In this document: positions 1 to 64,000 of the stretch, in pieces
Layout of the letters: each line of letters begins with the position of its first letter
How positions within the stretch are numbered: the stretch's first letter is position 1
DNA from: Chiloscyllium plagiosum
Taxonomy: Eukaryota
Length of the DNA stretch: 64,000 nucleotides
Assembly (NCBI RefSeq): GCF_004010195.1
Contig: NC_057718.1
Coordinates: 94,026,039-94,090,038 of the forward strand
Reading direction: 5' to 3'
Position numbers and translations under genes: made by a program
Notes under the pieces: model-generated
Told to the model about the DNA's origin: nothing
Database searches by the model: none
What the model saw: the letters and a program-made list of their open reading frames with translations, nothing else

Positions 1-715
1 AACAGGGCTGTGTCAGTCTATTCATACCATGTAACAATAATTTGCAACACGTCAAATGTTTTTTTTTAAATGCTACCCGGATTTGAAGCCCCACTTTCCT
101 CCATCTGCTCCCATCTCCCTTTCCCTTTGCACACCTCTCCAGTCTGTCCTCTTGCCTCTCCTTATTCCCAAACCCAGAACTCTCCCCCCTGCACCTTCTC
201 TCCCCTCTGTCCAAGCCTACCTCCTGAATGCACTAATTCACTGCTTTTTTAATTGTTTTATTTGTACTGATCAATTTTGTTTTGGATCATAATGATGATC
301 AACGCAGATTGTTTCTCCAGAGGGGATATGTCTACCAGATCAACCCTGTCCTGACATTACATCAGACTCTTGCACTTCCATTCAGAGTTTTCACTGACTG
401 TTGCGAGTTCTGGATCCCTCTCCACTTCCCTTGACCTCACTCGATCAGGAAAGCAATATTGAAGCTAAAATTAACATTCAGTTCAGTGTTAGTTCTGCTG
501 CTTCCATCCTGCCTGAAATCTTTGGGCCAAATTTTAACTGGAATCCTACCATTTGTACAGTTATATGCCAGCTCCCAGTCTGTATAGCTACCAGCAGAAG
601 CACTGGAGAAACTTCAAAGTGCCGATAATTGTAGTTAAAATATAGCAGAAACTTATTGTGGAATAACTTCAACTGGAATGTTAGATTTGGCTCATGTCAT
701 GACACTGTATACTAA

Positions 716-1236
716 GTCAGAAGTCACATGACACCAGATTATAGTTCAATAGGTTTCTTTGAAATCACAAGCATTTGGAGCACTGCTCCTTTGTCAGTTG
801 ACGTCACTTCGCCTGATGGAGTAGTGTTCCGGAAACGTGTTATTTCAAATAAACCTTTAGGACAATAACCTGGGCGTCACGGTGGCACAGTGGTTAGCAC
901 TGCTATCTCACAGCGCCAGAGACCTGGGTTCAATTCCCGCCTCAGGCGACTGACTGTGTGGAGTTTGCATGTTCTCCCCGTGTCTGCGTGGGTTTCCTCC
1001 TGGTGCTCTGGTTTCCTCCCACATTCCAAAGATGTGCAGGTCAGGTGAATTGGCCATGCTAAATTGCCTGTAGTGTTAGGTAAGGGGTAAATGTAGGGGT
1101 GGGTTGCGCTTCGGCGGGTTGTTGTGGACTTGTTGGGCCAAAGGGCCTGTTTCCACACTGTAAGTAATCTAATCTAATCTGATGTCATGTGACTTCTGAC
1201 TTTGTCAATCCCAATCCAACACCAGCACCTCCACAC
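716..1236 (+). mobile_element. PLE-derived hammerhead fold-back element (family A-like), interrupted by an HE1 SINE
   Basis: Left arm GTCAGAAGTCACATGACACC... is inverted to the right arm ...GATGTCATGTGACTTCTGAC. Degenerate hammerhead at 812-840, tail CCAATCCAACACCAGCACCTCC, TSD CACTGTATACTAA 703-715 / CACTGTACACTAA 1237-1249. Confidence 0.75.
872..1180 (+). mobile_element. HE1-type tRNA-derived SINE
   Basis: A box TGGCACAGTGG, B box GGTTCAATTCC, CR1-like 3' end GGGCCTGTTTCCACACTGTA and (TAATC)n tail. Confidence 0.9.
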
Positions 1237-1672
1237 CACTGTACACTAATACATTTCAAGTCACAAAAACAGTTTCAAGCAGATTAATGTGAAGACTGAT
1301 GATTTGACAGTCACAGAGAAAATTATGCATTCATGAACAGTCAACATGGACAAAACAGTTCCACAAATATGATTGAATCAAAAAATATTAATTGATCATG
1401 GATATGGCAAATCAATGGCTATGTCTCCAGACATGGCTTACAGATTATGAATTCATTTATTATACCACCATATTGAAATTGGATTCAATCATCTGTTCAT
1501 TTGTAGCTAACAGCAAAAAAAATGGCATGATAACTAACAGCTTGGAGAACTGGGTGGATTTTTCAAATCAATGTTAATCAGGAATATACTACCCCCAACT
1601 ATCTTTGCCTCTATATAACTGCAGTCCCACACTGTCCCTTTGATTCTTCGTATCCTCAGGGTCACCAGGGAT

Positions 1673-1965
1673 ACAAAGAAAATTTAAATCCCAGGAACAG
1701 GCCCTTCGGCCCTTCAAGCCTGAGCCGATCCAAATGTACTGTCTAAACCTGTCGGTCAATTCCTAAGCATTTGTACCCCTCTGCTCCCCACTTACTCATG
1801 CATCTGTCCAGACACATCTTAAATGAATCTATCATGCCTGCCTCTACCACCTCTGCTGGCAACGCATTCCAAACGCCTACCACCCTCTGTGTTAAGTACT
1901 TACCACTTGTATCCCCCTTAAACTTTCCACCTCTCACCTTGAAAGCATGACCTCTCGTTATTGAT
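1673..1965 (-). mobile_element. CR1 LINE 3' fragment
   Basis: ORF 1743-1937 gives the CR1 ORF2 C-terminus (TQRVVGVWNALPAEVVEAG) followed by the 3' UTR. Confidence 0.85.
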
Positions 1966-2765
1966 GAACAATAATAACAAGCAACAAGTGCTTCAATTCA
2001 AAGAGGAAACATAAAGATCTGATCTTTTAAATAATCAAGAAATATAAAATGAAATTATGCTCCTGGAGCATTGAAAATTGTTATGCCAGCATTCACGCAT
2101 TCTTGCAATGTAATTTGCAGTGAGCCAAATACCTTTCCTGCAATATCATTACAACAAAATTTACACACAATTCTCCAATGAAAGATCAATGAAAGTTCAG
2201 CAAGCAGATTTCACACAGACAGTAGATTTCTATTGAACAATTTACCAGAGGTTTGGACCTGTCTTCCACAGTTGCTTAGATCAATTGCTAATTTTAAATG
2301 TGGGACTGATAGATTTTTGTTAATGAAAGGTATTAAGGGACTTAGGGTGAAGACGGGAATATGGAATTGGGTCACAGATGAGCTTTGATCTCACTGAATG
2401 GCAGAATAAACTCAAGGGGCTACATGGTCTGCTCCTAATCCCACGTTCCTCAAATGATATGAAAACTCCAAAAGAGGTTATGTTGGAAGAAGAGTGCTCA
2501 GGCTGATCATACGTTTAGCTCACATCTTTGTCGTAATAAGTTGTGAAAGATCAAACCTACTGGAATATTTACTGTCGTTTTAACATTGCTAGTAGAAAAA
2601 TAGTGAAATATATCAGTGAATAAATTGCACAATGCTAATAAGTGAATTGAGAATCTATATAAAATGAACAAAGTCCCCACTTGCGAGGCAAACAATTATG
2701 TTTTACAGTGGTAATAGCTTCCATTGACTCTGGAGGTTCCACTGCCACTGTGTTATTCTGTTAGT

Positions 2766-3088
2766 GGGCGGCACGGTGGCACAGTGGTTAGCACTGCTGC
2801 CTCACAGCGCCAGAGACCCGGGTTCAATTCCCGCCTCAGGCGACTGACTGTGTGGAGTTTGCACGTTCTCCCCGTGTCTGCATGGGTTTCCTCCGGGTGC
2901 TCCGGTTTCCTCCCACAGTCCAAAGATGTGCAGGGTCAGGTGAATTGGCCATACTAAATTGCCCGTAGTGTTAGGTAAGGGGTAAATGTAGGGGTATGGG
3001 GTGGGTTTCGCTTCGGCGGGTCGGTGTGGACTTGTTGGGCCGAAGGGCCTGTTTCCACACTGTAATCTAATCTAATCTAAAAAAAAAA
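2766..3088 (+). mobile_element. HE1-type SINE, young full-length copy
   Basis: Starts GGGCGGCACGGTGGCACAGTGG, CpGs retained, (TAATC)n plus A tail. Near-identical to 4900-5207. Confidence 0.92.
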
Positions 3089-3395
3089 GCAGAGTAATGG
3101 GAGAGAAGAACAGAATGCCAGAAGCCAGCTGTTGGTGGAAACAGGATCCATAATAGGAAGGGGTTAAAGGGATATGGGCCAAGTGCTGGCTAATAGGACT
3201 AGGTTAATTTAGAATATCTGGTCAGCATGGACAAGTTGGACTGAAGGGTCTGTTTCAGTGCTGCAGACCTCTATGACTCTATGAAATGTTGATATTTTAC
3301 TCCTTCCCAGTGCACACACACTCAAGCTACCTATTTCGTTTGTTTGGAGGGAAAGCCTAGCTAATAATGACTCCACTTGACGATATCACAAATTG

Positions 3396-3546
3396 TTTAA
3401 TCCTACATGAAATACGCTGAGACAGCTGCCAGTTTTGACCAATTCCTCCAGTCGAGATACAACTTTATAAACCCCCCCAAGGATTGAGCTGAATCTAAAT
3501 TCTCATTGAGCAAAGATCAAAGGACAAAGAACAATACAGCACAGGA
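3396..3546. repeat. Arm 1 of a perfect 151-bp local inverted duplication
   Basis: Exact reverse complement of 4183-4333 by manual comparison. Confidence 0.9.
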
Positions 3547-3916
3547 ATAGTTCCTTCGGCCCTCCCAGCCTCTGCTGCCATATTTTGCCCTTCTGTACTA
3601 AAACTTCTAAGAACTGAGAATAGGGTTTCCCAGCTCAAGCAATTGAGCTGTTTGTGCACACATATCTGTCTTATATACAGGCTTACTGACCATCTGCTGG
3701 CCAGCCATTGTGTGCATAGGAAGAGTCACACTCTAGTATTGTGCTCATATGAAAAGAGCAATTATACCAAGGCACTCAGATTTTCTTCTGATGTTAATTC
3801 TGACATTTTTTTTGCATGGTACTTGATTCATTAATATTCACAGGATCTCAGAAGTGTGATTGTTGTTTTGGTTCCAGATCATAGCGCTGCTCTTTCATTA
3901 GAGAAAGACAACTGGT

Positions 3917-3954
3917 GGTTCCTGAAGAAGGGCCTGTGCCCGAAACGTCGAATC
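3917..3954 (+). ncRNA. Minimal type I hammerhead ribozyme motif
   Basis: GGTTC-CTGAAGA-A-GGGC(CTGT)GCCC-GAAACGTC-GAATC. Predicted cleavage after C3949. Confidence 0.75.
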
Positions 3955-4037
3955 TCCTGTTCCCTGGATGCTGCCTGACCTGTTCCAGCAATAAAGTTTC
4001 AACTTTGATCTCCAGCATCTGCAGACCTCACTTTCTC
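3921..4037 (+). mobile_element. Single-arm PLE-derived hammerhead mini-element (family B)
   Basis: Near-identical to the element at 28810-29030, with tail ...GCAGACCTCACTTTCTCC. TSD CTGGTGGTT 3912-3920 / 4038-4046. Confidence 0.85.
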
Positions 4038-4182
4038 CTGGTGGTTACTATGCCTCAGGTAAAGGGAGAAGTTGAGAAGGAGAGTCCTTCATGGTAACCT
4101 CAGCTCATGATGGAATTGAACCTACACTGGTGGTATCACACTACTTTTCAAACCAATGGTTCAGCCAACTGAGCTAAACCGA

Positions 4183-4333
4183 TCCTGTGCTGTATTGTTC
4201 TTTGTCCTTTGATCTTTGCTCAATGAGAATTTAGATTCAGCTCAATCCTTGGGGGGGTTTATAAAGTTGTATCTCGACTGGAGGAATTGGTCAAAACTGG
4301 CAGCTGTCTCAGCGTATTTCATGTAGGATTAAA
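4183..4333. repeat. Arm 2 of the 151-bp inverted duplication
   Basis: Reverse complement of 3396-3546. Abuts the head of the minus-strand SINE. Confidence 0.9.
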
Positions 4334-4899
4334 AGTGTAATAGTGTAAATGGAGGCCTTTCAGGTTAAATAAGCATCATTACCTAGCATCAGTCTCCAAC
4401 TTTTTCCCATATCCTTGCACATCATTTTCCTCCAAATAATCATCCTGTGCTCTCTTGAATACTTCAACTTATTAAAATACTCTTTAAAATGTTAAAACAT
4501 CATTTAAATACTACTAAAGTACTTTTGAAATCTTAACTCTGTGTGCTCTTCCCAGCAGCAAATTCCATTGTAAATTTCCATGTTTATAACAGAAATTTTG
4601 AATGAAAACTTGCTGAGCTTATACCTTCCCATTTGTGAAATCACTTGCTGCACATCCAAAGTTAGGAAGATATGATTGCAGTGTGACACGTTTACATGGG
4701 AAATTTCCCTTTGACTATTAACACTGAAATTTAGAAATGCATCAGTGTATCTCCTCAACCAAATATTTAAGAATTGTGAAATAAACAGAGTAACTGAAGA
4801 GCAGCAAGGTGGATTAGAGTCAAAGCAGGGACAGAACAAGAAGTAACAAGAGAAGAAGGTCTGGGTTAAGAAAAAGAGAAAAAGCCAGGTGAACCAAAA

Positions 4900-5207
4900 G
4901 GCACGGTGGCACAGTGGTTAGCACTTCTGCCTCACAGCGCCAGAGACCCGGGTTCAATTCCCGCCTCAGGTGACTGACTGTGTGGAGTTTGCACGTTCTC
5001 CCCGTGTCTGTGCGGGTTTCCTCCGGGTGCTCCAGTTTCCTCCCACCATCCAAAGCTGTGCAGGGTCAGGTGAATTGGCCATGCTAAATTGCCTGTACTG
5101 TTAGGTAAGGGGTAAATGTAGGGGTATTGCGTGGGTTTCGCTTCGGCGGGTCGGTGTGGACTTGTTGGGCCGAAGGGCCTGTTTCCACACTGTAATCTAA
5201 TCTAAAA
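4900..5207 (+). mobile_element. HE1-type SINE
   Basis: A/B boxes, HE1 body, TAATCTAATCT tail. Confidence 0.9.
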
Positions 5208-5356
5208 GTAAGGAAAAGTGTGAAATTTAACATTTGAGGTTATGAAAATCTCGAACAACAATGCAGAAGTATGAAATGAACACATAAAGCAGGAGGAAAA
5301 GCAGATAATTCAGCCTCTCAAGTTTGCTTCACCATTCAATAAGATCATGGCTGATC

Positions 5357-5569
5357 CAAATAAAAACCGAAAGAGCTGCAAATCAGAAACAAAAACCAGA
5401 AATTGCTGGAAAAGCTCAGCAGGTCTGCAAGAGTTAACACTTTGGGCCCAGTGACTTTTTCTCAGTTCTGAAGGAGGGTCACCAGATCCGAAACATTAAC
5501 TCTGATTTCTCTTCACAGATGCTGCCAGACCTGCTGAGCTTTTCCAGCAAATTCTGTTTTTGCTGTGGT
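5357..5569 (-). mobile_element. PLE-derived hammerhead fold-back element (family C) inside a CR1 3' tail
   Basis: Arms CAGAAATTGCTGGAAAAGCTCAGCAGGTCTG / CAGACCTGCTGAGCTTTTCCAGCAAATTCTG. Degenerate hammerhead at 5464-5503. TSD TCATGGCTGATC 5345-5356 / TCACGGCTGATC 5570-5581. Confidence 0.75.
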
Positions 5570-5705
5570 TCACGGCTGATCTACTTGTGTTTCAAATTTC
5601 ACCTTCCCGACTATCCTAGATAATCCTTGATTCTGTTGCCTAACAGAAATCTTTCTATTTCTGCCCTAAAACATATTTAATTACCTCACCTCCATAATCT
5701 TCTGA

Positions 5706-7617
5706 GTCATAGAGTCATAGAGATGTACAGCACGGAAACAGACCCTTCGGTCCAACCCGTCCATGCCGACCAGATATCCCAATCCAATCTAGTCCCACCT
5801 GCCAGCACCTGGCCCATATCCCTCCAAATCCTTCCTATTCATATACCCATCCAAATGCCTCTTAAATGTTGCAATTGTACCAGCCTTCACCACTTCCTTT
5901 GGCAGCTCATTCCATACACGTACCACCCTCTGCATGAAAAAGTTGTCCGTTAGGTCTCTTTTATATCTTTCCCCTCTCACCCTAAACCTATGCCCTATAG
6001 TTCTGGACTCCCACACCCCAGGGAAAAGACTTTGCCTATTTATCCTATCCATGCCCCTCATAATTTTGTAAACCTCTATAAGGTCACCCCTCAGCCTCTG
6101 ACGCTCCAGGGAAAACAGCCCCTGCCTGTTCAGCCTCTCTCTATAGCTCAAACTCTCCAACCCTGGCAACACCCTTGTAAATCTTTTCTGAACACTTTCA
6201 AGTTTCACAACAGCTTTCCGATTGGAAGGAGATCAGAATTGCACGCAATATTGCAACAGTGGTCTAACCAATGTCCTGTACAGCCGCAACATGACCTCCC
6301 AANNNNNNNNNNNNNNNNNNNNNNNNNNNNNNNNNNNNNNNNNNNNNNNNNNNNNNNNNNNNNNNNNNNNNNNNNNNNNNNNNNNNNNNNNNNNNNNNNN
6401 NNNNNNNNNNNNNNNNNNNNNNNNNNNNNNNNNNNNNNNNNNNNNNNNNNNNNNNNNNNNNNNNNNNNNNNNNNNNNNNNNNNNNNNNNNNNNNNNNNNN
6501 NNNNNNNNNNNNNNNNNNNNNNNNNNNNNNNNNNNNNNNNNNNNNNNNNNNNNNNNNNNNNNNNNNNNNNNNNNNNNNNNNNNNNNNNNNNNNNNNNNNN
6601 NNNNNNNNNNNNNNNNNNNNNNNNNNNNNNNNNNNNNNNNNNNNNNNNNNNNNNNNNNNNNNNNNNNNNNNNNNNNNNNNNNNNNNNNNNNNNNNNNNNN
6701 NNNNNNNNNNNNNNNNNNNNNNNNNNNNNNNNNNNNNNNNNNNNNNNNNNNNNNNNNNNNNNNNNNNNNNNNNNNNNNNNNNNNNNNNNNNNNNNNNNNN
6801 NNNNNNNNNNNNNNNNNNNNNNNNNNNNNNNNNNNNNNNNNNNNNNNNNNNNNNNNNNNNNNNNNNNNNNNNNNNNNNNNNNNNNNNNNNNNNNNNNNNN
6901 NNNNNNNNNNNNNNNNNNNNNNNNNNNNNNNNNNNNNNNNNNNNNNNNNNNNNNNNNNNNNNNNNNNNNNNNNNNNNNNNNNNNNNNNNNNNNNNNNNNN
7001 NNNNNNNNNNNNNNNNNNNNNNNNNNTCCAGCACTTCCTCCTCTGTAATCTGGACATTTTGCAAGATGTCACCATCAATTTCCTTTCTGTCTATATCTTC
7101 CATATCCTTTTCCACAGTAAATACTGATGCAAAATATTCATTTAGTATCACCTCCATTTTCTGTGGCTCCACAAAGGCCGCCTTTCTGATCTTTGAGGGG
7201 CCCTATTCTCTCCCTAGTTACCCTTTTGTCCTCAATATATTTGTAAAAACCCTTTGGATTCTCCTTAATTCTGTTTGCCAAAGCTATCTCATGTCCCCTT
7301 TTCCCCTCCTGTTTTCCCTCTTAAGTATACTCCTACTTCCTTTGTACTCTTCTAAGGATTCACTCGATCTATCCTGTCTATACCTGACATATGCTTCCTT
7401 CTTTTTCTTAACCAAATACTCAATTTCTTTAGTCAGCCAGCATTCTCTATACCTACCAGCCTTTCCTTTCTCCCTGACAGAAATATACTTTCTCTGGATT
7501 CTTGTTATCTCATTTTTGAAGGCTTCTCATTTTCTAGCCGTCCCTTTACCTGCGAACATCTGCCTCCAATCAGCTTTCAAAAGTTCTTGCCTAATACCGT
7601 CAAAATTGGCCTTTCTC
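5706..7617 (-). mobile_element. CR1 LINE (ORF2 remnant) spanning an assembly gap
   Basis: Peptides LNEYFASVFT, EVMLRLYRTLVRP and LESVQKRFTRVLPGL...WNELP, with a (CTATGACT)n tail at 5706-5720. Confidence 0.9.
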
Positions 7618-7949
7618 TGGTTTCAAAGTTGCGCAGCCCTCAGACAGAAAGGAAATTCTGCTCACTCAGTCCAAAAAGGCCAAAGCCTGATTTTAAAACT
7701 GTGCCCTCTCATTTTGGACACCTCCGACAAGAGGAAGTAGGGAAACAAGAGGGGAGGAGGGTGAATTAAGCTCAAATCAGCTTCCAAACAAGAGAAAAAG
7801 AAAGATGGGTTTATTTTGAAAAGAAGAGTAAAACACAAAAGACACCAAAAAGAAATAGTTGTAACCTTTACCATTTGAAATTATAAAAATCTCTAACAAT
7901 AATGAACTACCCGCAGGAATACGAAAGATGAAATAAGGACATGTTTACC

Positions 7950-8425
7950 TTGTCAAGATCATTCAGTTTCTTATATACTTCAATCAAGTCACTCCTCACT
8001 TGTAAACTCCAATAGAAATAAATCTAGCATGTCCAACCTACCCTCACAAGACAAACAATTCATTCCAGGCATCAATTGAGTAAACCTCGCTTAAACTGCT
8101 ACAGGTATATTTACATCCTCCCTTAAACTAGAAGACTAAAACTGCACACAGTATTCGAGATGTGGTCTTAAAAATGCCCTATAGAACTGAAGCCTGACTT
8201 GCTTACTTTTATAATCAATTTATCTTGTAATAACATCCCATTAACCTTTGTAATTTCTTGTTGTATTCATGTAGTAACATTTTGTTACGCATGACTAAAC
8301 ATCAAACTCTTTCCGGACCTCAGAATTCGAGTCATTCTCCAGTAAAATAATGATCATTTTTCCTACCAAAGTGAACAAGTTCATAAATTCCCACACAGTG
8401 CTTCACCTGCCAAACTTTAGCACAC
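7950..8425 (-). mobile_element. Older CR1 ORF2 fragment
   Basis: Decayed similarity to the CR1 C-terminal region (e.g. AAACTGCACACAGTATTCGAGATGTGGTCT). Confidence 0.6.
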
Positions 8426-8441
8426 AGGCTCAATCAATTTG

Positions 8442-8725
8442 GGTAGATGGTGATTCCGTGATTAGCACTGCTGCCTCACAGCATCAGGGACCCAGGTTTG
8501 ATTCCATCATTGAGTGACAGTGTGTGTGGAGTTTGCATGTTCTCCCATGTCTGGGTGGATTTCCTCCGGGTTCTCCCACAATCCAAAGATAGACAGGGTA
8601 GGTGGATTAACCATGGGTAATGCAGAGTTACAGGGATAGGGGTGGGTCTGAATGGGATGTTCTTCAGAGGGTCAGTGTGGACATGGTGAGCGGAATGCCC
8701 TACTTCCACACCATAGGGATTCTCT
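8442..8725 (+). mobile_element. HE1-related SINE, diverged
   Basis: TTAGCACTGCTGCCTCACAGC...TGTGGAGTTTGCATGTTCTCC...TAGGGATTCT. Confidence 0.8.
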
Positions 8726-9291
8726 GATTTAAATTGCTCATGTTTCCGGGCCAGAGATGTTAAATTGTATTGTACTAACAACTATTATGCCATTGGAAAG
8801 GTACTTGCATTGTTAAGTTCCAGCCCTAACATTCTGCATGCACTCTCAAAAATAACAGGAAGACCCAGCGCAAGATGTGGTTCATACAAAGCAAATTGAA
8901 GAGAGATAGAAATCAATAAGCAAGTTCTGGATTTTCATATTCAGGGCATATCTCTTATTCCCCTGAATTTATTGCCCAATTTGCTCATTAATTCTAATGT
9001 AAGTCATTAACAAATAATGAGTTTTCCAACAAGATTTGCCCATTATTGTAAAACCTATTACCCTCAATGTCTTAAAATTATTCTACTTTTATCATTATCA
9101 AACTTAAAGGTTTGCCAAAGTGTACACAAATTCTGTACCTGGAAGAAACTCAGATGGCACAGACCGAGATCTGTCCCTGTGCATTGGTACTAGCAGATGA
9201 TATGGTATTTTTTGTAATCATATAGACATCTCACTTCAGAGCTCAGACTGGAATCATGTTCCTACCTTTCAAACAACTGCAGAAATTGCCT

Positions 9292-9735
9292 CAAAAATCA
9301 TAATACTGCAGATGTTGAAAATCCAAAACAAAAGCAGAAACAGGAAATGCTGGAAGTGGCACGGTGGCTCAGTGGTTAGCATTGTTGCTTCACAGCACCA
9401 GGGGCCCGGGTTCAATTCCTGCCTCGGGTGACTGTCTGTGTGGAGTTTGCAAATTCCTGTGTTTGTGTGGGGTTTGCTCTGGTTTCCTCCCACAAGTCCA
9501 AATATGTGCAGATCAGGTGAATTGGCCATGCTAAATTCCTTGTAGCATTAGGCACATTAGCATAGGGTAGGGGATAAGGTCTGGGTTGGTTACTCTTTGG
9601 AGGTTCGGTGTGGACTTGTTGGGCCAAAGGGCCTGTTTCTATGCTGTAGGGAATCTAATCATTCAACAGGTTACTGCAATATCTATGGACGGACATAGAG
9701 GTAGTGTTTTGAGTCTGTGATTTCTCATCAGGACT
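9292..9735 (-). mobile_element. Decayed PLE-hammerhead element interrupted by an HE1 SINE (9356-9660)
   Basis: ACTGCAGATGTTGAAAATCC...AAATGCTGGAA resumes after the SINE as TTCAACAGG...TCATCAG. Confidence 0.55.
9356..9660 (+). mobile_element. HE1-type SINE
   Basis: A/B boxes and GGGAATCTAATC tail. Confidence 0.88.
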
Positions 9736-9984
9736 GAGAAAGCTGGAGGTTTTGAGTAAGGTCTGGATGAAACAAGGGTAAAAGGAAAGTCTGTGATACA
9801 GCAAAAATCACCTCATGGAAAGATGACCTTATCTTACTGATGGCATAGTGTTAACATCAAAAATCCAGAGGATCACCATAAGGCATTAGAAAATTGGTTT
9901 GATTACTTCCAATTAATGAATCTGAAACAGAAATTGAATCTCAGTTATGGTGACCACAAAGCTACCATTGTTTACAGGTTAGAT

Positions 9985-10885
9985 TAAAATAGGTGGTTAA
10001 GTAAGTTGTAATCAAGATATGAGAAATTTACAAATGGATATGGATGGGTGAATGGATCAAAACTTTGCAGATGAAGTTTATTGTGGGTAAGTGTGAGATT
10101 ATCCATTTTGTTTGGAGGAATAGAAAGGCAACTTATTATCTAAATGGAGAGGAACAGAATGCTTCAGTGCAGAGGGATCTGGGTGTCCTTGTGTCTGAAT
10201 TGCAGAAAATAAGTATGCGGGTACTGTGGGCAATAAGGAAAGCAAATGGAATTGTGGGAATTATTATGAAAGGAATGGAGCATAAAATTAGGGAAGCAAT
10301 GCTGCATCTCTATAAGGCATGAGTAAGACCACACCTGGAGTATTGTATACATTTTTTGTCCCCTTACTTGAGGAAGGATGTAGTTGTATTGGAGGAAGTT
10401 CAGAGGAGGTTCTCCAGATTGATTCCAGAGATGAAATGTTTGTCTTATGGAAAGAGATTGAGCAAGTTAGGCTCATAGACACTGGAGTTTAGAAGAATGA
10501 GAGCAGACCTAATTGAGGCATATAAGGGATTGACAATGTAAGCATAGCAAGGATGTTTCTTCCCTTGCAGCAATCTAGAACAAGAGGTCATAGATCTAGG
10601 GTAAGTGCCAGCAGATTCAAAACAGAGATGAGGAGAAATTACTTCTTTCAAAAGGTTATAGATCAGTGGAATCCAGTACTCCAGAGTGTGGTGCATGCCA
10701 GGACATCGAGTAAATGGGGAAGATAGACAGATTTTTAATGAGTAATGGGTTCAAACGTTATGGAGAGGGCAGGAAAGTGGAATTGAGGCCGTGATGAGAA
10801 CAGCCATGATCCTGTTAAATGGCAGAACAGGCTCAAGGGACTGAATTGTCTACTCCTGCCCCTAGTTCTTATCTTCTTATGTTCT
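9985..10885 (+). mobile_element. CR1 LINE 3' portion, decayed
   Basis: Peptides LQMKFIVGKCEIIHF and VQRDLGVLV, followed by the 3' UTR. Confidence 0.85.
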
Positions 10886-12377
10886 TAATCAAGGAAGTTG
10901 AGAATAATATTAAATTGATACAAAAACACACAATATGGCAAGGATTAGCGGTAAGCCAGAAATTACAAAAGTTTTGTCAAGCAACAAAAGATGACCAAAA
11001 ACAAAAGGAGTGAGAAAATAAATTCTGAGGGTAAAAATATTAAGTAATCAATGGGCAGAGACAGAGGAAATAAACACAATAACTAAATCCAGAGAAAATG
11101 TACTAAGGAAACTAATAAGGCTATAGGCCGATATATTCCTGAAGTTGGTTAGTTTCATGCTGGAATATTAAAGGCAGCAACTACAGAGATAGTAATCTTC
11201 CAAGAATCCTTCAACAGTGGCAAAGTGTCGCAGGATTGAAAACTGCTAACTAATAGAAGACAGTAAGCTGGAAAAAGTAGGATGTTTTCAGTGTGGCATC
11301 CTATAACGCGTGGGAGTCCAGAGTGTGTTCCTGTTAGGATGCAAAGCAAGGCTGGTAGGTGTAGGGAATACTGGATGACTAGACAAATTGAGGTCTTGGA
11401 CAAAAATAAGCAAGTCTTGCTGAAACTACACTAGTCAGGCCCCACCTACAGTACTATAAACAGTTTTGGTCCCTGGCATTGAAGGCAATCCTGAGAACGT
11501 TCACAAGGTTGATCCCAGGTTTGGAGTGAATTTCCTATGAGGGCAGTATGACTGTTTGGTCTGTAACATTGGACAATAAAGAATCAGTTGAAACATCTGA
11601 GATGCTGAATCTTTGGAACTCTCCACACCAGAGGACTGTGGAAGGTCAGCCTTTGAGCATACTTAAATTGAATATGTAATGGCGTAATAATTATTTTGAT
11701 TCCCAATAGCATATTGGGTTGTGTGAAACAGAGCTGAAATGTTCAATCCACTGGGATCACATTAAATGACAGAGCAGGTTTAATGAGCTGAATGACCTAT
11801 TCCTGTTGCTATGTTCCTATAATTAGAGAATTTGGCAGGGTAAGTGCTGAGATGTTGCTTCCCCTTGTGGGAGAGTTTAGGACCAAAGTACTCAATCTCC
11901 GAGTAAGGGACTCAGTTAGGTCAGGATGAGCTTCTTTTCTCAGAGGGCAGTGAATCTGTGAAATTCTGAGAGGCTGTCAAGGCTGTGTCTTTAAATATAT
12001 TCAAGGCTGAGATTGACAGGTTTTTCAATCAGTAAGGGAATCAAAGGTTATTGGGAAAACACAGGAAAGTGGAGTTGCAGATTATCAGATCAGCCATGAT
12101 CTCATTGAATTGTGGAATGGACTCGATGGGCTGAATGGCTGACTTTCGCGCCTGTGTCTTATAGTCTCGCCTTTTCTTTATCCTTTCACAGGATGTTGGT
12201 ATCATTGGAAAGGCTTGCCCATCTCTGATTGCCCTTGAGCTGAGGAAACTATTAAGAGAACCATTTCGCAGGACAGTTAAGCACATTGCTGTGGGCCTGG
12301 AGTTACACATAGGCCAGAACAGGTAAGGATGGCAGATCTCCATTCCCTGAAGGGCATCAGTGAACCAGATTTTTAAT

Positions 12378-14420
12378 AGAACACAGCAAAGTACAGTACA
12401 GAACAGGCCCTTAGGCCCACGATGTTGTGCCGAGGTTTAATTCTAATGTGAAATATAGTAACTTAACCTACGCACCCCTCAACTCACTGCTATCCATGTG
12501 CATGTCCAGCAGTCACTTAAATGTCCCCAATGACTTCGCTTCCACCACCTCAACTGGCAACACATTCCATGCATTCACAACTCTCTGCGTAAAGAACTAC
12601 CTCTGATGTCTCTTTTATACCTTCCTCCGAATATCTTCAAACTTTGACTTCTCATACCAGTTAATCCTGTCCTGGGGAAATGTCTCTGGCTGTTGACTCT
12701 ATCTATTCCTCTCATTATTTTGTACACCTCAATCAGGTCTCCTTTCTTCCTCCTTCTCTCCAGAGAGAAACATCTGAGCTTATTCAACATTTCTTCATAT
12801 GGCAAGCCCTCCAATCCAGGCAGCATCCTGGTAAACATTCTTTGCACCCTCTTCAAAGCCTCTGTATCTTTCCTATAGTAGGGCGACAAGAACTGGACAC
12901 AATATTCCAAGTGTGGTCTCACCAGGGTCTTGTAGAGCTGCAGCAAAACCTCGCGGCTCTTAAACTCGATACCCCTGTTAATGAAAGCCAAAACACCATG
13001 TGCTTTCTTAACAACCCTATCCACTTGGATGGCAACTTTGAGGGATCTATGTACTTGCACACCAAGATCCCTCTGTTCCTCCACTCTGCCAAGAATCCTG
13101 CCTTTAATCCTATATTCAGCATTCGAGTTCGACCTTCCCAAAATGCATCACTTTGCATTTATCCAGGTTGAATTCCATCTGCCAATTCACAGTCCAGCTC
13201 TGCATTCTGTCTATGTCACGCTGCAGCCTGCAGTAGCCCTCTATACTATCGACGAAACCTCCAACCTTTGTGTCATCTGCAAATTTACTGACCCATCCCT
13301 CAACCTCCTCATCCAAGTCATTTATAAAAACTACAAAGAGCAGAGGCCCAAGAACAGAGCCCTGCGGGACCCCATTCAACACTGTCCTGCATGCAGAATA
13401 TTTTCCATCTACAACCACTCTCTGCCTTCTGTCAGCCAACCAATTCTGAATCCAGATAGCCAAATCTCCCTGTATCCCATACTTCCTGACTTTAGGAATG
13501 AGCCTACTATGGGGAACCCTATCAAATGCCTTGCTGAAATCCATATACACCATATCCACTACTCGACTGTCATCGACCTGTCTTGACACCTCCTCAAAGA
13601 ACTCATAAAGATTTGTGAGGCAAGACCTGCTGACTGCCTTTAATCATACTATGCTTTGACAAATAGTCATAAATCCTATCCCTCAGAATNNNNNNNNNNN
13701 NNNNNNNNNNNNNNNNNNNNNNNNNNNNNNNNNNNNNNNNNNNNNNNNNNNNNNNNNNNNNNNNNNNNNNNNNNNNNNNNNNNNNNNNNNNNNNNNNNNN
13801 NNNNNNNNNNNNNNNNNNNNNNNNNNNNNNNNNNNNNNNNNNNNNNNNNNNNNNNNNNNNNNNNNNNNNNNNNNNNNNNNNNNNNNNNNNNNNNNNNNNN
13901 NNNNNNNNNNNNNNNNNNNNNNNNNNNNNNNNNNNNNNNNNNNNNNNNNNNNNNNNNNNNNNNNNNNNNNNNNNNNNNNNNNNNNNNNNNNNNNNNNNNN
14001 NNNNNNNNNNNNNNNNNNNNNNNNNNNNNNNNNNNNNNNNNNNNNNNNNNNNNNNNNNNNNNNNNNNNNNNNNNNNNNNNNNNNNNNNNNNNNNNNNNNN
14101 NNNNNNNNNNNNNNNNNNNNNNNNNNNNNNNNNNNNNNNNNNNNNNNNNNNNNNNNNNNNNNNNNNNNNNNNNNNNNNNNNNNNNNNNNTTTTTGTAGCT
14201 GTGATGCACTCTCTGATTAGCAGTGCTACACCCTCTCCTCTTTTTCCACCCTCCCTGTTCTTTTTAAACGTTCTAAACCCCTGGAACATCAAGCAACCAT
14301 TCCTGCCCCTGTGAAACCCATGTCTCTATTATGGCCACAACATTGTAGCCACAAGTACTGATCCATACTCTAAGTTCATCACTCTTATTCCAGACACTCC
14401 TTGCATTAAAGCAGACACAC
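12378..14420 (-). mobile_element. CR1 LINE with reverse-transcriptase core, spanning an assembly gap
   Basis: RT motifs VYMDFSKAFD, GVPQGSVLGP and SKFADD (ORF 13116-13589), C-terminus (12575-13141) and endonuclease remnant GEGVALLIRE. Confidence 0.92.
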
Positions 14421-14999
14421 TTTATGACAATTAATTCTGTTAGTAAGGCTAGCTTTATATTTCATAGTTTTGTGAATGAAATCAGAATCCCGCCAGGTAA
14501 CTTGTTGGGATTTGAACCCAATTCACTGGAGCATCATCCAGGTCTTAGTGATTACTAGACTTTGTCACTGTCGCCCCTTCTGTTGTGGGATTTATGGTGT
14601 GGATAAATTAACAAATAACTGGCAAAGAAGACGCATGAAGAAAAAGTACTTGTGGCCATTATGTAGAGTCACAAAATTATAGTGTTGTCACACCAGTGTA
14701 ACTATGTCATAGTCATAGAGATGTACAGTACGGAAATAGACCCTTCGATATCCTTAACATATTTTGAATTATAATGAGTTTGAGAACTTTTCTTTTGATT
14801 CTCAGGTCAGCCAGTTGTTTAGCTCATCACTATCTCAGAGATCCTGATGTCGCACAATACTAAATGGCAGAGCACACTCAAAGGGCCAATTGGTCTACTC
14901 CTGCTACTTTCTTCTGTGTTTCCTGCTCATACATTTCCAATACTGTCCTCATACAAATTTCTTTCGTCAAGATTTTGGTCATTTGCCCTGATATCTTCT

Positions 15000-15510
15000 C
15001 ACCTGCAGGAAGGATGTTGTGAAACTTGAAAAAGTTCAGAAACAATTTACAAGGTTGTCACCAGGGTTGGAGGGTCTGAGCTACAGGGAAAGGCTGAATA
15101 GGTTGTTTTCCTTGGAGCACCCCCTGGAGGCTGATGGGTGACCTTATAAATGTTTATGAAATCATGAGGGGCACGGCTAGTGTAACTCGACAAAGTCTTT
15201 TCCCTGGGTTGGAAGAGTCCAGAACAAGAGGGCATAGGTTTAAGGTGAGAGGGGAAAGATTTAAAAGGGATCTAAGGGACAACTTTTTCACGCAGAGGGT
15301 GGTGCGTGTATGGAATGAGCTGCCAGAGGAAGTAGTGGAGGCTGGTACAATTGCAACGTTTAAGGCATCTGGATGGGTAAGGTGAATAGGAAGGGTTCAG
15401 AAGGATATAGGCCAAATGCTGGTGAATGGGACTAGATTAATTTAGGACATCAGGTTGGCATGGATGTGTTAGACTGAAGGGTCTGTTTCTGTGTTGACTC
15501 TATGACTCCA
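15000..15510 (+). mobile_element. CR1 LINE 3' fragment
   Basis: FTQRVVRVWNELPEEVVEAG with a CTATGACT tail. Confidence 0.88.
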
Positions 15511-16963
15511 TGTGGCTCTGTATCAACTGTTCTTTGATAGGGTTCCCATTCCATCAGTTAGGATGTCTTGCAAGATTAAAGTTAACATATAAATAAATTC
15601 ACAATATCATTATAAAGTTTCTTTCTAAGCCAAAATTGGTCCACCTGTTCGAGAGTTAAAGAGGATTTCAGCACAGAACCAGAACATTTGGCCCATTAAG
15701 TCATACTTTGACTCTATCTCTGATGAAACCTATGTAAAAGCACCTTGTGTATATTAAAGGTCAATGGATAATGTGTATCAGTCACATGGCTCTGATGCTT
15801 TGTTCTCATTTTCTTTTAATTACATCACATTATATGCTGAAAGCACAACGCAGGTGATTTCAACTGTATAGTGTTCATGTGCACCAAATTTACATCATGA
15901 CCCAAATTAACATTGGTCTGTGAATAAATACGTAACTGAAAATTGAATTAAATTGTTTAAAATGAAAATAATTCACAATAGATTGGTTCCGAATCAAAAG
16001 ATCTACATCTGGATTCGCGTTTTTGCTTTAAATGTAAATATAAAATAGACTTTATAATGAATTTAATATGGTGGTGATAAGGAGATTAATCTCCTTGATA
16101 ACAGACTGCAAATAAGTCTAATGCGCCCATGGTTCAAACAAGGGTTTCTGTTTATTGGGAACAGGCGAGAGATGAATGGCTTGTTAAACATTGCCAACAT
16201 ACTTGCTTGGTGCCATTCAACGGTCACAGCAAGTGGAAACAAGGAACTTGCGTTCTACACCCATTTGCTAATTCAGTCCAACTTTGTTTCTCTATCTTAT
16301 CTCTTCACCTTCTTTACCTCAGTGTGATTGCATACTTTTAATGCTCTTTGTCTCCGCTGAGTACCTCCAGCTCTGATCAGTGTGAAAATAAATGGACAAC
16401 TTGCCCATATGTATTTATGAGCTTTTATTGATTGATTGTTTCACTGCATTTTACTGGTTATAAAGTTATATTATCATGGACGTTTAACCAGGCGAACACT
16501 GTAAAAGACAAGAATTTCCATTCGAACATTAGTAAGCCTCCCGGTGGCAACTTGGGGTGGAAACAAGTTAATCATTCACCTCTGTTGGATTGTGAAGGCT
16601 TTCAGAACACTTGGCTGACATATGCTTTATCTTCATATGTTTGTCTTTATTGTAAATATAACATGAAAAAGGACAGGCCAAAAATTCCAAATTTTAAATG
16701 ACCTATTTGGTCTGGACTTGAATGGTTACCTCATCACTTAGACGCGATCAGCCCAATGCATTGGAACCCCACTCCAACACGATCCATGTATTGAGACTGT
16801 GTTTTAAGCTAGACCGTATTATTCATAGTTGGTGCCCATTAATGGTCCTGCAAGTGCAAGCGGCAATATTGTGTACCTATCCCCATTATTTCCTGTCCTT
16901 AAGTCTTCAAAATAAATGAATAAAACAGGCATTGTGTAAAACCAAAACTAGATAATTGAAGGC

Positions 16964-17095
16964 AAACTAAAACAAAGACCTGCAGATGGCGGAGATCTGA
17001 AACTAAAACAGAAATTGCTGGAGAAACACAACAGGTCTGGCAAGATCTGTGAGAAGAGAGTTAACATTTCAAGTCCAGTGACTCTTCGCCAGAAT
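16964..17095 (-). mobile_element. Single-arm PLE-hammerhead element (family C), decayed
   Basis: CTGCAGATGGCGGAGATCTGAAAC...GAGTTAACATTTC...TCTTCGCCAGAA matches the family C arm plus tail. Confidence 0.65.
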
Positions 17096-17349
17096 AACTA
17101 ATTGAAAAGCTATGGGTGGCTGTGATTGTTGGCTGTATTTGCAGAGTGAAGATTCTGTGATTCAAGACACATACTGAAGTCTGGGCCATTGCAGACTGTA
17201 TTATGGTAGGGCTCAGGCATACACACATTCTTGGTTGGCTTGCTTTTTTTGAAAGAGCATCATGGTGACCTACAAATACTGAGAGAGAAAGTATCTTTGC
17301 ATTTGATATCCTCACTTAATTGTCAATCTTTACATCACAATCTCGCCTC

Positions 17350-17715
17350 TTATTCAGAAGATTATACATTCAGGACCCAATCTAGGAACTTGAACACAGC
17401 ACCAAGGGAGTGTTGTACTGCCAAGGTTACTGGTTTGCACAGAAAACTTACAAACAAGACTCTACCTCCTTCTCAGATGAATTAAAAGAAGATCAGAGGA
17501 ATTCTCCCTGTTGTCCAAGCCATCCAATAAATTTTACTAATTATCTGCCCATTTATTTCTTTGTTGATTGAGAAAGCTTGTTGTGTTCAAATTAGCTCAC
17601 GTATTGCTTACATTAAAAGAATGATTACTCCTCAATAGTATGCCATTGGCTGTAAGGTGCTTTGGGATGTCTTGAGGATATGGAATTTTTACATGTAAAT
17701 GCAACTCTATTTCTT
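17350..17715 (+). mobile_element. DeuSINE (SacSINE1-like) relic
   Basis: Deu-like core and L2-type tail GCTTTGGGATGTCTTGAGG...TAAATGCAA. Confidence 0.55.
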
Positions 17716-17806
17716 TTTATGCTCTGTGGCCTGTTATAGACTCACTCCATACATTGGCAAATGATGAAGAAGCAACTCTTGTACACTTACATTTCAATGA
17801 AATTTG

Positions 17807-18195
17807 GTCTGATGAAAATAGGTTAATTGCAATATAAAACTTCCTTCTGCTCAGCCCTAACCTCAGCGTAGCACTCTCTATTGGATCAATATTACATTTT
17901 TCTGCATCAGTAGTGTCCTTTTTAGCTGAGATTCACAATACTGCCAAATGGCCTTTTCATTTCCTATCTCTAGAGTCCTCTTCAATCTTCATTTTGGGTA
18001 CTGGAGAACTTTACAATTGACCAAAGAGAAGGAAATGCTATTGTTTCTGTCTGCCTCCACCACAGAGGTGTATCAAGCTGTAGCACTATCCTGGTCCCTC
18101 ATCTCATCCTGGAATTGAAATCCATCCTTGGCAAAAGTGCAAAGTGAACATCAAACTGACCATCTTATAGTGGTGTAAAACTGGCTGCGGATGTT
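17807..18195. repeat. Copy 1 of a 389-bp direct duplication
   Basis: Matches 18994-19382 with 3 substitutions. Confidence 0.92.
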
Positions 18196-18258
18196 GCTGT
18201 GGAGCACCTGTTTTCTAACTAGATCTTGAATAGTTAGCAGTCTAGATAAGACATTCAT

Positions 18259-18400
18259 ATTGATATTCATAGGTTTGCTTTCCGAATGTGTTTTGCTTCA
18301 TGTTTCAGGTTCAATGTCTGAGCATAGAGGAATCTCAAAACCTGAAAACAAAGTCTAGATGGATGGAGTTGGAGTTGAAGCTGTTTATTGGTGTAACCAA
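18259..18400. repeat. Arm 1 of an older inverted duplication
   Basis: About 85-90% identical to the reverse complement of 19397-19532. Confidence 0.85.
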
Positions 18401-18993
18401 CTAATGTAAAACAGTGGCTAGAACTTCAATATTGTGTACCTATCCCCTTCTAGATAAGAAGTTGGCAGTTTTGTGGTCGTGCATTTTTCTGCTGTTGAGT
18501 TAGTTCATGCGAAAGGAAATGGTCAGCCTTCTGATTGGGGCGGTTCCATCCATCCCATGCCCATTTGTTCAGGATGTTGGGCAGCTCTATTCAATCCATG
18601 ACTTCCCGTTGGGAAAAGATCTTGTACAAATGGTGTGGCTGTTATCCCGGTAACCTGGGTTAATCAGAAGTTCTAACGGTAAAATAATGTATTGGTAGTA
18701 CACAACACAAACATTGTTAAAAAGAGGCACAGAGTCGAAGTTTTTCATCTCACAGCCATCAGGAGCAGCATGCAAGAAATCAAACTTTGAAAGGGAACAC
18801 CAATTTAAACAGCATGAGAAGAAGGTGTTGATTGCATGAATCATGGCTAGCATGGAGAATCAGGATGATTTGTTAACTGGCAACCTCAGTTAGCTAATTG
18901 ATCTCAAGCCAAGCAGCATTCCTCCAGGTAATGTATTAAAATGTTGGAGCATATCATTTTATTTCCATTTAACATGAGGATCCATCATTTTAA

Positions 18994-19382
18994 GTCTGAT
19001 GAAAATAGGTTAATTGCAATATAAAACTTCCTTCTGCTCAGCCCTAACCTCAGCGTAGCACTCTCTATTGGATCAATATTACATTTTTCTGCACCAGTAG
19101 TGTCCTTTTTAGCTGAGATTCACAATACTGCCAAATGGCCTTTTCATTTCCAATCTCTAGAGTCCTCTTCAATCTTCATTTTGGGTACTGGAGAACTTTA
19201 CAATTGACCAAAGAGAAGGAAATGCTATTGTTTCTGTCTGCCTCCACCACAGAGGTGTATCAAGCTGTAGCACTATCCTGGTCCCTCATCTCATCCTGGA
19301 ATTGAAATCCATCCTTGGCAAAACTGCAAAGTGAACATCAAACTGACCATCTTATAGTGGTGTAAAACTGGCTGCGGATGTT
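18994..19382. repeat. Copy 2 of the 389-bp direct duplication
   Basis: Matches 17807-18195. Confidence 0.92.
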
Positions 19383-19396
19383 CTAGAGGTTATTCC

Positions 19397-19532
19397 TTGG
19401 TTACATGAACAAACAACTTCAACTCCATCCACCTGGACTTTGTTTTCAGGCTTTGAGATTCCTCCATGCTCAGACATTGAGCTTGAAACATGAAGCAAAA
19501 CACATTCGGAAAGCCAGCCTCTGAATATCAAT
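19397..19532. repeat. Arm 2 of the older inverted duplication
   Basis: Reverse complement of 18259-18400. Confidence 0.85.
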
Positions 19533-19716
19533 TGTCTGCCCCTGTGCTAAGGTGCACTTTTCACATTCCAAACATGTGGAATTTCCTGAGGGAAATGGGC
19601 ATTGGATGTGAGATGGTGAGAGGGAGTAGTGATGAGGTATTGCTTCCAATGTTGGCTGAAACTCTTGTTAAGGATATGGACAACCTATTTCTATTCCATA
19701 GAAACTCACGATAGAT

Positions 19717-20542
19717 TGTTATGGACCAGATCAAATCCCCTCAAAATATATTAAGAAGATAGTCTCGACCCTACCATTTTCTCATTTAAAGGTAAGTTTA
19801 AGGCATTGTGCTACAGATGCATTTCAATTGGTCAAACAACCAGACTTGGAACAAAACATAGGTAAAAGTGAGGACTGCAGATGCTGGAAACCAGAGTTTA
19901 GATTAGAGTGGTGCTGGAAAAGGACAGCAGGTCAGGTAGCATCCAAGGAGCAGGAAATTCAACGTTCCAGATGAAGGGCTTGGATGCTGCCTGACCTGCT
20001 GTGCTTTTCCAGCACCACTCTAATTGGAACAAAACATACTTTATTCATGCACTATAATTAAAATACAGACAAAATAAAAATGGAGGAATTACCTAAACTG
20101 TAACTCTATTGAAATGTTTAACAAAATAAAAATATTAACTACTACTAATTAACTTTTCCACTATATTACCATTCCACAAGCACACCCTTGGCAAAGGCAA
20201 ATTCAGTAAAATAGAGTCTCTCGCATACAATTCTAGCAGCAGGAAAAGAACGCCAACTTTTCGTTGTAACAGAGAGAGGAATAAGAGCTTCCACATCCAA
20301 CTTCAAGACACCAGCAATTGCTACCTAAGGCTAAAAGTAAAAATAATTCTGATTCTGTGGGAGCATGACCCCATGCGTTCAGGCTGCTTCTATTATTCCA
20401 ACTTTTAAAAATAACCCAAGGGTCTCACAAGGTGTTTACTTTATTGGCTTTGGAGTGGACTGATCCACACCTCTGTCTCAAACGTTCATCATTAAAACAA
20501 AACAGGACAAAATACAATTCTTAAAGCCATAGTAATATCACA
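19717..20542 (-). mobile_element. Probable solo LTR containing a PLE insertion
   Basis: TGTTAT...ATCACA termini, flanks AGAT/GGAT, minus-strand AATAAA near 20040. Confidence 0.45.
19861..20023 (-). mobile_element. PLE-derived fold-back element (family B-related) with deleted centre
   Basis: Inverted arms ATTAGAGTGGTGCTGGAAAAG / CTTTTCCAGCACCACTCTAAT. Perfect 15-bp TSD TTGGAACAAAACATA 19846-19860 / 20024-20038. Confidence 0.85.
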
Positions 20543-21519
20543 GGATGATGACCAGAACTCCCAATGCAAATTAATAATGCTCTTTGTATATTGGTCCACT
20601 TTGTAGCAGGTGCTGCTGCTTATACAAACCACCTGCTAGATTCGTAAACAGAATAAAAACATAATGTCTGCATTCAAAGTGCAATAATGCATCATAGATC
20701 ACAGCTGCTATTAAATTTGTCATAGCTTTTAGTTTATTAAAGGGAATCTCGAACAGGAAATATTGCAAACACAGTCCCACATGTGCATAGGTTAAAATTC
20801 CATTCAAGCCAATTAGGAGCAAGCTATATCTAAAAATTGTCCCCATTAACCTTTTCAGGATTTCATGTATTTATTATACTTTATATATTTTCTGAGATTA
20901 TTCTTGTCACTTATTTAAGTATCAACCTTGAACTTTTTTTAGAGTGAGCAAAATGTATTTGTTTCTGCTGCAAAACACATAGACTAACCTGGACAAATTT
21001 TATAACTTACAAGTGAGAATTAGTGAGGAGCATCATTAAAAACAAGCAAGCTGTGCACCACCAATAAAATGTGAAATATTTCTTGAGTTTGTTTGAGTTT
21101 CAGTCGTGCCAGGTGTACCTGGTTTAATTTCTCCCAGCTCATGACCATCCACTCAAGAAAGGTTGTGGTACATTGTGGTATCTTCCTGTTGTTTTTTGCA
21201 GAGATCAGTCCCTGTCTTTCTGTATCATTCATTTACAGTTTAATCATCAACATGAAAGGCCTTCTGTCAGCTCCCTTCAATAACATTTAATTTCCTTCCT
21301 CCCCCACACACATTACCTGATCATTGGATATGTAATAGACCCAGAGAATCTTTTCACCCATCTGGCCTTGAATAATAAAGATAAATAAAACCAGGTGAAA
21401 AAAAAATTCTCAATTCTAAAGAACTGCACATTTTACAATGCATTTCCTGCCTGCTGAGTGTGTACAATGAAAATTTGAGCAGTGACTGTTTCGTCAGGTA
21501 GTTTTCTTGTTATAGCAGT

Positions 21520-21543
21520 CAAGATAAAGTCACCAGAGGACAT

Positions 21544-21587
<44 letters not shown>

Positions 21588-21762
21588 CAGAGAACTGGTG
21601 GTGGTTTAACCTAAGCGAGGTTTAACCTAACCACCACATCTCAAGCGAGGTGTACAATTTGAGAAACAAAGTCCTTCATGGTCACCCGAACTAGTGGGGG
21701 TATTGAATCCACACTGTTGGTTGTACTCTACATTGTAAACCAAACATCAGATAACTGACCCC
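21520..21762 (-). mobile_element. tRNA-derived SINE (same family as 3875-4185) with an (AG)n expansion at 21545-21590
   Basis: Shared blocks AACTGGTGGT and AGTCCTTCATGGT, plus a B-box-like ATTGAATCC. Confidence 0.6.
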
Positions 21763-21924
21763 ATTGTATAGTAAAAAGCAGAAGGTGGTTTACTCACTAT
21801 TCAGTCACCAGATGTTCACATACAACACATTCAAGTTTGTGAATGTCATATTGGGCTGGAATGACTGGAGCAAGACTACATTGCCTGTCTTGATCCAGAA
21901 CAGTCAGATTTCATCTGTCAACTA

Positions 21925-22240
21925 GGTGGCACAGTGGCTCAGTGGTTAACACTGTTGCCTCACAGCACCAGGGACCTGGGTTCGCTTCCAGCCTCAGGGC
22001 ACTATCTGTAGAGAGTTTGCACATTCTCCTTGTGTCTGTGTGGGTTTCCTCTGGGTGCTCCTGTTTCCTCCCACAATCCAAAGATGTGCTAAATTACCCA
22101 TAGTGTTCACAGATGTATAGGTAGGTGCATTAGTCATGAGTAAATGTAGAGTAACAGGGTCTGGGTGGGTTACTCTTTGGAGGGTCAGTATGGACTTGTT
22201 GGGTCAAATGGCCTGTTTCCACATTGTACGGATTCTATGA
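21925..22240 (+). mobile_element. HE1-type SINE
   Basis: GGTGGCACAGTGGCTCAGTGG...GGATTCTATGA. Confidence 0.87.
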
Positions 22241-23236
22241 TGACTTCACCCAGCATGCTCTTACTGAATGAAGTCTCCCCCACACACAGGTTTCCTGACA
22301 GTCATCTTTTAAAATAATTGCTAGAATTTGTGAATAAATGCTGCAGAGAGGGCCAATGGCTCAGTACAATGTTTGCTTTAAAGAGACCCTACAGTCACAT
22401 TGTTGAATTGGTCATCTATGTTAGACAGGCTAATTTCAGTCTGTGTGGTTACAGAAACACTGCATTTGTTTCAAATCCATTAACAAGGCAAAAGAAATAT
22501 CCTACGATGTGTTCCTGTTCATGATCGGCATCCTGAAACAACTCATGGAAAGTTTGTTTGTGAATTCAGACAAATGGATCAGAGTAATGCCAAGTGGTCT
22601 TAATCTTAATTTTTCAAATGGGTACTACTTGAGCCCAAAGATGAAATATGGTCATTTGGAGGAGGTTACTGGTACCTGGAACAATATCCCCTCATGAGTC
22701 ATTATCCCAGCAACAAGTAATATTTATATAGCAGTTTTTAATGTAATTAAACTTCCCAAATGCTTCCTAGGAACATGACAACTCAAAATCTAGCACAGAG
22801 CCACATGAGGAAATGATAAGCCAGGTGGCCACGCGTTGCCGAAAGGGTAGATTTTTAGGAGTGTCCTAAACAAGAAATGTGAGGTAGATAGGCATTGAGG
22901 TAGAGTCAAGGTATTTTCAAAGCATCAGATCTAGCAAACTGAAGGCAAATCCTCAGAGTGAATCACACTGCATGGAGAAATGTTGAATTCTGTTGCACTT
23001 TCTGCAATTTTTCAATGGGATGTTTTGCCCTTGGGTTATATACTGAAAATGGAATGTATATGTTGAATATCAACTGTATTAAGGAATTTCAGAGGGGAAT
23101 GTATTTTATGGGGAGAGGTTTTAATTTTGTTGCAACTTCTATAATTTGCAACTCAAAATATTTTGTCATCTACTTTTACAGATTTTATGAGAAAGGTATA
23201 TTTTCAGAGAAAAGATGGTAGAGCTGATATAATGAG

Positions 23237-23812
23237 TTAAAAAATCACACAACACCAGGTTATAGTCCAACAGGTTTATTTGAAAGCACTAGTTTTCGGA
23301 GCGCTGCTCCTTCATCATGTGGTTGTGGACCATAAGATCGTAAGACACAGAATTTATGACAAAAGTGTACAGTGTGATGGAACTGAAATTATATATTGAA
23401 AAAGACCTGGATTGTGTGATAAGTCTTTAAGAACCATGTTGGTTTCAGTTCTTTCATCTCAGAATGTTTTTTAAAGTTACATTCTCAGATGAACTTTAAC
23501 AATAGGTGCCATGTTGGTCTAGATAATGCATTGAAGGTGTGAGGTGCACTGTGTGAGACTGTCTGTGCCCAATGTTCAGACCGATTCTAATCTAAAAAAG
23601 GGAGTTCCAGAATCTTACCTGGCTTTATGCAGTTTATGAGCAAAATAAAATGTAATCCTGCAAGTACAAATTCACCCCACAAACTTATATGTGCGTGCGT
23701 GCATGTGGGTGGGTGTGTGTATGTGTGGGAGGGTATGAGTGTCTGTGAGAGAGTGTGTGTTTGTGTGAGTGTGACTGTAAAGGAGTATAAGTCTGTTGGC
23801 GAGTGTGTGTCT
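23237..23812 (-). mobile_element. Penelope-like element 3' region (family A), single arm
   Basis: Homologous to the 42844-43336 arm. Mutated hammerhead at 23287-23321, (GT)n-rich end, possible TSD TATAATGAG/TATAATTAG. Confidence 0.8.
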
Positions 23813-24217
23813 ATTATAATTAGGAATGCTCAAGAGAACATCCTTTGGAAAAGAAGTAACACAGAAAGCAGAAGATGTAGTGGTATTGTCATAATATTAC
23901 TGCACTTGTAATCTGGAGCTCCCTGATCTATATTCTAGGGTGTATGGGTTCAAATCATGTCATAGTAGGTAATATCTGGGATAAAGTGCTGGTCTAATGG
24001 AAGTGTGTATTGCCTAGTGGCTGTTTGTCATTTTTCAATATCCTTGCAGGAAGGAGTCATCTGGCTCCAAATCCACAGCAATGTACTTGATTCTTAACTG
24101 CTCTCTGGCAATAGAGAATGGGTGATAAATCCTGGCCTTGCCATGAATGCACTGACCCAATGAATACAGAAGCAAATTGGCAAGCTGGATTAATAAATTG
24201 CATTTAATTCTGATCTC

Positions 24218-24695
24218 AGGGTTCAGAAAAGATTGCGAGGATGTTGCCAGGGTTGGAGGATTTGAGATATAGGGAGAGGATGAATAGGCTGGGGCTGTTT
24301 TCCCTGGAGCGTCAGAGGCTGAGGCATGACCTTATGGAGGTTTATAAAATCATAAGAGGCATGGATAGGGTAAATAGACAGTCTTTTCACTAGAGTGGGA
24401 AAGTCTAGAACTGGAGGCCATAGGTTTAGGGTGAGAGGGGAAAGATATAAAAGAGACCTAGGGGGCAACGTTTTCACGCAGAGGGTGGTACATGTTTGGA
24501 ATGAGCTAACAGAGGATGTGGTGGAGGCTAGGAAAATTGCAACATTTAAAAGGCATCTGGTTAGGTATATGAATAGGAAGAGTTTGGAGGGATATGGGCC
24601 ATGTGCTGGCAGGTGGGACTAGATTGGGTTGGGATATCTGGTTGGCATAAACAAGTTGGACCAAAGGGTCTGTTTCCATGCTGTACATCTCTATG
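24218..24695 (+). mobile_element. CR1 LINE 3' fragment
   Basis: SRTGGHRFRVRGERYKRDL...WNEL. Confidence 0.88.
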
Positions 24696-24859
24696 GCCCG
24701 ATGATTCAAAACTTTGTCCCTGTCTGGGCTGCTACACACGGGTTGCAAAAGCAAATAAATTTTGTTTCAAACACTCTAAAAACGTTTATAAAAATAAGTT
24801 CAAGGTTGATACTTAAAAGAGCAATAAGCAACAACGATAATTTCATCGACCATATATAA

Positions 24860-25820
24860 AGTCATGGAGGTCGACAGCACCACGAAAAGCCCTTTGGCCC
24901 ATTGAATCTGCATCAGTTAAAACAACCACCTGACTATGCTAATCCAATTTTCCAGCCCATGGCCCATGGTCTTCTATATCTTGGCATCACAAGTGTATGT
25001 TGAAAAGTTTCTGAAATTTTATGAGAGTTTCTGCCTCGACCTCCCATAGAGGCAGCGATTGCCAGATTCTCAGTGCCCGTCTGGATGAAAAGAAAATCTC
25101 TTTCAACCTCCTGCTCCTTACCTTAAAGCCATGCCCTCCTGGAGGTCATAGATCCCTCCATCAACAGGGCAAGCTTTTTCCTGTCTATCCATGACCCTTT
25201 AAATTACCTCTGCTTCAAGGAAAACACCCCCAGTCTATCCAAACTCTCTTTATAATGAAAACTCTCCAGCCCAGCAACAGATAGTAAATCTCCTCAGAAT
25301 CTTCACCTGTGGGAAGAATGGAGAACTTTGGAGAGAATGCAGAAGAGGTTTACCAGGATTCTGCCTGGATTAGAGGGAATGAGCTATAAGGAGAGTGTAG
25401 GAAAAACTCAGGGGTTGTTTTCTCCAGAGCAGCGGAGGCTGAGGGGAGACTTGATAGAAGATTATAAAACAATGAGATGCATCGATAGGGTTGGCGGTCA
25501 GATTCTTTTTCCCAGGATTGAAATGTCCAAGACGAGAGGGCATGCATTTAAGGTGAGAGGGGTGAACGTTCAAAGGAGATGTGAGGGGCAAGTTTTTTAC
25601 ACAGAGAGTGGTTGGAGTCTGGAATGTACTGCAAGGTGTGCCGCTGGAGGCAGATAATGATAGGGATGTTTAAGAGACTTTTAGTTCGGCACATGAATAT
25701 GCAAGGAATGGAGGGGTACAGACCACAGGCAGGCAGAAGCGATTAGTTTAATTTGGTAATCATGTTTGGCTCACCATTGTGGGCTGTAGGGCCTGTTCCT
25801 GTGCGCAATGTTCTATGTTT
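24860..25820. mobile_element. Two CR1 3' fragments in opposite orientation (24860-25300 minus, 25310-25820 plus)
   Basis: ERMQKRFTRILPGLEG on plus. CR1 tail reverse complement at 24860-24960. Confidence 0.75.
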
Positions 25821-28809
25821 GGTCTTAGTTAATGGCATAATTGTTGATACTCTAAATCAGGAGGCTCTGAGACCAGTCATTGGATTTGATCAGATAGTAG
25901 TGAAGATGTTCTGTGTTGGCGTCAGTATGAAACATTAACCCAAAGTCATGTCTTGCTGTTCCACTGGTTCAGATGAACAGTAAAGGTCCCATGATATGAT
26001 GCTGCTTCATCAGGTGATGCCAGCAGTAACAAACAGGTGTGGTGCGAAATACAGCATTGACTCATTTATCAGCTAGCTTTCTTTAATTGGCACTCAATGT
26101 TTTCAATCCAATAGTTTATGGCATTTATTCAACAAGTACTCTCACACAGTGGCTGATGATTTTGAACGAGGGCAAATGTTTTTGATCTGAATTATTGAAG
26201 TTTTTGGGATCTTTAAATGCATGAAATGAGTGCCAAATTGCCCAAATGATAAAAGCCATTGCATTGCAAAGTAATCCCTTTTATTCCTTTTCAGATGTTC
26301 CTGAGAGAGATGACGAGACCTCTAGGCAAATCTTGCATTAATTGTCAGATATTGTTTGTGAAAGATAACATTTAAATTGGCTTGCTTTTTATGCGATGAG
26401 ACTGTGTGTATTGTGAGGTTTGTCAATAAGTTTTTTTTGACAGCATGTAACTAGTTGACAGAGTGTTTGCTGTAAATGGCCTAGTGATTGATCTTTATAT
26501 TTATAGACTAGATTTAGTCAAGAAAAGAAAACATTAACCACTTGAAATAAATGGGTCCGATGTGTGCCAATGGCTTGGAACTGTAGGCACTAAAAAATTG
26601 CATGGCATTGATAATTGCCACATACTTCAACAAACGTCAACTGCGCTAACACAAAATTTCCTCCACCAACAACAAATACAAGGTGAGAGCTATTGTAAAC
26701 TACATCTTTTTGAATAATCCAGCTTGTCATTACCTTTATATTCTTTCACTATAAATTGAGGGAAGACTCATATTGCGCAGTCTACATCCTAGTCTACTTT
26801 ATTGTAGTGAGATTACTTTGTTCAAGGTAGCCTCTGAGTCCAGAACCACTTTAAAGCTTTCAATTATGTTGTAAATAAACATATAACTTGAAGCTTATTG
26901 ATGTAAGGCATCTTTTACTGTGTGGATAAAAGGTTTGTTTTCTGTCACTAATTTGAGATTGGAACACTTATCTGTTGTTTGGTTATATCTGGAATATACT
27001 TGTTAAAACTAGACTGTCTGATGCAATTTTGAGCACTGTGACATTTATAGGCATCTTCTATCCTGCTTTCTCCCATTTAGCCATTCCACTGCATTCTGTG
27101 ACAGTTGGATTTATCTCCTTCAGATTAATTCTCCACTTAAGACTAAGTACAGCTGAGTTCAAGCAATTGTCAAGCTGTTGGTTGAATCCATTCTCTTCTC
27201 TCGTCCTGAAAGCTAGAATTGCACTTCTCGACAGATGCTCACATTCAAGATGGTGGCCCACAAAATAACAATCACAGAAACCTGACAATATTTCCACTCC
27301 TCTGACTTTGTAATATTCCTGCCAATTGCAACATCCTCGTGAATATTCTGGTGGATAGCAATGAATTCACCAAAAGCAAGCAGTGAGCCTGATCTTTTGA
27401 TAGTTTACATGGTTCACTTGCATTCCAACACTTTACTAAGCGATTAGATATATCCTGAAAATTTTTGAAATAGGGGATAAAATCTTCATTAAGTAGAATA
27501 TACATATACTCCACAACTTCACTGTTAATGGATAAGTCTTATGCTTACAACTGACATTGAAGGACATTTACAGCATGGAAGCCAAATTAACGCCAGGTCG
27601 GTGTAAGTAGAGGAACATATCGATTAAGCTGCTTCCTTCTGCTTACACTCTAAAGTGAATTCTACACTGTCCAAGGCTCCTTTGCAAGTAATGTATCACA
27701 CACCAGGTCTTATTTGCCATCATTCCTGAGTACACTAATCTACCCTGAATCAATGTTCTCCAATGCATGAAAGTCAACGTCATTTTCCTTTGTCTTACAT
27801 CGACTTACCTGTTAAGTTATCTCAGCTTCATGTCTTTCCTTTCATCATTCCTCCCCCTGACCTTTCAGTGCATCTTGATCCAGCTCCAAAGCTGGGCCAG
27901 AACAGGTGAGGATGACAGATTTTCTTTCCTGAAGGACATTAGTGCATTAGATGAGGTTTTCTCAAACAAATCAGCAGGTATCAACTGTATTTATCCTGCT
28001 AATACCACATTTCCAGACTAAAAGAGAAGGAACACAGACATAAATTGCTGGAGAAACTCAGCAGGCCTGGCAATATCCTGGAGAGAAAGTAGAATTTCTA
28101 CTCCATTGACTCTTCTTCACTCCAGTTCCACAGGATCAGAAAGCAGTATAGGGATACAGTATTGCTATTTAACAGAGCTGAAGCTTAATTGGAAATAAAG
28201 TGCATCATTTTCATGAAATAATGTTTAAAAGGTTCAAGATCTTAAAAACAAGAGATTTAAGACAACGTTTTGCTTTTTTCTAATCTTCTGGGTGTCATCG
28301 GCTGGGCCAGCATTTATTACCCATCCCTCATTTTATTTTGTTTATTCATGGGACATGGACATCACTGGCCAGACCATTTATTACTCCTTCCCTGACTGCC
28401 CAGTCAGCAGATAGGGCTAAACCACATTGTGTGGTTCTGGAGCCACATGTCAGTCAGACTAGGTAAGGATGAAGGATTTCCTTCCTTAAAGGACATTAGG
28501 ACAGATTGAGGTTTTCCCCAACAATCGGCAGTGGCTTTATTGTCAATCCCAGATTTTTATTGAATTCAAACTTCACCATCTGCCATGCTGAGATTTGAAC
28601 ATGGGCCCTCAGAGCATCACTTGGCCATAACCTCCCCACAGGAGGTGCCCTCGAGAAGGTGCTGGTGACCTGCCTTTGGAACCTCTACAGTCCACGTGCT
28701 GCAGGTAGACCCACAATGCCATGAATCTTGACTCAGTGACACTGGAGGAACAGAGATTATAGAGGTTTATAAAATCATGAGGGGCATGGATAGGGTAAAT
28801 AGACAAGGT

Positions 28810-29030
28810 GGAGAAAGTGAGGTCTGCAGATGCTGGAGATCAAAGTTGAAACTTTATTGCTGGAACAGCACAGCAGGTCAGGCAGCATCCAGGGAACAGG
28901 AGATTCGACGTTTCGGGCACAGGCCCTTCTTCAGGATTCCTGAAGAAGGGCCTGTGCCCGAAACGTCGAATCTCCTGTTCCCTGGATGCTGCCTGACCTG
29001 CTGTGCTGTTCCAGCAATAAAGTTTCAACC
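28810..29030 (-). mobile_element. PLE-derived perfect palindromic double-hammerhead element (family B)
   Basis: 92-bp perfect arms 28845-28936 / 28938-29029, 35-bp unpaired tail 28810-28844, TSD TAAATAGACAAGGT 28796-28809 / 29031-29044. Confidence 0.92.
28935..28972 (+). ncRNA. Minimal type I hammerhead ribozyme motif (mirror copy on the minus strand at 28902-28939)
   Basis: Stem I GATTC/GAATC, core CTGAAGA, extra A, stem II GGGC/GCCC, GAA-ACGT-C. GUC cleavage triplet ends at 28967. Confidence 0.8.
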
Positions 29031-29544
29031 TAAATAGACAAGGTCTCTTCCCTGGGTTGGGGGAGACCAGAACTAGATGGCATAGGTTTAGGGTAAGAGG
29101 GGAAAGACTTAAAAGGCACCTAAAGGGCAACTTTCTCATGCAGAGGGTGGTGCGTATATGGAATGCTTTACCAGAGGAGGTGGTGGAGTCTGGTGCAATT
29201 ACAATATTTAACAAACATCTGGAAGGGTAAATGAATAGGAAGGGTTTGGGGGATATGGGCAAGTGCTGGCAAATGGGACTGTTACTGACTATCTGGTCAG
29301 TCTCTATGACTCTATGACTCTAAATATTTCCAAGTTAGGATGATTAGTGGCTTGGAGAGAAATTTGCATGTTGTGGTGTTCCTATGTACCTGTGCCCTTG
29401 TCCTTCTGGAAGATAGATGTTGTGGATTTGGAAGGTGTTTCCTAAGTGTTCAGTATAAATAACCAAATTAAGAAGAAATGAGAAGAAAACATAAAACCAT
29501 ATCGAAGATTCAATGATACATATAGCTCATGCAGACCACAGGGT

Positions 29545-30378
29545 TGCACATTTGGAAGAAAACAGTTCTTAAGATATAGAATAACTCAAAACTTAAATAC
29601 TTAATTTAAGCTGAACAAGTAAATACATTACTTTTTTCTATGGAGCTAATAGCTAATGATGTGATCAGTCAATAAATATGAAAGAAAGCATATGAATGAA
29701 GATGTTTGAACAGCTTTTAATAGCTGCATTAATGTAAGACAGGCTATGTAAAAGGGCAAGATTTAACAGAACAGTTCTGTATCCAGAGGAATCCCTCAAT
29801 AATTTCATTACTTATCTGAGAGTTTAATGGAAACCCATAACCATAAAGCTGTGAAATGAGAATTCATATGAAAATTGCCAGCATCATTGATGAGTCTTTG
29901 TCAGATTTATTACAGTCCAAAGAAGATTTGACTTTGCAAAAAGCTATTCAAATTGTGCTGGAAGCAGAACCAGAAAAAAACTCACAGATAAATCCTGAGA
30001 GGTGATGACAACCGTTACAACACAAAAGCAAGGGAACATATCCTAGCCATCAAACAGGCTTCAGATATACTTGACATGTCAACATGGTTTGAAGGCCAAA
30101 GAGCAAAGTCAGCCTCTGTGCTATGAAACAAAAAAAATCTTAAGCACAAGTGGTGTCCAGTCATGGTGAAAGAAGGGTACCTCTGCCAAAGTTTAGGTCA
30201 ATTCCAGATTACGTGCAATAGTAGAACATAATTTCTGAGTGGCAAAAAGCTGTTCATGAGAAAAGGTTAATCCAACACAATTCCCCTCCATTGGAAAAGA
30301 TACTGGAGGCATTTCCTTAGTCGATCCAAATTTGAAAGAACTTCTTTTATGTCAATGACATGTCATTAAGTTTAAGCG
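29545..30378 (+). pseudogene. Decayed Gypsy/Ty3 LTR-retrotransposon gag and start of protease
   Basis: Frameshifted peptides WKK.FLRYRI, EQVNTLLFSM, FNRTVLYPEESLNNFITYL and IIDESLSDLLQSKEDLTLQKAIQIV. Appears to continue at 31241-31500 after a CR1 insertion. Confidence 0.7.
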
Positions 30379-30379
30379 C

Positions 30380-31240
30380 AAAGAAGGTTACCTCAGATTA
30401 CAACGGGATCTTGATCAGATGAGCCTAATGGGTTGAGAAGTGGCAGATGGAGTTTAATTTAGATAAATGTGAGTTGCTGCATTTTGGGAAAGCCAATCTT
30501 AGCAGGATTTATACACTTAATGGTAAGATCCAAGCAGGAATGTTGCTGAACAAAGAGGTCTTGGAGTGCAGGTTCATAGCTCCTTGAAATTGGGTTTGCA
30601 GTAGATAGGATAGCGAAGAGGTGTTTGGTATGTTTTCCTTTATTGGTCAGGATTGGGAGGTCGTGTTGCGGCTGTACAAGATATTGGTTAGGCCACTTTG
30701 GAATATTGCGTGCAATTCTGGTCTTCCTATCACAAAGATGTTGTGAAACTTGGAAAGGTTCAGAAAAGATTTACAAGGATGTTGCCAGGGTTGGAGGATT
30801 TGAGCAATAGGGAGAGGTTGAATAAGCTACGGCTGTTTTCACTGAAGCTGAGGGGTGACCTTATAGAGGTTGTATAAAATCATGAAGGGCATAGATAGGA
30901 TAAAGAGACAAGGTAATTTCCCTGCAGTAGGGGAATCCAGAACTAGAGGACATAGATTTAAGGTGAGAGGTGAAAGATATAAAAGAGACTTAGCGGGCAA
31001 CTTTTCCACACAGAATGTGGTACGTGTATGGAATGAGCTGCCAGAGGAAGTGGTGGAGGCTGGTACAATTGCAACAGTTAAAAGGCATCTGGATGGGTAT
31101 ATAAATAGGAAGGGTTTGGAGGGATATGGGCCAAGTGCTGGCAAGGTGGGACTAGATTGGGTTGGGAAATCTGGTTGGCATGGACGAGTTGGACGGAAGG
31201 GTCTGTTTCCGTGCTATACATCTCTATGACTCTATGACTC
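30380..31240 (+). mobile_element. CR1 LINE 3' portion
   Basis: KWQMEFNLDKCE...VRVWNELPEEVVEAG with a (CTATGACT)n tail. Confidence 0.9.
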
Positions 31241-31514
31241 AAAGTAAGATTGCCACTGTTCTATCAGATCAAATACCAGTGCTGAACAAACAGGAGTTTT
31301 AGCCCGTAGAGGTGAAACTCCCAAGATTAAAGATATGCAATATGTAACATTACAATACAAGGTGTGTAAAGGAACTGAAACTGTGTGCTTAATTCACAAT
31401 CAACACTTCTCACCTTTTAGTGATCACGCAAGCCTTAATTCAACATTCTCGTCATAGCAAACGAAGTTCAACCGTTCCAAGGAAACAATTAATTCAGAAA
31501 CTACAAGCAGCATA

Positions 31515-32890
31515 TGCACAGTAACAACCTGCTCAATGACGCTTAGTTTGGGTTCCACCGGGATCACTCAGCTCCTGACCTCATTATAGCCTTGGTTCAA
31601 ACATGGACAAAAGAGCTGAATTCCACAGGGGAGGTAGGAGTGGCAGCCCTTTACATACAGCCACATTTAACAGACTGCGACGTCAAGGAACCCTCGCAAA
31701 ACTGGTATCAATGCATATTGGGGGCAAAATCTCTGCTATTTGGAGGTATACCTGGCACGTAGGAAGACGGTTGTGGATGTTCGAGTTCAGTCATCTCAGC
31801 TCCAGGACATAGAGTCATAGAGATGTACAGCACGGAAACAGACCCTTCGGTCCAACCCGTCCATGCCGACTAGATATCCCAACCCAATCTAGTCCCACCT
31901 GCCAGCACACGGCCCATATCCCTCCAAACCCTTCCTATTCATATACCCGTCCAAATGCCTCTTAAATATTGCAATCTCGGCAGGAGTTCCTCAGCGTAGT
32001 GTCCTCCACCCAAACATCGTCAGCTGCTTCATGATTGACCTTCCATCCATCCTAAGGTCATAAGAAGGGATGTTTGCTGATGATTGCATGATGTTCAGCA
32101 CCATTTGTGACTCCTCAGATACTGAAGCAATCTGTGTTCAACAAGATCTGGACAATATACAGGCTTGGGCTAATAAGTGGCAAGTAACATTCATGCCACA
32201 CAAATGCCAGATAATGACCATCTCTAATACCACTCCTTGACATTCAATGGTGTTACCATCACTGACTCTCCCACTGTCAACACCCTTGGGGGTTATCATT
32301 GACCAAAAACTCAATTGGACTCATCACATAAACACAGTGACTATAAGAGCAGGCCAGAGGCTAGGAATACTGCAGCGAGTATTCCTGACTCCCCAAGCCT
32401 GTCCACCATCTACAAGGCACTTGCCTGGATGGGTGCAGCCTTAACAACACTCAAGAAGCTTAACACCATTCAGAACAAAGCAGCCCGCTTGATTGGCACC
32501 ACAGCCATAAGCATCAACTCCCTTCACCCATGACAGCAGTATGCATTATTTGCAAGATGCACTGCAACAATCCTAGACAGTACTTTCCAAACCCATAACC
32601 ACTTCCACCTAGACGGACAAGGGCAACAGATATATGGGGACATCACCACCTTCAAGTTCCCCTCCAAGCCACTCACCATCCTGATTTGGAAATATATCAA
32701 CGTTCCTTCACTGCCGCTGGGTCAAAATCCTGGAATGCCCTCTTTGATACCATTGTAGGTCAACCTACAGCATGTAGACTGCAGCAATTCAAGGAGGCAG
32801 CCCACCACCACCTTCTCAAGGGCAACTGGGGATGGGCAATAAATGCTGGCCCAGCCAGTACTGTCCACATCCAATGAATAAATAAAAAAA
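31515..32890 (+). mobile_element. CR1/L2-group LINE of a second family, with a minus-strand CR1 tail inserted at 31809-31973
   Basis: HSAPDLIIALVQTWTKELNS, GVPQ.SVL and MFADD motifs. 3' end GGGCAATAAATGCTGGCCCAGCCAG...AATGAATAAATAAAAAAA. Confidence 0.8.
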
Positions 32891-34477
32891 TTATTGTCAG
32901 CCAACTAGCAGCCAGTGTACGCTGTAATTTTCTTCCTGGCTGAGCAAGCCTCTGAGGTCCATGTGTGGCAGTGACTTGGAATTTAAAGCTGCATTTGGTA
33001 CTTATCACGGTAATCAGAGCAGCTATACACATGCATATCCTTGCAGCGTTAAGGGAACAATCCTGGCAACTGGTCGAAGACTTCACTGTGTTCCCTTCTC
33101 TATGACTCTATGACTCTATAACTCCTGGCAGAACCCAAGAAGAAGGAATCTTTTGAGATTACTTATATTGGTATAAGAGATTTAACATATAGAAGGAAGG
33201 AAGAGTGTGACTTTATCGGATTGGTGGAAAATATTTTGATCCCAGTCATCACCAAAGAGAATTCATAAAACAAAAGTCAGCAAAGTTAAACAGAAGAGGC
33301 AGTACTGAGAACAAAAATGAGCAGTCCAACCCACTTGAACTCATTGACAGATCTTTAGCTGAAGTTGTTCAGATAGCAAAGCTGAACAAATTGGGACAGG
33401 AGCTTTCATCTTGTTGCTGGATGATAAAACAACTCAACTCCCAGAGCAATCCTTCTATCTTTGATCTTTCAAAGATCAATCACATTGAGAAAGTATCATG
33501 ATAGAGGATGGGAAAATGTCTAGTTCATGAGGAAGACATCCACAGAAGGTGAATGAGGATGTCCAACCTACTTAGTAAGTTCAAATAAAGAGCTTACCTG
33601 CATCAACACAGATGTTTCAGTAGATAGGGAGTAAAGATGTGCATAAAAAGTATGGAGATGAACTGCATCTAACTTTATGGAAACAGACTGAAGTCATAGA
33701 TTCAGAACATGGTCAAGAAAAATAGCCTGCCCTGAATATTCAGGAAACTATAAGAAAGAAAGCACTTGTTTCAACAGTGCAGCCATTTTCCACGATGGAT
33801 ATTCGTAAGATGATGACATGGGCAACTCCTATATGAGAAGTGAAGCCTTACCCAGTGAATGGAATTCAGATAATTAACAAGTCCTATAGATCAGGTAATG
33901 GATAAGCTACTAGGATTGGCAGGAATCACATCCTCCATGAAGGACATTCAAGAGATAAAAAAAAATCCTCCAGTGGGGAAATGATTTACAGGAAATCAGA
34001 TTCAAAGGTCAATAGTCCTCAAGCCAAAGACCTACGAGTCTTCCAAGTCCAAAGAGAAAATGTTCTGTGTGTTGTAAATTTCTAGTATAATATTATTTTT
34101 TGGACTTGGTTTCTGGAATTGAGATAAATGGCATTTTGATTTTCAGGGCTGTGAAGTTCTGATCTGCTTTGCTTAAAGAAAGGCTTCAAATGACATTTGG
34201 AACAGCAAGCTGAAGATTAATGCCTCACCCTGCTCTCTCCCATTTACAGTGATGATCATGCCTGGGTGGGGATAAGCTATAACACACTGTTATTAATTTG
34301 CTCATTCATTGGCAGTATAGCCCTTCTGTACCTTCCACGAAACTTCCCTCATTCCACATCTCAATGTAATACACTATCTAATTTTTCTTCTTCCTTCCCT
34401 GTTTGCATCTCCAAGTTCTCCTTCAGTTGTTGCCAGTATCAGGGTGCTGGGTCTTTCTTTCCAATGTCTGTACCTGG

Positions 34478-36130
34478 GGTGGTGCAGTTGCTCCATGGTT
34501 AGGACTATTATCCCCTCGAGACTGATTACTTAACTTAGTGATCTCAGACTAAGCCCCACACTCTGCAACTGGATCCTCAGGTTCCTGACCCACAGGCCAC
34601 AATCAGTGAAGATTGAAGACAATATTTCATCCTCACTAACACTCAACACTGGAACACCCAGGGGTGTGTACTCACCCCCTTACTGTACTCACCGTATACC
34701 CATGACTGCGTCACCAAATACCAGACTAATGCCATTTACAAGTTCGCTGATGACACCACCATAGTCAGTTGAATCTCAGATGGCGACAAAACAGTCTACA
34801 GACGAGAGGTGGAAGACCTGGAAAAATGGTGCACTGAGAACGACATAGCTCTCAATGTCAGCAAAACCAAGGAACACATTATTGACTTTTGGCGGAATTA
34901 TACTCAAGCCCACTACACATTACAGCACAGAGGTGAAACGAGTGGAGAGTGTCAAGCTCCTAGGAGTGGTCATCCACAACAAGCTTTCTTGGACAAGGGG
35001 GCATAACTTTAAATTAAGGTGGGGTAGGTATAGGACAGATGTTAGGGGTAGGTTCTTTACTCAGCGAGTCGTGAGTTCATGGAATGCCCTGCCAATAGCA
35101 GTGGTGGACTCTCCCTCTTTATGGGCATTTAAGCGGGCATTGGATAGGCATATGGAGGATAGTGGGCTAGTGTAGGTTAGGTGGGCTTGGATCGGCGCAA
35201 CATCGAGGGCCGAAGGGCCTGTACTGCGCTGTATTCTTCTATGTTCTATGTTCTATGGACTCTTCTTGGGGATGCACTGTTTACAAAGGCCCAACAACAT
35301 GTCTTCTTCCTCAGGCAGCTAAGGAAATTTGGCAGCACGGTGAATACATTTACCAACATTTATAGGTGCGCCATCGAGAATATTCTGGATGTATCACTAC
35401 CTGGTATGGCAACTGTACCATTCAAGGTTGGAGACGGTTAGAGAGAGTGATGAACTCGACCCGGACAATCACAAAGGCCAACTTCCCATCTATGGAATCC
35501 ATCTACCAAGCCCATTGTCAAGGAAAGGCCACCAACATTCTCAAAGATCCATCCCACATGATAAAGTTTTCTACAACCTCTAGAATTGGGGAGAAGCTAC
35601 AGAAGCCTGAACACATGCACCAGCTAGTTTCGTAACAGTTTCTACCCTATTGTTGTTGGAATACTGAATGGACTCACAAGCCCTTAACATCCGCCTGCAC
35701 CTGTGTTTTTGTTGTCGCTGCTATTTACCTATTATTTACTTACCTATGCTACTTAACTCTGTGATCTGCCTGTATTGCTCGCCAGACAAAGCTTTTCACT
35801 GTGCCTCGTGACAATAAATTCAATTCAATTCAATTCAATTCAGCACTGCTGCCACATAGCGCCAGGGACCCGGGTTCAATTCCTGCCTCAGGTGACTGTC
35901 TGCATGGAGTTTGCACGTTTGCCCTCTGTTTGCGTGGGTTTCCTCTGGGCGCTCTGGTTTCCTCCATAGTCCAGTGATGTACAGCTCGGGTGAATTGGCC
36001 ATGCTAAATTGCCCATAGCTTTAGGTGCATTAGTCAGGGGGAAATGGGTCTGGGTGGGTTACTCTTTGGAGTGTCGATGTGGACTTGTTGGACCAAATGG
36101 CCAGTTTCCACACTGTAGGGAATCTAATCT
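34478..36130 (+). mobile_element. HE1-type SINE split by the Rex1-like LINE (head 34478-34506, body 35842-36130)
   Basis: Head GGTGGTGCAGTTGCTCCATGGTTAGGACT. Body resumes AGCACTGCTGCC...AATCTAATCT. Confidence 0.7.
34507..35841 (+). mobile_element. Rex1/Babar-like LINE 3' half with an inserted CR1 tail (34995-35257)
   Basis: TGTPQG-like motif, [33 protein letters not shown], and an (ATTCA)n tail. Confidence 0.8.
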
Positions 36131-36138
36131 ACCTCTGT

Positions 36139-37424
36139 TGTAGAAAAGGTTTTGGAAAGGATTATATAAGAGATAAGATTTATAATCATCTAGCAAGCAA
36201 CAATTTGATTTCAGATAGTCAACATGGTTTCGTCAAGGACAAGTCGTGTCTTACAAACCTCACTGAGGTTTTTTGAGAAGGTGACCAAGCATGTAGGGCA
36301 GTTGACGTGGTATACATGGACTTCAGTAAAGCCTTTGATAAGATTTCACATGGTAGGCTGTTGGAGAAAATGCAGAGGCATGGGATTGATGGTGATTTAG
36401 CAGTTTGGATTAGAAACTGGCTTTCTGAAAGAAGGCAGTGAGTGGTGGTTGATGGAAAATATTCAGCCTGGAGTCCGGTTACTAGTGGTGTGCCACAAGG
36501 ATCTGTTTTGGGACCAATGCTGTTTGTCATTTTTATAAATGACTTAGACGCAGGCATAGGTGGATGGATTAGTAAATTTGCAGATGACACTAAAGTCGGT
36601 GGAGTAATGCACAGCTTGAAAGAATGTTACAGGTTGCAGGAGGACTTGGATAAACTGCAGAATTTAACTAAGAGGGAAGAAAAACTGGAAGGCAGAGTAC
36701 TGGGTCAATGGAAAGATTCTTGGTAGTGTGGATGTGCAGAGGGATCTTGGAGTCCATGTACATAGATCCCTGAAAATTGCCACCCAGGTGGATAGTGCTG
36801 TTAAGAAGGCATACTGTGTGTTAGGTTTCATTGGCAGAGGGATTGAGTCCCGGAGCCACAATATCATGCTGCAACTATACAAAATGCTAGTGCGGCCGCA
36901 CTTCGAATATTGTGTGCAGTTCTGGTCGCCCCATTACAGGAAGGATGTGAAAGCATTGTAAAAGGTGCAGAGGAGACTTAGCAGGATGTTGCCTGGTCTG
37001 GAGGGAAGGTCTTATGAGGAAAGGTTGAGAGACTTGGGTCTGTTCTCATTGGAAAGAAGAAGGCTAAGAGGAGATTTGATAGAGACATACAAGATAATCA
37101 GAGGATTAGATAAGGTAGACAGTGAAAGTCTTTTTCCTAGGATGGTGACGTCAGCTTGTACGAGGGGCATAACTACAAATTGAGGGGTGATAGATTTAAG
37201 ACAGATGTCAGAGGCAGGTTCTTTACCCAGAGAGTGGTAAGGGCGTGGACTGCCCTACCTGCTTATGTAGTCAACTCAGCCACATTAGGGAGATTTAAAC
37301 AACCCTTGGATAAACACATGGAGGATGATGGGATAGTGTAGGGGGAGGAGCTGAGAATAGTCTACAGGTCGGCACAACATCGAGGGCTGAAGGGCCTGTT
37401 CTGCACTGTATTGTTCTATGTTCT
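36139..37424 (+). mobile_element. CR1 LINE with RT core, 5'-truncated
   Basis: QHGFVKDKSCLTNL, GVPQGSVLGP and SKFADD, with a (TTCTATG)n tail. TSD TCTAATCTA(C/T)CTCTGT 36123-36138 / 37422-37437. Confidence 0.92.
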
Positions 37425-38320
37425 AATCTATCTCTGTCTCTTTCACGGTACTTACCAGTCTATTCAATTCCTGAACAATTAGTCTTAATTGGAGTCACCC
37501 ATTGGTCTTTCTGTCCATTCACCTTCTTTTGAGTCTCACTCACTACATGTTTTCAAAGGCTTCATCCTCTTTCTTCAGAATCAATTGCTCACCTCTGTGT
37601 CGTGAAACACTCCACACTAGTGGCTGTATTATAGTCACAGAGTTGTAAGCGCAGGAACAAATCTTTTGGTCCAACTCATCCATGCTGATCAGATATTCTA
37701 CATCAATCTAGTTCCATTTACAAGCAGTTTAGAGGGATAGGGTCCCTATCCCTCTAAACTCTTCCTTTTCATGTAGCCAACCAGATGCTTTTTAAATGTT
37801 GTAATTGTACCAGCCTCCACCACATCCTTTGGATTAGTTTTCAGCTGAATGCTGATGTTTTTGCTGCTTGGGTCATACCTCTTGCTATAGCCTTTCTAAG
37901 TTAGATTTAACACTTGGATATAATTTTGGTGTTTATCATCTACTTAAGGTAGTTGAACTTATCCATTGACTTTTTTCTTGATGCTTCTAGTCTTGACTTT
38001 TATATTATCATCTTGCGGTGAAACGTTGGTCTTTGCCTCACTTATGTTCAGACCAGATGACCCAGTGCATTGGTTATTTTGGCTGGGTCATGAATAACCC
38101 TGTAGAAACCTTCAATCCAGTGCATCCGATTCCCACTCTAGATTCTGATCATTCTGGAAGATTCACACTCAACTTATACATCGTGTTCTTTAGAATAGCC
38201 ACTGCTTTTAAGGACCCTATTTTGTCACAGAGAAGCGCATTCCAAAATACTGAGCGGGATGACATTAGCAAAACATTAAGTGAGCAAAATTGTGGTTGAA
38301 GAGTTAATCTTTGAGGATAT

Positions 38321-38645
38321 GGTGGACATGGTGGCTCAGTGGTTAGCACTGCTGCCTCACAGCGCCAGAAACCTGGGTTCAATTCCAGCCTCGGGCGACT
38401 GTCTGTGTGGAGTTTGCACATTCTCCCTTTGTCTGCATGGGTGTCCTACAGGCACTCTGGTTTCCTTCCACAATGTAAAGATGTGCATGTCAGGTGAATT
38501 GGCCATGCTAAATTGCTCATAGTGTTAGGTACATTAGTCAGAGGTAAATGTAGGGGAATGGGTCTGGGTGGGTTACTCTACGGAGGGTTGGTATGGACTT
38601 GTTGGGCCGAAAGGCCTGTTTCCATACTGTAGGGAATCTAATTTA
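38321..38645 (+). mobile_element. HE1-type SINE
   Basis: A/B boxes, HE1 body, GGGAATCTAAT tail. Confidence 0.88.
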
Positions 38646-38917
38646 ATAATATGATACATTGGAAGCGGGAAAAATATGGGGAATGTAGGAAGAAACCAAG
38701 GGGGAAGATTGCTTAGCCACTATTGATGGAATGGAAGGACACACAACCGGACAAGAGTAGGATGAATGGAGGTTCCTGGTTGTTTAAATGGTTAAAGGAG
38801 ATTGCAGATATCAAATGGATGAGATTCTTCTGAGAAAGGATTTATAACTGTGGATGTTAATGTTAAAATTGATGCACTGGATGGCTGAGGGTCAGTGAGC
38901 ACTGACAAAAACAAGTT

Positions 38918-39024
38918 ATAAACAAAAACAGAAATTGCTGGAAAATCTCAGCAGGTCTGGCACCACCTGTGGAGAGTAATCAGAGTTAACTTTTCGGGGT
39001 TGAGTGACCCTTCCTCAGAACTGA
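38918..39024 (-). mobile_element. Single-arm PLE-hammerhead element (family C)
   Basis: Minus strand reads AGTT-CTGAGGA-A-GGGTCACTCAACCCC-GAAAAGTT-AACT. Confidence 0.75.
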
Positions 39025-39049
39025 TTAGAAGCATACTGGGCTCAGTATG

Positions 39050-39256
39050 AAGTTAAAAATCACACAACATCAGGTTAAAGTCCAACAGGTTTAATTGGAA
39101 GCACACGAACTTTCGGAGCATTGCTCCTTCATCAGGTGGTAGTGGAGTGCTCAATCCTAACCCACAGAATTTATAGCAAAAATTTACAGTGTGATGTAAC
39201 TGAAATTATACATTTAAAAATTGATTGTCTGTTAAGCCTTTCATCTGTTAGAATAT
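39050..39256 (-). mobile_element. Single-arm PLE element (family A) with hammerhead at 39104-39138
   Basis: Minus strand reads CAC-CTGATGA-A-GGAGC(AAT)GCTCC-GAAAGTTC-GTG. TSD GCTCAGTATG 39040-39049 / 39257-39266. Confidence 0.85.
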
Positions 39257-40464
39257 GCTCAGTATGGGGTAGAACAGGGCCAGTGGAATTATGAGCAAAT
39301 TGAAGCTTATATGGAGTTAACTTGAGAGGTGGATGAGGAACACTGGGGAGGCTGAGTCTTGTTGGTGAAGAGAGCCACTTTGAATCCATTCTGCCCTCTG
39401 GAGTTCGTTTCTTCTGCTAACATGTCCTTTGTGGATGGATCACAAGACCACATCACTTACAGACTTCAATATGTTAATGCTTCTTCACATGATAGTGCTT
39501 TGCATTCCATTCAATGCACTTTAAATATCTCACATTCTATCAGGGCCCAAACAATGCAGTTTAATGTTTGCTTTGGTTAAGATAGCTATTTAGGACCTAA
39601 CCCTTGAAAACCGATTTACCTTGGATAACAGATAAGGTTGTTGAACTCCCCTGCACTGACACCCTTACATGGGATAATGTAGCTTTGCAAATTGCTATTT
39701 GTGTTTATGTAATGCTTTTAGCCATGAAGCTAAAACAAATTTGACTCGTGTACTACCTGGAGGCATCATCAAAAGGCTCCGACAATCCGAAGAAAACCTC
39801 CATCAAATAAATGTGTTGTCTTTATTATTATCACAAATACAGCCCACCATTTTGGAAATAGGCCCCTTCAAACGCCAATGATACAAGCAACGAGTTAATT
39901 GACTTTAACATCGGGGCAATGCAGACGAAACTTTGACAGAAGGAGCTCTTCACTCTTCTTTAAGGAGCTCCAGGAGGTCTTTAAACGTTGACCTGAATCA
40001 GACCTCAGTTTACTATCTCATCTGAAGGACAGCATCACCAACTGTCTCACTAAGAAAGGATCAGCTTAAGCTGCGTTGTAAAATATTAATGGCTTGAACC
40101 TAAGGCCTTCTGGCTCAGACACAAAAGTACTAAATTGTGCTAAACTGATGGATTAGACAAGTATAAATTTGGCCCTGCTGTGACTGCCTGCTGCTCTCCC
40201 TCTGGGATAATGTGCTGTGACAGCATGAGCATACTATATTGAAACAGCATCCTGGTTTACAACTCTCCTGTTTATATTTTCAACAACTTCATCTTTTACA
40301 TGATCATGAGAGAGTAGGACCTACCCCATTTTAACTCTGTTTCTCTCTGGGAGTTTCTTGTTTTCTTTGCTGTGACTGTTTTGTTTTTTTTCCTGAACGG
40401 ATGTTTTCTCTCTCTTTCTGTTGAGCCTGTTCTGTTGTATACCTTCCTTTTTATGGCTTGTTTT

Positions 40465-41265
40465 GAATTTGATTTGATTTGTTTTACTATTGTCACATGT
40501 ACCCAGGTACAGTGAAAACTTTCATTTTGCGTGCAGTGCAAACAGATAGTAACATTCAAAGTGCATTGGAGTAATAGAACAGAGTGAGGAATACAATGTT
40601 AGGGCTGCAGAGAAGATGCACAGACAGTGACATCAACAACACATTATAATTTGAGAGGTCAATTCAGAAGTCTAATAACAGCGAGGAAGAAGATGTTCTT
40701 GAGCCTGTTGGTACGTATGTTTAGATGTGTCTTCAGCCCAATGAAAGAGGGTGGAAGAAATTATAATCGCATTGGGAGGGGTCTTTGATGATGTTGACTG
40801 CCTTCCAAAGGCAGTAAGAACTATAGATGGAGTCAATGGATGGAACGTTGGCTTGCGTCATGGACTGGGCTGTGTTCACAACTCTCTGTAAGCTCTTCCT
40901 GTCCTGGGCAGAGCAGTTTCTATACTGAACCCGGATGTATTTGAATAGAATGCTTTCTATAGTACATTTATTAAAACTGATAGGAGTCTTTACAGATATG
41001 CCAAATTTCCTTAGCCTCCTGAGGAAGTAGAGGCATTGATGTGCTTTCATGACCATCACATCAATTTGGGTAGACCAGGAGAGATTGTTGGTGATCATCA
41101 CTCCCAGGAACTCCTCACTCTCGATCATCTCCACCTTAGCATCATTGCTGTAGACAGCAGTGTGCACTGCACCTTGCTTCCTGAAGTCAATGGCTAATTC
41201 TTTCATTTTGCTCATGTTAAGGGAGAGATTCTTTATAACACACCATCAAACACACTATCTCTTTC
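40465..41265 (-). mobile_element. Rex1/Babar-like LINE 3' part
   Basis: ORF 40733-41215 (KELAIDFRK...LYFLRRLRKFG) with an (AAATC)n tail. Confidence 0.82.
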
Positions 41266-41329
41266 CTGTATTCTGTCTCATCCACGTGAAGTGCACAAGA
41301 ATCATGATCAGTCCAAGACTTGGTCTACC

Positions 41330-41662
41330 ATTTTCAACGCTGACTGGTCAGTTATTCTTATTCTGTGAAGACTCCTGGGCGCATTCTGCTGGAAGAGTGG
41401 TGCTGGTGCCAAATGCAGTTCCATTTTAAGATGTACAAGAACTTGTGTTTTTTTTTGCTTTTTTTTTGGTGTTGCTTTGCACAGTGTTAGGATTTGTTTG
41501 TATTATAGGGTAGGTTAGTAATTAGTAGACAGTAGTTGTATTGTAATTTGTGTTTTTTTTTCTTTTTATTATTCTGATATTTGTTATTGATTGTACTTTT
41601 CAATAATTTTATATGTTTGTAAAGTTAAAAGATTTGCTAATAAATATGTTTACAAAAAAAAA
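41330..41662 (+). mobile_element. Probable L1/Tx1-type 3' end
   Basis: T/G-rich 3' UTR, AATAAA near 41639 followed by poly(A). Confidence 0.4.
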
Positions 41663-41794
41663 CATTTCAAAACAATACCAGTCATTTCCATGTCTTACTG
41701 GTATTTCCTTTGATTTCTGTATAATTTACAAATGTGTTCAAATGTTGACTATTTAGTTAAAAAAAAGACTGTTTGATATCTTTGAAATATCCTT

Positions 41795-42068
41795 CATGGG
41801 ATCATACAGTGCAGAAACGGGCCATTTGGCCCATCAAGTCCACACAACCCCTGTGCAGAGCATCCCACACAGACCCACCCCATCCTTGCATTCTAGCGCG
41901 CACATCCCTGGACACTATGGGCATGTAGCACGGCCAATCCACCTGAGCCGCACAACTTGGACTGTGGGAGGAAAGTAGAGCACGGTCACAGGGAGAGTGT
42001 GCAAACACCACACTGACAGTCGCCAAAGGTTGGAATTGAACCTGGGTCCCTGGCACTGTGAGGCATTG
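41795..42068 (-). mobile_element. HE1-related SINE
   Basis: Reverse complement of the B box GGTTCAATTCC and the SINE body. Confidence 0.75.
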
Positions 42069-42843
42069 AGTCTGACCTGGACAGAACTGGGCCACGAGGA
42101 AGAAAAAGACATTTGGTTCCCCATTTGTCTTGATTTAACTAACTTTGGTATTGAGGCTTGTATCACAGGCAATAAAATTTGCCCAAGTGAAGGAAAGAAA
42201 GGTATCAGGTGCTCGATCACGACACAATCGTGTCAGGTGAAGAGTACATCTGTGTGAATATAGGTTCTGACTGGATTTGGATTTCAATATGCTTTAATGC
42301 TCAACTGGTTTGTTTAGATACATTAGCTAACATCCAATTTCAGCAGGTAATTAGGAAGGCAAATGGAATGTTGACTTTTATTTCAAAGGGAATAGAGTAT
42401 AAGAATAGGAGGTTTTGTTAAAACTACGGAAGGCACTAGTCAGACCACAGCTCGATGACTGTGAACAATTTAGTGACCCTGACTTAAGGTAAAAATATAT
42501 TGGTACTGGAGGCAGTTCACAGAAGGTTCACTATGTTGATACCAGGTATGGAGGGACTGTCTTAAGAAGAGAAGTTGAGTAAATTGGACCTGTACTCATT
42601 CGAGTACAGAAAATTGAGAAGTGACCTTACTGAAGGATACAAGATATTAAGTGGGCTTGACAGAGTCAATGCAGGGATGTTGTTTCCCCTTGTGGGAGAA
42701 TCTAGAACCACAGGGAATAATCTCGGAAAGAGGGGTCAGACATTTAAGACAGAGATGAGGAAGAATTTCTTCTGTCAGAGGGGAGTGATGCTGTGGAGAT
42801 CCTTACCACAGAGGGCTGCTGAGGCTGGTTCATTACAGAAAGT

Positions 42844-43942
42844 AAAAAAAAATCACACAACACCTGGTTAAAGTCCAACAGGATTAATTGGAAGCACTAG
42901 CTTTCGGAGCACCGCTCCTTCATCAGGTGGTTGTGGAGGACACAATTGTAAGGCACAGAATTTATAGCAAAAGTTTACAGTGTGATGTAACTGAAATTAT
43001 ACATTTCATCTGTTCAAATACCATGATAGTTTCATTTCTTTCATGTGTAAATCACAAAACCTTTTTTTAAAAAGTTGCATTCTCAGGTTAACTGTAACAA
43101 TGGGTGTTAGTTAGACAATATGTTGAAGGTGTTAGCCCTCTGTGTTCTTTGTTTGTGCCATGATGTTTAGATTGATTCTAATCTAGAAAGTGAGTTTTAT
43201 GTGAATTCATGCAGTTTTTGAGCAAAGTACAATGTAACTCTGCAAGTACAAATTCACCCCACAAACATATATGTATATGTGTGAATGTGGGTCTTTGTGT
43301 GTGTGTGTGTGTAGGAGTGTCTGTGTGTGTGTAGTGCAGACTTAAGACACTCTACATTCACTACACACACATATACACTCTCTCTCACACTCACAACCCT
43401 CCAACCCAGACACAAAGACCCACATGCACACATATACATATATGTTTGTGGGGTGAATTTGTACTTGCAGAGTTACATTATACTTTGCTCAAAAGCTACA
43501 TGAATTCATGTAAAACTGTTATCTCACTTTTTAGATTAGAATCAATCTAAACATCATGGTACAGACAGAGAACACAGGGGGTTAACACCTTCAACATATT
43601 GTCTAGCTATCACCAATTGTTACAGTTAACTTGAGAATGCAACTTTTTTTTAAAAAAGTTTTGTGATTTACACATGAAAGAAGTGAAACTATCATGGTAT
43701 TCGAACAGATGAAAGACTCAACAGACAATCAAGGTATTTTTCAATGTATAATTTCAGTTACATCACACTGTAAACTTTTGCTATAAATTCTGTGCCTTAC
43801 AATTGTGTCCTCCACAACCACCTGATGAAGGAGCGGTGCTCCGAAAGCTAGTGCTTCCAATTAAACCTGTTGGACTATAACCTGGTGTTGTGTGATTTTT
43901 AACTTTCGTACACCCCAGTCCAACACCAGCATCTCCAAATCA
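42844..43942 (+). mobile_element. 1.1-kb Penelope-like fold-back (family A) with a hammerhead in each arm
   Basis: Arms ~42844-43336 / 43360-43906, 36-nt tail 43907-43942, TSD TCATTACAGAAAGT 42830-42843 / 43943-43956. Confidence 0.9.
43816..43856 (+). ncRNA. Minimal type I hammerhead ribozyme motif (mirror copy on the minus strand at 42895-42929)
   Basis: CAC-CTGATGA-A-GGAGC(GGT)GCTCC-GAA-AGCT-A-GTG. CUA triplet ends at 43850. Confidence 0.8.
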
Positions 43943-43956
43943 TCATTACAGAAAGT

Positions 43957-44335
43957 TATGAACACAGCCCAGACCATCACAGTTGCTGCAGAAAGGCTGC
44001 CAACATCATCAAAGAACCCTCCCACTCCAGTAATACTTTCTTCCAGCCTCTCCCATCAGGCAGAAGATACGGAAGCTTGAATACACGGACCAACATTTTC
44101 AAGAACAGCTTCTTCTCTGCTGTTATTAAACTGCTGAATGGACCTCTCTAATTTCAATTTAATATTGACCTTGCTTTTGTGCATCTCCTGTGCAGCTGTA
44201 ACCATGTATGCCTCACTCTGTCTAAGCACCCTTTGATCTGTTTGTCCTTGTATGTTATTAACAGTCTGTACTGCTTACAAAACAAAACTTTTTACTGCAC
44301 TTAGGTACATGTGACAGCAATAAATCAAATCAAAC
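43957..44335 (+). mobile_element. Rex1/Babar-like LINE 3' end
   Basis: LQKVMNTAQTIT matches the 40733-41215 peptide. CAATAAATCAAATCAAA tail. Confidence 0.78.
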
Positions 44336-44839
44336 TAAGTATATTCAAGGTGGAGATAGACAGACTTTTAATCAGAAGGAAGTCAAGGGTTCTGGGGAAA
44401 AAGCAGAAAAGTAGGATTGGCAATTATCAGATCAGTGATTATCTCACTAAATGACGGAGCAGACCTAATGGGCTAAATGGCTACTTCTGCTCTGATGTCC
44501 TTTGATTTTATAGCAACCCAGGCATGATGAATTGATACCAGAGCAAAGTGGAGCTCACCAACAAGGGTGGCTAGATGAGGAAGAATCTTTTCTCCCAGAG
44601 GGTCATTGGCACTTGCAATTCTCTTTACCAAAGAGCACCTGGAGGTTGGGTCATTGAATGTATTCAAGGCTGAGTTCAACAGATATTTAATTGACAGGGG
44701 AATCAAAAGTGATGTGGGTCATAGAGGAGTTTGGAGATAAGGTGACAATTCATTTAGCTGTGATCCTAATGAATGATGGAACAGGGATAAAGAAGCAATG
44801 GACTACATTTTAAAGTGGTTCTCATATTCAGGAAAAAGG

Positions 44840-45243
44840 AAAAATTGCACTTCTATAGCACCTTTACAAACAGCAGCTTTATAATAATGAAGTCCTTTGG
44901 ACATGCAGTCACCGTCGTATGCAGCAGCTAATTTCTGGAGAGCATGGTCTTACAAGCCATAATGTTTGATGATCGAGCAATGAATATTAGCCAGGGCACC
45001 AGAGATGACTCCCTTGCCTTTCTTCAGAATTATACAACAAAATCAATTATGTGCACTTTAGAGAACAGACAGGACCTACATTCAACCTTCTGTCCAAAAA
45101 GCAGCATCGCTGACAGTGTCGCACTCCTTCAATATTGCCCTGGAACATCAGCCTAGATCTTTCTGTTTGAATCTCTGGAATGAGGCTTGAACCCACCAGC
45201 ACTCTGACTCAGCAGCAAGACTGTTACTGAGTGACAGTGGACA
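44840..45243 (-). mobile_element. DeuSINE (SacSINE1-like) relic
   Basis: tRNA-like head (minus-strand GGGTTCAAGCC), Deu-like core and L2-type tail. Confidence 0.6.
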
Positions 45244-47047
45244 CAATGCAGAGGTGGCATGGTGAACACAGCGGTAAGCATGACACACTTCCAATCGTAC
45301 GTTCTGAGTTTTTTTATAGAAAGAAAAAACAGCTCTCCTTACATAATAGGTTCATGGACTGGCTGTGGAAAAGTATCCTTGTGACTGAATTTCTGTGCAG
45401 CAGCAACAGCAGTGGAACGTTTACGCTACAGCTATGTTGATTGGATTCCGAGGTATTTATCATTGCCTAAAACTGCTGCCCGAAACAACATGACATGTCG
45501 ACGCAAGACCTGCATTTTGAACTGACATACTGAAAAGCGTCTGAGCCACATGTTTATAAAGAACATAGATTCCACTTCCATCACTCATTCGGACATTCAA
45601 ATGTTGCTCGTCACCTTGACATTTCAGCGGGAACAATGAGCACACTAACCTTTTTGTTTAAGGGCACTTTGTCTGCAATGAACTTGTGCAAATAAATATC
45701 AGGGCGATGGCGGTCCAGGTACACTTGACCTTGGAGAGTGTGTGACCTTTCGCGAGAGATTTGTTGGAAAAGATTTACAAAAAGATTTAAGGCATGGTTT
45801 ATTAATTGCTTTAAAGGAAATTTGGCATATTAATTTGTCAGCATTGAGATTTTTTTCCCGTTTCCTCATTAACAACGAATTGATGAAACTCTCTTGACGA
45901 ACAAAATACTTTGCACATATGGTACTGGCAAACCTTCATTCCGTATTATGACTGTGAATGGCATGGCATCTAATGCAGAGACTCAGCTGGTCAGTGAAGC
46001 TATTGATGTACTGTATATACTGTGTAAGCCAGCAGATTTCTTGAAAGAGAAAAAGGCTGTTTGGAGTTACAACAAAAAAAGTAGATAGAAATTAGTTTAT
46101 ACAAGTCGAGCCAAACAATTTAGTGCTGTGAGAATGTTGAGCAAGCTTGTGACTTTAGTATCATTGTGAGGGGGCAAGTTGTGCCAGTTGAGCTAAGTGA
46201 ATTGTTCCTCTGCATGTTCATTTACACTGAAATAAAATAGCTTAATGATTCACACCAGGCTCTTATCCTGACAAGCATTTACTCAGTCTGCTTTTGAGGA
46301 AACACAAATGAGCAATATAATTATTTGGCTCAAGTTACAAGAGGATACACAATTGTACAAGTTGAGATAGGCCGTTGTGAATCCATTGCCATAAAAGTAA
46401 GACACTTGGACCTCTTGATCCTACTGAAGTTATCAAGAGCAAATACAAATTTGCTACTCAAAGTTCAATGCACTTTTTCACCTATTTTCCAATCACGCGT
46501 TGAAAATGATGCACACAATTATTCACTTTGCTAAACTGTATAATACTCCTTAATGTCAACCTCAGACGTCACCTTGATAGGCATTCGTTCAATAATTTTG
46601 GGATAAGGATTTGATATGAATCATTAAGATGCTTCACCTTACCTCTCCATTTCTCTGAAGCTTTTTCCCTGTATCCCGTCAGGTCCAAGGCCTTGGTACT
46701 CCCTAAAGTCTATTCCCAGACCTGGAATGAAAATCAAAGCTCACCAATGGAATGCTGCCCTGCCAGACATCTCAGCTGGAAGTAGAAGATCCCAAGGCAT
46801 CAATTTGAAGAAGACCAGCCTGTGTCCCAACCAATATCCATCTCTCAAACAATATCACAGACATGGATTTTTAAACATTTCCCCCACTGTATTTAGATGT
46901 CACTGGCAAGACTAGTGCTTGTTACCCATTCTCAATTGCCCTTGAATTGAGAGGCTTGCCCAGGCATTGTTTATTTACCTACAGTGACTGGGCAACCATT
47001 GCATAGAATGTGGGGGGTCAGCTCTTAGTTGAGTAGTGAGAAACACA

Positions 47048-47382
47048 GAATGATAGAATGCCTGCAGTCTGTGAAGGAGGCCATTTGACCCATGGACTCC
47101 ACCTCAGTCCTCTGAAGAGCATCACACCCAGACCCACCTATCCCTATAATCCTGCATTTTCCATGGCTAATCCAACTAGCCTGTAGATCCCTGGACACTA
47201 TGGACAATTTTAGCATGGCCAATCCACCTAACCTGTACATCTTTAGATTGTGAGAGGAAACTCATACAGACACGAGGAGAACATGCAAACTCCACACAGA
47301 CAGTTGCCAGAGGCTAGAATCAAACCTGGGTCCCTAGCACTGTGAGGTAGCAGGGCTAACCACTGAGCCATCGTGCCACCCG
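47048..47382 (-). mobile_element. HE1-related SINE
   Basis: Ends ...CCACTGAGCCATCGTGCCACCC. Confidence 0.85.
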
Positions 47383-47648
47383 AACTGTGGGATTGTAGGG
47401 GTGAGCTCTGGATTGGGTTTGAAGGTGGCAGGATGGTCACCTGACCCATTTACACACAAATCCTGGCATGTAATATCCAGGTAGTGAACTAAAATCTGGA
47501 TAAACATCCCAAAAAACTTCTTCCAATGTGTCTTATAAGCCCACATCAACACATGATGTCAACAGCAAATTTCATTGAAAGCTGCGCATTAGGGCTGTTG
47601 TAATGCAATGGTAGTATCCCAGCCTCTATGCCAGGCAACCCAAGTTCA

Positions 47649-47788
47649 GAGTTCTGAGGAACGGTCACTCGACCTGAAATGTTAACTCTGATTTCTCTTC
47701 ACAGGTGCTGCCAGACCCGCTGAACTTGCTCAGCAATTTCTGTTTTCATTTCCAATATACAGCATCCGTAGTTCAGTCAGTTTCTATT
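47649..47788 (+). mobile_element. Single-arm PLE-hammerhead element (family C) inserted in the B box of a short tRNA SINE (47592-47860)
   Basis: GAGTT-CTGAGGA-A-CGGTC(ACTC)GACCT-GAAATGTT-AACTC. TSD CAACC(C/G)AAGTTCA 47636-47648 / 47789-47801. Confidence 0.8.
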
Positions 47789-47967
47789 CAACCGAAGTTC
47801 AAACCTCACCTACTCCAAAAGTGTGTCACAGCATTTCTGAATAGGTTGAATAGAAAAACATCTGAAAGAATATCTGAAACCTGAGCTTTCAGTTTAAATC
47901 TTCAGTAATGAACCTGTTTACTATTCAGCTTGTTTCTATTTGAAGATGTCGCTAAATGGCATCGGGC

Positions 47968-48090
47968 GGGGTGTTGTTGTGGTGCAGTGGTCGTGTCCCT
48001 ATCTCTGAAATAGGAGGCCAAGGTTCAAGTCCCACTGGCTGCAGAGGTATATCATAACATCTCTGAGCAGGTTGATGAGAAAAATATAAG
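47968..48090 (+). mobile_element. Short tRNA-derived SINE
   Basis: TGGTGCAGTGG A box, GGTTCAAGTCC B box. Same family as 47592-47860. Confidence 0.6.
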
Positions 48091-48876
48091 TGGAGTTAGC
48101 CAAAAACATGGTGAGCAGTTTCATTTAAGATCAATGGCAAGTAATGTAAATGTTAATAAGTCCCTTAACAATCATCCAATTTGCTATTCCCAATGCATTC
48201 CTTTATCAAACAATGTCTCATGCCAACTGTGGGCTAAATTGCAGTTGGAGTTCTAGAGAAAATGAAGAATTGCAAATGCTGGACATCTGAAACAAAACTT
48301 CGCCTCCACTTCCGTGAATATTTGCAGCCGTTCTATGTTTCACCTTTCTGTTTCCAATAGCACGTTGTTTTTGAGGTATTCCCTCCTTCACCATTTCTTC
48401 TCATTTTTTCCCTGGTCTGTCATGCCTAGACATATTCTAAACTAATGTTCATTTTCCACCCTTGTAAAATTTGCCATCAAGTCTGTTTTCATTGCTTGTA
48501 ACTGGTTGATTTGATATTTCACCTTTATGGTTTCCACATGTTGATCTACATTAGTTTTGCCCATCTGTACACAGTTTGTTCATATTCTCTCTGCTCACTT
48601 CCTTCTAACTGGGTCTACCTGCTTCCTCATTTCCCTATTAATTCATTTTGTCAGTATAGTAGCTTCCTTCCTGCCTCAGAGCCCCCTTACCTTATTGAAG
48701 AGAATCAACATTCTTCTGCCAGTACTAATACCAATGACATTAAAGTGAATATCATGTTCTCAAGGCTGTGCCTTTAGATGCATCTTCCAACACACACCAG
48801 AATGGTCTGCCATATTCTACCCTTTGGAAACCTTAATGCCATTCAAAACTTTGTTGTCTGCCTCTTAAGTCCCATT

Positions 48877-49116
48877 GCTGAAAATGTGTTGCTGGAAAAG
48901 CGCAGCAGGTCAGGCAGCATCCAGGGAACAGGAGAATCGACGTTTCGGGCATAAGTCCTTCTTCAGGAATGAGGAAAGTGTGCCCTGATTCCTGAAGAAG
49001 GGCTTATGCCCGAAACGTCGATTCTCCTGTTCCCTGGATGCTGCCTGACCTGCTGCGCTTTTCCAGCAACACATTTTCAGCTCTGACCTCCAGCATCTGC
49101 AGACCTCACTTTCTCC
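48877..49116 (+). mobile_element. PLE-derived double-hammerhead fold-back element (family B)
   Basis: 94-bp arms 48877-48970 / 48988-49081 (1 mismatch), 17-bp spacer, 35-bp tail, TSD (CC)TCTTAAGTCCCATT 48861-48876 / 49115-49130. Confidence 0.92.
48987..49024 (+). ncRNA. Minimal type I hammerhead ribozyme motif
   Basis: GATTC-CTGAAGA-A-GGGC(TTAT)GCCC-GAAACGTC-GATTC. Confidence 0.75.
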
Positions 49117-49679
49117 TCTTAAGTCCCATTCACCATTACCCCTTTCTGGTTGACCCATGTTGGTTCCCAGTCTCTACATCACCTTGATTTGAAAGTTCTC
49201 TTCCTTGTTTTCAAATCCTTCTATGTCCTCAACTCTCTCAATCTCTGTCTTTTTTCCAGCCTCAGCCACATTTAGCTAGTTCGAGCCCCGTGACCATCCA
49301 CAATTTTAACTGTTCCAGCATTTTCCCCTCCTTTGCCATAATATTTTCCCATCTTTCCACAATGTTCCTTACCAAGAGCTAACAAAGCAGCTGTGACTCT
49401 TAATGAATGTAAGAGCATATTGTATCCGCTCGTCTAACAATTATTGTCACAGTTCTACTTGCTGGATAGATTTCCAGACATTAGAGGAATAGAGGCTATT
49501 GCAGGAAAAAACTACATTGAGGTGGAAGATCAGTCAGGACATAGTTGAATAGCAAAGCAGGCTTGAAGGGCAGAATAGCCTACACTTCTGCCTATTTTTT
49601 GATGCCTATGTTAGCACTACAAGAGTGCAAATTGAATTGATAATTCCTCCAAACTTTCTGCAGCCATTGTATAAACCAT

Positions 49680-50452
49680 CTGATAATCCTGCTCAGAATC
49701 CTTATCAATCCGTCAGGAAGTCAATGACTCAAATGTGGGCAAGGACTATTTTTTACTGGAAATTCTGCTTGATTGGTCCAATGTAGTTCTATGAAGGCAA
49801 GGCTATGGTGAATATGAGATCATGCTAGCTAGCTAATCATGGGTGTAAATGTTTGGATCAGAAGCCATTGAACATCTAGAAAAGGAAACCTCTTCAGTTA
49901 AAAAAAAGGAAACCTCAAGTCTGAAGAAATCCAGTTTATTTCTCTTTATTAGTTACTGTGAGCTGTGGCTTTTAACCAATAAGCCAGAGACTTCGTAAGT
50001 GTGAACCAGTCGCTCTGTGACTCCTGCAAGCTGATGATCATATCTGGAAAAGGAAGACCAAAGAGAAGCAACATCTAAAAAGCCAAAAGGATCATCTCTG
50101 CAAATTCCATAGATAAAGACCATTGAATTGCCTTGCTAATCTCTCTCTCCAGGCAGAAGATATTTTTTGTGACTGTCTGTATGTATGTGGGGTTTTATAA
50201 GAGTGGGGTGTTAGAGTTTTAAGCAGTAAAGTTATATGTTGATGATTCATAATTGTTTACCTGTAGTTAAAATCCATTTATTTATAATAAATAGTAATAT
50301 GCAGAAACCTGATTTGTGCTTTCTGTCAACCTGGGTCTCAAAGACAGGATCATTAGGGAGTTTTACATACCTTAATAAAACCTTTAACTTTTGTGACTAC
50401 TCCAAGAATAATGGGGTTTGGTTTCCAAAATGCTACCCAGCGAATCATAACC
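49680..50452 (+). mobile_element. Possible decayed solo LTR
   Basis: End CATAAC(C)A resembles the reverse complement of the 19717 terminus. AATAAA near the end. 5' boundary uncertain. Confidence 0.3.
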
Positions 50453-51214
50453 ATTTTGTTTTGTCATCAATCTATGCACTGTTGCATTTGAAAAAGTGAA
50501 CATTGAAGTACTGACATATAAAAATGATAAATATGTTATTGTTGACTCACCCCCTTTCACAATAAATGAGGTGCAGTCACCCTACAGAACATGACATTGC
50601 TCAGACAACACAGGTCATAATGTCTCCCAGCAACTGTTAACCAATACAAAATAAAAACCTACCCATGAAAAATGTACAGGGGTGCAATTGCAGCAAAATG
50701 GGTAGTGGCACCAATTCTGTTTCGGTTAATGTTCCACAGTATAGTTACAATGTTCATAGGTAATCCAAAAATCAACAGAGTATTTCAAAACACTCTGGCT
50801 GATCTTGCCTGGCCTGACCATCAGCAGTGTCTGTCGAAATACAGCAACAGCTTACCCAGCGAGTCGCAGCGTTTTACACACAGTAAAGATCTATTTTGTC
50901 AGATAATTTCCCAGATCACTTACAGTGCACACATTAAGCTATCAAGCCAATGCTTACATGTTGTTGAATGATACACATTATTTTTGGCAACAAAAATGCA
51001 TAATTACTTGAGGTGACATGCAGCAAGCCTAACCTCATGGTTGAAACTAACATTTATAACTCGCCCACTAACATCAAACTCATTTATATTTCTCTGGATC
51101 TTGGACATTTTATTGCACTGCAAGATCACATTTATTGTGCTCTATTTGTACAGTTAATGGGATTTATAATGCTGAGATTTTCAAAATAATATTTTGACTG
51201 GTAAATATAGTAAT

Positions 51215-51764
51215 TCATAGAATCCCTACAGTGCAGATAGAGGACATTTGGTCCATCTGATCTGCACTGACACTCTGAACAGCATGCCCCACAGACTCAC
51301 CCCATCCTTTAACCCACATAGCCTGCACATCCCCGGACACAATGGGATAGTTTAGAATGCCAGTCCACCTAATGTGCACATCTTTGGATAGTGGGAGGAA
51401 ACGCATGTAGACACAGGGAGAACGTGCAAATTTCACACAGACTGGAATCGAATCCAGAACCCTTGCACCGTGAGAACATAAGTAAATAAGACATAGGAGG
51501 AGGAGGAGGCCATCTGGCTCCTTGAGCCTGCTCCGCCATTCAATAAGATTGTGGCTGATCTTTTCATGGACTCAACTCTACTTATCCGCCCGCTCACCTT
51601 TAATTCCTTTACTGTTCAAAACTCTATCTATCTTTGCCTTAAAAACATGCAGTGAAGTAGTCTCAGGTGCTTCCCTGGGCAGGGAATTCCACAGATTCAC
51701 AACCGTTTGGTGTGAAGACGTTCTTCCTCAACTCAGTCCTCACCACTGTGCCACCATGCCACCC
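51215..51764 (-). mobile_element. HE1-related SINE split by a CR1 3' tail (51475-51737)
   Basis: SINE body to ...CCGTGAG, resumes ACCACTGTGCCACCATGCCACCC. Confidence 0.75.
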
Positions 51765-51999
51765 AAAAGGAATAAGGTATGTTTTGTAAAAATGTTATTG
51801 TTTCAAATTTCTGACTTTTTTTCAGTTTCTTGTCACCACCCTGATCCCAGAAACTGGCCCATCCTGATCAGTTTGGCTTTGCCATTCAGCATGCCCCTGG
51901 AGGAAGCATTTAGCTTGTGCTCAGCGTCGCCAGTGACAATGAGGCCTATTCTTCAGGCTTGGTGTCAGAGACGGGCATGAATCTCTGGCTCAGCGAAAC

Positions 52000-52790
52000 C
52001 AGATGTTATTATGTGGGGCTAAATTTCAGCTTTGGCTTCTCTTTGTTTCACATCAATGATCTAAGAACTAAGAGCCTCAAACCCAAAGACTAAATTTGCG
52101 GACATGCAAAGAAATGACAAAATTAAATCCAAACAAGATAAGCTGGATTAGAATAGTGTTGGGGACAGGAAAGTCAGGTGGCAGATGAAATTCAATTTAG
52201 AAGAAACATTACCCAGAAACAGAAAATCCAAGAATCAACAATTAAGTGGAAAAGAAGTAATGTAGATAAAGAACAAAAGAGAACTGGGGATTCTGATTGT
52301 CAATACGTTTATGTGACTGTAGCAATGCTCATTTGTGAGGAATGGTGCAAATTGGGTATTGGGAGATATTAAATGATCAATATTAAGCTGAAATTGTGAG
52401 ACAATTTTGTCACTTTATTTGTGCAACTGTTCAGTTCTTGGTCATTGCAATAACTGCTCCTTAAATGAATTCAGAATGAAAACAATTAGAATTATTAAGA
52501 GAATGGAGGGATTGGACAATGAGGCATGACTATAATAATTGAGACTGTTGTCAATGGAAATTGACTCAATAATGTAGATAGAACATGGTTATACTGTTTT
52601 ACCTTATCCAGACAGCTGTAGAACCAAGGGATACAGTCGACATTTGGAGTGGGTTGATTTCAAAGCCAGCTTGTGAAAACTTGGAAGTTGAAATTAATCT
52701 CCTCAGGTTGGATGCAAGTAGGAATTGTGAAAGACAGCTCTAAGCCAGTTGCGTAAGTGAGTATTGCATTTAGTGCAGAAAGCTGAAAAA
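52000..52790 (+). mobile_element. Very old CR1/L2 RT relic
   Basis: Remnant motifs HINDL, KFAD and WQMKFN in the expected order. Confidence 0.45.
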
Positions 52791-53974
52791 CTGGAGTGCT
52801 AGAGTCTTCAGTGGAGTATTTAAATCAGATTTCCAAAGTTTGAAAAGGTGCCATATCTTGGCCACTTCTCCACAGTGGTTAAACTGTGTCTCCTGAAATG
52901 AGATTGCATTGCCTTACGACCTGTTTCATTTAGACGTCAGTTTGAGATGGATCTTCCGAGTAAAGAGACAGGCGTTATGGGTCTCAGAAACCTCCCTGAC
53001 AGTTCAGCGGGAAGAGATGAGTGTGAGCTAGGATCTCCTGTTCCAAAGCAGTTCAAGAGCACTTCAGCAGAAATTGCTGAGGTTGTGAAACCCCAAGAAT
53101 GCCGCCTCCTAACCCATCCAGAATGGAACTGTCCATTGAGGGGGGCACGGCAGCTGATTGGTCAAAGTAGCACACTTGATCTGTTAAGCTGGTGCAGGTC
53201 TTTAAAGCTCACAGCAACATGCAAACTCCCATGTAAAACCAGGAGAACAGTGTGCTCCTGTCCCTAACAATTGTTTTCTACACAAAGAAACCACTCTTTT
53301 ATTCAAGTGATGTTGGAGTCAGAAATATGCAAATGCAGGTCCAATGGATTCTATTGGTATAGTGTCAAACCTCTGGTCAGGTTTCTGAATTAGGAAAATT
53401 ATGTCATTGAATTGAATCACAAATCAGTGTTTGGAGTTTATTTGATGTGGGATTGCACACTTTACAATATGTCATAAATCAGATTTTCATTAAATTTCAG
53501 TTTGTCTTAGTCTGTAGCCCCACCCAATTTCTGAGTTGGATGTTGTGAAATTAAGGCCTATGTTGGACTTGGATAGGTACCTTTCTCAGGCTCCTTGAGT
53601 GAAGCATTTTGAAGAGGTCATCTTTTGGATGGACAAAGGATCCTGTTTGTCAGCACAAAAGCATTGAAAAGATCTCATCCCACTTTTTGAACACGGGCAA
53701 TGAGTTGCTCCAAACAACTCTCCTTCTTCTGATAACACTATCAAAAACATGTATCCTGTCACTTATTCTTCTGCTGCCTTGAAAGTGAAGCCTGATCGTG
53801 TACAGATTGATGACAGTATTTAGCTCTATACAAGCAATAAGGACAGCTAGAAAAATAATCTATTAATTTGAAAGTCCTGAGGATATGATAAAGCCCTATA
53901 TAAACACAAAATATTCCCCTCAAGTAACTTTACTATGATTTTAGTACTTTATGACAAAAGCTACTATTCTGATA

Positions 53975-54517
53975 TAGAGTCATAGAGATGTACAGCATGG
54001 AAACAGACCCTTCGGTCCAACCCATCCATGCCGACCAGATATCCCATCCCTATCTAGTCCCACCTGCCAGCACCTGGCCCATATCCCTCCAAACCCTTCC
54101 TATTCATATACCCATCCAAATGTCTCTTAAATGTTGCTGTTCTACCAGCCTCCACCGCATCCTCTGGCAGTTCATTCCACACCCATATCACCCTCTGTGT
54201 GAAAAAGTTGCCTGTTAGGGACCTTTTAAATCTTGCCCCTCTCACCCTAAACCTATGCCATATAGTTCTGGACTCCCCAACCCCAGGGAAAAGACTTTGC
54301 CTATTTACCCTATCCATGCCCCTCATAATTTTGTAAACCTCTATAAGGTCACCCCTCAGCCTCCAATGCTCCAGGGAAAACAGCCCCAGCCTGTTCAGCC
54401 TCTCCCTATAGCTCAAATCCTCCAACCCTGGCAACATCCTTGTAAATCTTTTCTGAACCCTTTCAAGTTTCACAACATCTTTCCGATAGGAAGGTGACCA
54501 GAATTGCATGCAATATT
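53975..54517 (-). mobile_element. Young CR1 3' fragment
   Basis: Open ORF 54054-54509 (QFWSPSYRKDVVKLERVQKRFTRMLPGL). Confidence 0.92.
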
Positions 54518-55160
54518 ATCTTTAAAAAGGACTATGAACCAAGAGTTACAAAGTGGGCTTGAATAATAAACTGAATGGTCTCCTTTAGTATCAGAAACGT
54601 TTCATATTTTATGTAAATGGTTAGATACAGGAATTACCATAACCAGATTAACAGTCTCTCTGTTTCAAGACATATCACTTTACCAATGTGTATACGTATG
54701 CATGCATGTATATGTGTATAAATGTATCTACCTGCTTATCTTTATCTGTCTGTCTGCCTACCTATTGCTCTGATTCTAGTTAGTTAGCAGCCTATGCTGT
54801 GAAGGCTCTGCCACTGTTAGATTGGGCATAAAGACCAAGGTGAGGCAGCTAAAGCTTGGGCATGGTTAATGTGGAAAAAAGCAGAGAGATCGGATGTGAA
54901 GAGGCTATGCAGAGATTTGAGGATAAGGACAGGATTCCAAGGATGGCAGGACTGATGTGCAAAGGAGACTGGATTGGTTAGGAATATAGTCACTGGAGGT
55001 TAGAAGAATGAAGTGGTGCATTTTGGCAAGACAAATGTGGGCAGGACTTATATAATTAATGGTTGGACCCTGGGGAGTGTTGTTGAACAGAGAGATCTAG
55101 GAGTTCAGATATATAGCTTTTTGAAGGTTATGTCAGAGGTAGACAGGGTTATAAAGAAGG

Positions 55161-55381
55161 CTGAAGACAACGAGTGCTGGAGATCCCAGAAGATCAGGCA
55201 GCATTCGTGCAGGGAGAGCAAGCTAACGTTTCAAGACTGGATGATTCTTCATCAGAGTCATCTAGACTCGAAATGTTAGCTTGCTCTTTCTTCATGGATG
55301 CGGTCTGACTGCTGTGATCTCCAGCACTTGTTGTTTTCAGAATAGATTCCAGCTCCTACATAGTAATTTGCTCCTACATAG
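55161..55381 (+). mobile_element. PLE-derived hammerhead fold-back element (family D)
   Basis: Arms CTGAAGACAACGAGTGCTGGAGATC / GATCTCCAGCACTTGTTGTTTTCAG. Minus-strand CTGATGA-A...GAAACGTT-AGC, stem II GAGTC/GACTC, TSD TAAAGAAGG 55152-55160 / 55382-55390. Confidence 0.8.
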
Positions 55382-56109
55382 TAAAGAAGGGGTTTGGCAC
55401 ACCTGCCTATATTGGTCAGTATAGGAGTTGGGACGTCTGTGACGCCACTTTTGTAGCCTGGTCACCCAGCTATGGGAAGAATATTATTAAATTGGAGAGG
55501 GTGCAGGAAAGATTTATGAGGATGTTTCTGGGACTGGAGAGTTTGAGTTATTGGGACAGGCTGGATAGATTGGGAAGCTTTTCGTCAGAGCACAGGAGGT
55601 TGAGGGATGACCTTTTCGAGGTCTATAAAATCATGAGGGACTAATATAATTTGAATAGCAAAGGCCTTTTCCCTAGGGTAAGGGCTTTCGAAACTAGAGG
55701 GCATATTTTTAAGGTGAGAGGAGAAAGATATAACGAGGACCTGGGGGGCAACATTTTCACTCAGAGAGTGGTGTGTGTGCGGAATGAACTACTAGAGGAT
55801 GTGGTAGAGGCAGGTACAGTTACAACATTTAAAAATTATTTGGACAGGGATGAATAGAAAAGGTCTATAGGGATATGGGGCAAATCCAAGTAAAGGGACT
55901 AGTTGAGTTGGGAAACTTGGTCAGCATGGACAACTTGGACTGAAGGGCCTGTTTCCATGCTGTATGATTCTATAACTCTATGTGTGAGAACCTCATAGAA
56001 TTCTAACAGTGCTAGACAGGGAAAACACAAGAAGGGTATTCTCCATGACTAGGAGACTCCAGAATTTAGGGTGACAGTCTAAGGATATAAAGTAGGTTTT
56101 TCATGTCTG

Positions 56110-56440
56110 ATTAGATTAGATTCCCTACAGTTTGGAAACAGGGCCTTCAGCCCAACAAGTCCACATCGACCCTCCGAAGAATAACCCACCCAGACCCATT
56201 CTCCTACCCTATATTTACCCCTGCCTAATGCACCTAATACTTTGGCAATTTAGCATGGCCAATTCACCTGGCCTACACATCTTTGGATTGTGGGAGTAAA
56301 CCAGAGCACTCAGAGAAATTCCACACAGACACGAGGAGAATGTGCAAACCCCGCATTGGCAGTCGCCCAAGGCAGGAATTGAACCCAGGTCCTTGGCACT
56401 GTGAGGTAGCAGTGCTGACCACTGAGCCACTGTGCCGCCC
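56110..56440 (-). mobile_element. HE1-type SINE
   Basis: TTAGATTAGATT tail and CTGTGCCGCCC head (reverse complement). Confidence 0.88.
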
Positions 56441-57537
56441 CAAAGATGAAGAGATGACGAGAAATGCCTTCACCCAAAGAGCGGTGAGCTTGTGGAAGTT
56501 TCTGCCGCAGGAAGCATTGAGGCCAAAACTTTAAATATTTTCAAGAAATTAGATACAGTTCTCAAGGCTAAAGGGATCAAAACAGGGTGTGACGGATCAT
56601 ATTGAATGCAGAACAGGCTCAAAGGGCCTATTCCTATTTTCTATGTTTCTATAATAAATGGAGAAATGGAAATAACTGGTGTCCAGACTTCTTGGGGGAG
56701 AGTTTGTGGGTAATTGTGTTTTGGACCAGTTACAGTTAACGTAAGATGGAGAATAGGAGACAAGTGAGGGGCAAACTGGAGAAATTCTGCTCATCAGCCC
56801 TTGCTCCAGAATTGTGCTAAAGTGGGGAAGTAGATGGACAATGTCGCAGAGATAAAGGCAAGCAATCCTACATGAGGAATTACATTTGGGATTTGGAGCT
56901 CAGCTAAGAGTTGAACAACCTGATTTAACCCAAGTGAATGGACAAGGAGGAGGCTGAATTGGATGACAAGTGAAAGGACACTGTAGTGGAAAAATCTCCA
57001 CAGCATGACATCTCATTTTTGGATCAATATTTGTTACCACTGACGAACCGAAACCAGTGTGATCCAAATGATCCTTTTGGCAGTATCACCGTACAAAATG
57101 AGCATGTTATTTTGATGCCTAACAACAAGCTGGTAATATTGCAAACTTATCTCTGCATTTCTGTATAGGGTAATGGGTAAAATAAAGTGCCATGTGAATA
57201 AATTATATTAACGTGCAGCTCAGAAAATATCAGGTGGATTCTGTTCATGTTTACCCAGTCCCCAAGTCAGGAAATTGCAATGCATTATAACCTTGAGAAA
57301 TGGAGATGGTTGAACAAGTCTATATCCCGGACTGAATCAACCACAAACTGGTATTCCTAGTTTCTGGAACTCTTCTTCCAGTGTTAAATTTTCCAGGGGT
57401 CTCAAGCACATGTGTGCTCCAAGAAGCTGATGATGGGCTTGCACCAGGACTACTTTCAGTTCTGAGGATCTCAGAAGGCAACACATGTGTGAGGTTTAAC
57501 ACTTTTTGTGGAACCTTAAGGTTTAAAGTCTTCTCAC

Positions 57538-57850
57538 AGTCATGGAGTCATAGGGTCATGCAGCACGGAAACAGACCCTTCGGTCCAACCAGTTGTACCT
57601 GACCAAAAACCCAGACAATACTAGTCCTACCTGCCTGCTCCTGGCCAATAGCCCTCCAAACCTTTCCTATCCATGTACTTATCCAAATGTCTTTTAAACG
57701 TTAAAATCACACAACAGCAGGTTATAGTCTAACAGGTTTAATTGGAAGCACTAGCTTTTGGAGCACTGCTCCTTCATTTTAAACGCTGTAATTGTACCCA
57801 CATGCACCACTTCCTCAGGAAGTTCATTCCATACACAAACCACCCTCTGT
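57538..57850 (-). mobile_element. CR1 3' tail
   Basis: AGTCATAGGGTCATGCAGCACGGAAACAGACCC...TCATTCCATAC. Confidence 0.82.
57701..57776 (-). mobile_element. 76-bp single-arm PLE (family A) ending inside the hammerhead core
   Basis: TTAAAATCACACAAC...GCTCCTTCA. TSD TTTTAAACG 57692-57700 / 57777-57785. Confidence 0.85.
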
Positions 57851-58604
57851 CTCAAATATTGAAATCTAAATTAAATCAACAAATTGACATGGAAGCATAA
57901 ACAATGATACTGTCGATGGCAGTTTGCAGTTTGAACTCAGTTCAGTTACTTCAACTGGATGTTGGACTAATTGTAAATAAATAAGGAAAAATATGCATTT
58001 CTGTGAGCAAATTTGCTAATGCATTGATACTCAAGTGCTAGGATCATTTAATTAAATATGATTTTGAATCAAGAGTGTTTTATTCTTTTGTATAATATCA
58101 GCTTAACAAATGAATTTTGAGTGAACGCCGTCGAGTTTGAAAATTCCTCTGTGGATTTGTTCCTGGATAGTAGGCCACAAACAAACAGGACTTTGCTTCA
58201 GAATTCATTCACAGTATCCATGAGAAATCATTGAAGATCTGAATGGTAACAACACATTTTAAAGAATTTTTCACTTCAATTCTGCAATTCTGACTCCACT
58301 TTTCTAGCAGGACTTACATGAATGAGGAAGGCCTGTAGTGTAGGAAACCACCGAGGTTTGAAATAAGAAGTTCAGGTGCAGGGCTTGGAGGAGGTATGTA
58401 GTTTCTTCACCATGAAAGGAACAAAGGGAACAAACTCCAGGGGATCAGTTAACAACCTGTTTCCAATGACATAGGCACATGAATGGTCAGCATGGAAGAC
58501 GCTAAAAGTGACAGAATGGTTTGATCTCAATCTCCCCTGATATCCACACATGAAAGGGCTCCGAGATGATCCTCTGTATGGAGTGGGAACATCATTTGAC
58601 TTGA

Positions 58605-58733
58605 AATAAAAACAAACATGTCTGGAAATTCTCAGCCGGTCAGGCAGCTTCTGCAGAGGGAAACTGATCTAGCGATTCAGGTCAAGGTAACCTATTTCAG
58701 TTTCCCAGCATCTGCAGTATTTTGCTTTTGTTT
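58605..58733 (+). mobile_element. Decayed PLE fold-back (inverted arm plus tail, sense arm largely deleted)
   Basis: CTGGAAATTCTCAGCCGGTCAGGCAGC...CCAGCATCTGCAGTATTTTGCTTTTG. Confidence 0.55.
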
Positions 58734-58977
58734 GCCTCATTTACAATATCAAGATCAATTGCATCACTTACAAAGCAACCACCACAATGGGTATTCTGGA
58801 AAGGATGTACTGAATGGTTTATTAAACGTGTATGTACGCTGCTCCAGTAGTCTTCAGTTTGATTGGGACAAAAAAAATTCACATGCAGCTGACATGTTCC
58901 CCCAATCTATTGCTGCAGATGTTTGTCCTTACATGTTTCAGTCCAGATGTGGTTCCACTCCTTTGCAGGGAGTGCTC

Positions 58978-59282
58978 TTAGATTAGATTAGATTACTTAC
59001 AGCGTGGAAACAGGCCCTTCGGCCCAACAAGTCCACACCGACCCTCCGAAGAGCAACCCACCCAGACCCATTGCCCTACATTTACCCCTTCACCAAACAC
59101 TACGAACAATTTAGCATGGCCAATTCACCGAACATGCACATTTTTGGACTGTGGGAGGAAACCCACGCAGACACAGGGAGAACGTGAAAACTCCACACAG
59201 ACAGTTGCCTGAGGCAGGAATTGAACCCGGGTCTCTGGCACTGTGAGGCAGCAGTGCTAACCACTGTGCCACCATGCCACCC
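58978..59282 (-). mobile_element. HE1-type SINE
   Basis: (GATTA)n tail and A/B boxes in reverse complement. Confidence 0.9.
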
Positions 59283-59361
59283 AAATTTCTCCAATTTCTA
59301 ATAAAGACCGTTGACGGTTTACCTTAATTCCCTTATTTTTCCACTTAATACTAGGAAGGAC

Positions 59362-59578
59362 TGTAATAATAATGAAATTACTGCACACAGTCTGGCATCC
59401 CGTCACCAAGTCACCCTTTACTTACATGTGCACAGTACATTGGCTTTGGCCAGCCAGCTCAGAGTCAGTCCCCGAAGTGAGGAGACTCGGAGTCCCCTGT
59501 CTATATCTGTCAGTCAGGGCCCTCAGGTTAACAACCCCAAACAAAGATCTCAAAGTCAATAAGATCCACCTGGTTACA
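59362..59578. mobile_element. Probable 217-bp solo LTR
   Basis: TGTAA...TTACA termini with flanking AGGAC/AGCAC (5-bp TSD, 1 mismatch). Confidence 0.55.
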
Positions 59579-62344
59579 AGCACTACAGCTAACTTTTTAC
59601 TTTATTTCTTTATTTTTCTACTTATACTAAGAACAAAGGTAATGCTTTACATTTAAATATGTTTCTGTATCTTAGTACTTGTACCTAAGCTTTGTACCTA
59701 GGTTCCTTCATACCTAAGATATGTGCTGACATTGTATACATTTCACTGTACTCCTGTACTTGAGTACACATGACGATAAAGCTTAAATCAAATCAAAAAA
59801 TCAATGGATTTGCCAAGAGCTGTCTGCCCCTGTTTCCCTGATATGGTGATTCCATTCAGCCCCTGATGTTCTCTCAATCTGCTTTTCTTGGGAGCTCAGG
59901 ACATGCAGCGTGTGCTGTAAAGCAGATTGATAGGCACCAGGACAAAGCCCAGATTGACAAGTTGGTCTTTGCCTTTCTCTGATCTGGCGTTGGATGGATA
60001 ACAGCAAGTGTATCCATCCCTGAACTTCCACGACGAGGCAAGAGATCATTCAACCAGGCTCCTGGATGTCACCAGTTATCACTGCTGGAGTGTGTCGGGC
60101 AAGGTTGGCGTGTGAAGGCAGTGTGAGGACAGGATTTAATTTGGATACAAAGCCTCCAATCTTTGAGCCATACTGGTCTGCTGCTGGTCACTCTTCAGGG
60201 TTAGAGAAATGCCAGCACCTATGAAACCTGGCTCAGTGTGGGGTAACAATTGCAGGGAAGAAGAGATAAACATTTACATTAGTTAAACATTTCTATTGTT
60301 TCAAGGCAAGGCTTCCAGACCTGTAAGGCAATCAAAAAGAAAGATTTACACAGTGCCTTTCACAACCTTTGGAGCTCCCGCCACCTCTGATATCCCCAGT
60401 GCTGCCTTATACACACTAACAAGCTTACTTCAGAGAGAGAAAACCATTCATTTGAATCATTACTAACAACAATAAGTGTTATTTTCACACGTGTTGCTGT
60501 CAACAAAAAGCACCTAGCTACAGTGAACAAAGATTACTGTTAGCTTCACACCATGTAGCACAAAGACAAATAGCATTTCCGCAGTTTATCTTGAAGCTGG
60601 ACAATAATGTATCACATAATTATCTGGAATTCCCTGTATACTTTTCCATTCAGCCCAATGACAGTCCGTTGTTACCAAAAGAGGCTCCCGACAGAAAAGG
60701 TTTACTTTGAATGTTGAATATATTTGATTATCATAGGCTTTATGGGGGACTTTTTTGTTGTCCCTGTTTTGTTAGTGAGACTGCGTTGTGTGTGTCTGTG
60801 TTTTTTTTGTGATAACTGTGGGATGGTGACGAGCAAAGATGAGCAACGAATCACCGCAGACAAACAGACAGGTGCTTGTCTTCTCTGGAGACACGCGAGG
60901 TCACTTCTTAAGGCTACACTTTAGACAATGTGAATCCTTTGGCTTTTCAAGCCTGGCTTTTGACCACCCAGCAGGATATAGATACTGAAGGTTTTTTTTT
61001 AAAATGCCAAAAAAAAGGCCTAGGCAGCTGACAAGAGTTGGCCTGTTCTTCTTGCCTGCTTTCAGGTGTATCTCCCTTTTTATTATTTTATCTGAACAAG
61101 AGTTAATTGGATTGCATTATAACTAAGCATGACTAACTTTTCACCTTCCACTGTTCAGCATGCCAGTGCGTGCAGAGAGAAATCATCAAATTCCTCCCAC
61201 TGGGCCTGACAACATGAAGCTGTTTTAAAGACAGGAAGGAGAAAAGGATTGAAGAATTTAATGGCTTTTCTTTGGATTTTTATTGATTTCTCCACAGGTC
61301 GTTCTCTCGGAGTAATTATATGTTTAGCTCGTGACGCAGCTTCCCCTCTGTCAGCTTTTTTTTTCTCTTCCCTCTGAGAGTAAGCTATTCCCAACCTCCC
61401 TTGCTTCCACCCCCACCACCCACCTCCTCCACCAATACCACCAGCCTCCCACCCCACCCCTTTCCAAAGTCTCAAAAAGAAAATACCTCCACCGTGGTGT
61501 GATTCTTAAGCAAGTAATGAAAGATTACAGAGCAAGTCATGGCAGGAGCTTGTTCCAAAGAATAGCAGAGGCAGGCAGCAAGACATTACATCTTAACGTG
61601 AAGGTGCAATGCAATTGTGAGACAGGAACAGAGCAGCAGCGCACACAAAGTCAGCTGCTGAAAGGGAAAGATAAACTAAGGCTGTTGGATGGAAATTTCT
61701 CCCTCAATTCCCATCCCATTCCGCCAATCCCAACCCAATATCAAACTCCCAAATATTAATCTGTTTTCTTTCTCCTGTAAGTAATAACGTAGAAAATAGA
61801 AGCAGAAATCCGCTAATTGGCCCTTCAAGCCTCCTCCACCATTCAATATGGCTGATCAACCAACTCACTGTGTGTCTTTGTTCCATGTCCTTTGATTCCT
61901 TTCGCCCTAAGGCTAAAGAACAAATTGCAAGGAGCTATGTATTGACAGCCAGATTCTTTCTGGCTGGCTTTATCTGCTGCCCCTGTCACTCATGAAGTCA
62001 CCTTGACAGAAATTGCAAAGAGGAACAAGTAGATGGATTTGGAGCAAAGTCAAGTTTCAAAGGTCATCCCATTTCCCCCATCTCTCTCATTTTCACTACA
62101 TTTTCTCAGGTTTTTGTTTGACATTTGGTTGCTCATTCACAAATGTGAATAGTGGAGACTTGTTTGGCCTCAGAGGCAAGACTCCCGACTCAGTTTCACA
62201 ATGGTTAAAGCAACAGTTCTGACATGAATGTTACATTATTTCCGAGGCGGGGGGAGCAACAATAATTGAACCACTAAGTCTCAGACTGGGCAACCCCGCT
62301 GTAACTGCCCTCTCCCTTTCTATTTCAAAAAAGACATTTGATTC

Positions 62345-62590
62345 ATAGAACATAGAACATTACAGCACAGTACAGGCCCTTCGGCCCTCGATGTTGCGCG
62401 GACCTGTGGAACCAAGGTGAAGCCCATCTGTGGGAAAAGATCAGCCACCCTGCCTACCTACAGTAGGCCCACACAAAACATAAGAAAGCAAGCTTGGCCA
62501 AACCAAACCAGAATCACCCAGAATGCCTCAGCAGTCATATGCCTGTCCAATAACCATTTAAATGCTCTTAAAGTTGGCGAGTCCACCACT
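62345..62590 (-). mobile_element. CR1 3' tail
   Basis: CATAGAACATAGAACATTACAGCACAGTACAGGCCCTTCGGCCC. Confidence 0.75.

Positions 62591-64000: not shown

Follow-up and report, generated by a model that had tools for sequence, protein, structure and literature searches.

A 64,000-nucleotide stretch of the Chiloscyllium plagiosum genome (the window) contained 18 repeat insertions, or one per 3.5 kb, which occupied 6.5% of its length. Set against published descriptions only, the insertions belonged to a kind already known, the hammerhead-bearing copies of Penelope-like elements (PLEs), of which they were new host families. The short insertions were likely made by a PLE reverse transcriptase (RT)-endonuclease that copied the hammerhead-bearing end repeat of a PLE RNA, and they were probably dead on arrival. 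Families A, C, and D on one side and family B on the other were two unrelated lineages. The density in the window was unusual for the kind as described, and the less ordinary feature of the copies was that those of families A, C, and D stopped just upstream of the hammerhead.

Inventory of the insertions

Profiles built from 14 arms of the window and run on the window and its reversed sequence matched 26 segments in the 18 insertions and none on the reversed window. Self-BLAST and the profile search of the window identified all 16 sites of the initial annotation as repeat copies. Two insertions were added, 28031 and 48258, the latter with a profile E of only 0.06. The description of the elements as miniature suited most of them but not 23237, 42844 (a 1099-bp palindrome), or 716, which extended to ~1232 and was split by a SINE. 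The sites are labelled by their originally annotated start coordinates, from which the refined boundaries differed by a few nucleotides; TSD denotes target site duplication.

Site 716: 711..1232, both strands; family B, older subfamily, head-to-head, tail at the right end; hammerheads of both arms decayed; a tRNA-derived SINE (~871-1173) interrupting the right arm; 13-bp TSD with one mismatch
Site 3921: 3921..4037, + strand; family A, one arm plus tail; intact hammerhead core with C3 at 3922, element beginning 1 nt before the core; identical to the left arm of 28810 at 117/117 aligned bases, besides an 8-bp gap; 9-bp TSD
Site 5357: 5357..5573, both strands; family C head-to-head; junction within stem I, left tail partly deleted, one core change in the right hammerhead; 8-bp TSD
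Site 9292: 9292..9356, - strand; tail and partial arm, then a SINE; profile E 0.0012; no hammerhead and no convincing TSD
Site 16964: 16961..17098, - strand; family C, one arm plus tail; decayed hammerhead; 8-bp TSD
Site 19861: 19861..20023, both strands; family A subfamily, head-to-head, left tail; hammerhead divided by the junction and with an internal deletion; 15-bp TSD
Site 23237: 23237..23815, - strand; long tailless single arm of family B, ~579 bp; C3 changed to A; ~500 nt of CA-rich, non-coding upstream sequence; 82% identical to the right arm of 42844 over 543 aligned bases; 9-bp TSD with one mismatch
Site 28031: 28025..28120, - strand; decayed family C arm, ends approximate; profile E 2e-11; without TSD
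Site 28810: 28810..29030, both strands; young family A perfect fold-back, left tail; arms identical at 92/92, two intact cores; inside a CR1 fragment; 14-bp TSD
Site 38918: 38915..39028, - strand; family C single arm without tail, ends approximate; core intact, stem II decayed; no convincing TSD
Site 39050: 39050..39256, - strand; tailless family B single arm; intact core with ~120 nt upstream of it, central palindrome lost; 10-bp TSD
Site 42844: 42844..43942, both strands; family B head-to-head, 1099 bp; intact hammerheads at 42926 (-) and 43822 (+); arms identical at 380/403; ~40-nt tail on the right; 14-bp TSD
Site 47649: 47650..47769, + strand; family C, one arm and a partial tail; intact core, stem II with its first pair broken, element beginning 4 nt before the core; weak 7-bp direct repeat
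Site 48258: 48255..48300, - strand; possible tail-only fragment, weak; motif match with 2 mismatches
Site 48877: 48877..49114, both strands; family A subfamily head-to-head, right tail; cores 25 nt apart, arms identical at 93/94, stem I U-U mismatch in both; 16-bp TSD
Site 55161: 55161..55381, both strands; family D head-to-head, right tail; right arm starting at stem II; junction microhomology of 3 nt; 9-bp TSD
Site 57701: 57701..57776, - strand; 76-bp stub of family B, truncated within the hammerhead core; located in a CR1 fragment; 9-bp TSD
Site 58605: 58600..58731, both strands; old C-like arm joined to an inverted tail; hammerhead heavily decayed; profile match to a copy that was itself in the profile training set; no convincing TSD

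The hammerhead motif

A hammerhead had been ascribed to each of the 16 elements. Most had one, whole or worn, but none was found at 9292, and those at 19861 and 57701 were broken as listed. A descriptor that allowed an extra base after A9, as had been suggested, recovered five arms in four insertions (3922+, 28940+, 43822+, 42926-, and 39135-) versus none in 100 shuffles. The motif, with core and stems I and II in place, had the form CUGANGA-A-stem II-GAAA-NN-UH with a self-complementary centre, which was ACGU in families A and D and AGCU in family B. The stems differed among the families yet still paired. As expected of minimal hammerhead ribozymes (min-HHRs), the extra A was present in all five full motifs and an ACGU or AGCU centre in four of them. 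By sequence, the putative ribozyme corresponds to the minimal type I hammerhead described by Cervera and De la Pena in 2014, down to the additional base that follows A9. It shared with the min-HHRs (PMC4209133) the type I core, the unpaired base between 9 and 10.1, the G10.1-C11.1 pair, the palindromic 15.2-16.2, and the short stem I, and its copies were likewise mostly solo with some opposite-strand pairs; H17 is C, U, or A in the published alignment (PMC4209133). An Rfam scan with E up to 5 returned 13 weak matches, none to a hammerhead family, which says little because minimal forms escape the Rfam models.

The initial annotation had overrated the novelty of these elements. The min-HHRs of metazoan PLEs, including those with the extra base, were published in 2014 as mostly solo copies with some opposite-strand pairs, spread genome-wide in vertebrates and derived from truncated PLEs (PMC4209133). 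The totals reported there were ~4,000 for coelacanth and ~9,000 for Xenopus, whereas five full motifs per 63 kb would, were the window representative, extrapolate to a far larger total, with the reservation that a different descriptor was used. The searchable files of the supplement (PMC4209133) contained no shark row, and no paper on shark PLE hammerheads was found in a literature search that had subscription journals, Repbase, and Dfam outside its scope.

Target site duplications, tails and junctions

TSDs of 9-16 bp had been noted for most elements. Exact repeats of 8-16 bp abutted the ends at 10 of the 16 sites, 716 and 23237 had one mismatch each, and the repeat at 47649 reached 7 bp; convincing TSDs were absent at 9292, 38918, and 58605 in the boundary test. 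In the narrow boundary test 6 of 1500 random pairs reached 8 bp, and in wide scan windows 20% reached 8 bp and 5% reached 9 bp, so that TSDs of 8-9 bp depend on their abutting the homology-defined ends. Empty sites were found for two insertions, since the CR1 paralogues at 24332-24432 and 5811-5939 contained the target sequences of 28810 and 57701, respectively, once. Neither a poly(A) end nor a B box was present in any of the 15 elements tested. TSDs of variable length without poly(A) are the pattern of insertion by endonuclease-bearing PLEs. The short tail noted before was found at 12 of the 16 sites (partial at 47649), and in all eight head-to-head insertions it was one-sided, as in PLEs, with a length of 35-44 nt. 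Inverted, 5'-truncated head-to-head copies, a further mark of endonuclease-bearing PLEs, were also found. The junction centres and the ends varied among copies, and apart from the perfect hairpin of 28810 the head-to-head copies were joined via short microhomology.

Published PLE insertions have an inverted pLTR, a one-sided tail of 30-40 bp, and TSDs of 8-10 bp (PMC3846280; PMC8557442). The window insertions resembled endonuclease-bearing PLE units (PMC3846280, PMC8557442, PMC11167929) in their head-to-head arms, tail at one end, variable TSDs, and microhomology or palindrome at the junction. Unlike such units, they consisted of the end repeat alone, and none reached coding sequence; their clade may be Neptune or Poseidon. 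The earlier proposal of a PLE RT as their source, with the insertions as its truncated or non-autonomous products, fits the TSDs, the tail, the arms, and the hammerhead type.

Miniature inverted-repeat DNA transposons with an incidental hammerhead would also give inverted arms, seen in eight insertions, most of them with TSDs. This origin has next to no probability: it is already contradicted by the single arms with TSDs of their own (3921, 16964, 39050, and 57701). Moreover, the TSD length was not fixed but ranged from 8 to 16 bp, the two ends differed by the tail, the centres differed, and the motif occurred far above chance.

It is quite improbable that the elements are non-LTR retrozymes, whose tandem units undergo self-cleavage as dimers, close into circles, and propagate by rolling circle. 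Like the retrozymes of Li et al. 2026 (bioRxiv 10.64898/2026.07.22.740005), which are known in one chondrichthyan, the window elements were non-coding, dispersed monomers with type I hammerheads and a likely origin from a PLE end repeat. Retrozymes, however, are defined by head-to-tail tandems, and the window had no such array; its 14 tandem rows all had periods of at most 20 nt. The paired hammerheads lay on opposite strands, and stem I had 3-5 bp, which was not the canonical form.

Coding capacity

The elements had been described as devoid of protein-coding sequence, and Pfam and PLE profile searches agreed. PLE profiles had no match in the six frames of the window or behind any of 19 arms, and a parent element with a telomerase-like RT and GIY-YIG frame was absent within the window. 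Pfam, run on 150 of the 355 window frames of at least 55 aa, gave no noteworthy domain of a PLE or a host gene; the frames of two ALKBH8_N matches were LINE-like. A frame of 39-40 aa spanning arm and tail had no protein relatives. The idea that arm and tail encode the N-terminus of a partner protein was rejected with 0 matches, a weak test given the short queries, and the frame differed between families A and C.

Upstream ends and control loci

Among A, C, and D copies that reached the hammerhead, all 10 with a measurable end stopped within 25 nt upstream of C3 in this one window, although not at a single base. Family B copies ended at five depths, from the core interior to ~500 nt upstream, and its two long arms (23237 and the right arm of 42844) ended within ~20 nt of each other. 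Exact family patterns matched 0 stretches in the viral contigs, metagenome contigs, and prokaryote genomes searched, and a more general form of the family A pattern yielded 116 metagenome loci from other animals as controls. These loci had only the 28-nt motif, not family sequence, in common with the window families, so that the link to PLEs runs via architecture and motif class. In one of them (L006), an RT (Pfam RVT_1, E 5e-5) and GIY-YIG-type frame was followed after 132 nt by the motif and preceded by an inverted copy. A PLE C-terminus lay 72-299 nt upstream of the motif in 19 of 94 control loci, whereas 0 of the 10 measurable A, C, and D copies passed 25 nt; plain random 5' truncation does not predict such a stop. 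A fold-back copy upstream of the motif was found in 27 of 99 control loci.

These ends could also mean that families A, C, and D are dedicated non-autonomous SINE-like parasites and family B a second unit of ~620 nt, a variant of the best explanation with a different RNA source that we consider possible but rather unlikely. Master RNAs of 100-135 nt would start at hammerhead stem I and be re-copied in trans by PLE protein. The A, C, and D ends within 25 nt of C3, the close ends of the long B arms, the lack of coding remains, and the arm and tail motifs common to several subfamilies agree with such parasites, and non-autonomous pLTR derivatives have been published (PMC8557442; bioRxiv 10.64898/2026.07.22.740005). 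The variable junction centres and ends, the missing internal B box, and the five depths of the B ends speak against them. In addition, 23 of the 27 control fold-backs lay within 120 nt of the motif, so that a clustering of ends near it may be common to PLEs in general.

Proposed mechanism

Two internal RT starts whose spacing equals the tail, with both DNA strands cut and extended, have been described for a PLE, and ribozyme cleavage, which needs protein, was not required for insertion (PMC11167929). In the favoured copying of a PLE end repeat, the PLE protein would nick both DNA strands 8-16 nt apart, and reverse transcription would begin inside the RNA at either of two sites ~35-40 nt apart downstream of the hammerhead, the choice of site deciding whether a tail is present. 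For families A, C, and D the cDNA would reach 100-135 nt and end at the hammerhead's 5' edge, where the copied RNA most likely begins; alternatively, it may stall at the folded, protein-bound ribozyme. One cDNA would give a single arm. Head-to-head arms with a one-sided tail would arise either by fold-back or from a pair of cDNAs, each primed at one nick and begun at a different start site. Twin priming and fold-back may both fit the head-to-head forms, of which 28810 was a perfect hairpin and the others showed microhomology. Since core sequence on the upstream side of the cut site was retained in the copies, the template was probably uncleaved RNA.

The motif and layout will not surprise a specialist, as the kind is known. 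Their possible importance lies in scale and geometry, since the copy ends mark the start and stop of PLE reverse transcription. A genome-wide census could test the two-start-site model of the anole element in vivo and show whether head-to-head repeats arise by fold-back or by twin priming, and it would improve shark repeat annotation.

Predicted folding and decay

Activity of the ribozyme is predicted to depend on a dimer or on the protein of the element, which would leave inserted copies mostly silent, decaying relics. In predicted folds two copies formed intermolecular stems rather than an active dimer, and the RNA of 28810 formed a single hairpin of -204 kcal/mol with both cores buried. A candidate stem between arm and tail downstream of the hammerhead was predicted in A, B, and C copies with z of only +0.1 to -1.4 (8 folds). 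That the host has kept some copies as working ribozymes in its transcripts is very improbable. All core bases were kept in 11 of 17 parsed arms (stem pairs parsed by script, mismatch counts of 16964 and 58605 excluded), but the arms that were fully intact belonged mostly to the youngest insertions, with 94-100% identity between arms, older copies lost the core, stems, or centre, and head-to-head copies buried the motif in a predicted hairpin. In several C and D arms the central CG had decayed to TG or CA.

Repeat copies and target duplications

Self-BLAST and two profiles built from 14 arms (hammerhead-bearing end repeats) of the window recovered all 16 sites listed in the initial annotation as repeat copies. 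The observation was real, and its reading as Penelope-like elements (PLEs) was correct in kind. The same profiles gave no matches in the reversed window, which was used as the control. One more insertion at 28031 and a weak tail (the short stretch beyond the arm) at 48258 were also found, giving 18 insertions in 62.8 kb of called bases, or 6.5% of the sequence. Arm families A, C and D and an old C-like copy formed a related group of 13 of the 18 insertions, with a common arm motif (14 matches vs 0.02 expected) and a common tail motif (13 matches vs 1.8 expected). Family B comprised the other 5 and showed no BLAST similarity to this group.

Exact duplications of 8-16 bp abutted the ends in 10 of the 16 listed insertions; weaker duplications were present in three and none in three. 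The chance of an 8-bp duplication was 0.4% in a narrow boundary control and 20% in a wide control, and because of the latter value the 8-9 bp duplications lean on their position at the ends. The insertions starting at 28810 and 57701 each lay in a CR1 fragment, and paralogous CR1 copies elsewhere in the window carried the site once, which confirms true target duplication for both. SINE copies at 871-1173 and ~9357-9660 sat inside or against the candidate PLE end-stubs at 716 and 9292, respectively, and the stubs are therefore older than these SINE copies.

The hammerhead motif

A strict descriptor (full core, four pairs in stem II and three in stem I) gave five matches, all within listed elements, and none in 100 shuffles. 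When one core change was allowed, 10 matches were found, seven of them in elements; 15 shuffles averaged 1.5 matches. All core bases were kept in 11 of 17 arms parsed with hand-set coordinates, where two rows were off register and scored as not intact. Most elements carried the hammerhead that the initial annotation had ascribed to each; 9292 was without the motif, and 19861 and 57701 held only pieces. The centre was ACGU or AGCU, and the stems differed between families with the pairing kept:

Stem I: AUUC/GAAU in A; AGUU/AACU in C; CAC/GUG in B
Stem II: GGGC/GCCC in A; GGAGC/GCUCC in B

Judged by its sequence, the putative ribozyme is of the min-HHR type that Cervera and De la Pena described in 2014 (PMC4209133). 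The accessible portion of that paper describes an extra base between positions 9 and 10.1, a stem II with a G-C pair at its base, and a palindromic centre. Most min-HHRs were solo copies, probably truncated PLEs, and some were opposite-strand pairs 100-700 bp apart; there was no cleavage as a monomer and low cleavage as a dimer. An Rfam scan of the window returned no matching hammerhead model, minimal forms not being caught by Rfam models.

The motifs were intact in young copies, with arm identities of 92/92, 93/94 and 380/403, and older copies had lost the core, the stems or the central CG. The through-transcript of 28810 was predicted to fold into a single hairpin burying both cores. Non-LTR retrozymes, as defined in the accessible portion of Li et al. 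2026, were rejected because no head-to-tail arrays were found in the window; one chondrichthyan is among the species of that study.

Arms, tails and junctions

Eight insertions were two-sided (two arms head-to-head), and all eight had a 35-44 nt tail on one side. Among the eight listed single-arm copies, four had a tail (one partial) and four did not. This layout is the one published for endonuclease-bearing PLEs (excerpts of PMC3846280 and PMC8557442). The junction was a perfect hairpin in 28810, short microhomologies in 5357, 19861, 55161 and 58605, and a 25-nt spacer in 48877. Since the junctions varied from copy to copy, the palindromes were probably built individually at insertion.

In both unrelated lineages (28810-29030, 48877-49114, 43814-43942), folding predicted 8-9 bp of pairing between the tail and the arm, and the inner start site would lie in the enclosed loop; the folding energies were not above those of shuffles. 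The tails of both lineages had the common word CCAGCA(T/C)C. Head-to-head hammerhead palindromes of 190-220 bp also occurred in contigs of other animals (metagenome control loci L065, 1587-1777, and L073, 3409-3631), and thus this form is not shark-specific.

Upstream ends

All 10 of the A, C and D insertions that reached the hammerhead with a definable inner end stopped within 25 nt upstream of C3, the core position used as reference:

Starting at 3921, 5357, 16964, 19861, 28810, 38918, 47649, 48877, 55161 and 58605

Family B ended twice at the core, once ~120 nt and twice ~490 nt upstream. We infer that the A/C/D pile-up marks the start of the copied RNA. If reverse transcription can be initiated internally, it could also be initiated in the end repeat's 5' copy, where it would run off the RNA end after ~100-135 nt. 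The Drosophila Penelope transcript starts within the upstream repeat, according to an excerpt of PMC2377424. In a single window, the same pattern would be seen if the enzyme stalled at the folded ribozyme or if short non-autonomous masters were copied. The ends of the two long B arms (23237-23815 and 43337-43900) fell within ~20 nt of each other in a CA-rich stretch, ~490 nt upstream of the hammerhead; either the RNA has a fixed start there or reverse transcription may stall at this point.

Relation to Penelope-like elements

Searched with a profile made from 120 PLE proteins, the six frames of the window showed no PLE coding sequence and the 700 nt upstream of 19 arms gave no match, which bears out the earlier statement that none of the elements encodes protein. 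A control pattern generalised from family A was run on 5 of the 64 parts of a metagenome collection and gave 116 loci. In one of them (L006), a frame of RT plus GIY-YIG type stopped 132 nt before the motif, with an inverted motif copy in front of the frame. A PLE C-terminus lay 72-299 nt upstream of the motif in 19 of the 94 loci with enough flank, and a fold-back copy was present upstream in 27 of 99, at most 120 nt away in 23 of the 27. These loci represent families of other animals, and the motif is all that they have in common with the window elements; therefore they validate the motif class, not a partner of the window elements. A direct search of viral and metagenome contigs, prokaryote genomes and protein relatives found no autonomous partner of the window families.

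The anole PLE cuts and extends both DNA strands in vitro, and its reverse transcription starts at two internal sites bounding the tail; hammerhead cleavage is dispensable and occurs only with the protein (Frangieh et al. 2024, PMC11167929, in the accessible portion). Core sequence on the 5' side of the cut site was retained in the window copies, which fits copying from an uncleaved template. Elements of this kind are already described, and a search confined to papers found no study of these shark families. PLE expansion within introns is reported for the whale shark genome (10.1101/443036, in part).

Genomic setting

Repeats are abundant in the window, a stretch of vertebrate DNA in which CR1-type RT fragments (Pfam RVT_1) occur. 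Among the 120 relatives listed, the CR1 frame was 67-70% identical to shark-named records, 42-58% to birds, turtles and one frog, and 62-73% to a few nameless or bacterially labelled records; a shark is therefore the likely host. The repeats included a tRNA-derived SINE, which we take to be probably the elasmobranch HE1. The young 3921 insertion was flanked on both sides by the same 151 bp in inverted orientation (3396-3546 and 4183-4333; 100% identical, 636 nt apart, otherwise unique-looking), which is either a recent inversion-duplication or an assembly artefact. A local duplication in direct orientation, 300 bp or longer, was seen at 17794-18093 and 18981-19280 (97% identity, 1187 nt apart). 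Pfam ALKBH8_N matches in two LINE-like frames (35181-35438 and 40736-41245) are likely transposon-derived sequence resembling the domain.

What the first reader, a model, noticed from the sequence alone, without database searches (positions are those of the whole stretch)
28796..29044. Perfect 185-bp palindrome made of two head-to-head hammerheads
Arms 28845-28936 and 28938-29029 are exact reverse complements around a single T at 28937, and the symmetry axis lies in stem I of the ribozyme. A hammerhead is therefore encoded on each strand (plus strand: GATTC-CTGAAGA-A-GGGC/GCCC-GAAACGTC-GAATC). An unpaired 35-bp tail and a perfect 14-bp TSD in a CR1 indicate a very recent retro-insertion. Inference: read-through transcripts would form 92-bp dsRNA that masks the ribozyme and could feed ADAR or Dicer. 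The DNA could extrude a cruciform.
Basis: partly seen in the sequence, partly recalled or inferred. Interest (0 to 1): 0.78.

Follow-up and report, generated by a model that had tools for sequence, protein, structure and literature searches.

The report
Two-ended Penelope retroelement mini-insertion
This palindrome is real but common: it is a young stub of a Penelope-like jumping gene with at least 194 same-centre twins in this genome, and the twins' shared pattern suggests it was likely made by copying one capped RNA twice, once from each side of the DNA cut, and joining the two copies head to head.

Summary
In detail: 92-bp perfect arms around T28937, a 35-bp tail, a 14-bp target duplication, inside a CR1. 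It is not unique. The 29-nt centre occurs 1,380 times and the 61-nt centre 194 times; 7 of 30 twins carry the identical 220-mer. It is the terminal repeat (pLTR) of a Neptune-type Penelope-like element, in the published layout: inverted pLTR, pLTR, tail. The scan noted this kind before on other DNA of this genome. The hammerheads are minimal, dimer-type motifs and are predicted to be masked by the hairpin. No RNA reads lay on the unique flanks.

New here are population rules. Head-to-head copies carried one tailed and one tail-less arm (42 of 42; none with two tails or none). Arms stop 5' at one spot, 32 nt upstream of the ribozyme cut site, often with an extra G. The centre base splits 25:25. 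The tailed arm is usually the shorter at the junction (25 v 8). These fit two target-primed cDNAs started at the two internal sites, run off a capped 5' end and joined. They fit fold-back self-priming poorly. The mechanism is inferred from genomic copies only.

The parts
28757..28809 (+). Host CR1-type LINE fragment, left part (ORF2 C-terminus; its last 14 nt are the first TSD copy)
   Evidence: frame reads ..IEVYKIMRGMDRVNRQG.. and aligns at 73-90% to six other copies in the window; the CR1 label is recalled from the motif, no library call named it
28796..28809 (+). Target-site duplication, copy 1 (14 bp)
   Evidence: single copy in uninterrupted CR1s; family TSD mode 14-15 bp
28810..28844 (-). 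35-bp PLE 'tail' (+92 to +126, numbering from first C of CCTGAAG); its end is the downstream of the two 3' end sites
   Evidence: 3' ends are bimodal, +90 to +93 in 42 and +126 to +128 in 29 of 97 arms
28845..28936 (-). Tailed arm: pLTR copy from -1 to +91
   Evidence: the same pLTR lies downstream of a GIY-YIG ORF end in L179 and L073
28902..28939 (-). Minimal hammerhead motif, minus strand; stem I has an A.A mismatch; predicted cut between 28907 and 28906
   Evidence: Sequence; matches the min-HHR description in PMC4209133
28937..28937 (.). Centre base of the head-to-head junction (-3/-1 junction class)
   Evidence: A in 25 and T in 25 of 50 one-tailed perfect-centre copies oriented by their tail; 16 A and 14 T in 30 copies of this subfamily
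28935..28972 (+). Minimal hammerhead motif, plus strand: GATTC / CTGAAGA / A / GGGC-CTGT-GCCC / GAAA-CG-TC / GAATC; predicted cut after 28967; A28936 is the inferred RNA 5' end
   Evidence: Sequence, folds, 5'-end pile-up
28938..29029 (+). Tail-less arm: inverted pLTR copy ending at +91, the upstream 3' end site
29030..29030 (+). One extra C, in neither the element nor the target
29031..29044 (+). Target-site duplication, copy 2
29045..29322 (+). Host CR1-type LINE fragment, right part, ending in short CTATGACT repeats

Best explanation
It is a dead 221-bp insertion of the terminal repeat of a Neptune-type Penelope-like retrotransposon, likely made when the element's enzyme cut both DNA strands 14 bp apart, copied one capped RNA from each cut end, and the two short copies were joined head to head. 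Shown: identity as pLTR plus tail, TSD, copy numbers, two fixed 3' ends, one fixed 5' end, the one-tail rule, the extra G, the even split of the centre base. Inferred: one target end primes at +91 and the other at +126; both cDNAs run to a transcript start at A(-3), which is also the first base of hammerhead stem I; reading the cap adds a C; the two cDNA ends (each ..GGAATC) would anneal over 5 nt with a central A.A mismatch that is later fixed to A or T; other copies join at other microhomologies. The hammerheads are passengers and are predicted to be silenced by the 92-bp hairpin.
For: Parent: the same pLTR follows an ORF end with C-X4-CxxC and GIY-YIG (Pfam PF01541, E 1e-4 to 4e-4, at or just under the curated cut-off) and precedes an ORF start in other copies. 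Two 3' ends: 42 and 29 of 97 arms, as for the two internal RT start sites of the anole element (PMC11167929), which also cut and extended both strands and was modelled as a dimer. One-tail rule: 41 of 42 head-to-head copies by motif, the 42nd holding the last 22 nt of the tail on one arm; none with two tails or none; solo copies split 22 tail-less, 20 tailed, 1 other; p about 1e-11 against independent choice. Also 50 of 51 and 30 of 30 perfect-centre copies (7 loci are in both sets). 5' ends at -5 to +1 in 67 of 97 arms. Non-native base before A(-3): G 893, A or T 427, G share 0.68 against 0.26 expected, 0.62 after removing partner-derived cases; control at -2: G in 7 of the 100 listed (counted by eye). 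An extra G marks capped full-length L1 insertions (PMC11702581). Tailed arm shorter at the junction in 25, tail-less in 8, equal in 4 of 37; all 8 truncations of 15 nt or more are on the tailed arm. Arms share a haplotype in 25 of 39 against 3.5 expected, with locus-private variants on both arms in L134, L233, L235, L242.
Against: All mechanism steps are read from genomic copies; no intermediate was seen. No transcript start was observed: the one informative RNA run (poly-A single-cell, 2% read) showed no pile-up at -3, and 62 reads ran on into native upstream sequence. The extra G could come from untemplated addition rather than a cap. 14 of 39 perfect-centre copies differ between arms at common variable sites; many look like CpG decay, but L001, L006, L130, L237 and L243 differ at subfamily-type sites, so some may come from two RNAs. 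Shared haplotypes could also reflect subfamilies active at different times, or later conversion. 8 of 37 junctions (tail-less arm shorter) and 4 equal ones are also compatible with fold-back. Four of the 42 head-to-head copies share junctions in pairs and are not independent. No gap-free full-length parent was recovered among 20 candidate loci. Clade assignment rests on one motif, no tree.
Confidence: 0.62

Rival explanations
1. Fold-back or self-priming: one cDNA (or an antisense template) turns back on itself at the 5' end and copies itself, giving the inverted arm (related to the proposal in PMC3846280).
For: Arms usually share a haplotype and private variants. A cDNA ending ..GGAATC could form a 3-nt-loop hairpin, and -2/+7 junctions fit a 5-nt loop (3 of 37). 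Proposed in print from palindromes at inverted junctions.
Against: A fold-back copy cannot reach further 5' than its template nor add a tail its template lacks, yet the tail-less arm reaches further 5' in 25 of 37. It predicts one centre base relative to the tail, but the split is 25:25; this locus has the base that fold-back from the tailed arm would not give. The short arm ends at the same +91 site as solo copies. The commonest junction (-2/+4, 5 of 37) would need a 2-nt loop.
Confidence: 0.15
2. A palindromic non-autonomous element (SINE- or retrozyme-like master) that spreads as a unit, with the inverted arm copied from a hairpin RNA.
For: 7 of 30 twins hold the identical 220-mer; some composite head-to-head units do recur with the same junction and flank (L052, L063, L121; L095, L120).
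Against: Junctions are heterogeneous (largest class 5 of 37); the same junction occurs with either arm as the shorter (L058 against L072); the centre base is split within one subfamily (16:14); no master flank is shared among the short copies; the same layout recurs in several subfamilies.
Confidence: 0.1
3. All copies insert as perfect palindromes and the varied centres arise later by cruciform breakage and repair; this copy is simply not yet revised.
For: Long perfect palindromes are unstable (general knowledge); many junctions show 1-3 nt microhomology.
Against: Later breakage has no reason to prefer the tailed arm (25 v 8; deep truncations 8 of 8). Several copies hold native -4/-5 bases on both arms that a perfect -3/-1 centre lacks (L057, L083, L097, L127).
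Confidence: 0.08
4. Assembly fold-back artefact at this locus.
For: No contig spanned the insertion in four public runs.
Against: TSD on both sides; hundreds of twins with own target sites; older copies have diverged arms; short-read contigs break at any high-copy repeat.
Confidence: 0.02
5. A functional ribozyme switch or dsRNA source kept by the host.
For: A read-through RNA would fold into a 92-bp hairpin (about -200 kcal/mol).
Against: Very young copy inside another repeat; no reads on unique flanks in run X21 and none at all in X22; none of 93 window ORFs of 85 aa or more gave a clear host-gene domain, only RT-type hits and weak ones, though short exons would be missed; minimal hammerheads need a same-strand partner.
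Confidence: 0.03

Closest known systems
Insertion unit of endonuclease-bearing Penelope-like elements: pLTR, adjacent inverted pLTR, 30-40 bp tail, TSD (PMC3846280; PMC8557442)
   Same: Head-to-head pLTRs, a 35-bp tail at one end only, TSD, palindrome at the junction.
   Different: Reduced to the pLTR alone with no ORF; thousands of copies allow counting. Those papers ascribe the inversion to self-priming on an antisense template and the tail to endonuclease resolution; the counts here point to two primed cDNAs.
Poseidon of the green anole, in vitro (PMC11167929)
   Same: Two internal start sites bounding the tail; both strands cut and extended; hammerhead cleavage not needed; predicted dimer.
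   Different: Other clade (Neptune-type linker motif here). The text I read does not treat inverted insertions, pairing of the two sites, or a cap-derived G. Here many junctions overlap the target by 1-3 nt, whereas that paper reports no homology.
Minimal hammerheads of metazoan PLE pLTRs (PMC4209133)
   Same: No helix III loop, palindromic CG at 15.2-16.2, extra base between 9 and 10.1, G10.1-C11.1, short stem I; opposite-strand pairs were noted there at 100-700 bp.
   Different: Stem II is 4 bp rather than 7-8; the two motifs overlap at the axis; activity not tested here.
L1 twin priming and cap-derived extra G (PMC11702581 passages)
   Same: Both target ends prime on the RNA, TSD preserved, inverted 5' part, microhomology at the joint, extra G at full-length 5' ends.
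   Different: In L1 the second priming site is variable and the two cDNAs barely overlap; here both sites are fixed and both cDNAs cover the same 90 nt, giving a palindrome.

Membership tests
EN+ Penelope-like element insertion | Parent ORF with RT and C-terminal GIY-YIG next to the pLTR | tested here: met
   GIY-YIG at E 1e-4 (22.8 bits, cut-off 22.6) upstream of a 96% identical pLTR in L179; RT thumb and GIY-YIG in L073; RVT_1 hit (below cut-off) in a related fragment L014; no single gap-free copy held all parts
EN+ Penelope-like element insertion | pLTR at both ORF end and ORF start; partial tandems | tested here: met
   pLTR plus tail runs into an ORF start in 379 exact matches and forms 224-bp tandems
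EN+ Penelope-like element insertion | Optional 30-40 bp tail at one end | tested here: met
   35 bp; bimodal 3' ends
EN+ Penelope-like element insertion | Adjacent inverted pLTR and TSD | tested here: met
Neptune or Nematis clade | CX2-5CxxC motif between RT and endonuclease | tested here: met
   C-X4-CxxC in L073 and L179; definition from PMC8557442
Neptune or Nematis clade | Placement in an RT tree | not tested
   No reference set on hand
Minimal hammerhead (min-HHR) | Intact catalytic core, extra base 9.1, palindromic 15.2-16.2, no loop 3 | tested here: met
   Sequence read against PMC4209133
Minimal hammerhead (min-HHR) | Self-cleavage as a dimer or with protein help | not testable with these tools
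   Needs an assay; fold predicted to be masked here
Canonical Rfam hammerhead families | Score at gathering threshold | tested here: not met
   0 matches in the window
Retrozyme or self-propagating palindromic element | Same-strand ribozymes bounding a unit whose ends fall at the cut site; fixed internal junction | tested here: not met
   Opposite strands; 79 arms start at the cut site, about 37 of them explained by microhomology, against 2,053 at -3; junctions vary
L1-type twin priming | Two target-primed cDNAs joined by microhomology with TSD kept | tested here: inconclusive
   Sequence signatures fit but priming was not observed; works like it, but the element is not an L1

The most novel reading that the evidence does not exclude
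Penelope-like elements integrate by an obligate paired reaction: one complex uses the two internal start sites of a single RNA, one for each cut strand, so every inverted insertion has exactly one tail; when it acts on the capped 5' pLTR both cDNAs run off the cap, and the cap-derived C lets them anneal over a central mismatch, mass-producing perfect ribozyme palindromes. This would explain the tail, the inverted pLTR and the junction palindrome, three long-unexplained PLE features, by one mechanism.
Probability: 0.45. Interest if true: 0.62.

Novelty: new member of a known kind. Interest (0 to 1): 0.38.

Why it matters
The locus itself is ordinary. The family is useful because papers on Penelope-like elements still list the origin of inverted pLTRs and tails as open (PMC8557442), and this genome holds thousands of near-identical young copies that record the integration reaction. 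The one-tail rule, the fixed 5' end with an extra G and the even centre split give direct predictions for the existing in vitro system. If the paired reaction is right, it also explains how a vertebrate genome gains over a thousand near-perfect 185-bp palindromes, which are potential sources of double-stranded RNA and fragile DNA.

Tried and rejected
DNA search of the own genome with the 221-mer gave nothing because common words are skipped; patterns were used instead. Rfam scan: no hit. Pfam on three short frameshifted fragments: no hit. Twenty candidate full-length parents: none gap-free with all parts. Contigs of four public runs (two studies) laid on the locus: unique flank pieces present, nothing spans the insert, the skip-joints come from other CR1 copies, so presence-absence is undecided; one X6 contig matches only from 29031 onward and is unexplained. 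RNA: X21 gave family reads only, X22 none, X17 contigs uninformative; A>G differences cannot be told from family variants. Ribozyme cleavage as the cause of the axis: rejected. In one search a local aligner over-extended some short arms (the one 'two-tail' call, L005, is such an artefact); tails were recounted by motif, and two motif misses proved to be tailed with indels. The binomial printed assumed 42 of 42; the value used is (41 of 42). Three of the first 100 matches were dropped as identical in context before counting (97 arms).

Full report
Observation. The palindrome is as described: arms 28845-28936 and 28938-29029 are exact reverse complements around T28937. A 14-bp duplication flanks a 221-bp insert made of a 35-bp unpaired tail, the two arms and one extra C at 29030. 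With the insert removed the flanks read as one LINE ORF2 end, and six other copies in the window carry the 14-mer once; the name CR1 is recalled from the motif. The genome has 3.56 billion bases; that it is a shark is my recollection of these repeats and the wording of earlier scan notes, not tested.

Not unique. The 29-nt centre occurs at 1,380 places, control 0. The 61-nt centre of this subfamily occurs at 194; of the first 30, 14 hold the same 185-mer (either centre base) and 7 the identical 220-mer, each at its own target site. A 39-mer of one arm occurs 11,385 times, the native upstream junction of a sister subfamily 9,496 times. The window itself holds a solo copy (3920-4038) and a second head-to-head copy with a 21-nt spacer (48879-49116). 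Earlier notes of this scan describe the same kind of object elsewhere in this genome.

Parent. In longer copies the repeat follows an ORF end with C-X4-CxxC and a GIY-YIG domain (L179, L073; Pfam E 1e-4 to 4e-4, around the cut-off), and repeat plus tail runs on into an ORF start (379 exact matches). This is the pLTR of an endonuclease-bearing Penelope-like element; the linker motif marks Neptune or Nematis (PMC8557442). No gap-free full copy was found among 20 loci. The layout pLTR, adjacent inverted pLTR, 30-40 bp tail and TSD is the published typical form (PMC3846280; PMC8557442).

Ribozyme. Both strands carry the minimal hammerhead of PLE pLTRs (PMC4209133): full core, extra A before stem II, no loop 3. 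That paper found monomers inactive and dimers weakly active. Plus-strand stem I pairs fully; the minus strand has an A.A mismatch. Any one transcript holds one motif preceded by its complement, and forcing the ribozyme fold costs 59.8 (plus) or 63.7 (minus) kcal/mol against the hairpin. Rfam gave no hit. In RNA run X21 the unique flanks had no reads; only family reads were laid.

Population rules (numbering: +1 is the first C of CCTGAAG). I took the first 100 matches and kept 97 arms after dropping 3 with identical context. 3' ends are bimodal: +90 to +93 in 42, +126 to +128 in 29; 5' ends fall at -5 to +1 in 67. They form 87 insertions: 42 head-to-head, 43 solo, 2 beside gaps. Solo copies end at either site (22, 20, 1 other). 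Head-to-head copies had one tailed and one tail-less arm: 41 of 42 by motif, the last with 22 nt of tail on one arm, none with two tails or none (p about 1e-11). The same held for 50 of 51 perfect-centre copies of mixed subfamilies (the exception has a 13-nt second arm) and 30 of 30 of this subfamily (7 loci shared). TSDs were 13-17 bp in 30 of 31. Among 37 short head-to-head copies the tailed arm is the shorter at the junction in 25, the tail-less in 8, equal in 4, and all 8 deep truncations are on the tailed arm.

The axis. Arms that stop at A(-3) number 2,053 by one pattern, against 79 starting at the ribozyme cut site by a somewhat stricter one, so cleavage does not set the axis. The base before A(-3) is G in 893 and A or T in 427: share 0.68, expected 0.26; 7 of 30 inspected were or may be partner-derived, leaving 0.62. 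At -2 a G preceded only 7 of 100 listed (by eye). The native context TCATTCC fits the initiator consensus YYANWYY (recalled), Penelope's start site lies in its pLTR, and an extra G marks capped L1 5' ends (PMC11702581). I infer a capped start at A(-3). Two cDNA ends reading GGAATC would pair over 5 nt with a central A.A mismatch, which predicts exactly this centre and an even split; observed 25:25 and 16:14. One-base microhomology with either arm trimmed would give the same split.

Mechanism. The anole element cuts and extends both strands, starts at two internal sites that bound the tail, does not need its ribozyme to cut, and is modelled as a dimer (PMC11167929). Put together: both target ends prime, one at +91 and one at +126, most often on the same RNA (same haplotype in 25 of 39 against 3.5 expected; private variants on both arms in four loci), the downstream copy trails and is more often cut short, and the two 3' ends are joined. 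Against: no intermediate or start site was seen; five loci have arms differing at subfamily-type sites; 12 of 37 junctions also fit fold-back; four head-to-head copies are repeats of two masters. Fold-back alone fails on the 25 copies whose tail-less arm reaches further 5' and on the even centre split; a single palindromic master fails on junction diversity.

Literature. Seen: PMC4209133 and PMC11167929, parts 1-2 of 4 (results and discussion); PMC3846280, passages and Discussion; PMC8557442 and PMC11702581, passages; other papers as search listings only; no supplements, which may bear on the anole start sites. Eight searches found no paper stating the one-tail pairing or a cap G for PLEs, but key older subscription papers are outside the library, so priority is uncertain.

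Verdict. Real, young, ordinary as an object: a new member of a known kind, interest 0.38. The value lies in the family-wide rules, which turn an open question about PLE integration into specific tests.

Noticed in passing
L255 (G000:C1:1859400-1865100); also L063, L121, L095, L120: A 3.0-kb unit: inverted tailed pLTR, pLTR, 2.5 kb of AT-rich DNA unlike the parent ORF at its two ends, pLTR, with a 14-bp TSD. The same head-to-head junction and internal start recur at other loci, so a composite non-autonomous element carrying unrelated DNA is being copied.
   Followed up: partly
L125, L088; G000:C8:24157651-24158518: Tandem units of about 224 bp (pLTR, tail, start of ORF, short upstream piece), up to five in a row, giving same-strand hammerheads that could form the active dimer; retrozyme-like.
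   Followed up: partly
listing: Of 28 arms with T instead of A at -3, 16 have G at -4 (by eye): G-T-TTCC, as if the first capped A were misread by the RT.
   Followed up: no
window 28844 (run X21): 25 family reads have a loose end with a poly-T consensus just at the +91/+92 site, about 10 nt after an AATAAA in this subfamily's pLTR; possibly a poly-A site, but the sister subfamily lacks the AATAAA and ends at the same place.
   Followed up: no
31 head-to-head loci: Target and element overlap by 1-4 nt at the tail-less end in 26 of 31 and by 1-5 nt at the tailed end in 16 of 31, hinting at short primer-template pairing; no null model was run.
   Followed up: partly
window 3920-4038 and 48879-49116: Two more copies of the family: a solo tailed copy with an 8-nt deletion and a head-to-head copy with a 21-nt spacer and its own TSD.
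   Followed up: yes
window 5388-5565, 19865-20026, 47654-47750, 55160-55345, 38920-39022, 16980-17095: Older, related hammerhead-bearing repeats of other families, several also head to head.
   Followed up: no
window 37726-37760: A 35-bp perfect palindrome (17-bp arms, 1-nt centre) inside another repeat, unrelated in sequence.
   Followed up: no
window 28616-28673 and 29031-29100 (run X6): One run lacks cover at 28616-28673 and has a 234-nt contig matching only from 29031 onward; possibly a different haplotype at this locus.
   Followed up: no

Follow-up and report, generated by a model that had tools for sequence, protein, structure and literature searches.

Two alternative 3' ends, one of each per fold-back, in short repeats of Chiloscyllium plagiosum that are likely Penelope-like element insertion products

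The window analysed here is a 64,000-nt stretch of Chiloscyllium plagiosum DNA (contig NC_057718.1, positions 94,026,039 to 94,090,038), which a self-comparison characterized as repeat-rich eukaryotic DNA. We searched it by BLAST and with sequence profiles for the copies of a short repeat listed in a preliminary description. The copies are present as described but are not of a single kind: they fall into three sequence families, A, B and C, which that list had mixed. When the strand carrying a hammerhead motif is taken as the RNA sense, every 3' end points outward to the flanking DNA. Two alternative 3' ends are found, 33-42 nt apart, and an optional tail lies between them. The units consist mostly of arms of 80-560 nt without coding sequence, and their copy number is very high.

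Seven complete fold-backs lie in the window, and each of them has one tailed and one tail-less outward end. Those of family A are found at 716..1236 (tail on the right, target-site duplication (TSD) of 13 nt with one mismatch, right arm interrupted by another repeat) and at 42844..43942, a long unit with its tail on the right and a 14-nt TSD. Family B is represented at 19861..20023 (left tail, 15-nt TSD), 28810..29030 (left tail, 14-nt TSD, arms identical at 92/92 positions) and 48877..49114 (right tail, 16-nt TSD, arms identical at 96/98 positions), and family C at 5357..5569 (left tail, 12-nt TSD with one mismatch, 7 nt at the right end without explanation) and 55161..55381 (right tail, 9-nt TSD). 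The tail of the last unit includes a short internal tandem duplication (seen in 55341-55395). The unmatched extension of the tailed arm measures 36, 33, 42, 35, 42, 33 and 41 nt in the fold-backs starting at 716, 5357, 19861, 28810, 42844, 48877 and 55161, while the opposite arm reaches 0-7 nt past symmetry. The offset between the two ends that had been proposed is thus recovered, with a measured range of 33-42 nt replacing the earlier value of about 35 nt. The proposal that a fold-back combines one of each end holds for all seven complete units (p = 0.008 under independent choice for each arm), n = 7 fold-backs in one window being the basis of this pairing rule. The two-ended pattern is real.

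Single arms end at one or the other of the same two points. Alignment verified three tailed arms: 3921..4037 (family B, + strand, exact TSD at 3912-3920 / 4038-4046), 16961..17098 (family C, − strand, 8-nt TSD at 16953-16960 / 17099-17106; previously given as 16964-17095) and 47649..47788 (family C, + strand, 13-nt TSD with one mismatch). It also verified four tail-less arms, all on the − strand: 23237..23812 (family A, long), 38918..39025 (family C), 39050..39256 (family A, 5'-truncated), whose end matches position 43905 of the tailed arm at 42844..43942, and 57701..57777 (family A, within another repeat). A fifth tail-less arm, an old family C copy at 28031..28118 (− strand), was absent from the preliminary list. 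The 40 nt past each of the four tail-less ends on that list showed no likeness to the family tail when compared with 2000 random stretches of the window (p 0.055-0.84). The interpretation of 38918 as a tailed copy with its tail deleted was rejected, its flank being no better than random (p 0.40). One further unit, of family C, combines an inverted tail-less arm with a tail that has almost no second arm (58602..58736), and family C-type tail-side fragments lie on the − strand at about 9290-9355, where the fragment is cut off by an inserted repeat, and 48257-48297. The 3921 arm is identical to the arms of the 28810-29030 fold-back at 83/83 positions except for an 8-nt gap, so that the same young subfamily yielded a tailed single arm and a fold-back. 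Near this arm, 3396-3546 and 4183-4333 form a 151-nt inverted duplication with 100% identity, the second copy of which adjoins one end of the repeat hosting the 3921 arm; it is either a local templated copy or an assembly artefact. Elsewhere in the window, a 389-nt direct duplication (17807-18195 / 18994-19382, 99.2%) is adjoined by an 87% inverted duplication (18259-18400 / 19397-19532), in sequence that is otherwise unique.

TSDs were sought by an ungapped search, in which 2 of 380 random position pairs scored at least 8. At this threshold a clear TSD flanks 12 of 16 units, and those of the other 4 are weak or absent. All seven complete fold-backs (TSD length 9-16 nt) and the three tailed single arms have one, as do two of the five tail-less arms, 39050 (39040..39049 / 39257-39266 on the + strand, 10/10 identical) and 57701 (57692-57700 / 57777-57785, 9/9 identical). 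The insertion target of the 39050 arm (39023-39049) holds, at about 39032-39049, an inverted repeat of 7 bp with 4 nt in its loop; the 5' end of the neighbouring family C arm, 38918..39025, is ~15 nt away from this target. At 23237 the duplication is 9 nt long with one mismatch and is not significant (p about 0.08); no TSD was found at 38918 or 28031 by the ungapped search with its random-position null. Thus, of the three tail-less arms previously credited with adjacent TSDs, 39050 and 57701 do have them and 23237 is marginal. The perfect TSDs on both sides of 39050 and 57701 indicate that the inner site is functional when no tailed arm accompanies it, and they speak against later deletion, suggested earlier, as the source of these two copies. 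That all tail-less single arms are fold-backs which subsequently lost their tailed arm appears highly improbable, since in 39050 and 57701 a whole arm would have to be deleted exactly up to an intact TSD, and since the tail-less arm of the fold-backs would be left without explanation. The copies without a detected TSD (38918 and 28031) and the marginal one (23237) are nevertheless compatible with arm loss, as is the unit at 58602..58736, whose junction lies within 8 nt assignable to either arm, as a microhomology deletion would leave it. The later deletion proposed for this unit (at 58605-58733) is possible on this ground; the ungapped search found no TSD around it, and by eye a gapped match of 8/9 can be drawn.

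The structure of the units and their hammerhead motifs make it likely that the copies are insertion products of Penelope-like elements (PLEs). Units of endonuclease-positive PLEs are described as a pseudo-LTR, an adjacent inverted 5'-truncated copy, a one-sided tail and a TSD (PMC8557442, PMC3846280). Among the hallmarks of PLEs, the optional tail of 30-40 nt is found here at 33-42 nt in 7/7 fold-backs, the head-to-head inverted 5'-truncated neighbour is present, the TSD surrounds the whole unit in the 12 of 16 cases with a score of at least 8, and all three families have a candidate minimal type I hammerhead in the terminal repeat. Reverse transcription starting at two sites, which is suggested here by the end positions, has been shown for PAc only. 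The copies differ from the published units in their arms without coding sequence, in TSDs of up to 16 nt and in their very high copy number. No PLE coding sequence (telomerase-like reverse transcriptase (RT) plus GIY-YIG) was found adjoining any copy in a Pfam search of 30 of the 85 frames of at least 90 aa, the copies being truncated well short of where the ORF would lie. GIY-YIG had 0 matches in these 30 frames, and the only RVT_1 match in them, at 13119-13643, does not adjoin these repeats. This RT fragment (− strand, E 8.6e-22) sits in a repeat that is also present at 36300-37425; together with a weak ALKBH8_N match at 40736-41245 (− strand), it is probably a LINE remnant. A MITE origin of the copies was rejected on account of ends that are asymmetric by 33-42 nt, lengths of 163-1099 nt and TSDs of 9-16 nt.

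The closest experimental system is PAc, the Poseidon PLE of the green anole, for which both target strands are cut and extended in vitro, RT starts at two internal sites bounding an optional 30-40 nt tail, and a protein dimer is predicted (Frangieh et al. 2024, PMC11167929). PAc resembles the copies described here in that its tail lies downstream of a minimal hammerhead, its genomic ends fall at both sites, and little or no homology between primer and template is needed (PMC11167929). Microhomology priming at the inner site was discarded as a requirement for our copies, with 6 nt of microhomology at 42844 and 0-2 nt at the other tail-less ends. Unlike in PAc, the ORF is not linked to the repeats, and the tails span 33-42 nt across three families. 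Inverted copies with one end of each kind are observed here; such copies, and a paired use of the two sites, lie outside the PAc account, as far as its available text goes (PMC11167929). The preliminary idea of two alternative priming points, each nicked strand priming its own cDNA, agrees with our data and with this in vitro work. The two ends themselves are not new, the PLE tail and two start sites having already been published, and neither is two-site, two-strand priming (PMC11167929). The pattern is thus real but mostly ordinary.

Core motifs of a minimal type I hammerhead, together with stem II, were identified in families A, B and C by motif scanning and folding. The predicted core lies at 39111..39135 (− strand) in the 39050 arm, where stem II folds, and at 43822..43851 (+ strand) in the tailed family A arm. 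With the minimal hammerheads of metazoan PLEs these motifs share CUGANGA and an extra base before stem II, as well as the G-C first pair, GAAA, the 4-nt palindrome and a short stem I (PMC4209133). Opposite-strand hammerhead pairs 100-700 bp apart were described by Cervera and De la Pena (2014, PMC4209133); the ends of our copies, by comparison, do not fall at the cleavage site of their candidate hammerheads. Rfam gave no match at the gathering score and no hammerhead by E-value in 38800-49300, the E-value matches being miRNA models on hairpins and other sub-threshold matches. Within the family A hammerhead, an ATG reaches a stop after 8 codons. In families A and B, folding further predicted that core and tail are joined by a stem of 9 bp, which differs in sequence between the two families and has weak folding support (z = -1.75); in family A it pairs 43867-43875 with 43917-43925. 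The loop of such a stem would contain the inner site, an arrangement also reported for PAc. No consistent core-tail stem was obtained by folding the decayed copies of family C.

To locate the end points of family A in further copies, the tailed arm (43450-43990) was used as a bait at 80% likeness against contigs of two organisms and RNA reads. In organism A (run X1), 78,344 contigs aligned, 13,848 of them partly, and in organism B (run X13), 87,199 contigs aligned, 16,067 of them partly. Among the loose-end positions listed (18 of 1,474), run X1 has 619 ends at 43903, 646 at 43905, 1,990 at 43906 and 889 at 43943, and run X13 has 722 at 43903, 800 at 43904, 2,191 at 43906 and 971 at 43943. Two clusters 37-40 nt apart are thus common to both species. 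They delimit an inner, tail-less end point at 43903..43906 (+ strand), ragged over 4 nt, and a tail at 43907..43942 (+ strand); the inner point and the end of the tail would correspond to two start sites of RT. The bait has an extra base at 43907, so that contigs ending at 43906 look tail-like in the consensus and are not countable as tail-less: this largest class contains both tail-less copies and tailed ones whose alignment breaks at a 1-nt indel. The sharpness of the outer cluster is partly an artefact, 43943 being the border between the tail of the bait and its TSD; in the family at large the tail may be longer by a few bases. Many 5' ends and fold-back pivots gather at 43819-43820, just upstream of the hammerhead core, with 255 loose 5' ends at 43819 in run X1 (again among 18 of 1,474 positions). 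The 5' ends of 3921, 47649, 38918, 16961 and 58602 also lie just upstream of the core, off the cleavage site. A pattern scan of viral_contigs for further copies returned 0 matches, and the 14 pattern loci obtained in metagenome_contigs were dismissed as chance, their likeness to the window being confined to about 30 nt around the pattern.

Both end points were also apparent in the RNA reads of one sample (X21, 5,504 aligned), in which depth goes down to 47% across the inner point in both read orientations and, beyond the outer point, is under 2% of that in the tail. A second RNA read set (X22) had 0 reads aligned to the bait. In the same sample, 771 and 1,031 reads end in long A runs at 43877-43880 (+ strand), 12-15 nt after a site that is AATAAA in about half of the family copies (variant at 43861). 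Polyadenylation thus takes place upstream of both putative start sites, and such RNAs are therefore not usable as templates; the reads may come from a few host genes borrowing the poly(A) signal of the repeat. The earlier assumption that one cDNA starts at the RNA end is doubtful, since these polyadenylated reads stop upstream of both sites and since both sites are internal in the lizard element (PMC11167929). Non-LTR retrozymes, which are also non-coding, hammerhead-bearing and PLE-derived, form head-to-tail tandem arrays (bioRxiv 10.64898/2026.07.22.740005). Assignment of our copies to this class was rejected, as no head-to-tail tandem units occur among the copies in the window. A tandem joint from 43943 to 43819 was present in 2 + 2 contigs, and none of the loose-end positions listed (18 of 1,474) falls at the ribozyme cleavage site.

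Whether the two arms of a fold-back derive from one template was addressed by pairwise comparison. For five of the seven fold-backs, the best full-length match of each arm, alone or in a tie, is the opposite arm: identities are 98% in 42844 (outer 156 nt), 86% in 716, 98% in 48877 and 82% in 55161, while the arms of 28810 are 100% identical and tied with the single arm 3921. The arms of 19861 are 96% identical and share a diagnostic end, a shorter overlap to another locus reaching 97%, and those of 5357-5569 are 86% identical to each other and 87-91% identical to 38918. None of the 7 fold-backs pairs arms of clearly different subfamilies, which had been put forward as a sign of two templates. 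In 42844-43942, allele comparison covered 33 of the 40 positions listed, out of 165 family-variable sites; the 7 left out are not at arm differences, and 3 of the 33 fall in a left-arm deletion. The arms agree at 23 of the remaining 30 sites and share minority alleles at 43562 (4-6%), 43657, 43795 and 43837. At 6 of the 30 the right arm alone leaves a majority of 86-100%, and 43610 is a family polymorphism that differs between the arms; 13 of the 20 arm differences lie outside the positions listed. These alleles fit one subfamily followed by decay. A 132-nt identical run stands out amid 21 differences in 451 nt (p = 0.0125); it starts near the 30-nt left-arm deletion, and elsewhere the arms differ by ~5%. 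It possibly reflects later homogenisation, gene conversion or a template switch, and later conversion may thus mask arm differences.

According to the preliminary description, two RNAs paired through a hammerhead dimer would each template one arm. The motifs do have the palindromic positions of dimer-type minimal hammerheads (PMC4209133), many 5' ends and pivots lie beside the core at 43819-43820, the arms of 5357-5569 are no closer to each other than to 38918, and the two arms of 42844-43942 have different letters at the family-variable site 43610, 13 of their 20 differences falling outside the positions listed. We nonetheless consider a bridge of this kind very unlikely: arms of one fold-back are of the same subfamily, with no clear exception among the seven, and a symmetric dimer does not predict one of each end. 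Naiad PLEs, which are without canonical hammerheads, show inverted copies and tails (PMC8557442), and some pivots (43820-43862; 7 and 3 contigs) start an arm downstream of the hammerhead; both observations weaken the hammerhead as a bridge. Catalytic hammerhead mutants also insert in vitro (PMC11167929), an experiment that does not address pairing. Two RNAs from one source locus, as a more general possibility, are compatible with identical arms.

These observations lead us to favour, with a probability of about 0.6, the interpretation that the repeats are 5'-truncated insertions of Penelope-like retrotransposons, that their two end points are two RT start sites, and that a fold-back arises from priming by both nicked target strands, one per site, on a single RNA-protein complex. 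A protein dimer would sit on one RNA at the predicted stem between core and tail, and each nicked strand would prime at one of the two sites. The inner-site cDNA would be made, and the outer-site cDNA would then displace it while copying the same RNA. The RT of PLEs is not known to have an RNase H domain. The 3' ends of the two cDNAs would finally join head-to-head, and priming by one strand alone would leave a single arm, tailed or tail-less. Each site is present once per RNA and could not serve both strands simultaneously; this would account for the rule of one of each end. In PAc, start sites did not differ in bulk between top and bottom strands (PMC11167929), which counts against this interpretation, and strict pairing is proposed here from the end positions. 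A literature search covering mostly papers outside subscription found no proposal of a paired use of two sites in the formation of fold-backs.

A related process is known from L1, in which priming by the second nicked strand takes place at an internal point of the RNA and leaves an inverted segment inside one TSD. The internal priming site of L1 is variable and its two cDNAs barely overlap, whereas the inner site is fixed here and both arms usually copy the same sequence. The unit at 58602-58736, an inverted core next to a bare tail, has the L1 twin-priming layout and fits the outcome expected of non-overlapping twin priming; microhomology deletion fits equally.

The main rival of priming on a single complex is a snap-back, in which the cDNA primed at the tail end folds at its 3' end and copies itself, is then cut or joined to the other target strand, and acquires its tail-less end at a stop or cut site ~35 nt short of the start. 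This accounts without extra assumptions for arms of the same subfamily, identical in places (92/92, 96/98), and for one of each end, so that it explains the pairing equally well; junction palindromes have led to a proposal of self-priming (PMC3846280), and endonuclease resolution has been put forward as the origin of the tail (PMC8557442). It fails mainly on 39050 and 57701, as it does not yield tail-less single arms with perfect TSDs, and initiation at the inner site has been demonstrated in vitro (PMC11167929). Moreover, the tail-less arm of 58602-58736 and of 19861-20023 holds sequence that is missing from the tailed arm. Hairpin tips, it should be said, delete easily. On balance, we regard the snap-back as unlikely, though clearly less so than a hammerhead bridge.

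The contigs contain a further recurrent arrangement. A joint between 43906 and 43943 on opposite strands was found in 26 contigs of run X1 and 28 of run X13, the most among the 15 of 201 joints listed, with mean depths of 4.8 and 13.7, about the single-locus level. From a joint table that gives neither strand order nor intervening letters, it is probably a tail end joined tail-to-tail to an inverted core end, a geometry compatible with many loci and again one of each; the 64-kb window holds no example. Self-priming on the sense template would give tail-to-tail repeats (Arkhipova et al., PMC3846280). Inside-out resolution, re-insertion at a tail end, a tandem or circle junction, or a locally inverted tail also fit this joint. 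We tentatively suggest, as a possibility rather than an expectation, that PLEs integrate by obligately paired twin priming, in which a protein dimer on one RNA would direct one nicked strand to the inner site and its partner to the end of the tail, the same RNA being copied twice, with the tail-to-tail joint between exactly these sites as a by-product. Such a by-product would form by self-priming of the tail's 3' end at the inner site, or by an inside-out resolution of the two cDNAs about the sequence that would otherwise become the TSD.

Both PMC8557442 and PMC11167929 treat the formation of inverted repeats by PLEs as an open question, the tail and inversion having been attributed to endonuclease resolution or to self-priming (Craig et al. 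2021, PMC8557442; Arkhipova et al. 2013, PMC3846280). With thousands of dated products of each family in this genome, counts of paired ends and of tail-to-tail joints could by themselves discriminate between the competing models, and the in vitro system of PAc could do so directly. If true, paired twin priming would tie the tail, the inverted repeat and the TSD of these elements to one mechanism.

Follow-up and report, generated by a model that had tools for sequence, protein, structure and literature searches.

Probable minimal hammerhead ribozymes of Penelope-like elements in the Chiloscyllium plagiosum genome

Hammerhead motifs in the window

The window, by which we mean the whole 64,000-nucleotide stretch of C. 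plagiosum contig NC_057718.1 that was analysed, contains an inverted pair of 5'-truncated copies of a Penelope-like element (PLE), here called family A. The right arm of the pair (43337..43943, plus strand) consists of 3' non-coding sequence and carries near its outer end a minimal hammerhead, A1 (43816..43856, plus strand), with both core boxes and with stems I and II. Stem I, CAC/GUG, is 3 bp long (5' side at 43819-21, 3' side at 43851-53), and its 5' side is followed by the box CUGAUGA (43822-28), an extra A after A9 (43829), and the 5-bp stem II, in which GGAGC (43830-34) pairs with GCUCC (43838-42) around the loop GGU. Next come GAA (43843-45), the palindrome AGCU (43846-49) in the place where helix III is expected, and A17 (43850), with cleavage predicted between 43850 and 43851. 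The elements that define a hammerhead core, the CUGANGA and GAAA boxes (43822-28 and 43843-46) and a non-G base at position 17, are all present in A1, and the same holds for 11 copies in the window, where the boxes were demanded by the scan pattern. A hammerhead had been placed at 43816..43856 in a preliminary description of this DNA, and this was borne out, since both boxes, the extra A, the stems and AGCU are all read there. The left arm of the pair (42847..43332, minus strand) carries a second hammerhead, A2, with its core at 42896-42926 and an inter-box stretch identical to that of A1. It was also noted that genomic copies part from the right-arm sequence at 43904-06 or at 43943, as read from the loose ends of contigs.

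A regular expression for the 2 core boxes matched 15 places in the window, 11 of which were family copies (3 of family A, 5 of B, 2 of C and 1 of D). Apart from the inverted pair, family A was represented by a decayed copy at 39105..39135 (minus strand), in which AGUU replaces AGCU and position 17 is C, by an older copy about one arm long at 23235..23795 (minus strand), which is 73% to 76% identical to the arms at 42847-43904 and has its hammerhead-tail part at 23235-23328, and by a stub at 57703..57777 (minus strand) that starts 3 nt inside the hammerhead core. A decayed, family-A-like pair in head-to-head orientation was found at 714..873 (714-800 on the minus strand, 814-873 on the plus strand).

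Family B contributed 2 pairs of head-to-head twin stubs. In the first (28810..29029), the hammerheads at 28905-28934 (minus) and 28940-28969 (plus) are separated by only 5 nt between the cores and have stem II GGGC/GCCC, ACGU and C17, with the full stem I GAUUC/GAAUC in the plus copy only; in the second (48879..49116), the hammerheads at 48937-48966 (minus) and 48992-49021 (plus) have 25 nt between their cores. A solo family B stub on the plus strand (3916..4039) begins with a hammerhead (3922-3951) that is followed by the tail. The family C stub at 47646..47746 (plus strand) carries a hammerhead (47654-47685) with stem II GGUC/GACC and an 8-bp stem I, UCAGAGUU/AACUCUGA, while the other C stubs are located at 38925..39022 (minus strand, decayed, hammerhead at 38986-39018), 5464..5560 (plus strand, core decayed to CTGAAGG) and 17005..17094 (minus strand, core decayed). 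Both of the C copies with boxes are CpG-decayed, with AUGU (47646..47746) and AAGU in place of ACGU, and one of them has C.U at 10.1-11.1. Family D is present as a head-to-head pair (55150..55340), of which the minus copy has a complete core (55223-55255) with stem II decayed to 2 pairs, and the plus copy (55254-55340) has its 5' end truncated inside the ribozyme, keeps GAGUC/GACUC (55255-55270) and lacks a CUGANGA box on that strand. In intact D copies from other parts of the genome, stem II is GAGUC/GACUC. All of the copies in the window are 5'-truncated, non-coding PLE remnants, and many are head-to-head twin stubs, each pair of which stems from a single insertion event.

These readings refine the preliminary description on several points. 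The stem II pairs that it listed by family held for A, B and C, whereas the D pair that it gave sits, in the window, in the truncated copy that lacks CUGANGA. Stem I, for which it listed CAC/GTG, GATTC/GAATC and GAGTT/AACTC, is only 3 bp in family A and mismatched in the commoner B subfamily, and the full GAUUC/GAAUC occurs in a single copy of the twins at 28810..29029. An A follows CUGANGA in 11 of 11 family copies of the window, as it had claimed for families A to D, but the corresponding base is U in the genomic families E and F. Likewise, its self-complementary AGCT or ACGT is seen as AGCU in A1 but has decayed in the C copies of the window.

Stem covariation and abundance in the genome

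Sampled across the genome, the extra base between A9 and G10.1 was A in 76 of 77 copies of families A to D, the remaining copy having C, and U in all 18 copies of families E and F. The palindrome was AGCU in 44 of 45 family-A copies, and ACGU or its CpG-decayed forms in families B, C, D, E and F. Stem II ranged from 4 to 7 bp and held an internal A.G or G.G mismatch in family E, while stem I was 3 bp in family A and consisted of 2 bp, a U.U mismatch and 1 bp in the commoner subfamily of B. Families were assigned from their tail sequences by regular expressions, and family D was represented by 2 decayed copies.

In a separate motif parse of 95 copies from 7 families, 590 of 665 stem cells were paired with their own partner, as compared to 206 of 665 when the partner was slid by 1 position. 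The 5' strands paired with 3' strands at 0.83 within families but at only 0.47 when the 3' strands were taken from other families, and the observed pairing sum was reached by 2 of 5,040 permutations. Since MAFFT failed to register positions 3 to 5 of stem II across families, the alignment-based count was made for 6 pairs in 36 sequences of families B to F, without family A. It gave 79.6% paired cells versus 55.5 ± 2.3% in shuffled data and a covariation score of 0.621 versus 0.232, neither of which was reached in 500 shuffles; slid partners paired at 19% to 47%, and both sides changed in 5 of the 6 pairs. The sample was taken from listings and from the loci of the pattern searches and was not random, and the pattern used to find family-A loci prescribed stem II on both sides as well as GUG in stem I.

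The CUGANGA and GAAA boxes, the G10.1-C11.1 pair and a non-G base at position 17 were constant across the 7 families while the stems varied, with the boxes demanded by the scans and G10.1 and C11.1 fixed in the family-A and generic search patterns and likewise in the other sampled loci. Copies without the boxes are uncounted, because the scans required both. The covariation claimed in the preliminary description was confirmed by the shuffled controls, and its suggestion of selection on the fold is supported by stems I and II changing on both sides around a fixed core.

The motifs were far more numerous than in the controls. There were 12 core matches in the window, none in the reversed window and a mean of 0.89 in 100 first-order Markov simulations. 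When stems II and I had to be at least 4 and 2 bp long, respectively, 7 remained in the window versus none in the reversed window and a mean of 0.01 in the simulations, and 6 of these 7 also had the palindromic tetramer, versus none and a mean of 0. The exact family-A pattern occurred 14,834 times in the 3.56 Gb genome (7,467 + 7,367) and the exact family-B pattern 61,357 times (30,677 + 30,680), while both backwards controls gave 0. A generic pattern in which position 10.2 was not G matched 41,210 places versus 570 in the control and revealed the further families B', D, E and F. For annotation, the at least 76,000 exact copies of 2 families mark a very large population of PLE remnants.

Linkage to Penelope-like elements and transcription

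The family-A hammerhead lies about 0.5 kb downstream of an open reading frame that encodes a reverse transcriptase (RT) and a GIY-YIG endonuclease. With an RT query, it was found about 1.0 to 1.1 kb downstream on the same strand in 8 of 11 further loci (L018, L019, L021-L024, L027 and L028) and about 0.7 kb downstream of the RT match in L025, while no hammerhead was found downstream in L020 and L026. The open reading frames of the element match RVT_1 at E values of 6e-8 and 1e-8, and in the 7 loci that were translated the stretch between the RT and the hammerhead encodes a CCHC motif and a GIY-YIG-like domain. This segment was missed by Pfam, and a six-frame search of the genome with the Pfam GIY-YIG model yielded a single scored match among 14,403 first-look candidates; the PLE endonuclease is too distant from that model for the search to be informative, and the domain was therefore identified through homologues. 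Homologues of the open reading frame contain RVT_1 and GIY-YIG together, and the segment aligns at an E value of 1e-14 to residues 903-1066 of one of them (P0004), in which the Pfam GIY-YIG domain spans residues 980-1065.

In L009, direct repeats flank the RT open reading frame. Fragments of PLE RT and endonuclease were identified by tblastn upstream and on the same strand of the hammerheads of families B' (L048), E (L049) and F (L047), whereas for family B proper only a motif from the end of the open reading frame was found upstream, in L063. Two direct family-B copies 3.8 kb apart in L063 were considered as PLE flanks and rejected, as unrelated LINE fragments lie between them, and very long open frames in L030 and L031 were rejected as stretches of N. 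Given that families A, B', E and F are located downstream of an RT and a GIY-YIG endonuclease, we take their motifs to be minimal hammerheads of PLEs. The motif is very probably a minimal type-I hammerhead situated about 90 to 120 nt before the 3' end of a PLE, and in all probability it belongs to the class already known from these elements.

Sense transcription is seen in one poly(A) RNA run (X19), which placed 3,809 reads on 43337-44000 with a strand bias of 1,885 to 352 at 43843-65; another RNA run (X20) had 0 reads. An ATTAAA signal on the plus strand (43860-65) is followed by two places, behind 43877 and 43880, at which poly(A) is added (43860..43880 in all); 579 and 704 reads, respectively, carried poly(A) there. 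The sites of the sense transcript are thus 27 to 30 nt past the predicted cut. The X19 reads span the cut site, with no pile of starts or ends at 43850/43851, which says little, since cleavage products would scarcely be visible in a poly(A)-primed library. A possible RNA start at 43809/43810, suggested by loose letters in X19 reads, was rejected as clipping, because the loose letters match the upstream sequence of the main subfamily.

The dimer model, twin insertions and known systems

In none of these copies can helix III close the junction within one molecule, since only 2 nt (GC or CG) lie between A15.1 and U16.1 and a hairpin would have to close a 2-nt loop, which is impossible. In an element transcript, stems I and II would fold around the conserved core and leave helix III open in a single copy. 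The palindrome AGCU or ACGU would then form helix III only by pairing with that of a second copy, located either on a separate RNA or farther down a shared pLTR-ORF-pLTR transcript, to give a domain-swapped double hammerhead that would cut after H17, which is A in family A, C in family B and U in families C and D. Such cleavage would probably be slow and protein-aided, and might serve the processing of the element RNA.

What is said here on cleavage, dimerisation and function is drawn from published work on the same class. Cervera and de la Pena (2014, PMC4209133) found a single PLE motif inactive and saw weak activity with constructs of two or three motifs, and a review citing Lunse et al. 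agrees with this. In a lizard PLE, hammerhead mutants had no effect on insertion in vitro, cleavage required the element protein, and no RNA-seq reads started or ended at the cut site, and the Naiad PLEs thrive without hammerheads. In nearest-neighbour cofolding of family A, which ignores tertiary contacts, the double hammerhead was predicted at -17.7 kcal/mol, as compared to -19.6 for 2 free monomers and -29.8 for another dimer, and the model thus gives the double hammerhead no support. The dimer requirement is plausible in that it fits the anatomy and the published assays, and we lean slightly towards a need for 2 copies for cleavage in vivo.

The arrangement of neighbouring copies bears on what the fold may be for. 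Genome-wide, 7,228 head-to-head core pairs were 0 to 30 nt apart, 1,145 were 31 to 60 nt apart and 455 were 91 to 120 nt apart. In 265 kb of sequence, copies no more than 2.5 kb apart formed 21 head-to-head and 6 direct pairs. Of the 21 head-to-head pairs, 13 were twins, with inter-box stretches differing by at most 1 base, a similarity shared by 9% of randomly drawn pairs, by 1 of 10 pairs in tail-to-tail orientation and by a single one of the 6 direct pairs. The junction of the twin stubs lies immediately 5' of the ribozyme, and copying very often stops just past it. PLE insertions with an inverted, 5'-truncated copy and with hammerheads near the 3' end have been described previously.

The fold and the palindrome might be kept for a job other than cutting, such as pairing or marking template RNAs for a dimeric RT-endonuclease, with cutting as an incidental activity. 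The 7,228 closely spaced head-to-head pairs and the 13 twins among the 21 neighbours speak for this, and the lizard PLE protein, a predicted dimer, acts on both strands of the target by cutting and extending them and performs insertion in vitro with no need for hammerhead cleavage. Pairing would, however, require neither the catalytic boxes nor G10.1-C11.1 nor a non-G base at 17, all of which are kept in the 7 families (the boxes being required by the scan), the single catalytic mutants C3G and G8C of the lizard element left insertion unchanged, and twins and inverted truncated copies also occur in the hammerhead-less Naiads. We consider this explanation unlikely.

Slightly less credible still is a version in which the stub of 95 to 130 nt, consisting of the hammerhead and the tail, is itself a favoured template for reverse transcription and mainly a template-pairing device, with cutting secondary. 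The RNA would begin at a defined position a few bases ahead of stem I, 2 such RNAs would be held together by the palindrome and a swapped stem I, and a dimeric enzyme would copy one RNA per cut target strand, leaving thousands of head-to-head twins.

It is very improbable that the copies are non-LTR retrozymes, that is, short tandem repeats with type-I hammerheads and circular RNAs. The two are related, as vertebrate retrozymes derive from PLE pLTRs according to a preprint (Li et al. 2026), and one direct pair of family-A twins, 354 bp apart, was found in L010. Yet the window holds no head-to-tail tandem array, the direct pairs with their single twin are outnumbered by the head-to-head pairs, the present copies lack any helix III stem, and family A is linked to a coding PLE. 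The idea that boxes and stems are accidents of repeat families that encode no ribozyme can be dismissed in spite of the lack of Rfam hammerhead matches (none in the whole window at the gathering score, and no hammerhead family in 43700-43950 at E values up to 10) and of cleavage ends in the poly(A)-primed X19 reads, since it is contradicted by the covariation, with two-sided stem changes in 7 families with different tails, and since the match counts far exceed the controls and motifs of this class have been described in the PLEs of many animals.

The minimal PLE hammerhead in the pseudo-LTRs of metazoans (PMC4209133) shares with the motifs described here the type I topology without a real helix III, the palindromic 15.x-16.x positions, one unpaired base between A9 and G10.1, the G10.1-C11.1 pair, and the placement in the 3' repeat of elements with RT and GIY-YIG domains. 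Several covarying families per genome, thousands of copies and opposite-strand pairs are likewise common to both. Stem II is 7 to 8 bp in Schistosoma and 4 to 7 bp here, stem I here is down to 2 to 3 bp, and the copy numbers exceed the approximately 4,000 of coelacanth and 9,000 of Xenopus quoted for that class, but there is no difference in kind. The preliminary description was right about the motif and had not recognised its identity as the known PLE hammerhead. Cervera and de la Pena (2014, PMC4209133) had already reported that families covary and contain an additional nucleotide and the palindrome, together with the dimer model, and with the class in print since 2014 there is little new here as a discovery, although these particular families may be absent from their lists. 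The population offers material for the question of what job these ribozymes do, with the poly(A) site 27 to 30 nt past the cut and the pile-up of twin junctions as handles.

Among other systems, the double hammerheads of newt satellite 2 and ASBVd (Forster et al. 1988, as cited in later work) likewise have a helix III too weak on its own and share an extended one; they possess a stem of 1 to 2 bp with a small loop and are carried by a satellite and a viroid, respectively, whereas here there is only an A-U pair with 2 palindromic bases, carried by a retrotransposon. The CChMVd plus-strand hammerhead (De la Pena and Flores 2001, as cited in later work) likewise combines an otherwise standard core with an additional unpaired base at the 5' border of stem II. 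It is a viroid hammerhead of type III with a normal helix III, whereas the extra base here is a family trait (A in families A to D, U in E and F). Finally, the animal non-LTR retrozymes (Cervera and de la Pena 2020; Li et al. 2026) are also of type I with a weak palindromic helix III and are non-autonomous relatives of PLE pLTRs; they form head-to-tail tandem repeats that give rise to circular RNAs, whereas the window contains dispersed stubs and head-to-head twins.

Hammerhead copies in the window

The preliminary description was placed at 43816-43856, and both core boxes and both stems of a family-A hammerhead could indeed be read there on the plus strand. The 5' strand of stem I (CAC, 43819-43821) is followed by the core box CUGAUGA (43822-43828), an extra A (43829), stem II with its loop (GGAGC, GGU, and GCUCC, 43830-43842), the GAA (43843-43845), the tetramer AGCU (43846-43849), A17 (43850), and the 3' strand of stem I (GUG, 43851-43853). 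Judged from this arrangement, the ribozyme would cut between 43850 and 43851. Stem I was very short: family A usually had 3 bp and only in a minority of copies 6 bp (AACCAC/GUGGUU), and the commoner subfamily of B had 2 bp, a U.U mismatch, and then 1 bp.

A regular expression for the 2 core boxes matched 15 places in the window, 11 of which were recognisable family copies, located at 43822 (+), 42926 (-), and 39135 (-) for family A, at 3922 (+), 28940 (+), 28934 (-), 48992 (+), and 48966 (-) for family B, at 47654 (+) and 39018 (-) for family C, and at 55255 (-) for family D. All 11 contained an A after CUGANGA, in agreement with what had been claimed for families A to D. Further decayed or truncated copies were identified in BLAST searches with hammerhead-plus-tail queries at 714-873, 5464-5560, 17005-17094, 23235-23328, 57703-57777, and 55254-55340. 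The number of hammerheads is far above chance: the window contained 12 core matches, 7 of which had a stem II of at least 4 bp and a stem I of at least 2 bp, and 6 of which had the palindromic tetramer as well. The corresponding counts were 0 at all 3 levels in the window read backwards, and the means were 0.89, 0.01, and 0 in 100 first-order Markov simulations.

The self-complementary tetramer was AGCU in the family-A hammerhead at 43816-43856. In family C, both copies in the window had lost the CpG of theirs (AUGU, AAGU). The stem II ascribed to family D, GAGTC/GACTC, was present in intact D copies elsewhere in the genome (GAGUC/GACUC), but the window contained it only at 55255-55270 (+), in a copy that starts inside the ribozyme and lacks the CUGANGA box, and the minus-strand D core, which is complete, retained just 2 stem II pairs.

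The window is mostly composed of interspersed repeats. Just past the plus-strand arm of the inverted pair of 5'-truncated family-A copies (42847-43332 (-) and 43337-43943 (+)), another repeat, unrelated to the hammerhead element, was located at 43980-44334 (+), with a copy at 40473-40891 (-); read in frame, it appears to resemble the C-terminal part of an ORF of the LINE type. A 300-bp repeat was present in at least 10 copies with 70% to 95% identity (for example 2765-3080, 4900-5205, 38321-38647, 56106-56443, and 58978-59285), and a 500-bp repeat in several copies (for example 5709-6252 and 53974-54517).

Genome-wide families and covariation of the stems

In the genome of 3.56 Gb (101,977 contigs), the exact pattern for family A with a free loop gave 7,467 and 7,367 matches on the 2 strands and that for family B 30,677 and 30,680, with 0 matches in the backwards control for either. 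A generic pattern, which fixed only the boxes, G10.1, C11.1, U16.1, and a non-G at 10.2, gave 41,210 matches on both strands versus 570 in the backwards control, and yielded the additional families B', D, E, and F. Stem II was GAGC/GCUC in B', GUCACC/GGGGAC in E, and GUUACC/GGUGAC in F, and the extra base after A9 was U rather than A in families E and F.

All two-box copies in the window plus 59 loci (265 kb) were parsed, and 95 of the 101 core hits were assigned to families according to the tail that follows the cut, independently of stem II (45 A, 3 B1, 23 B2, 4 C, 2 D, 11 E, and 7 F); the other 6 were left out as chance or unassignable. The commonest pair at 10.1-11.1 was G-C in A, B, B', D, E, and F, and G-C or a CpG-decayed G.U in C. 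At 10.2-11.2 it was G-C in A, B, and C, A-U in B' and D, and U-A in E and F, and at 10.3-11.3 it was A-U in A, G-C in B, B', C, and D, C-G in E, and U.G in F. Position 10.4-11.4 was G-C in A, C-G in B and B', U-A in C, A-U in F, U-A in D according to the genome listing of the generic pattern, and an A.G or G.G mismatch in E. In stem I, where B' had no entry, 2.1-1.1 was C-G in A and B, U-A in C and D, and A-U in E and F, and 2.2-1.2 was A-U in A, U-A in B and C, and C-G in D, E, and F.

Across 7 stem positions in the 95 copies, a non-random sample in which the family-A loci were retrieved by a pattern fixing both stem II strands and GUG and part of the loci by one fixing G10.1 and C11.1, bases paired with their own partner in 590 of 665 cells, versus 206 with the partner slid by one and 340 with the partner slid by two. 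The mean pairing was 0.83 within families and 0.47 when 5' strands were matched with 3' strands from a different family, and the observed sum was reached by 2 of 5,040 family permutations; because copies of the same family are mostly dead and of shared descent, these values represent about 7 independent events, not 95. Unpaired departures within families were mainly due to one-sided decay. In a second count, based on 36 sequences from families B to F aligned with MAFFT and on the only 6 pairs that this alignment kept in register, 79.6% of the cells were paired versus 55.5 ± 2.3% in shuffles, and the covariation score was 0.621 versus 0.232 (0/500 shuffles in each case). Slid partners were paired in 19% to 47%, and two-sided changes were observed in 5 of the 6 pairs. 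With both measures above the shuffles, the suggestion that stems I and II covary across families was upheld.

The B lineage also contained an abundant GAGC/GCCC subfamily with an A.C mismatch at 10.2-11.2 (L033, L034, L041, L058, and L062) and a compensated GAGC/GCUC form (L040, L048, and L061), which look like an intermediate and its repair, each amplified. Family E (L035-L039, L049, L050, L052-L054, L057, and L060) had an A.G mismatch, or G.G in a subfamily, at the fourth pair of a stem II of 6 to 7 bp; it was kept in all 11 copies and may be tolerated or may represent a functional non-canonical pair.

Carrier elements and transcripts

In one locus, L009, 2 direct family-A hammerheads located 2.5 kb apart surrounded a broken ORF with reverse transcriptase (RT) motifs. 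The family-A copy between them (L009:3048-5415 (-)) is an internally deleted element that lacks about 0.9 kb compared to other copies, including the endonuclease (EN) domain. A genome search with the C-terminal part of the ORF gave 39,937 first-look candidates; apart from the query's own place, 137 matches were scored, with identities of 70% to 88%. In 8 of the 11 further loci returned (L018, L019, L021-L024, L027, and L028), a family-A hammerhead was located about 1.0 to 1.1 kb downstream on the same strand, and in L025 about 0.7 kb downstream; L020 and L026 contained none. In 7 loci, translated as they stand, the stretch between the RT match and the hammerhead encodes a CCHC motif and, after it, a domain of the GIY-YIG type. 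Pfam gave no direct GIY-YIG match for the translated segments; the GIY-YIG-type segment aligned to residues 903-1066 of the homologous protein P0004 (E 1e-14), in which the Pfam GIY-YIG domain covers 980-1065. RVT_1 was identified by Pfam in the ORFs (E 6e-8 and 1e-8), and the nearest proteins in a large collection, with 32% to 47% identity, were unnamed products of turtles and frogs as well as metagenome ORFs, which contained both RVT_1 and GIY-YIG.

Using 4 RVT_1 and GIY-YIG homologues as tblastn queries, we identified RT/EN fragments on the same strand about 380 bp upstream of a B' hammerhead (L048), 485 bp upstream of an E hammerhead (L049), and 280 bp upstream of an F hammerhead (L047). 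For family B proper, nothing but an ORF-end motif was seen, located about 220 bp upstream in L063; the LINE-type reverse transcriptase fragments at L063:358-672 (-) and 2596-3234 (-), between 2 family-B stubs of hammerhead and tail, are unrelated neighbours. No linkage to coding sequence was seen for families C and D, the tails of which resemble the B tail. The 4 queries detected no coding fragments of Penelope-like elements (PLEs) in the window, and the copies there are 5'-truncated remnants.

In X19, a poly(A) single-cell RNA run of which about 2% was read, 3,809 reads mapped to 43337-44000 with a likeness of at least 88%. Their depth climbed towards 43843-43888, and they showed a strong strand bias of 1,885 versus 352 in the bin 43843-43865. 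Poly(A) followed 43877 in 579 reads and 43880 in 704 reads, and an ATTAAA motif was located at 43860-43865 (+). The strand bias and the poly(A) reads therefore indicate that family-A sense transcripts exist and are polyadenylated 27 to 30 nt beyond the predicted cut. Reads crossed that cut with no start or end pile listed there, but since a poly(A)-primed library could barely catch either product, this does not argue against cleavage. The genomic copies reach past the poly(A) site to 43904-43906 or 43943 (loose ends of contigs), leaving the poly(A) sites 25 to 65 nt short of their end. The inserted copies therefore cannot have been templated in full by the polyadenylated RNA. The additional sequence is reminiscent of the "tail" extension reported for PLEs.

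Paired copies, a proposed dimer cleavage and published hammerheads

Neighbours were counted within the 265 kb if their cores were at most 2.5 kb apart, and as twins if they differed by at most 1 base between the boxes, as did 9% of random copy pairs. Twins made up 13 of the 21 head-to-head pairs, 1 of the 10 tail-to-tail pairs, and 1 of the 6 direct pairs. Genome-wide, two CTGATGAAGG cores were placed head to head with 0 to 30 nt between them at 7,228 loci, with 31 to 60 nt at 1,145 loci, and with 91 to 120 nt at 455 loci. The 2 stubs of a twin meet no more than a few bases 5' of the hammerhead core, as seen in the window at 28934/28940, 48966/48992, and 55255/55254. The spacers between head-to-head cores differ across loci, and most pairs thus represent separate events. 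Inverted 5'-truncated partners are a known trait of PLEs, and a PLE protein has been shown to prime on both target strands in vitro; no discussion of the sharp end-point preference just past the ribozyme, as observed here, was found in the papers compared.

Since A15.1 and U16.1 are separated by only 2 bases, helix III cannot be closed in one copy. Two copies could form a helix III of 4 bp, which on geometric grounds would require that stem I be swapped between the molecules. ViennaRNA energies, in which tertiary contacts are ignored, were -17.7 kcal/mol for the double hammerhead of family A, -19.6 for 2 free monomers, and -29.8 for a stem-II-swapped duplex; in family B, the double hammerhead was not favoured either (-23.5 versus -24.6 kcal/mol, with the same simplification). 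Same-sense copies on one transcript are mainly provided by pLTR-ORF-pLTR arrangements, close direct pairs being rare, and the head-to-head pairs, though frequent, do not allow a double hammerhead to form within a single strand. By analogy, a dimer mechanism of cleavage is likely.

Minimal hammerheads have been reported by Cervera and de la Pena (2014, PMC4209133) for the repeats that flank animal PLEs, with a conserved G10.1-C11.1 pair, palindromic 15.2-16.2 positions, opposite-strand pairs 100 to 700 bp apart, and copy numbers in the thousands for coelacanth and Xenopus; cleavage was undetectable for the single motif and weak for dimeric and trimeric constructs. According to other reports, hammerhead cutting in a lizard PLE required the element's protein and its catalytic mutants inserted normally in vitro, and Naiad elements without hammerheads proliferate well. 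All elements of the preliminary description are already in print for PLE minimal hammerheads, and the interpretation is essentially the published one.
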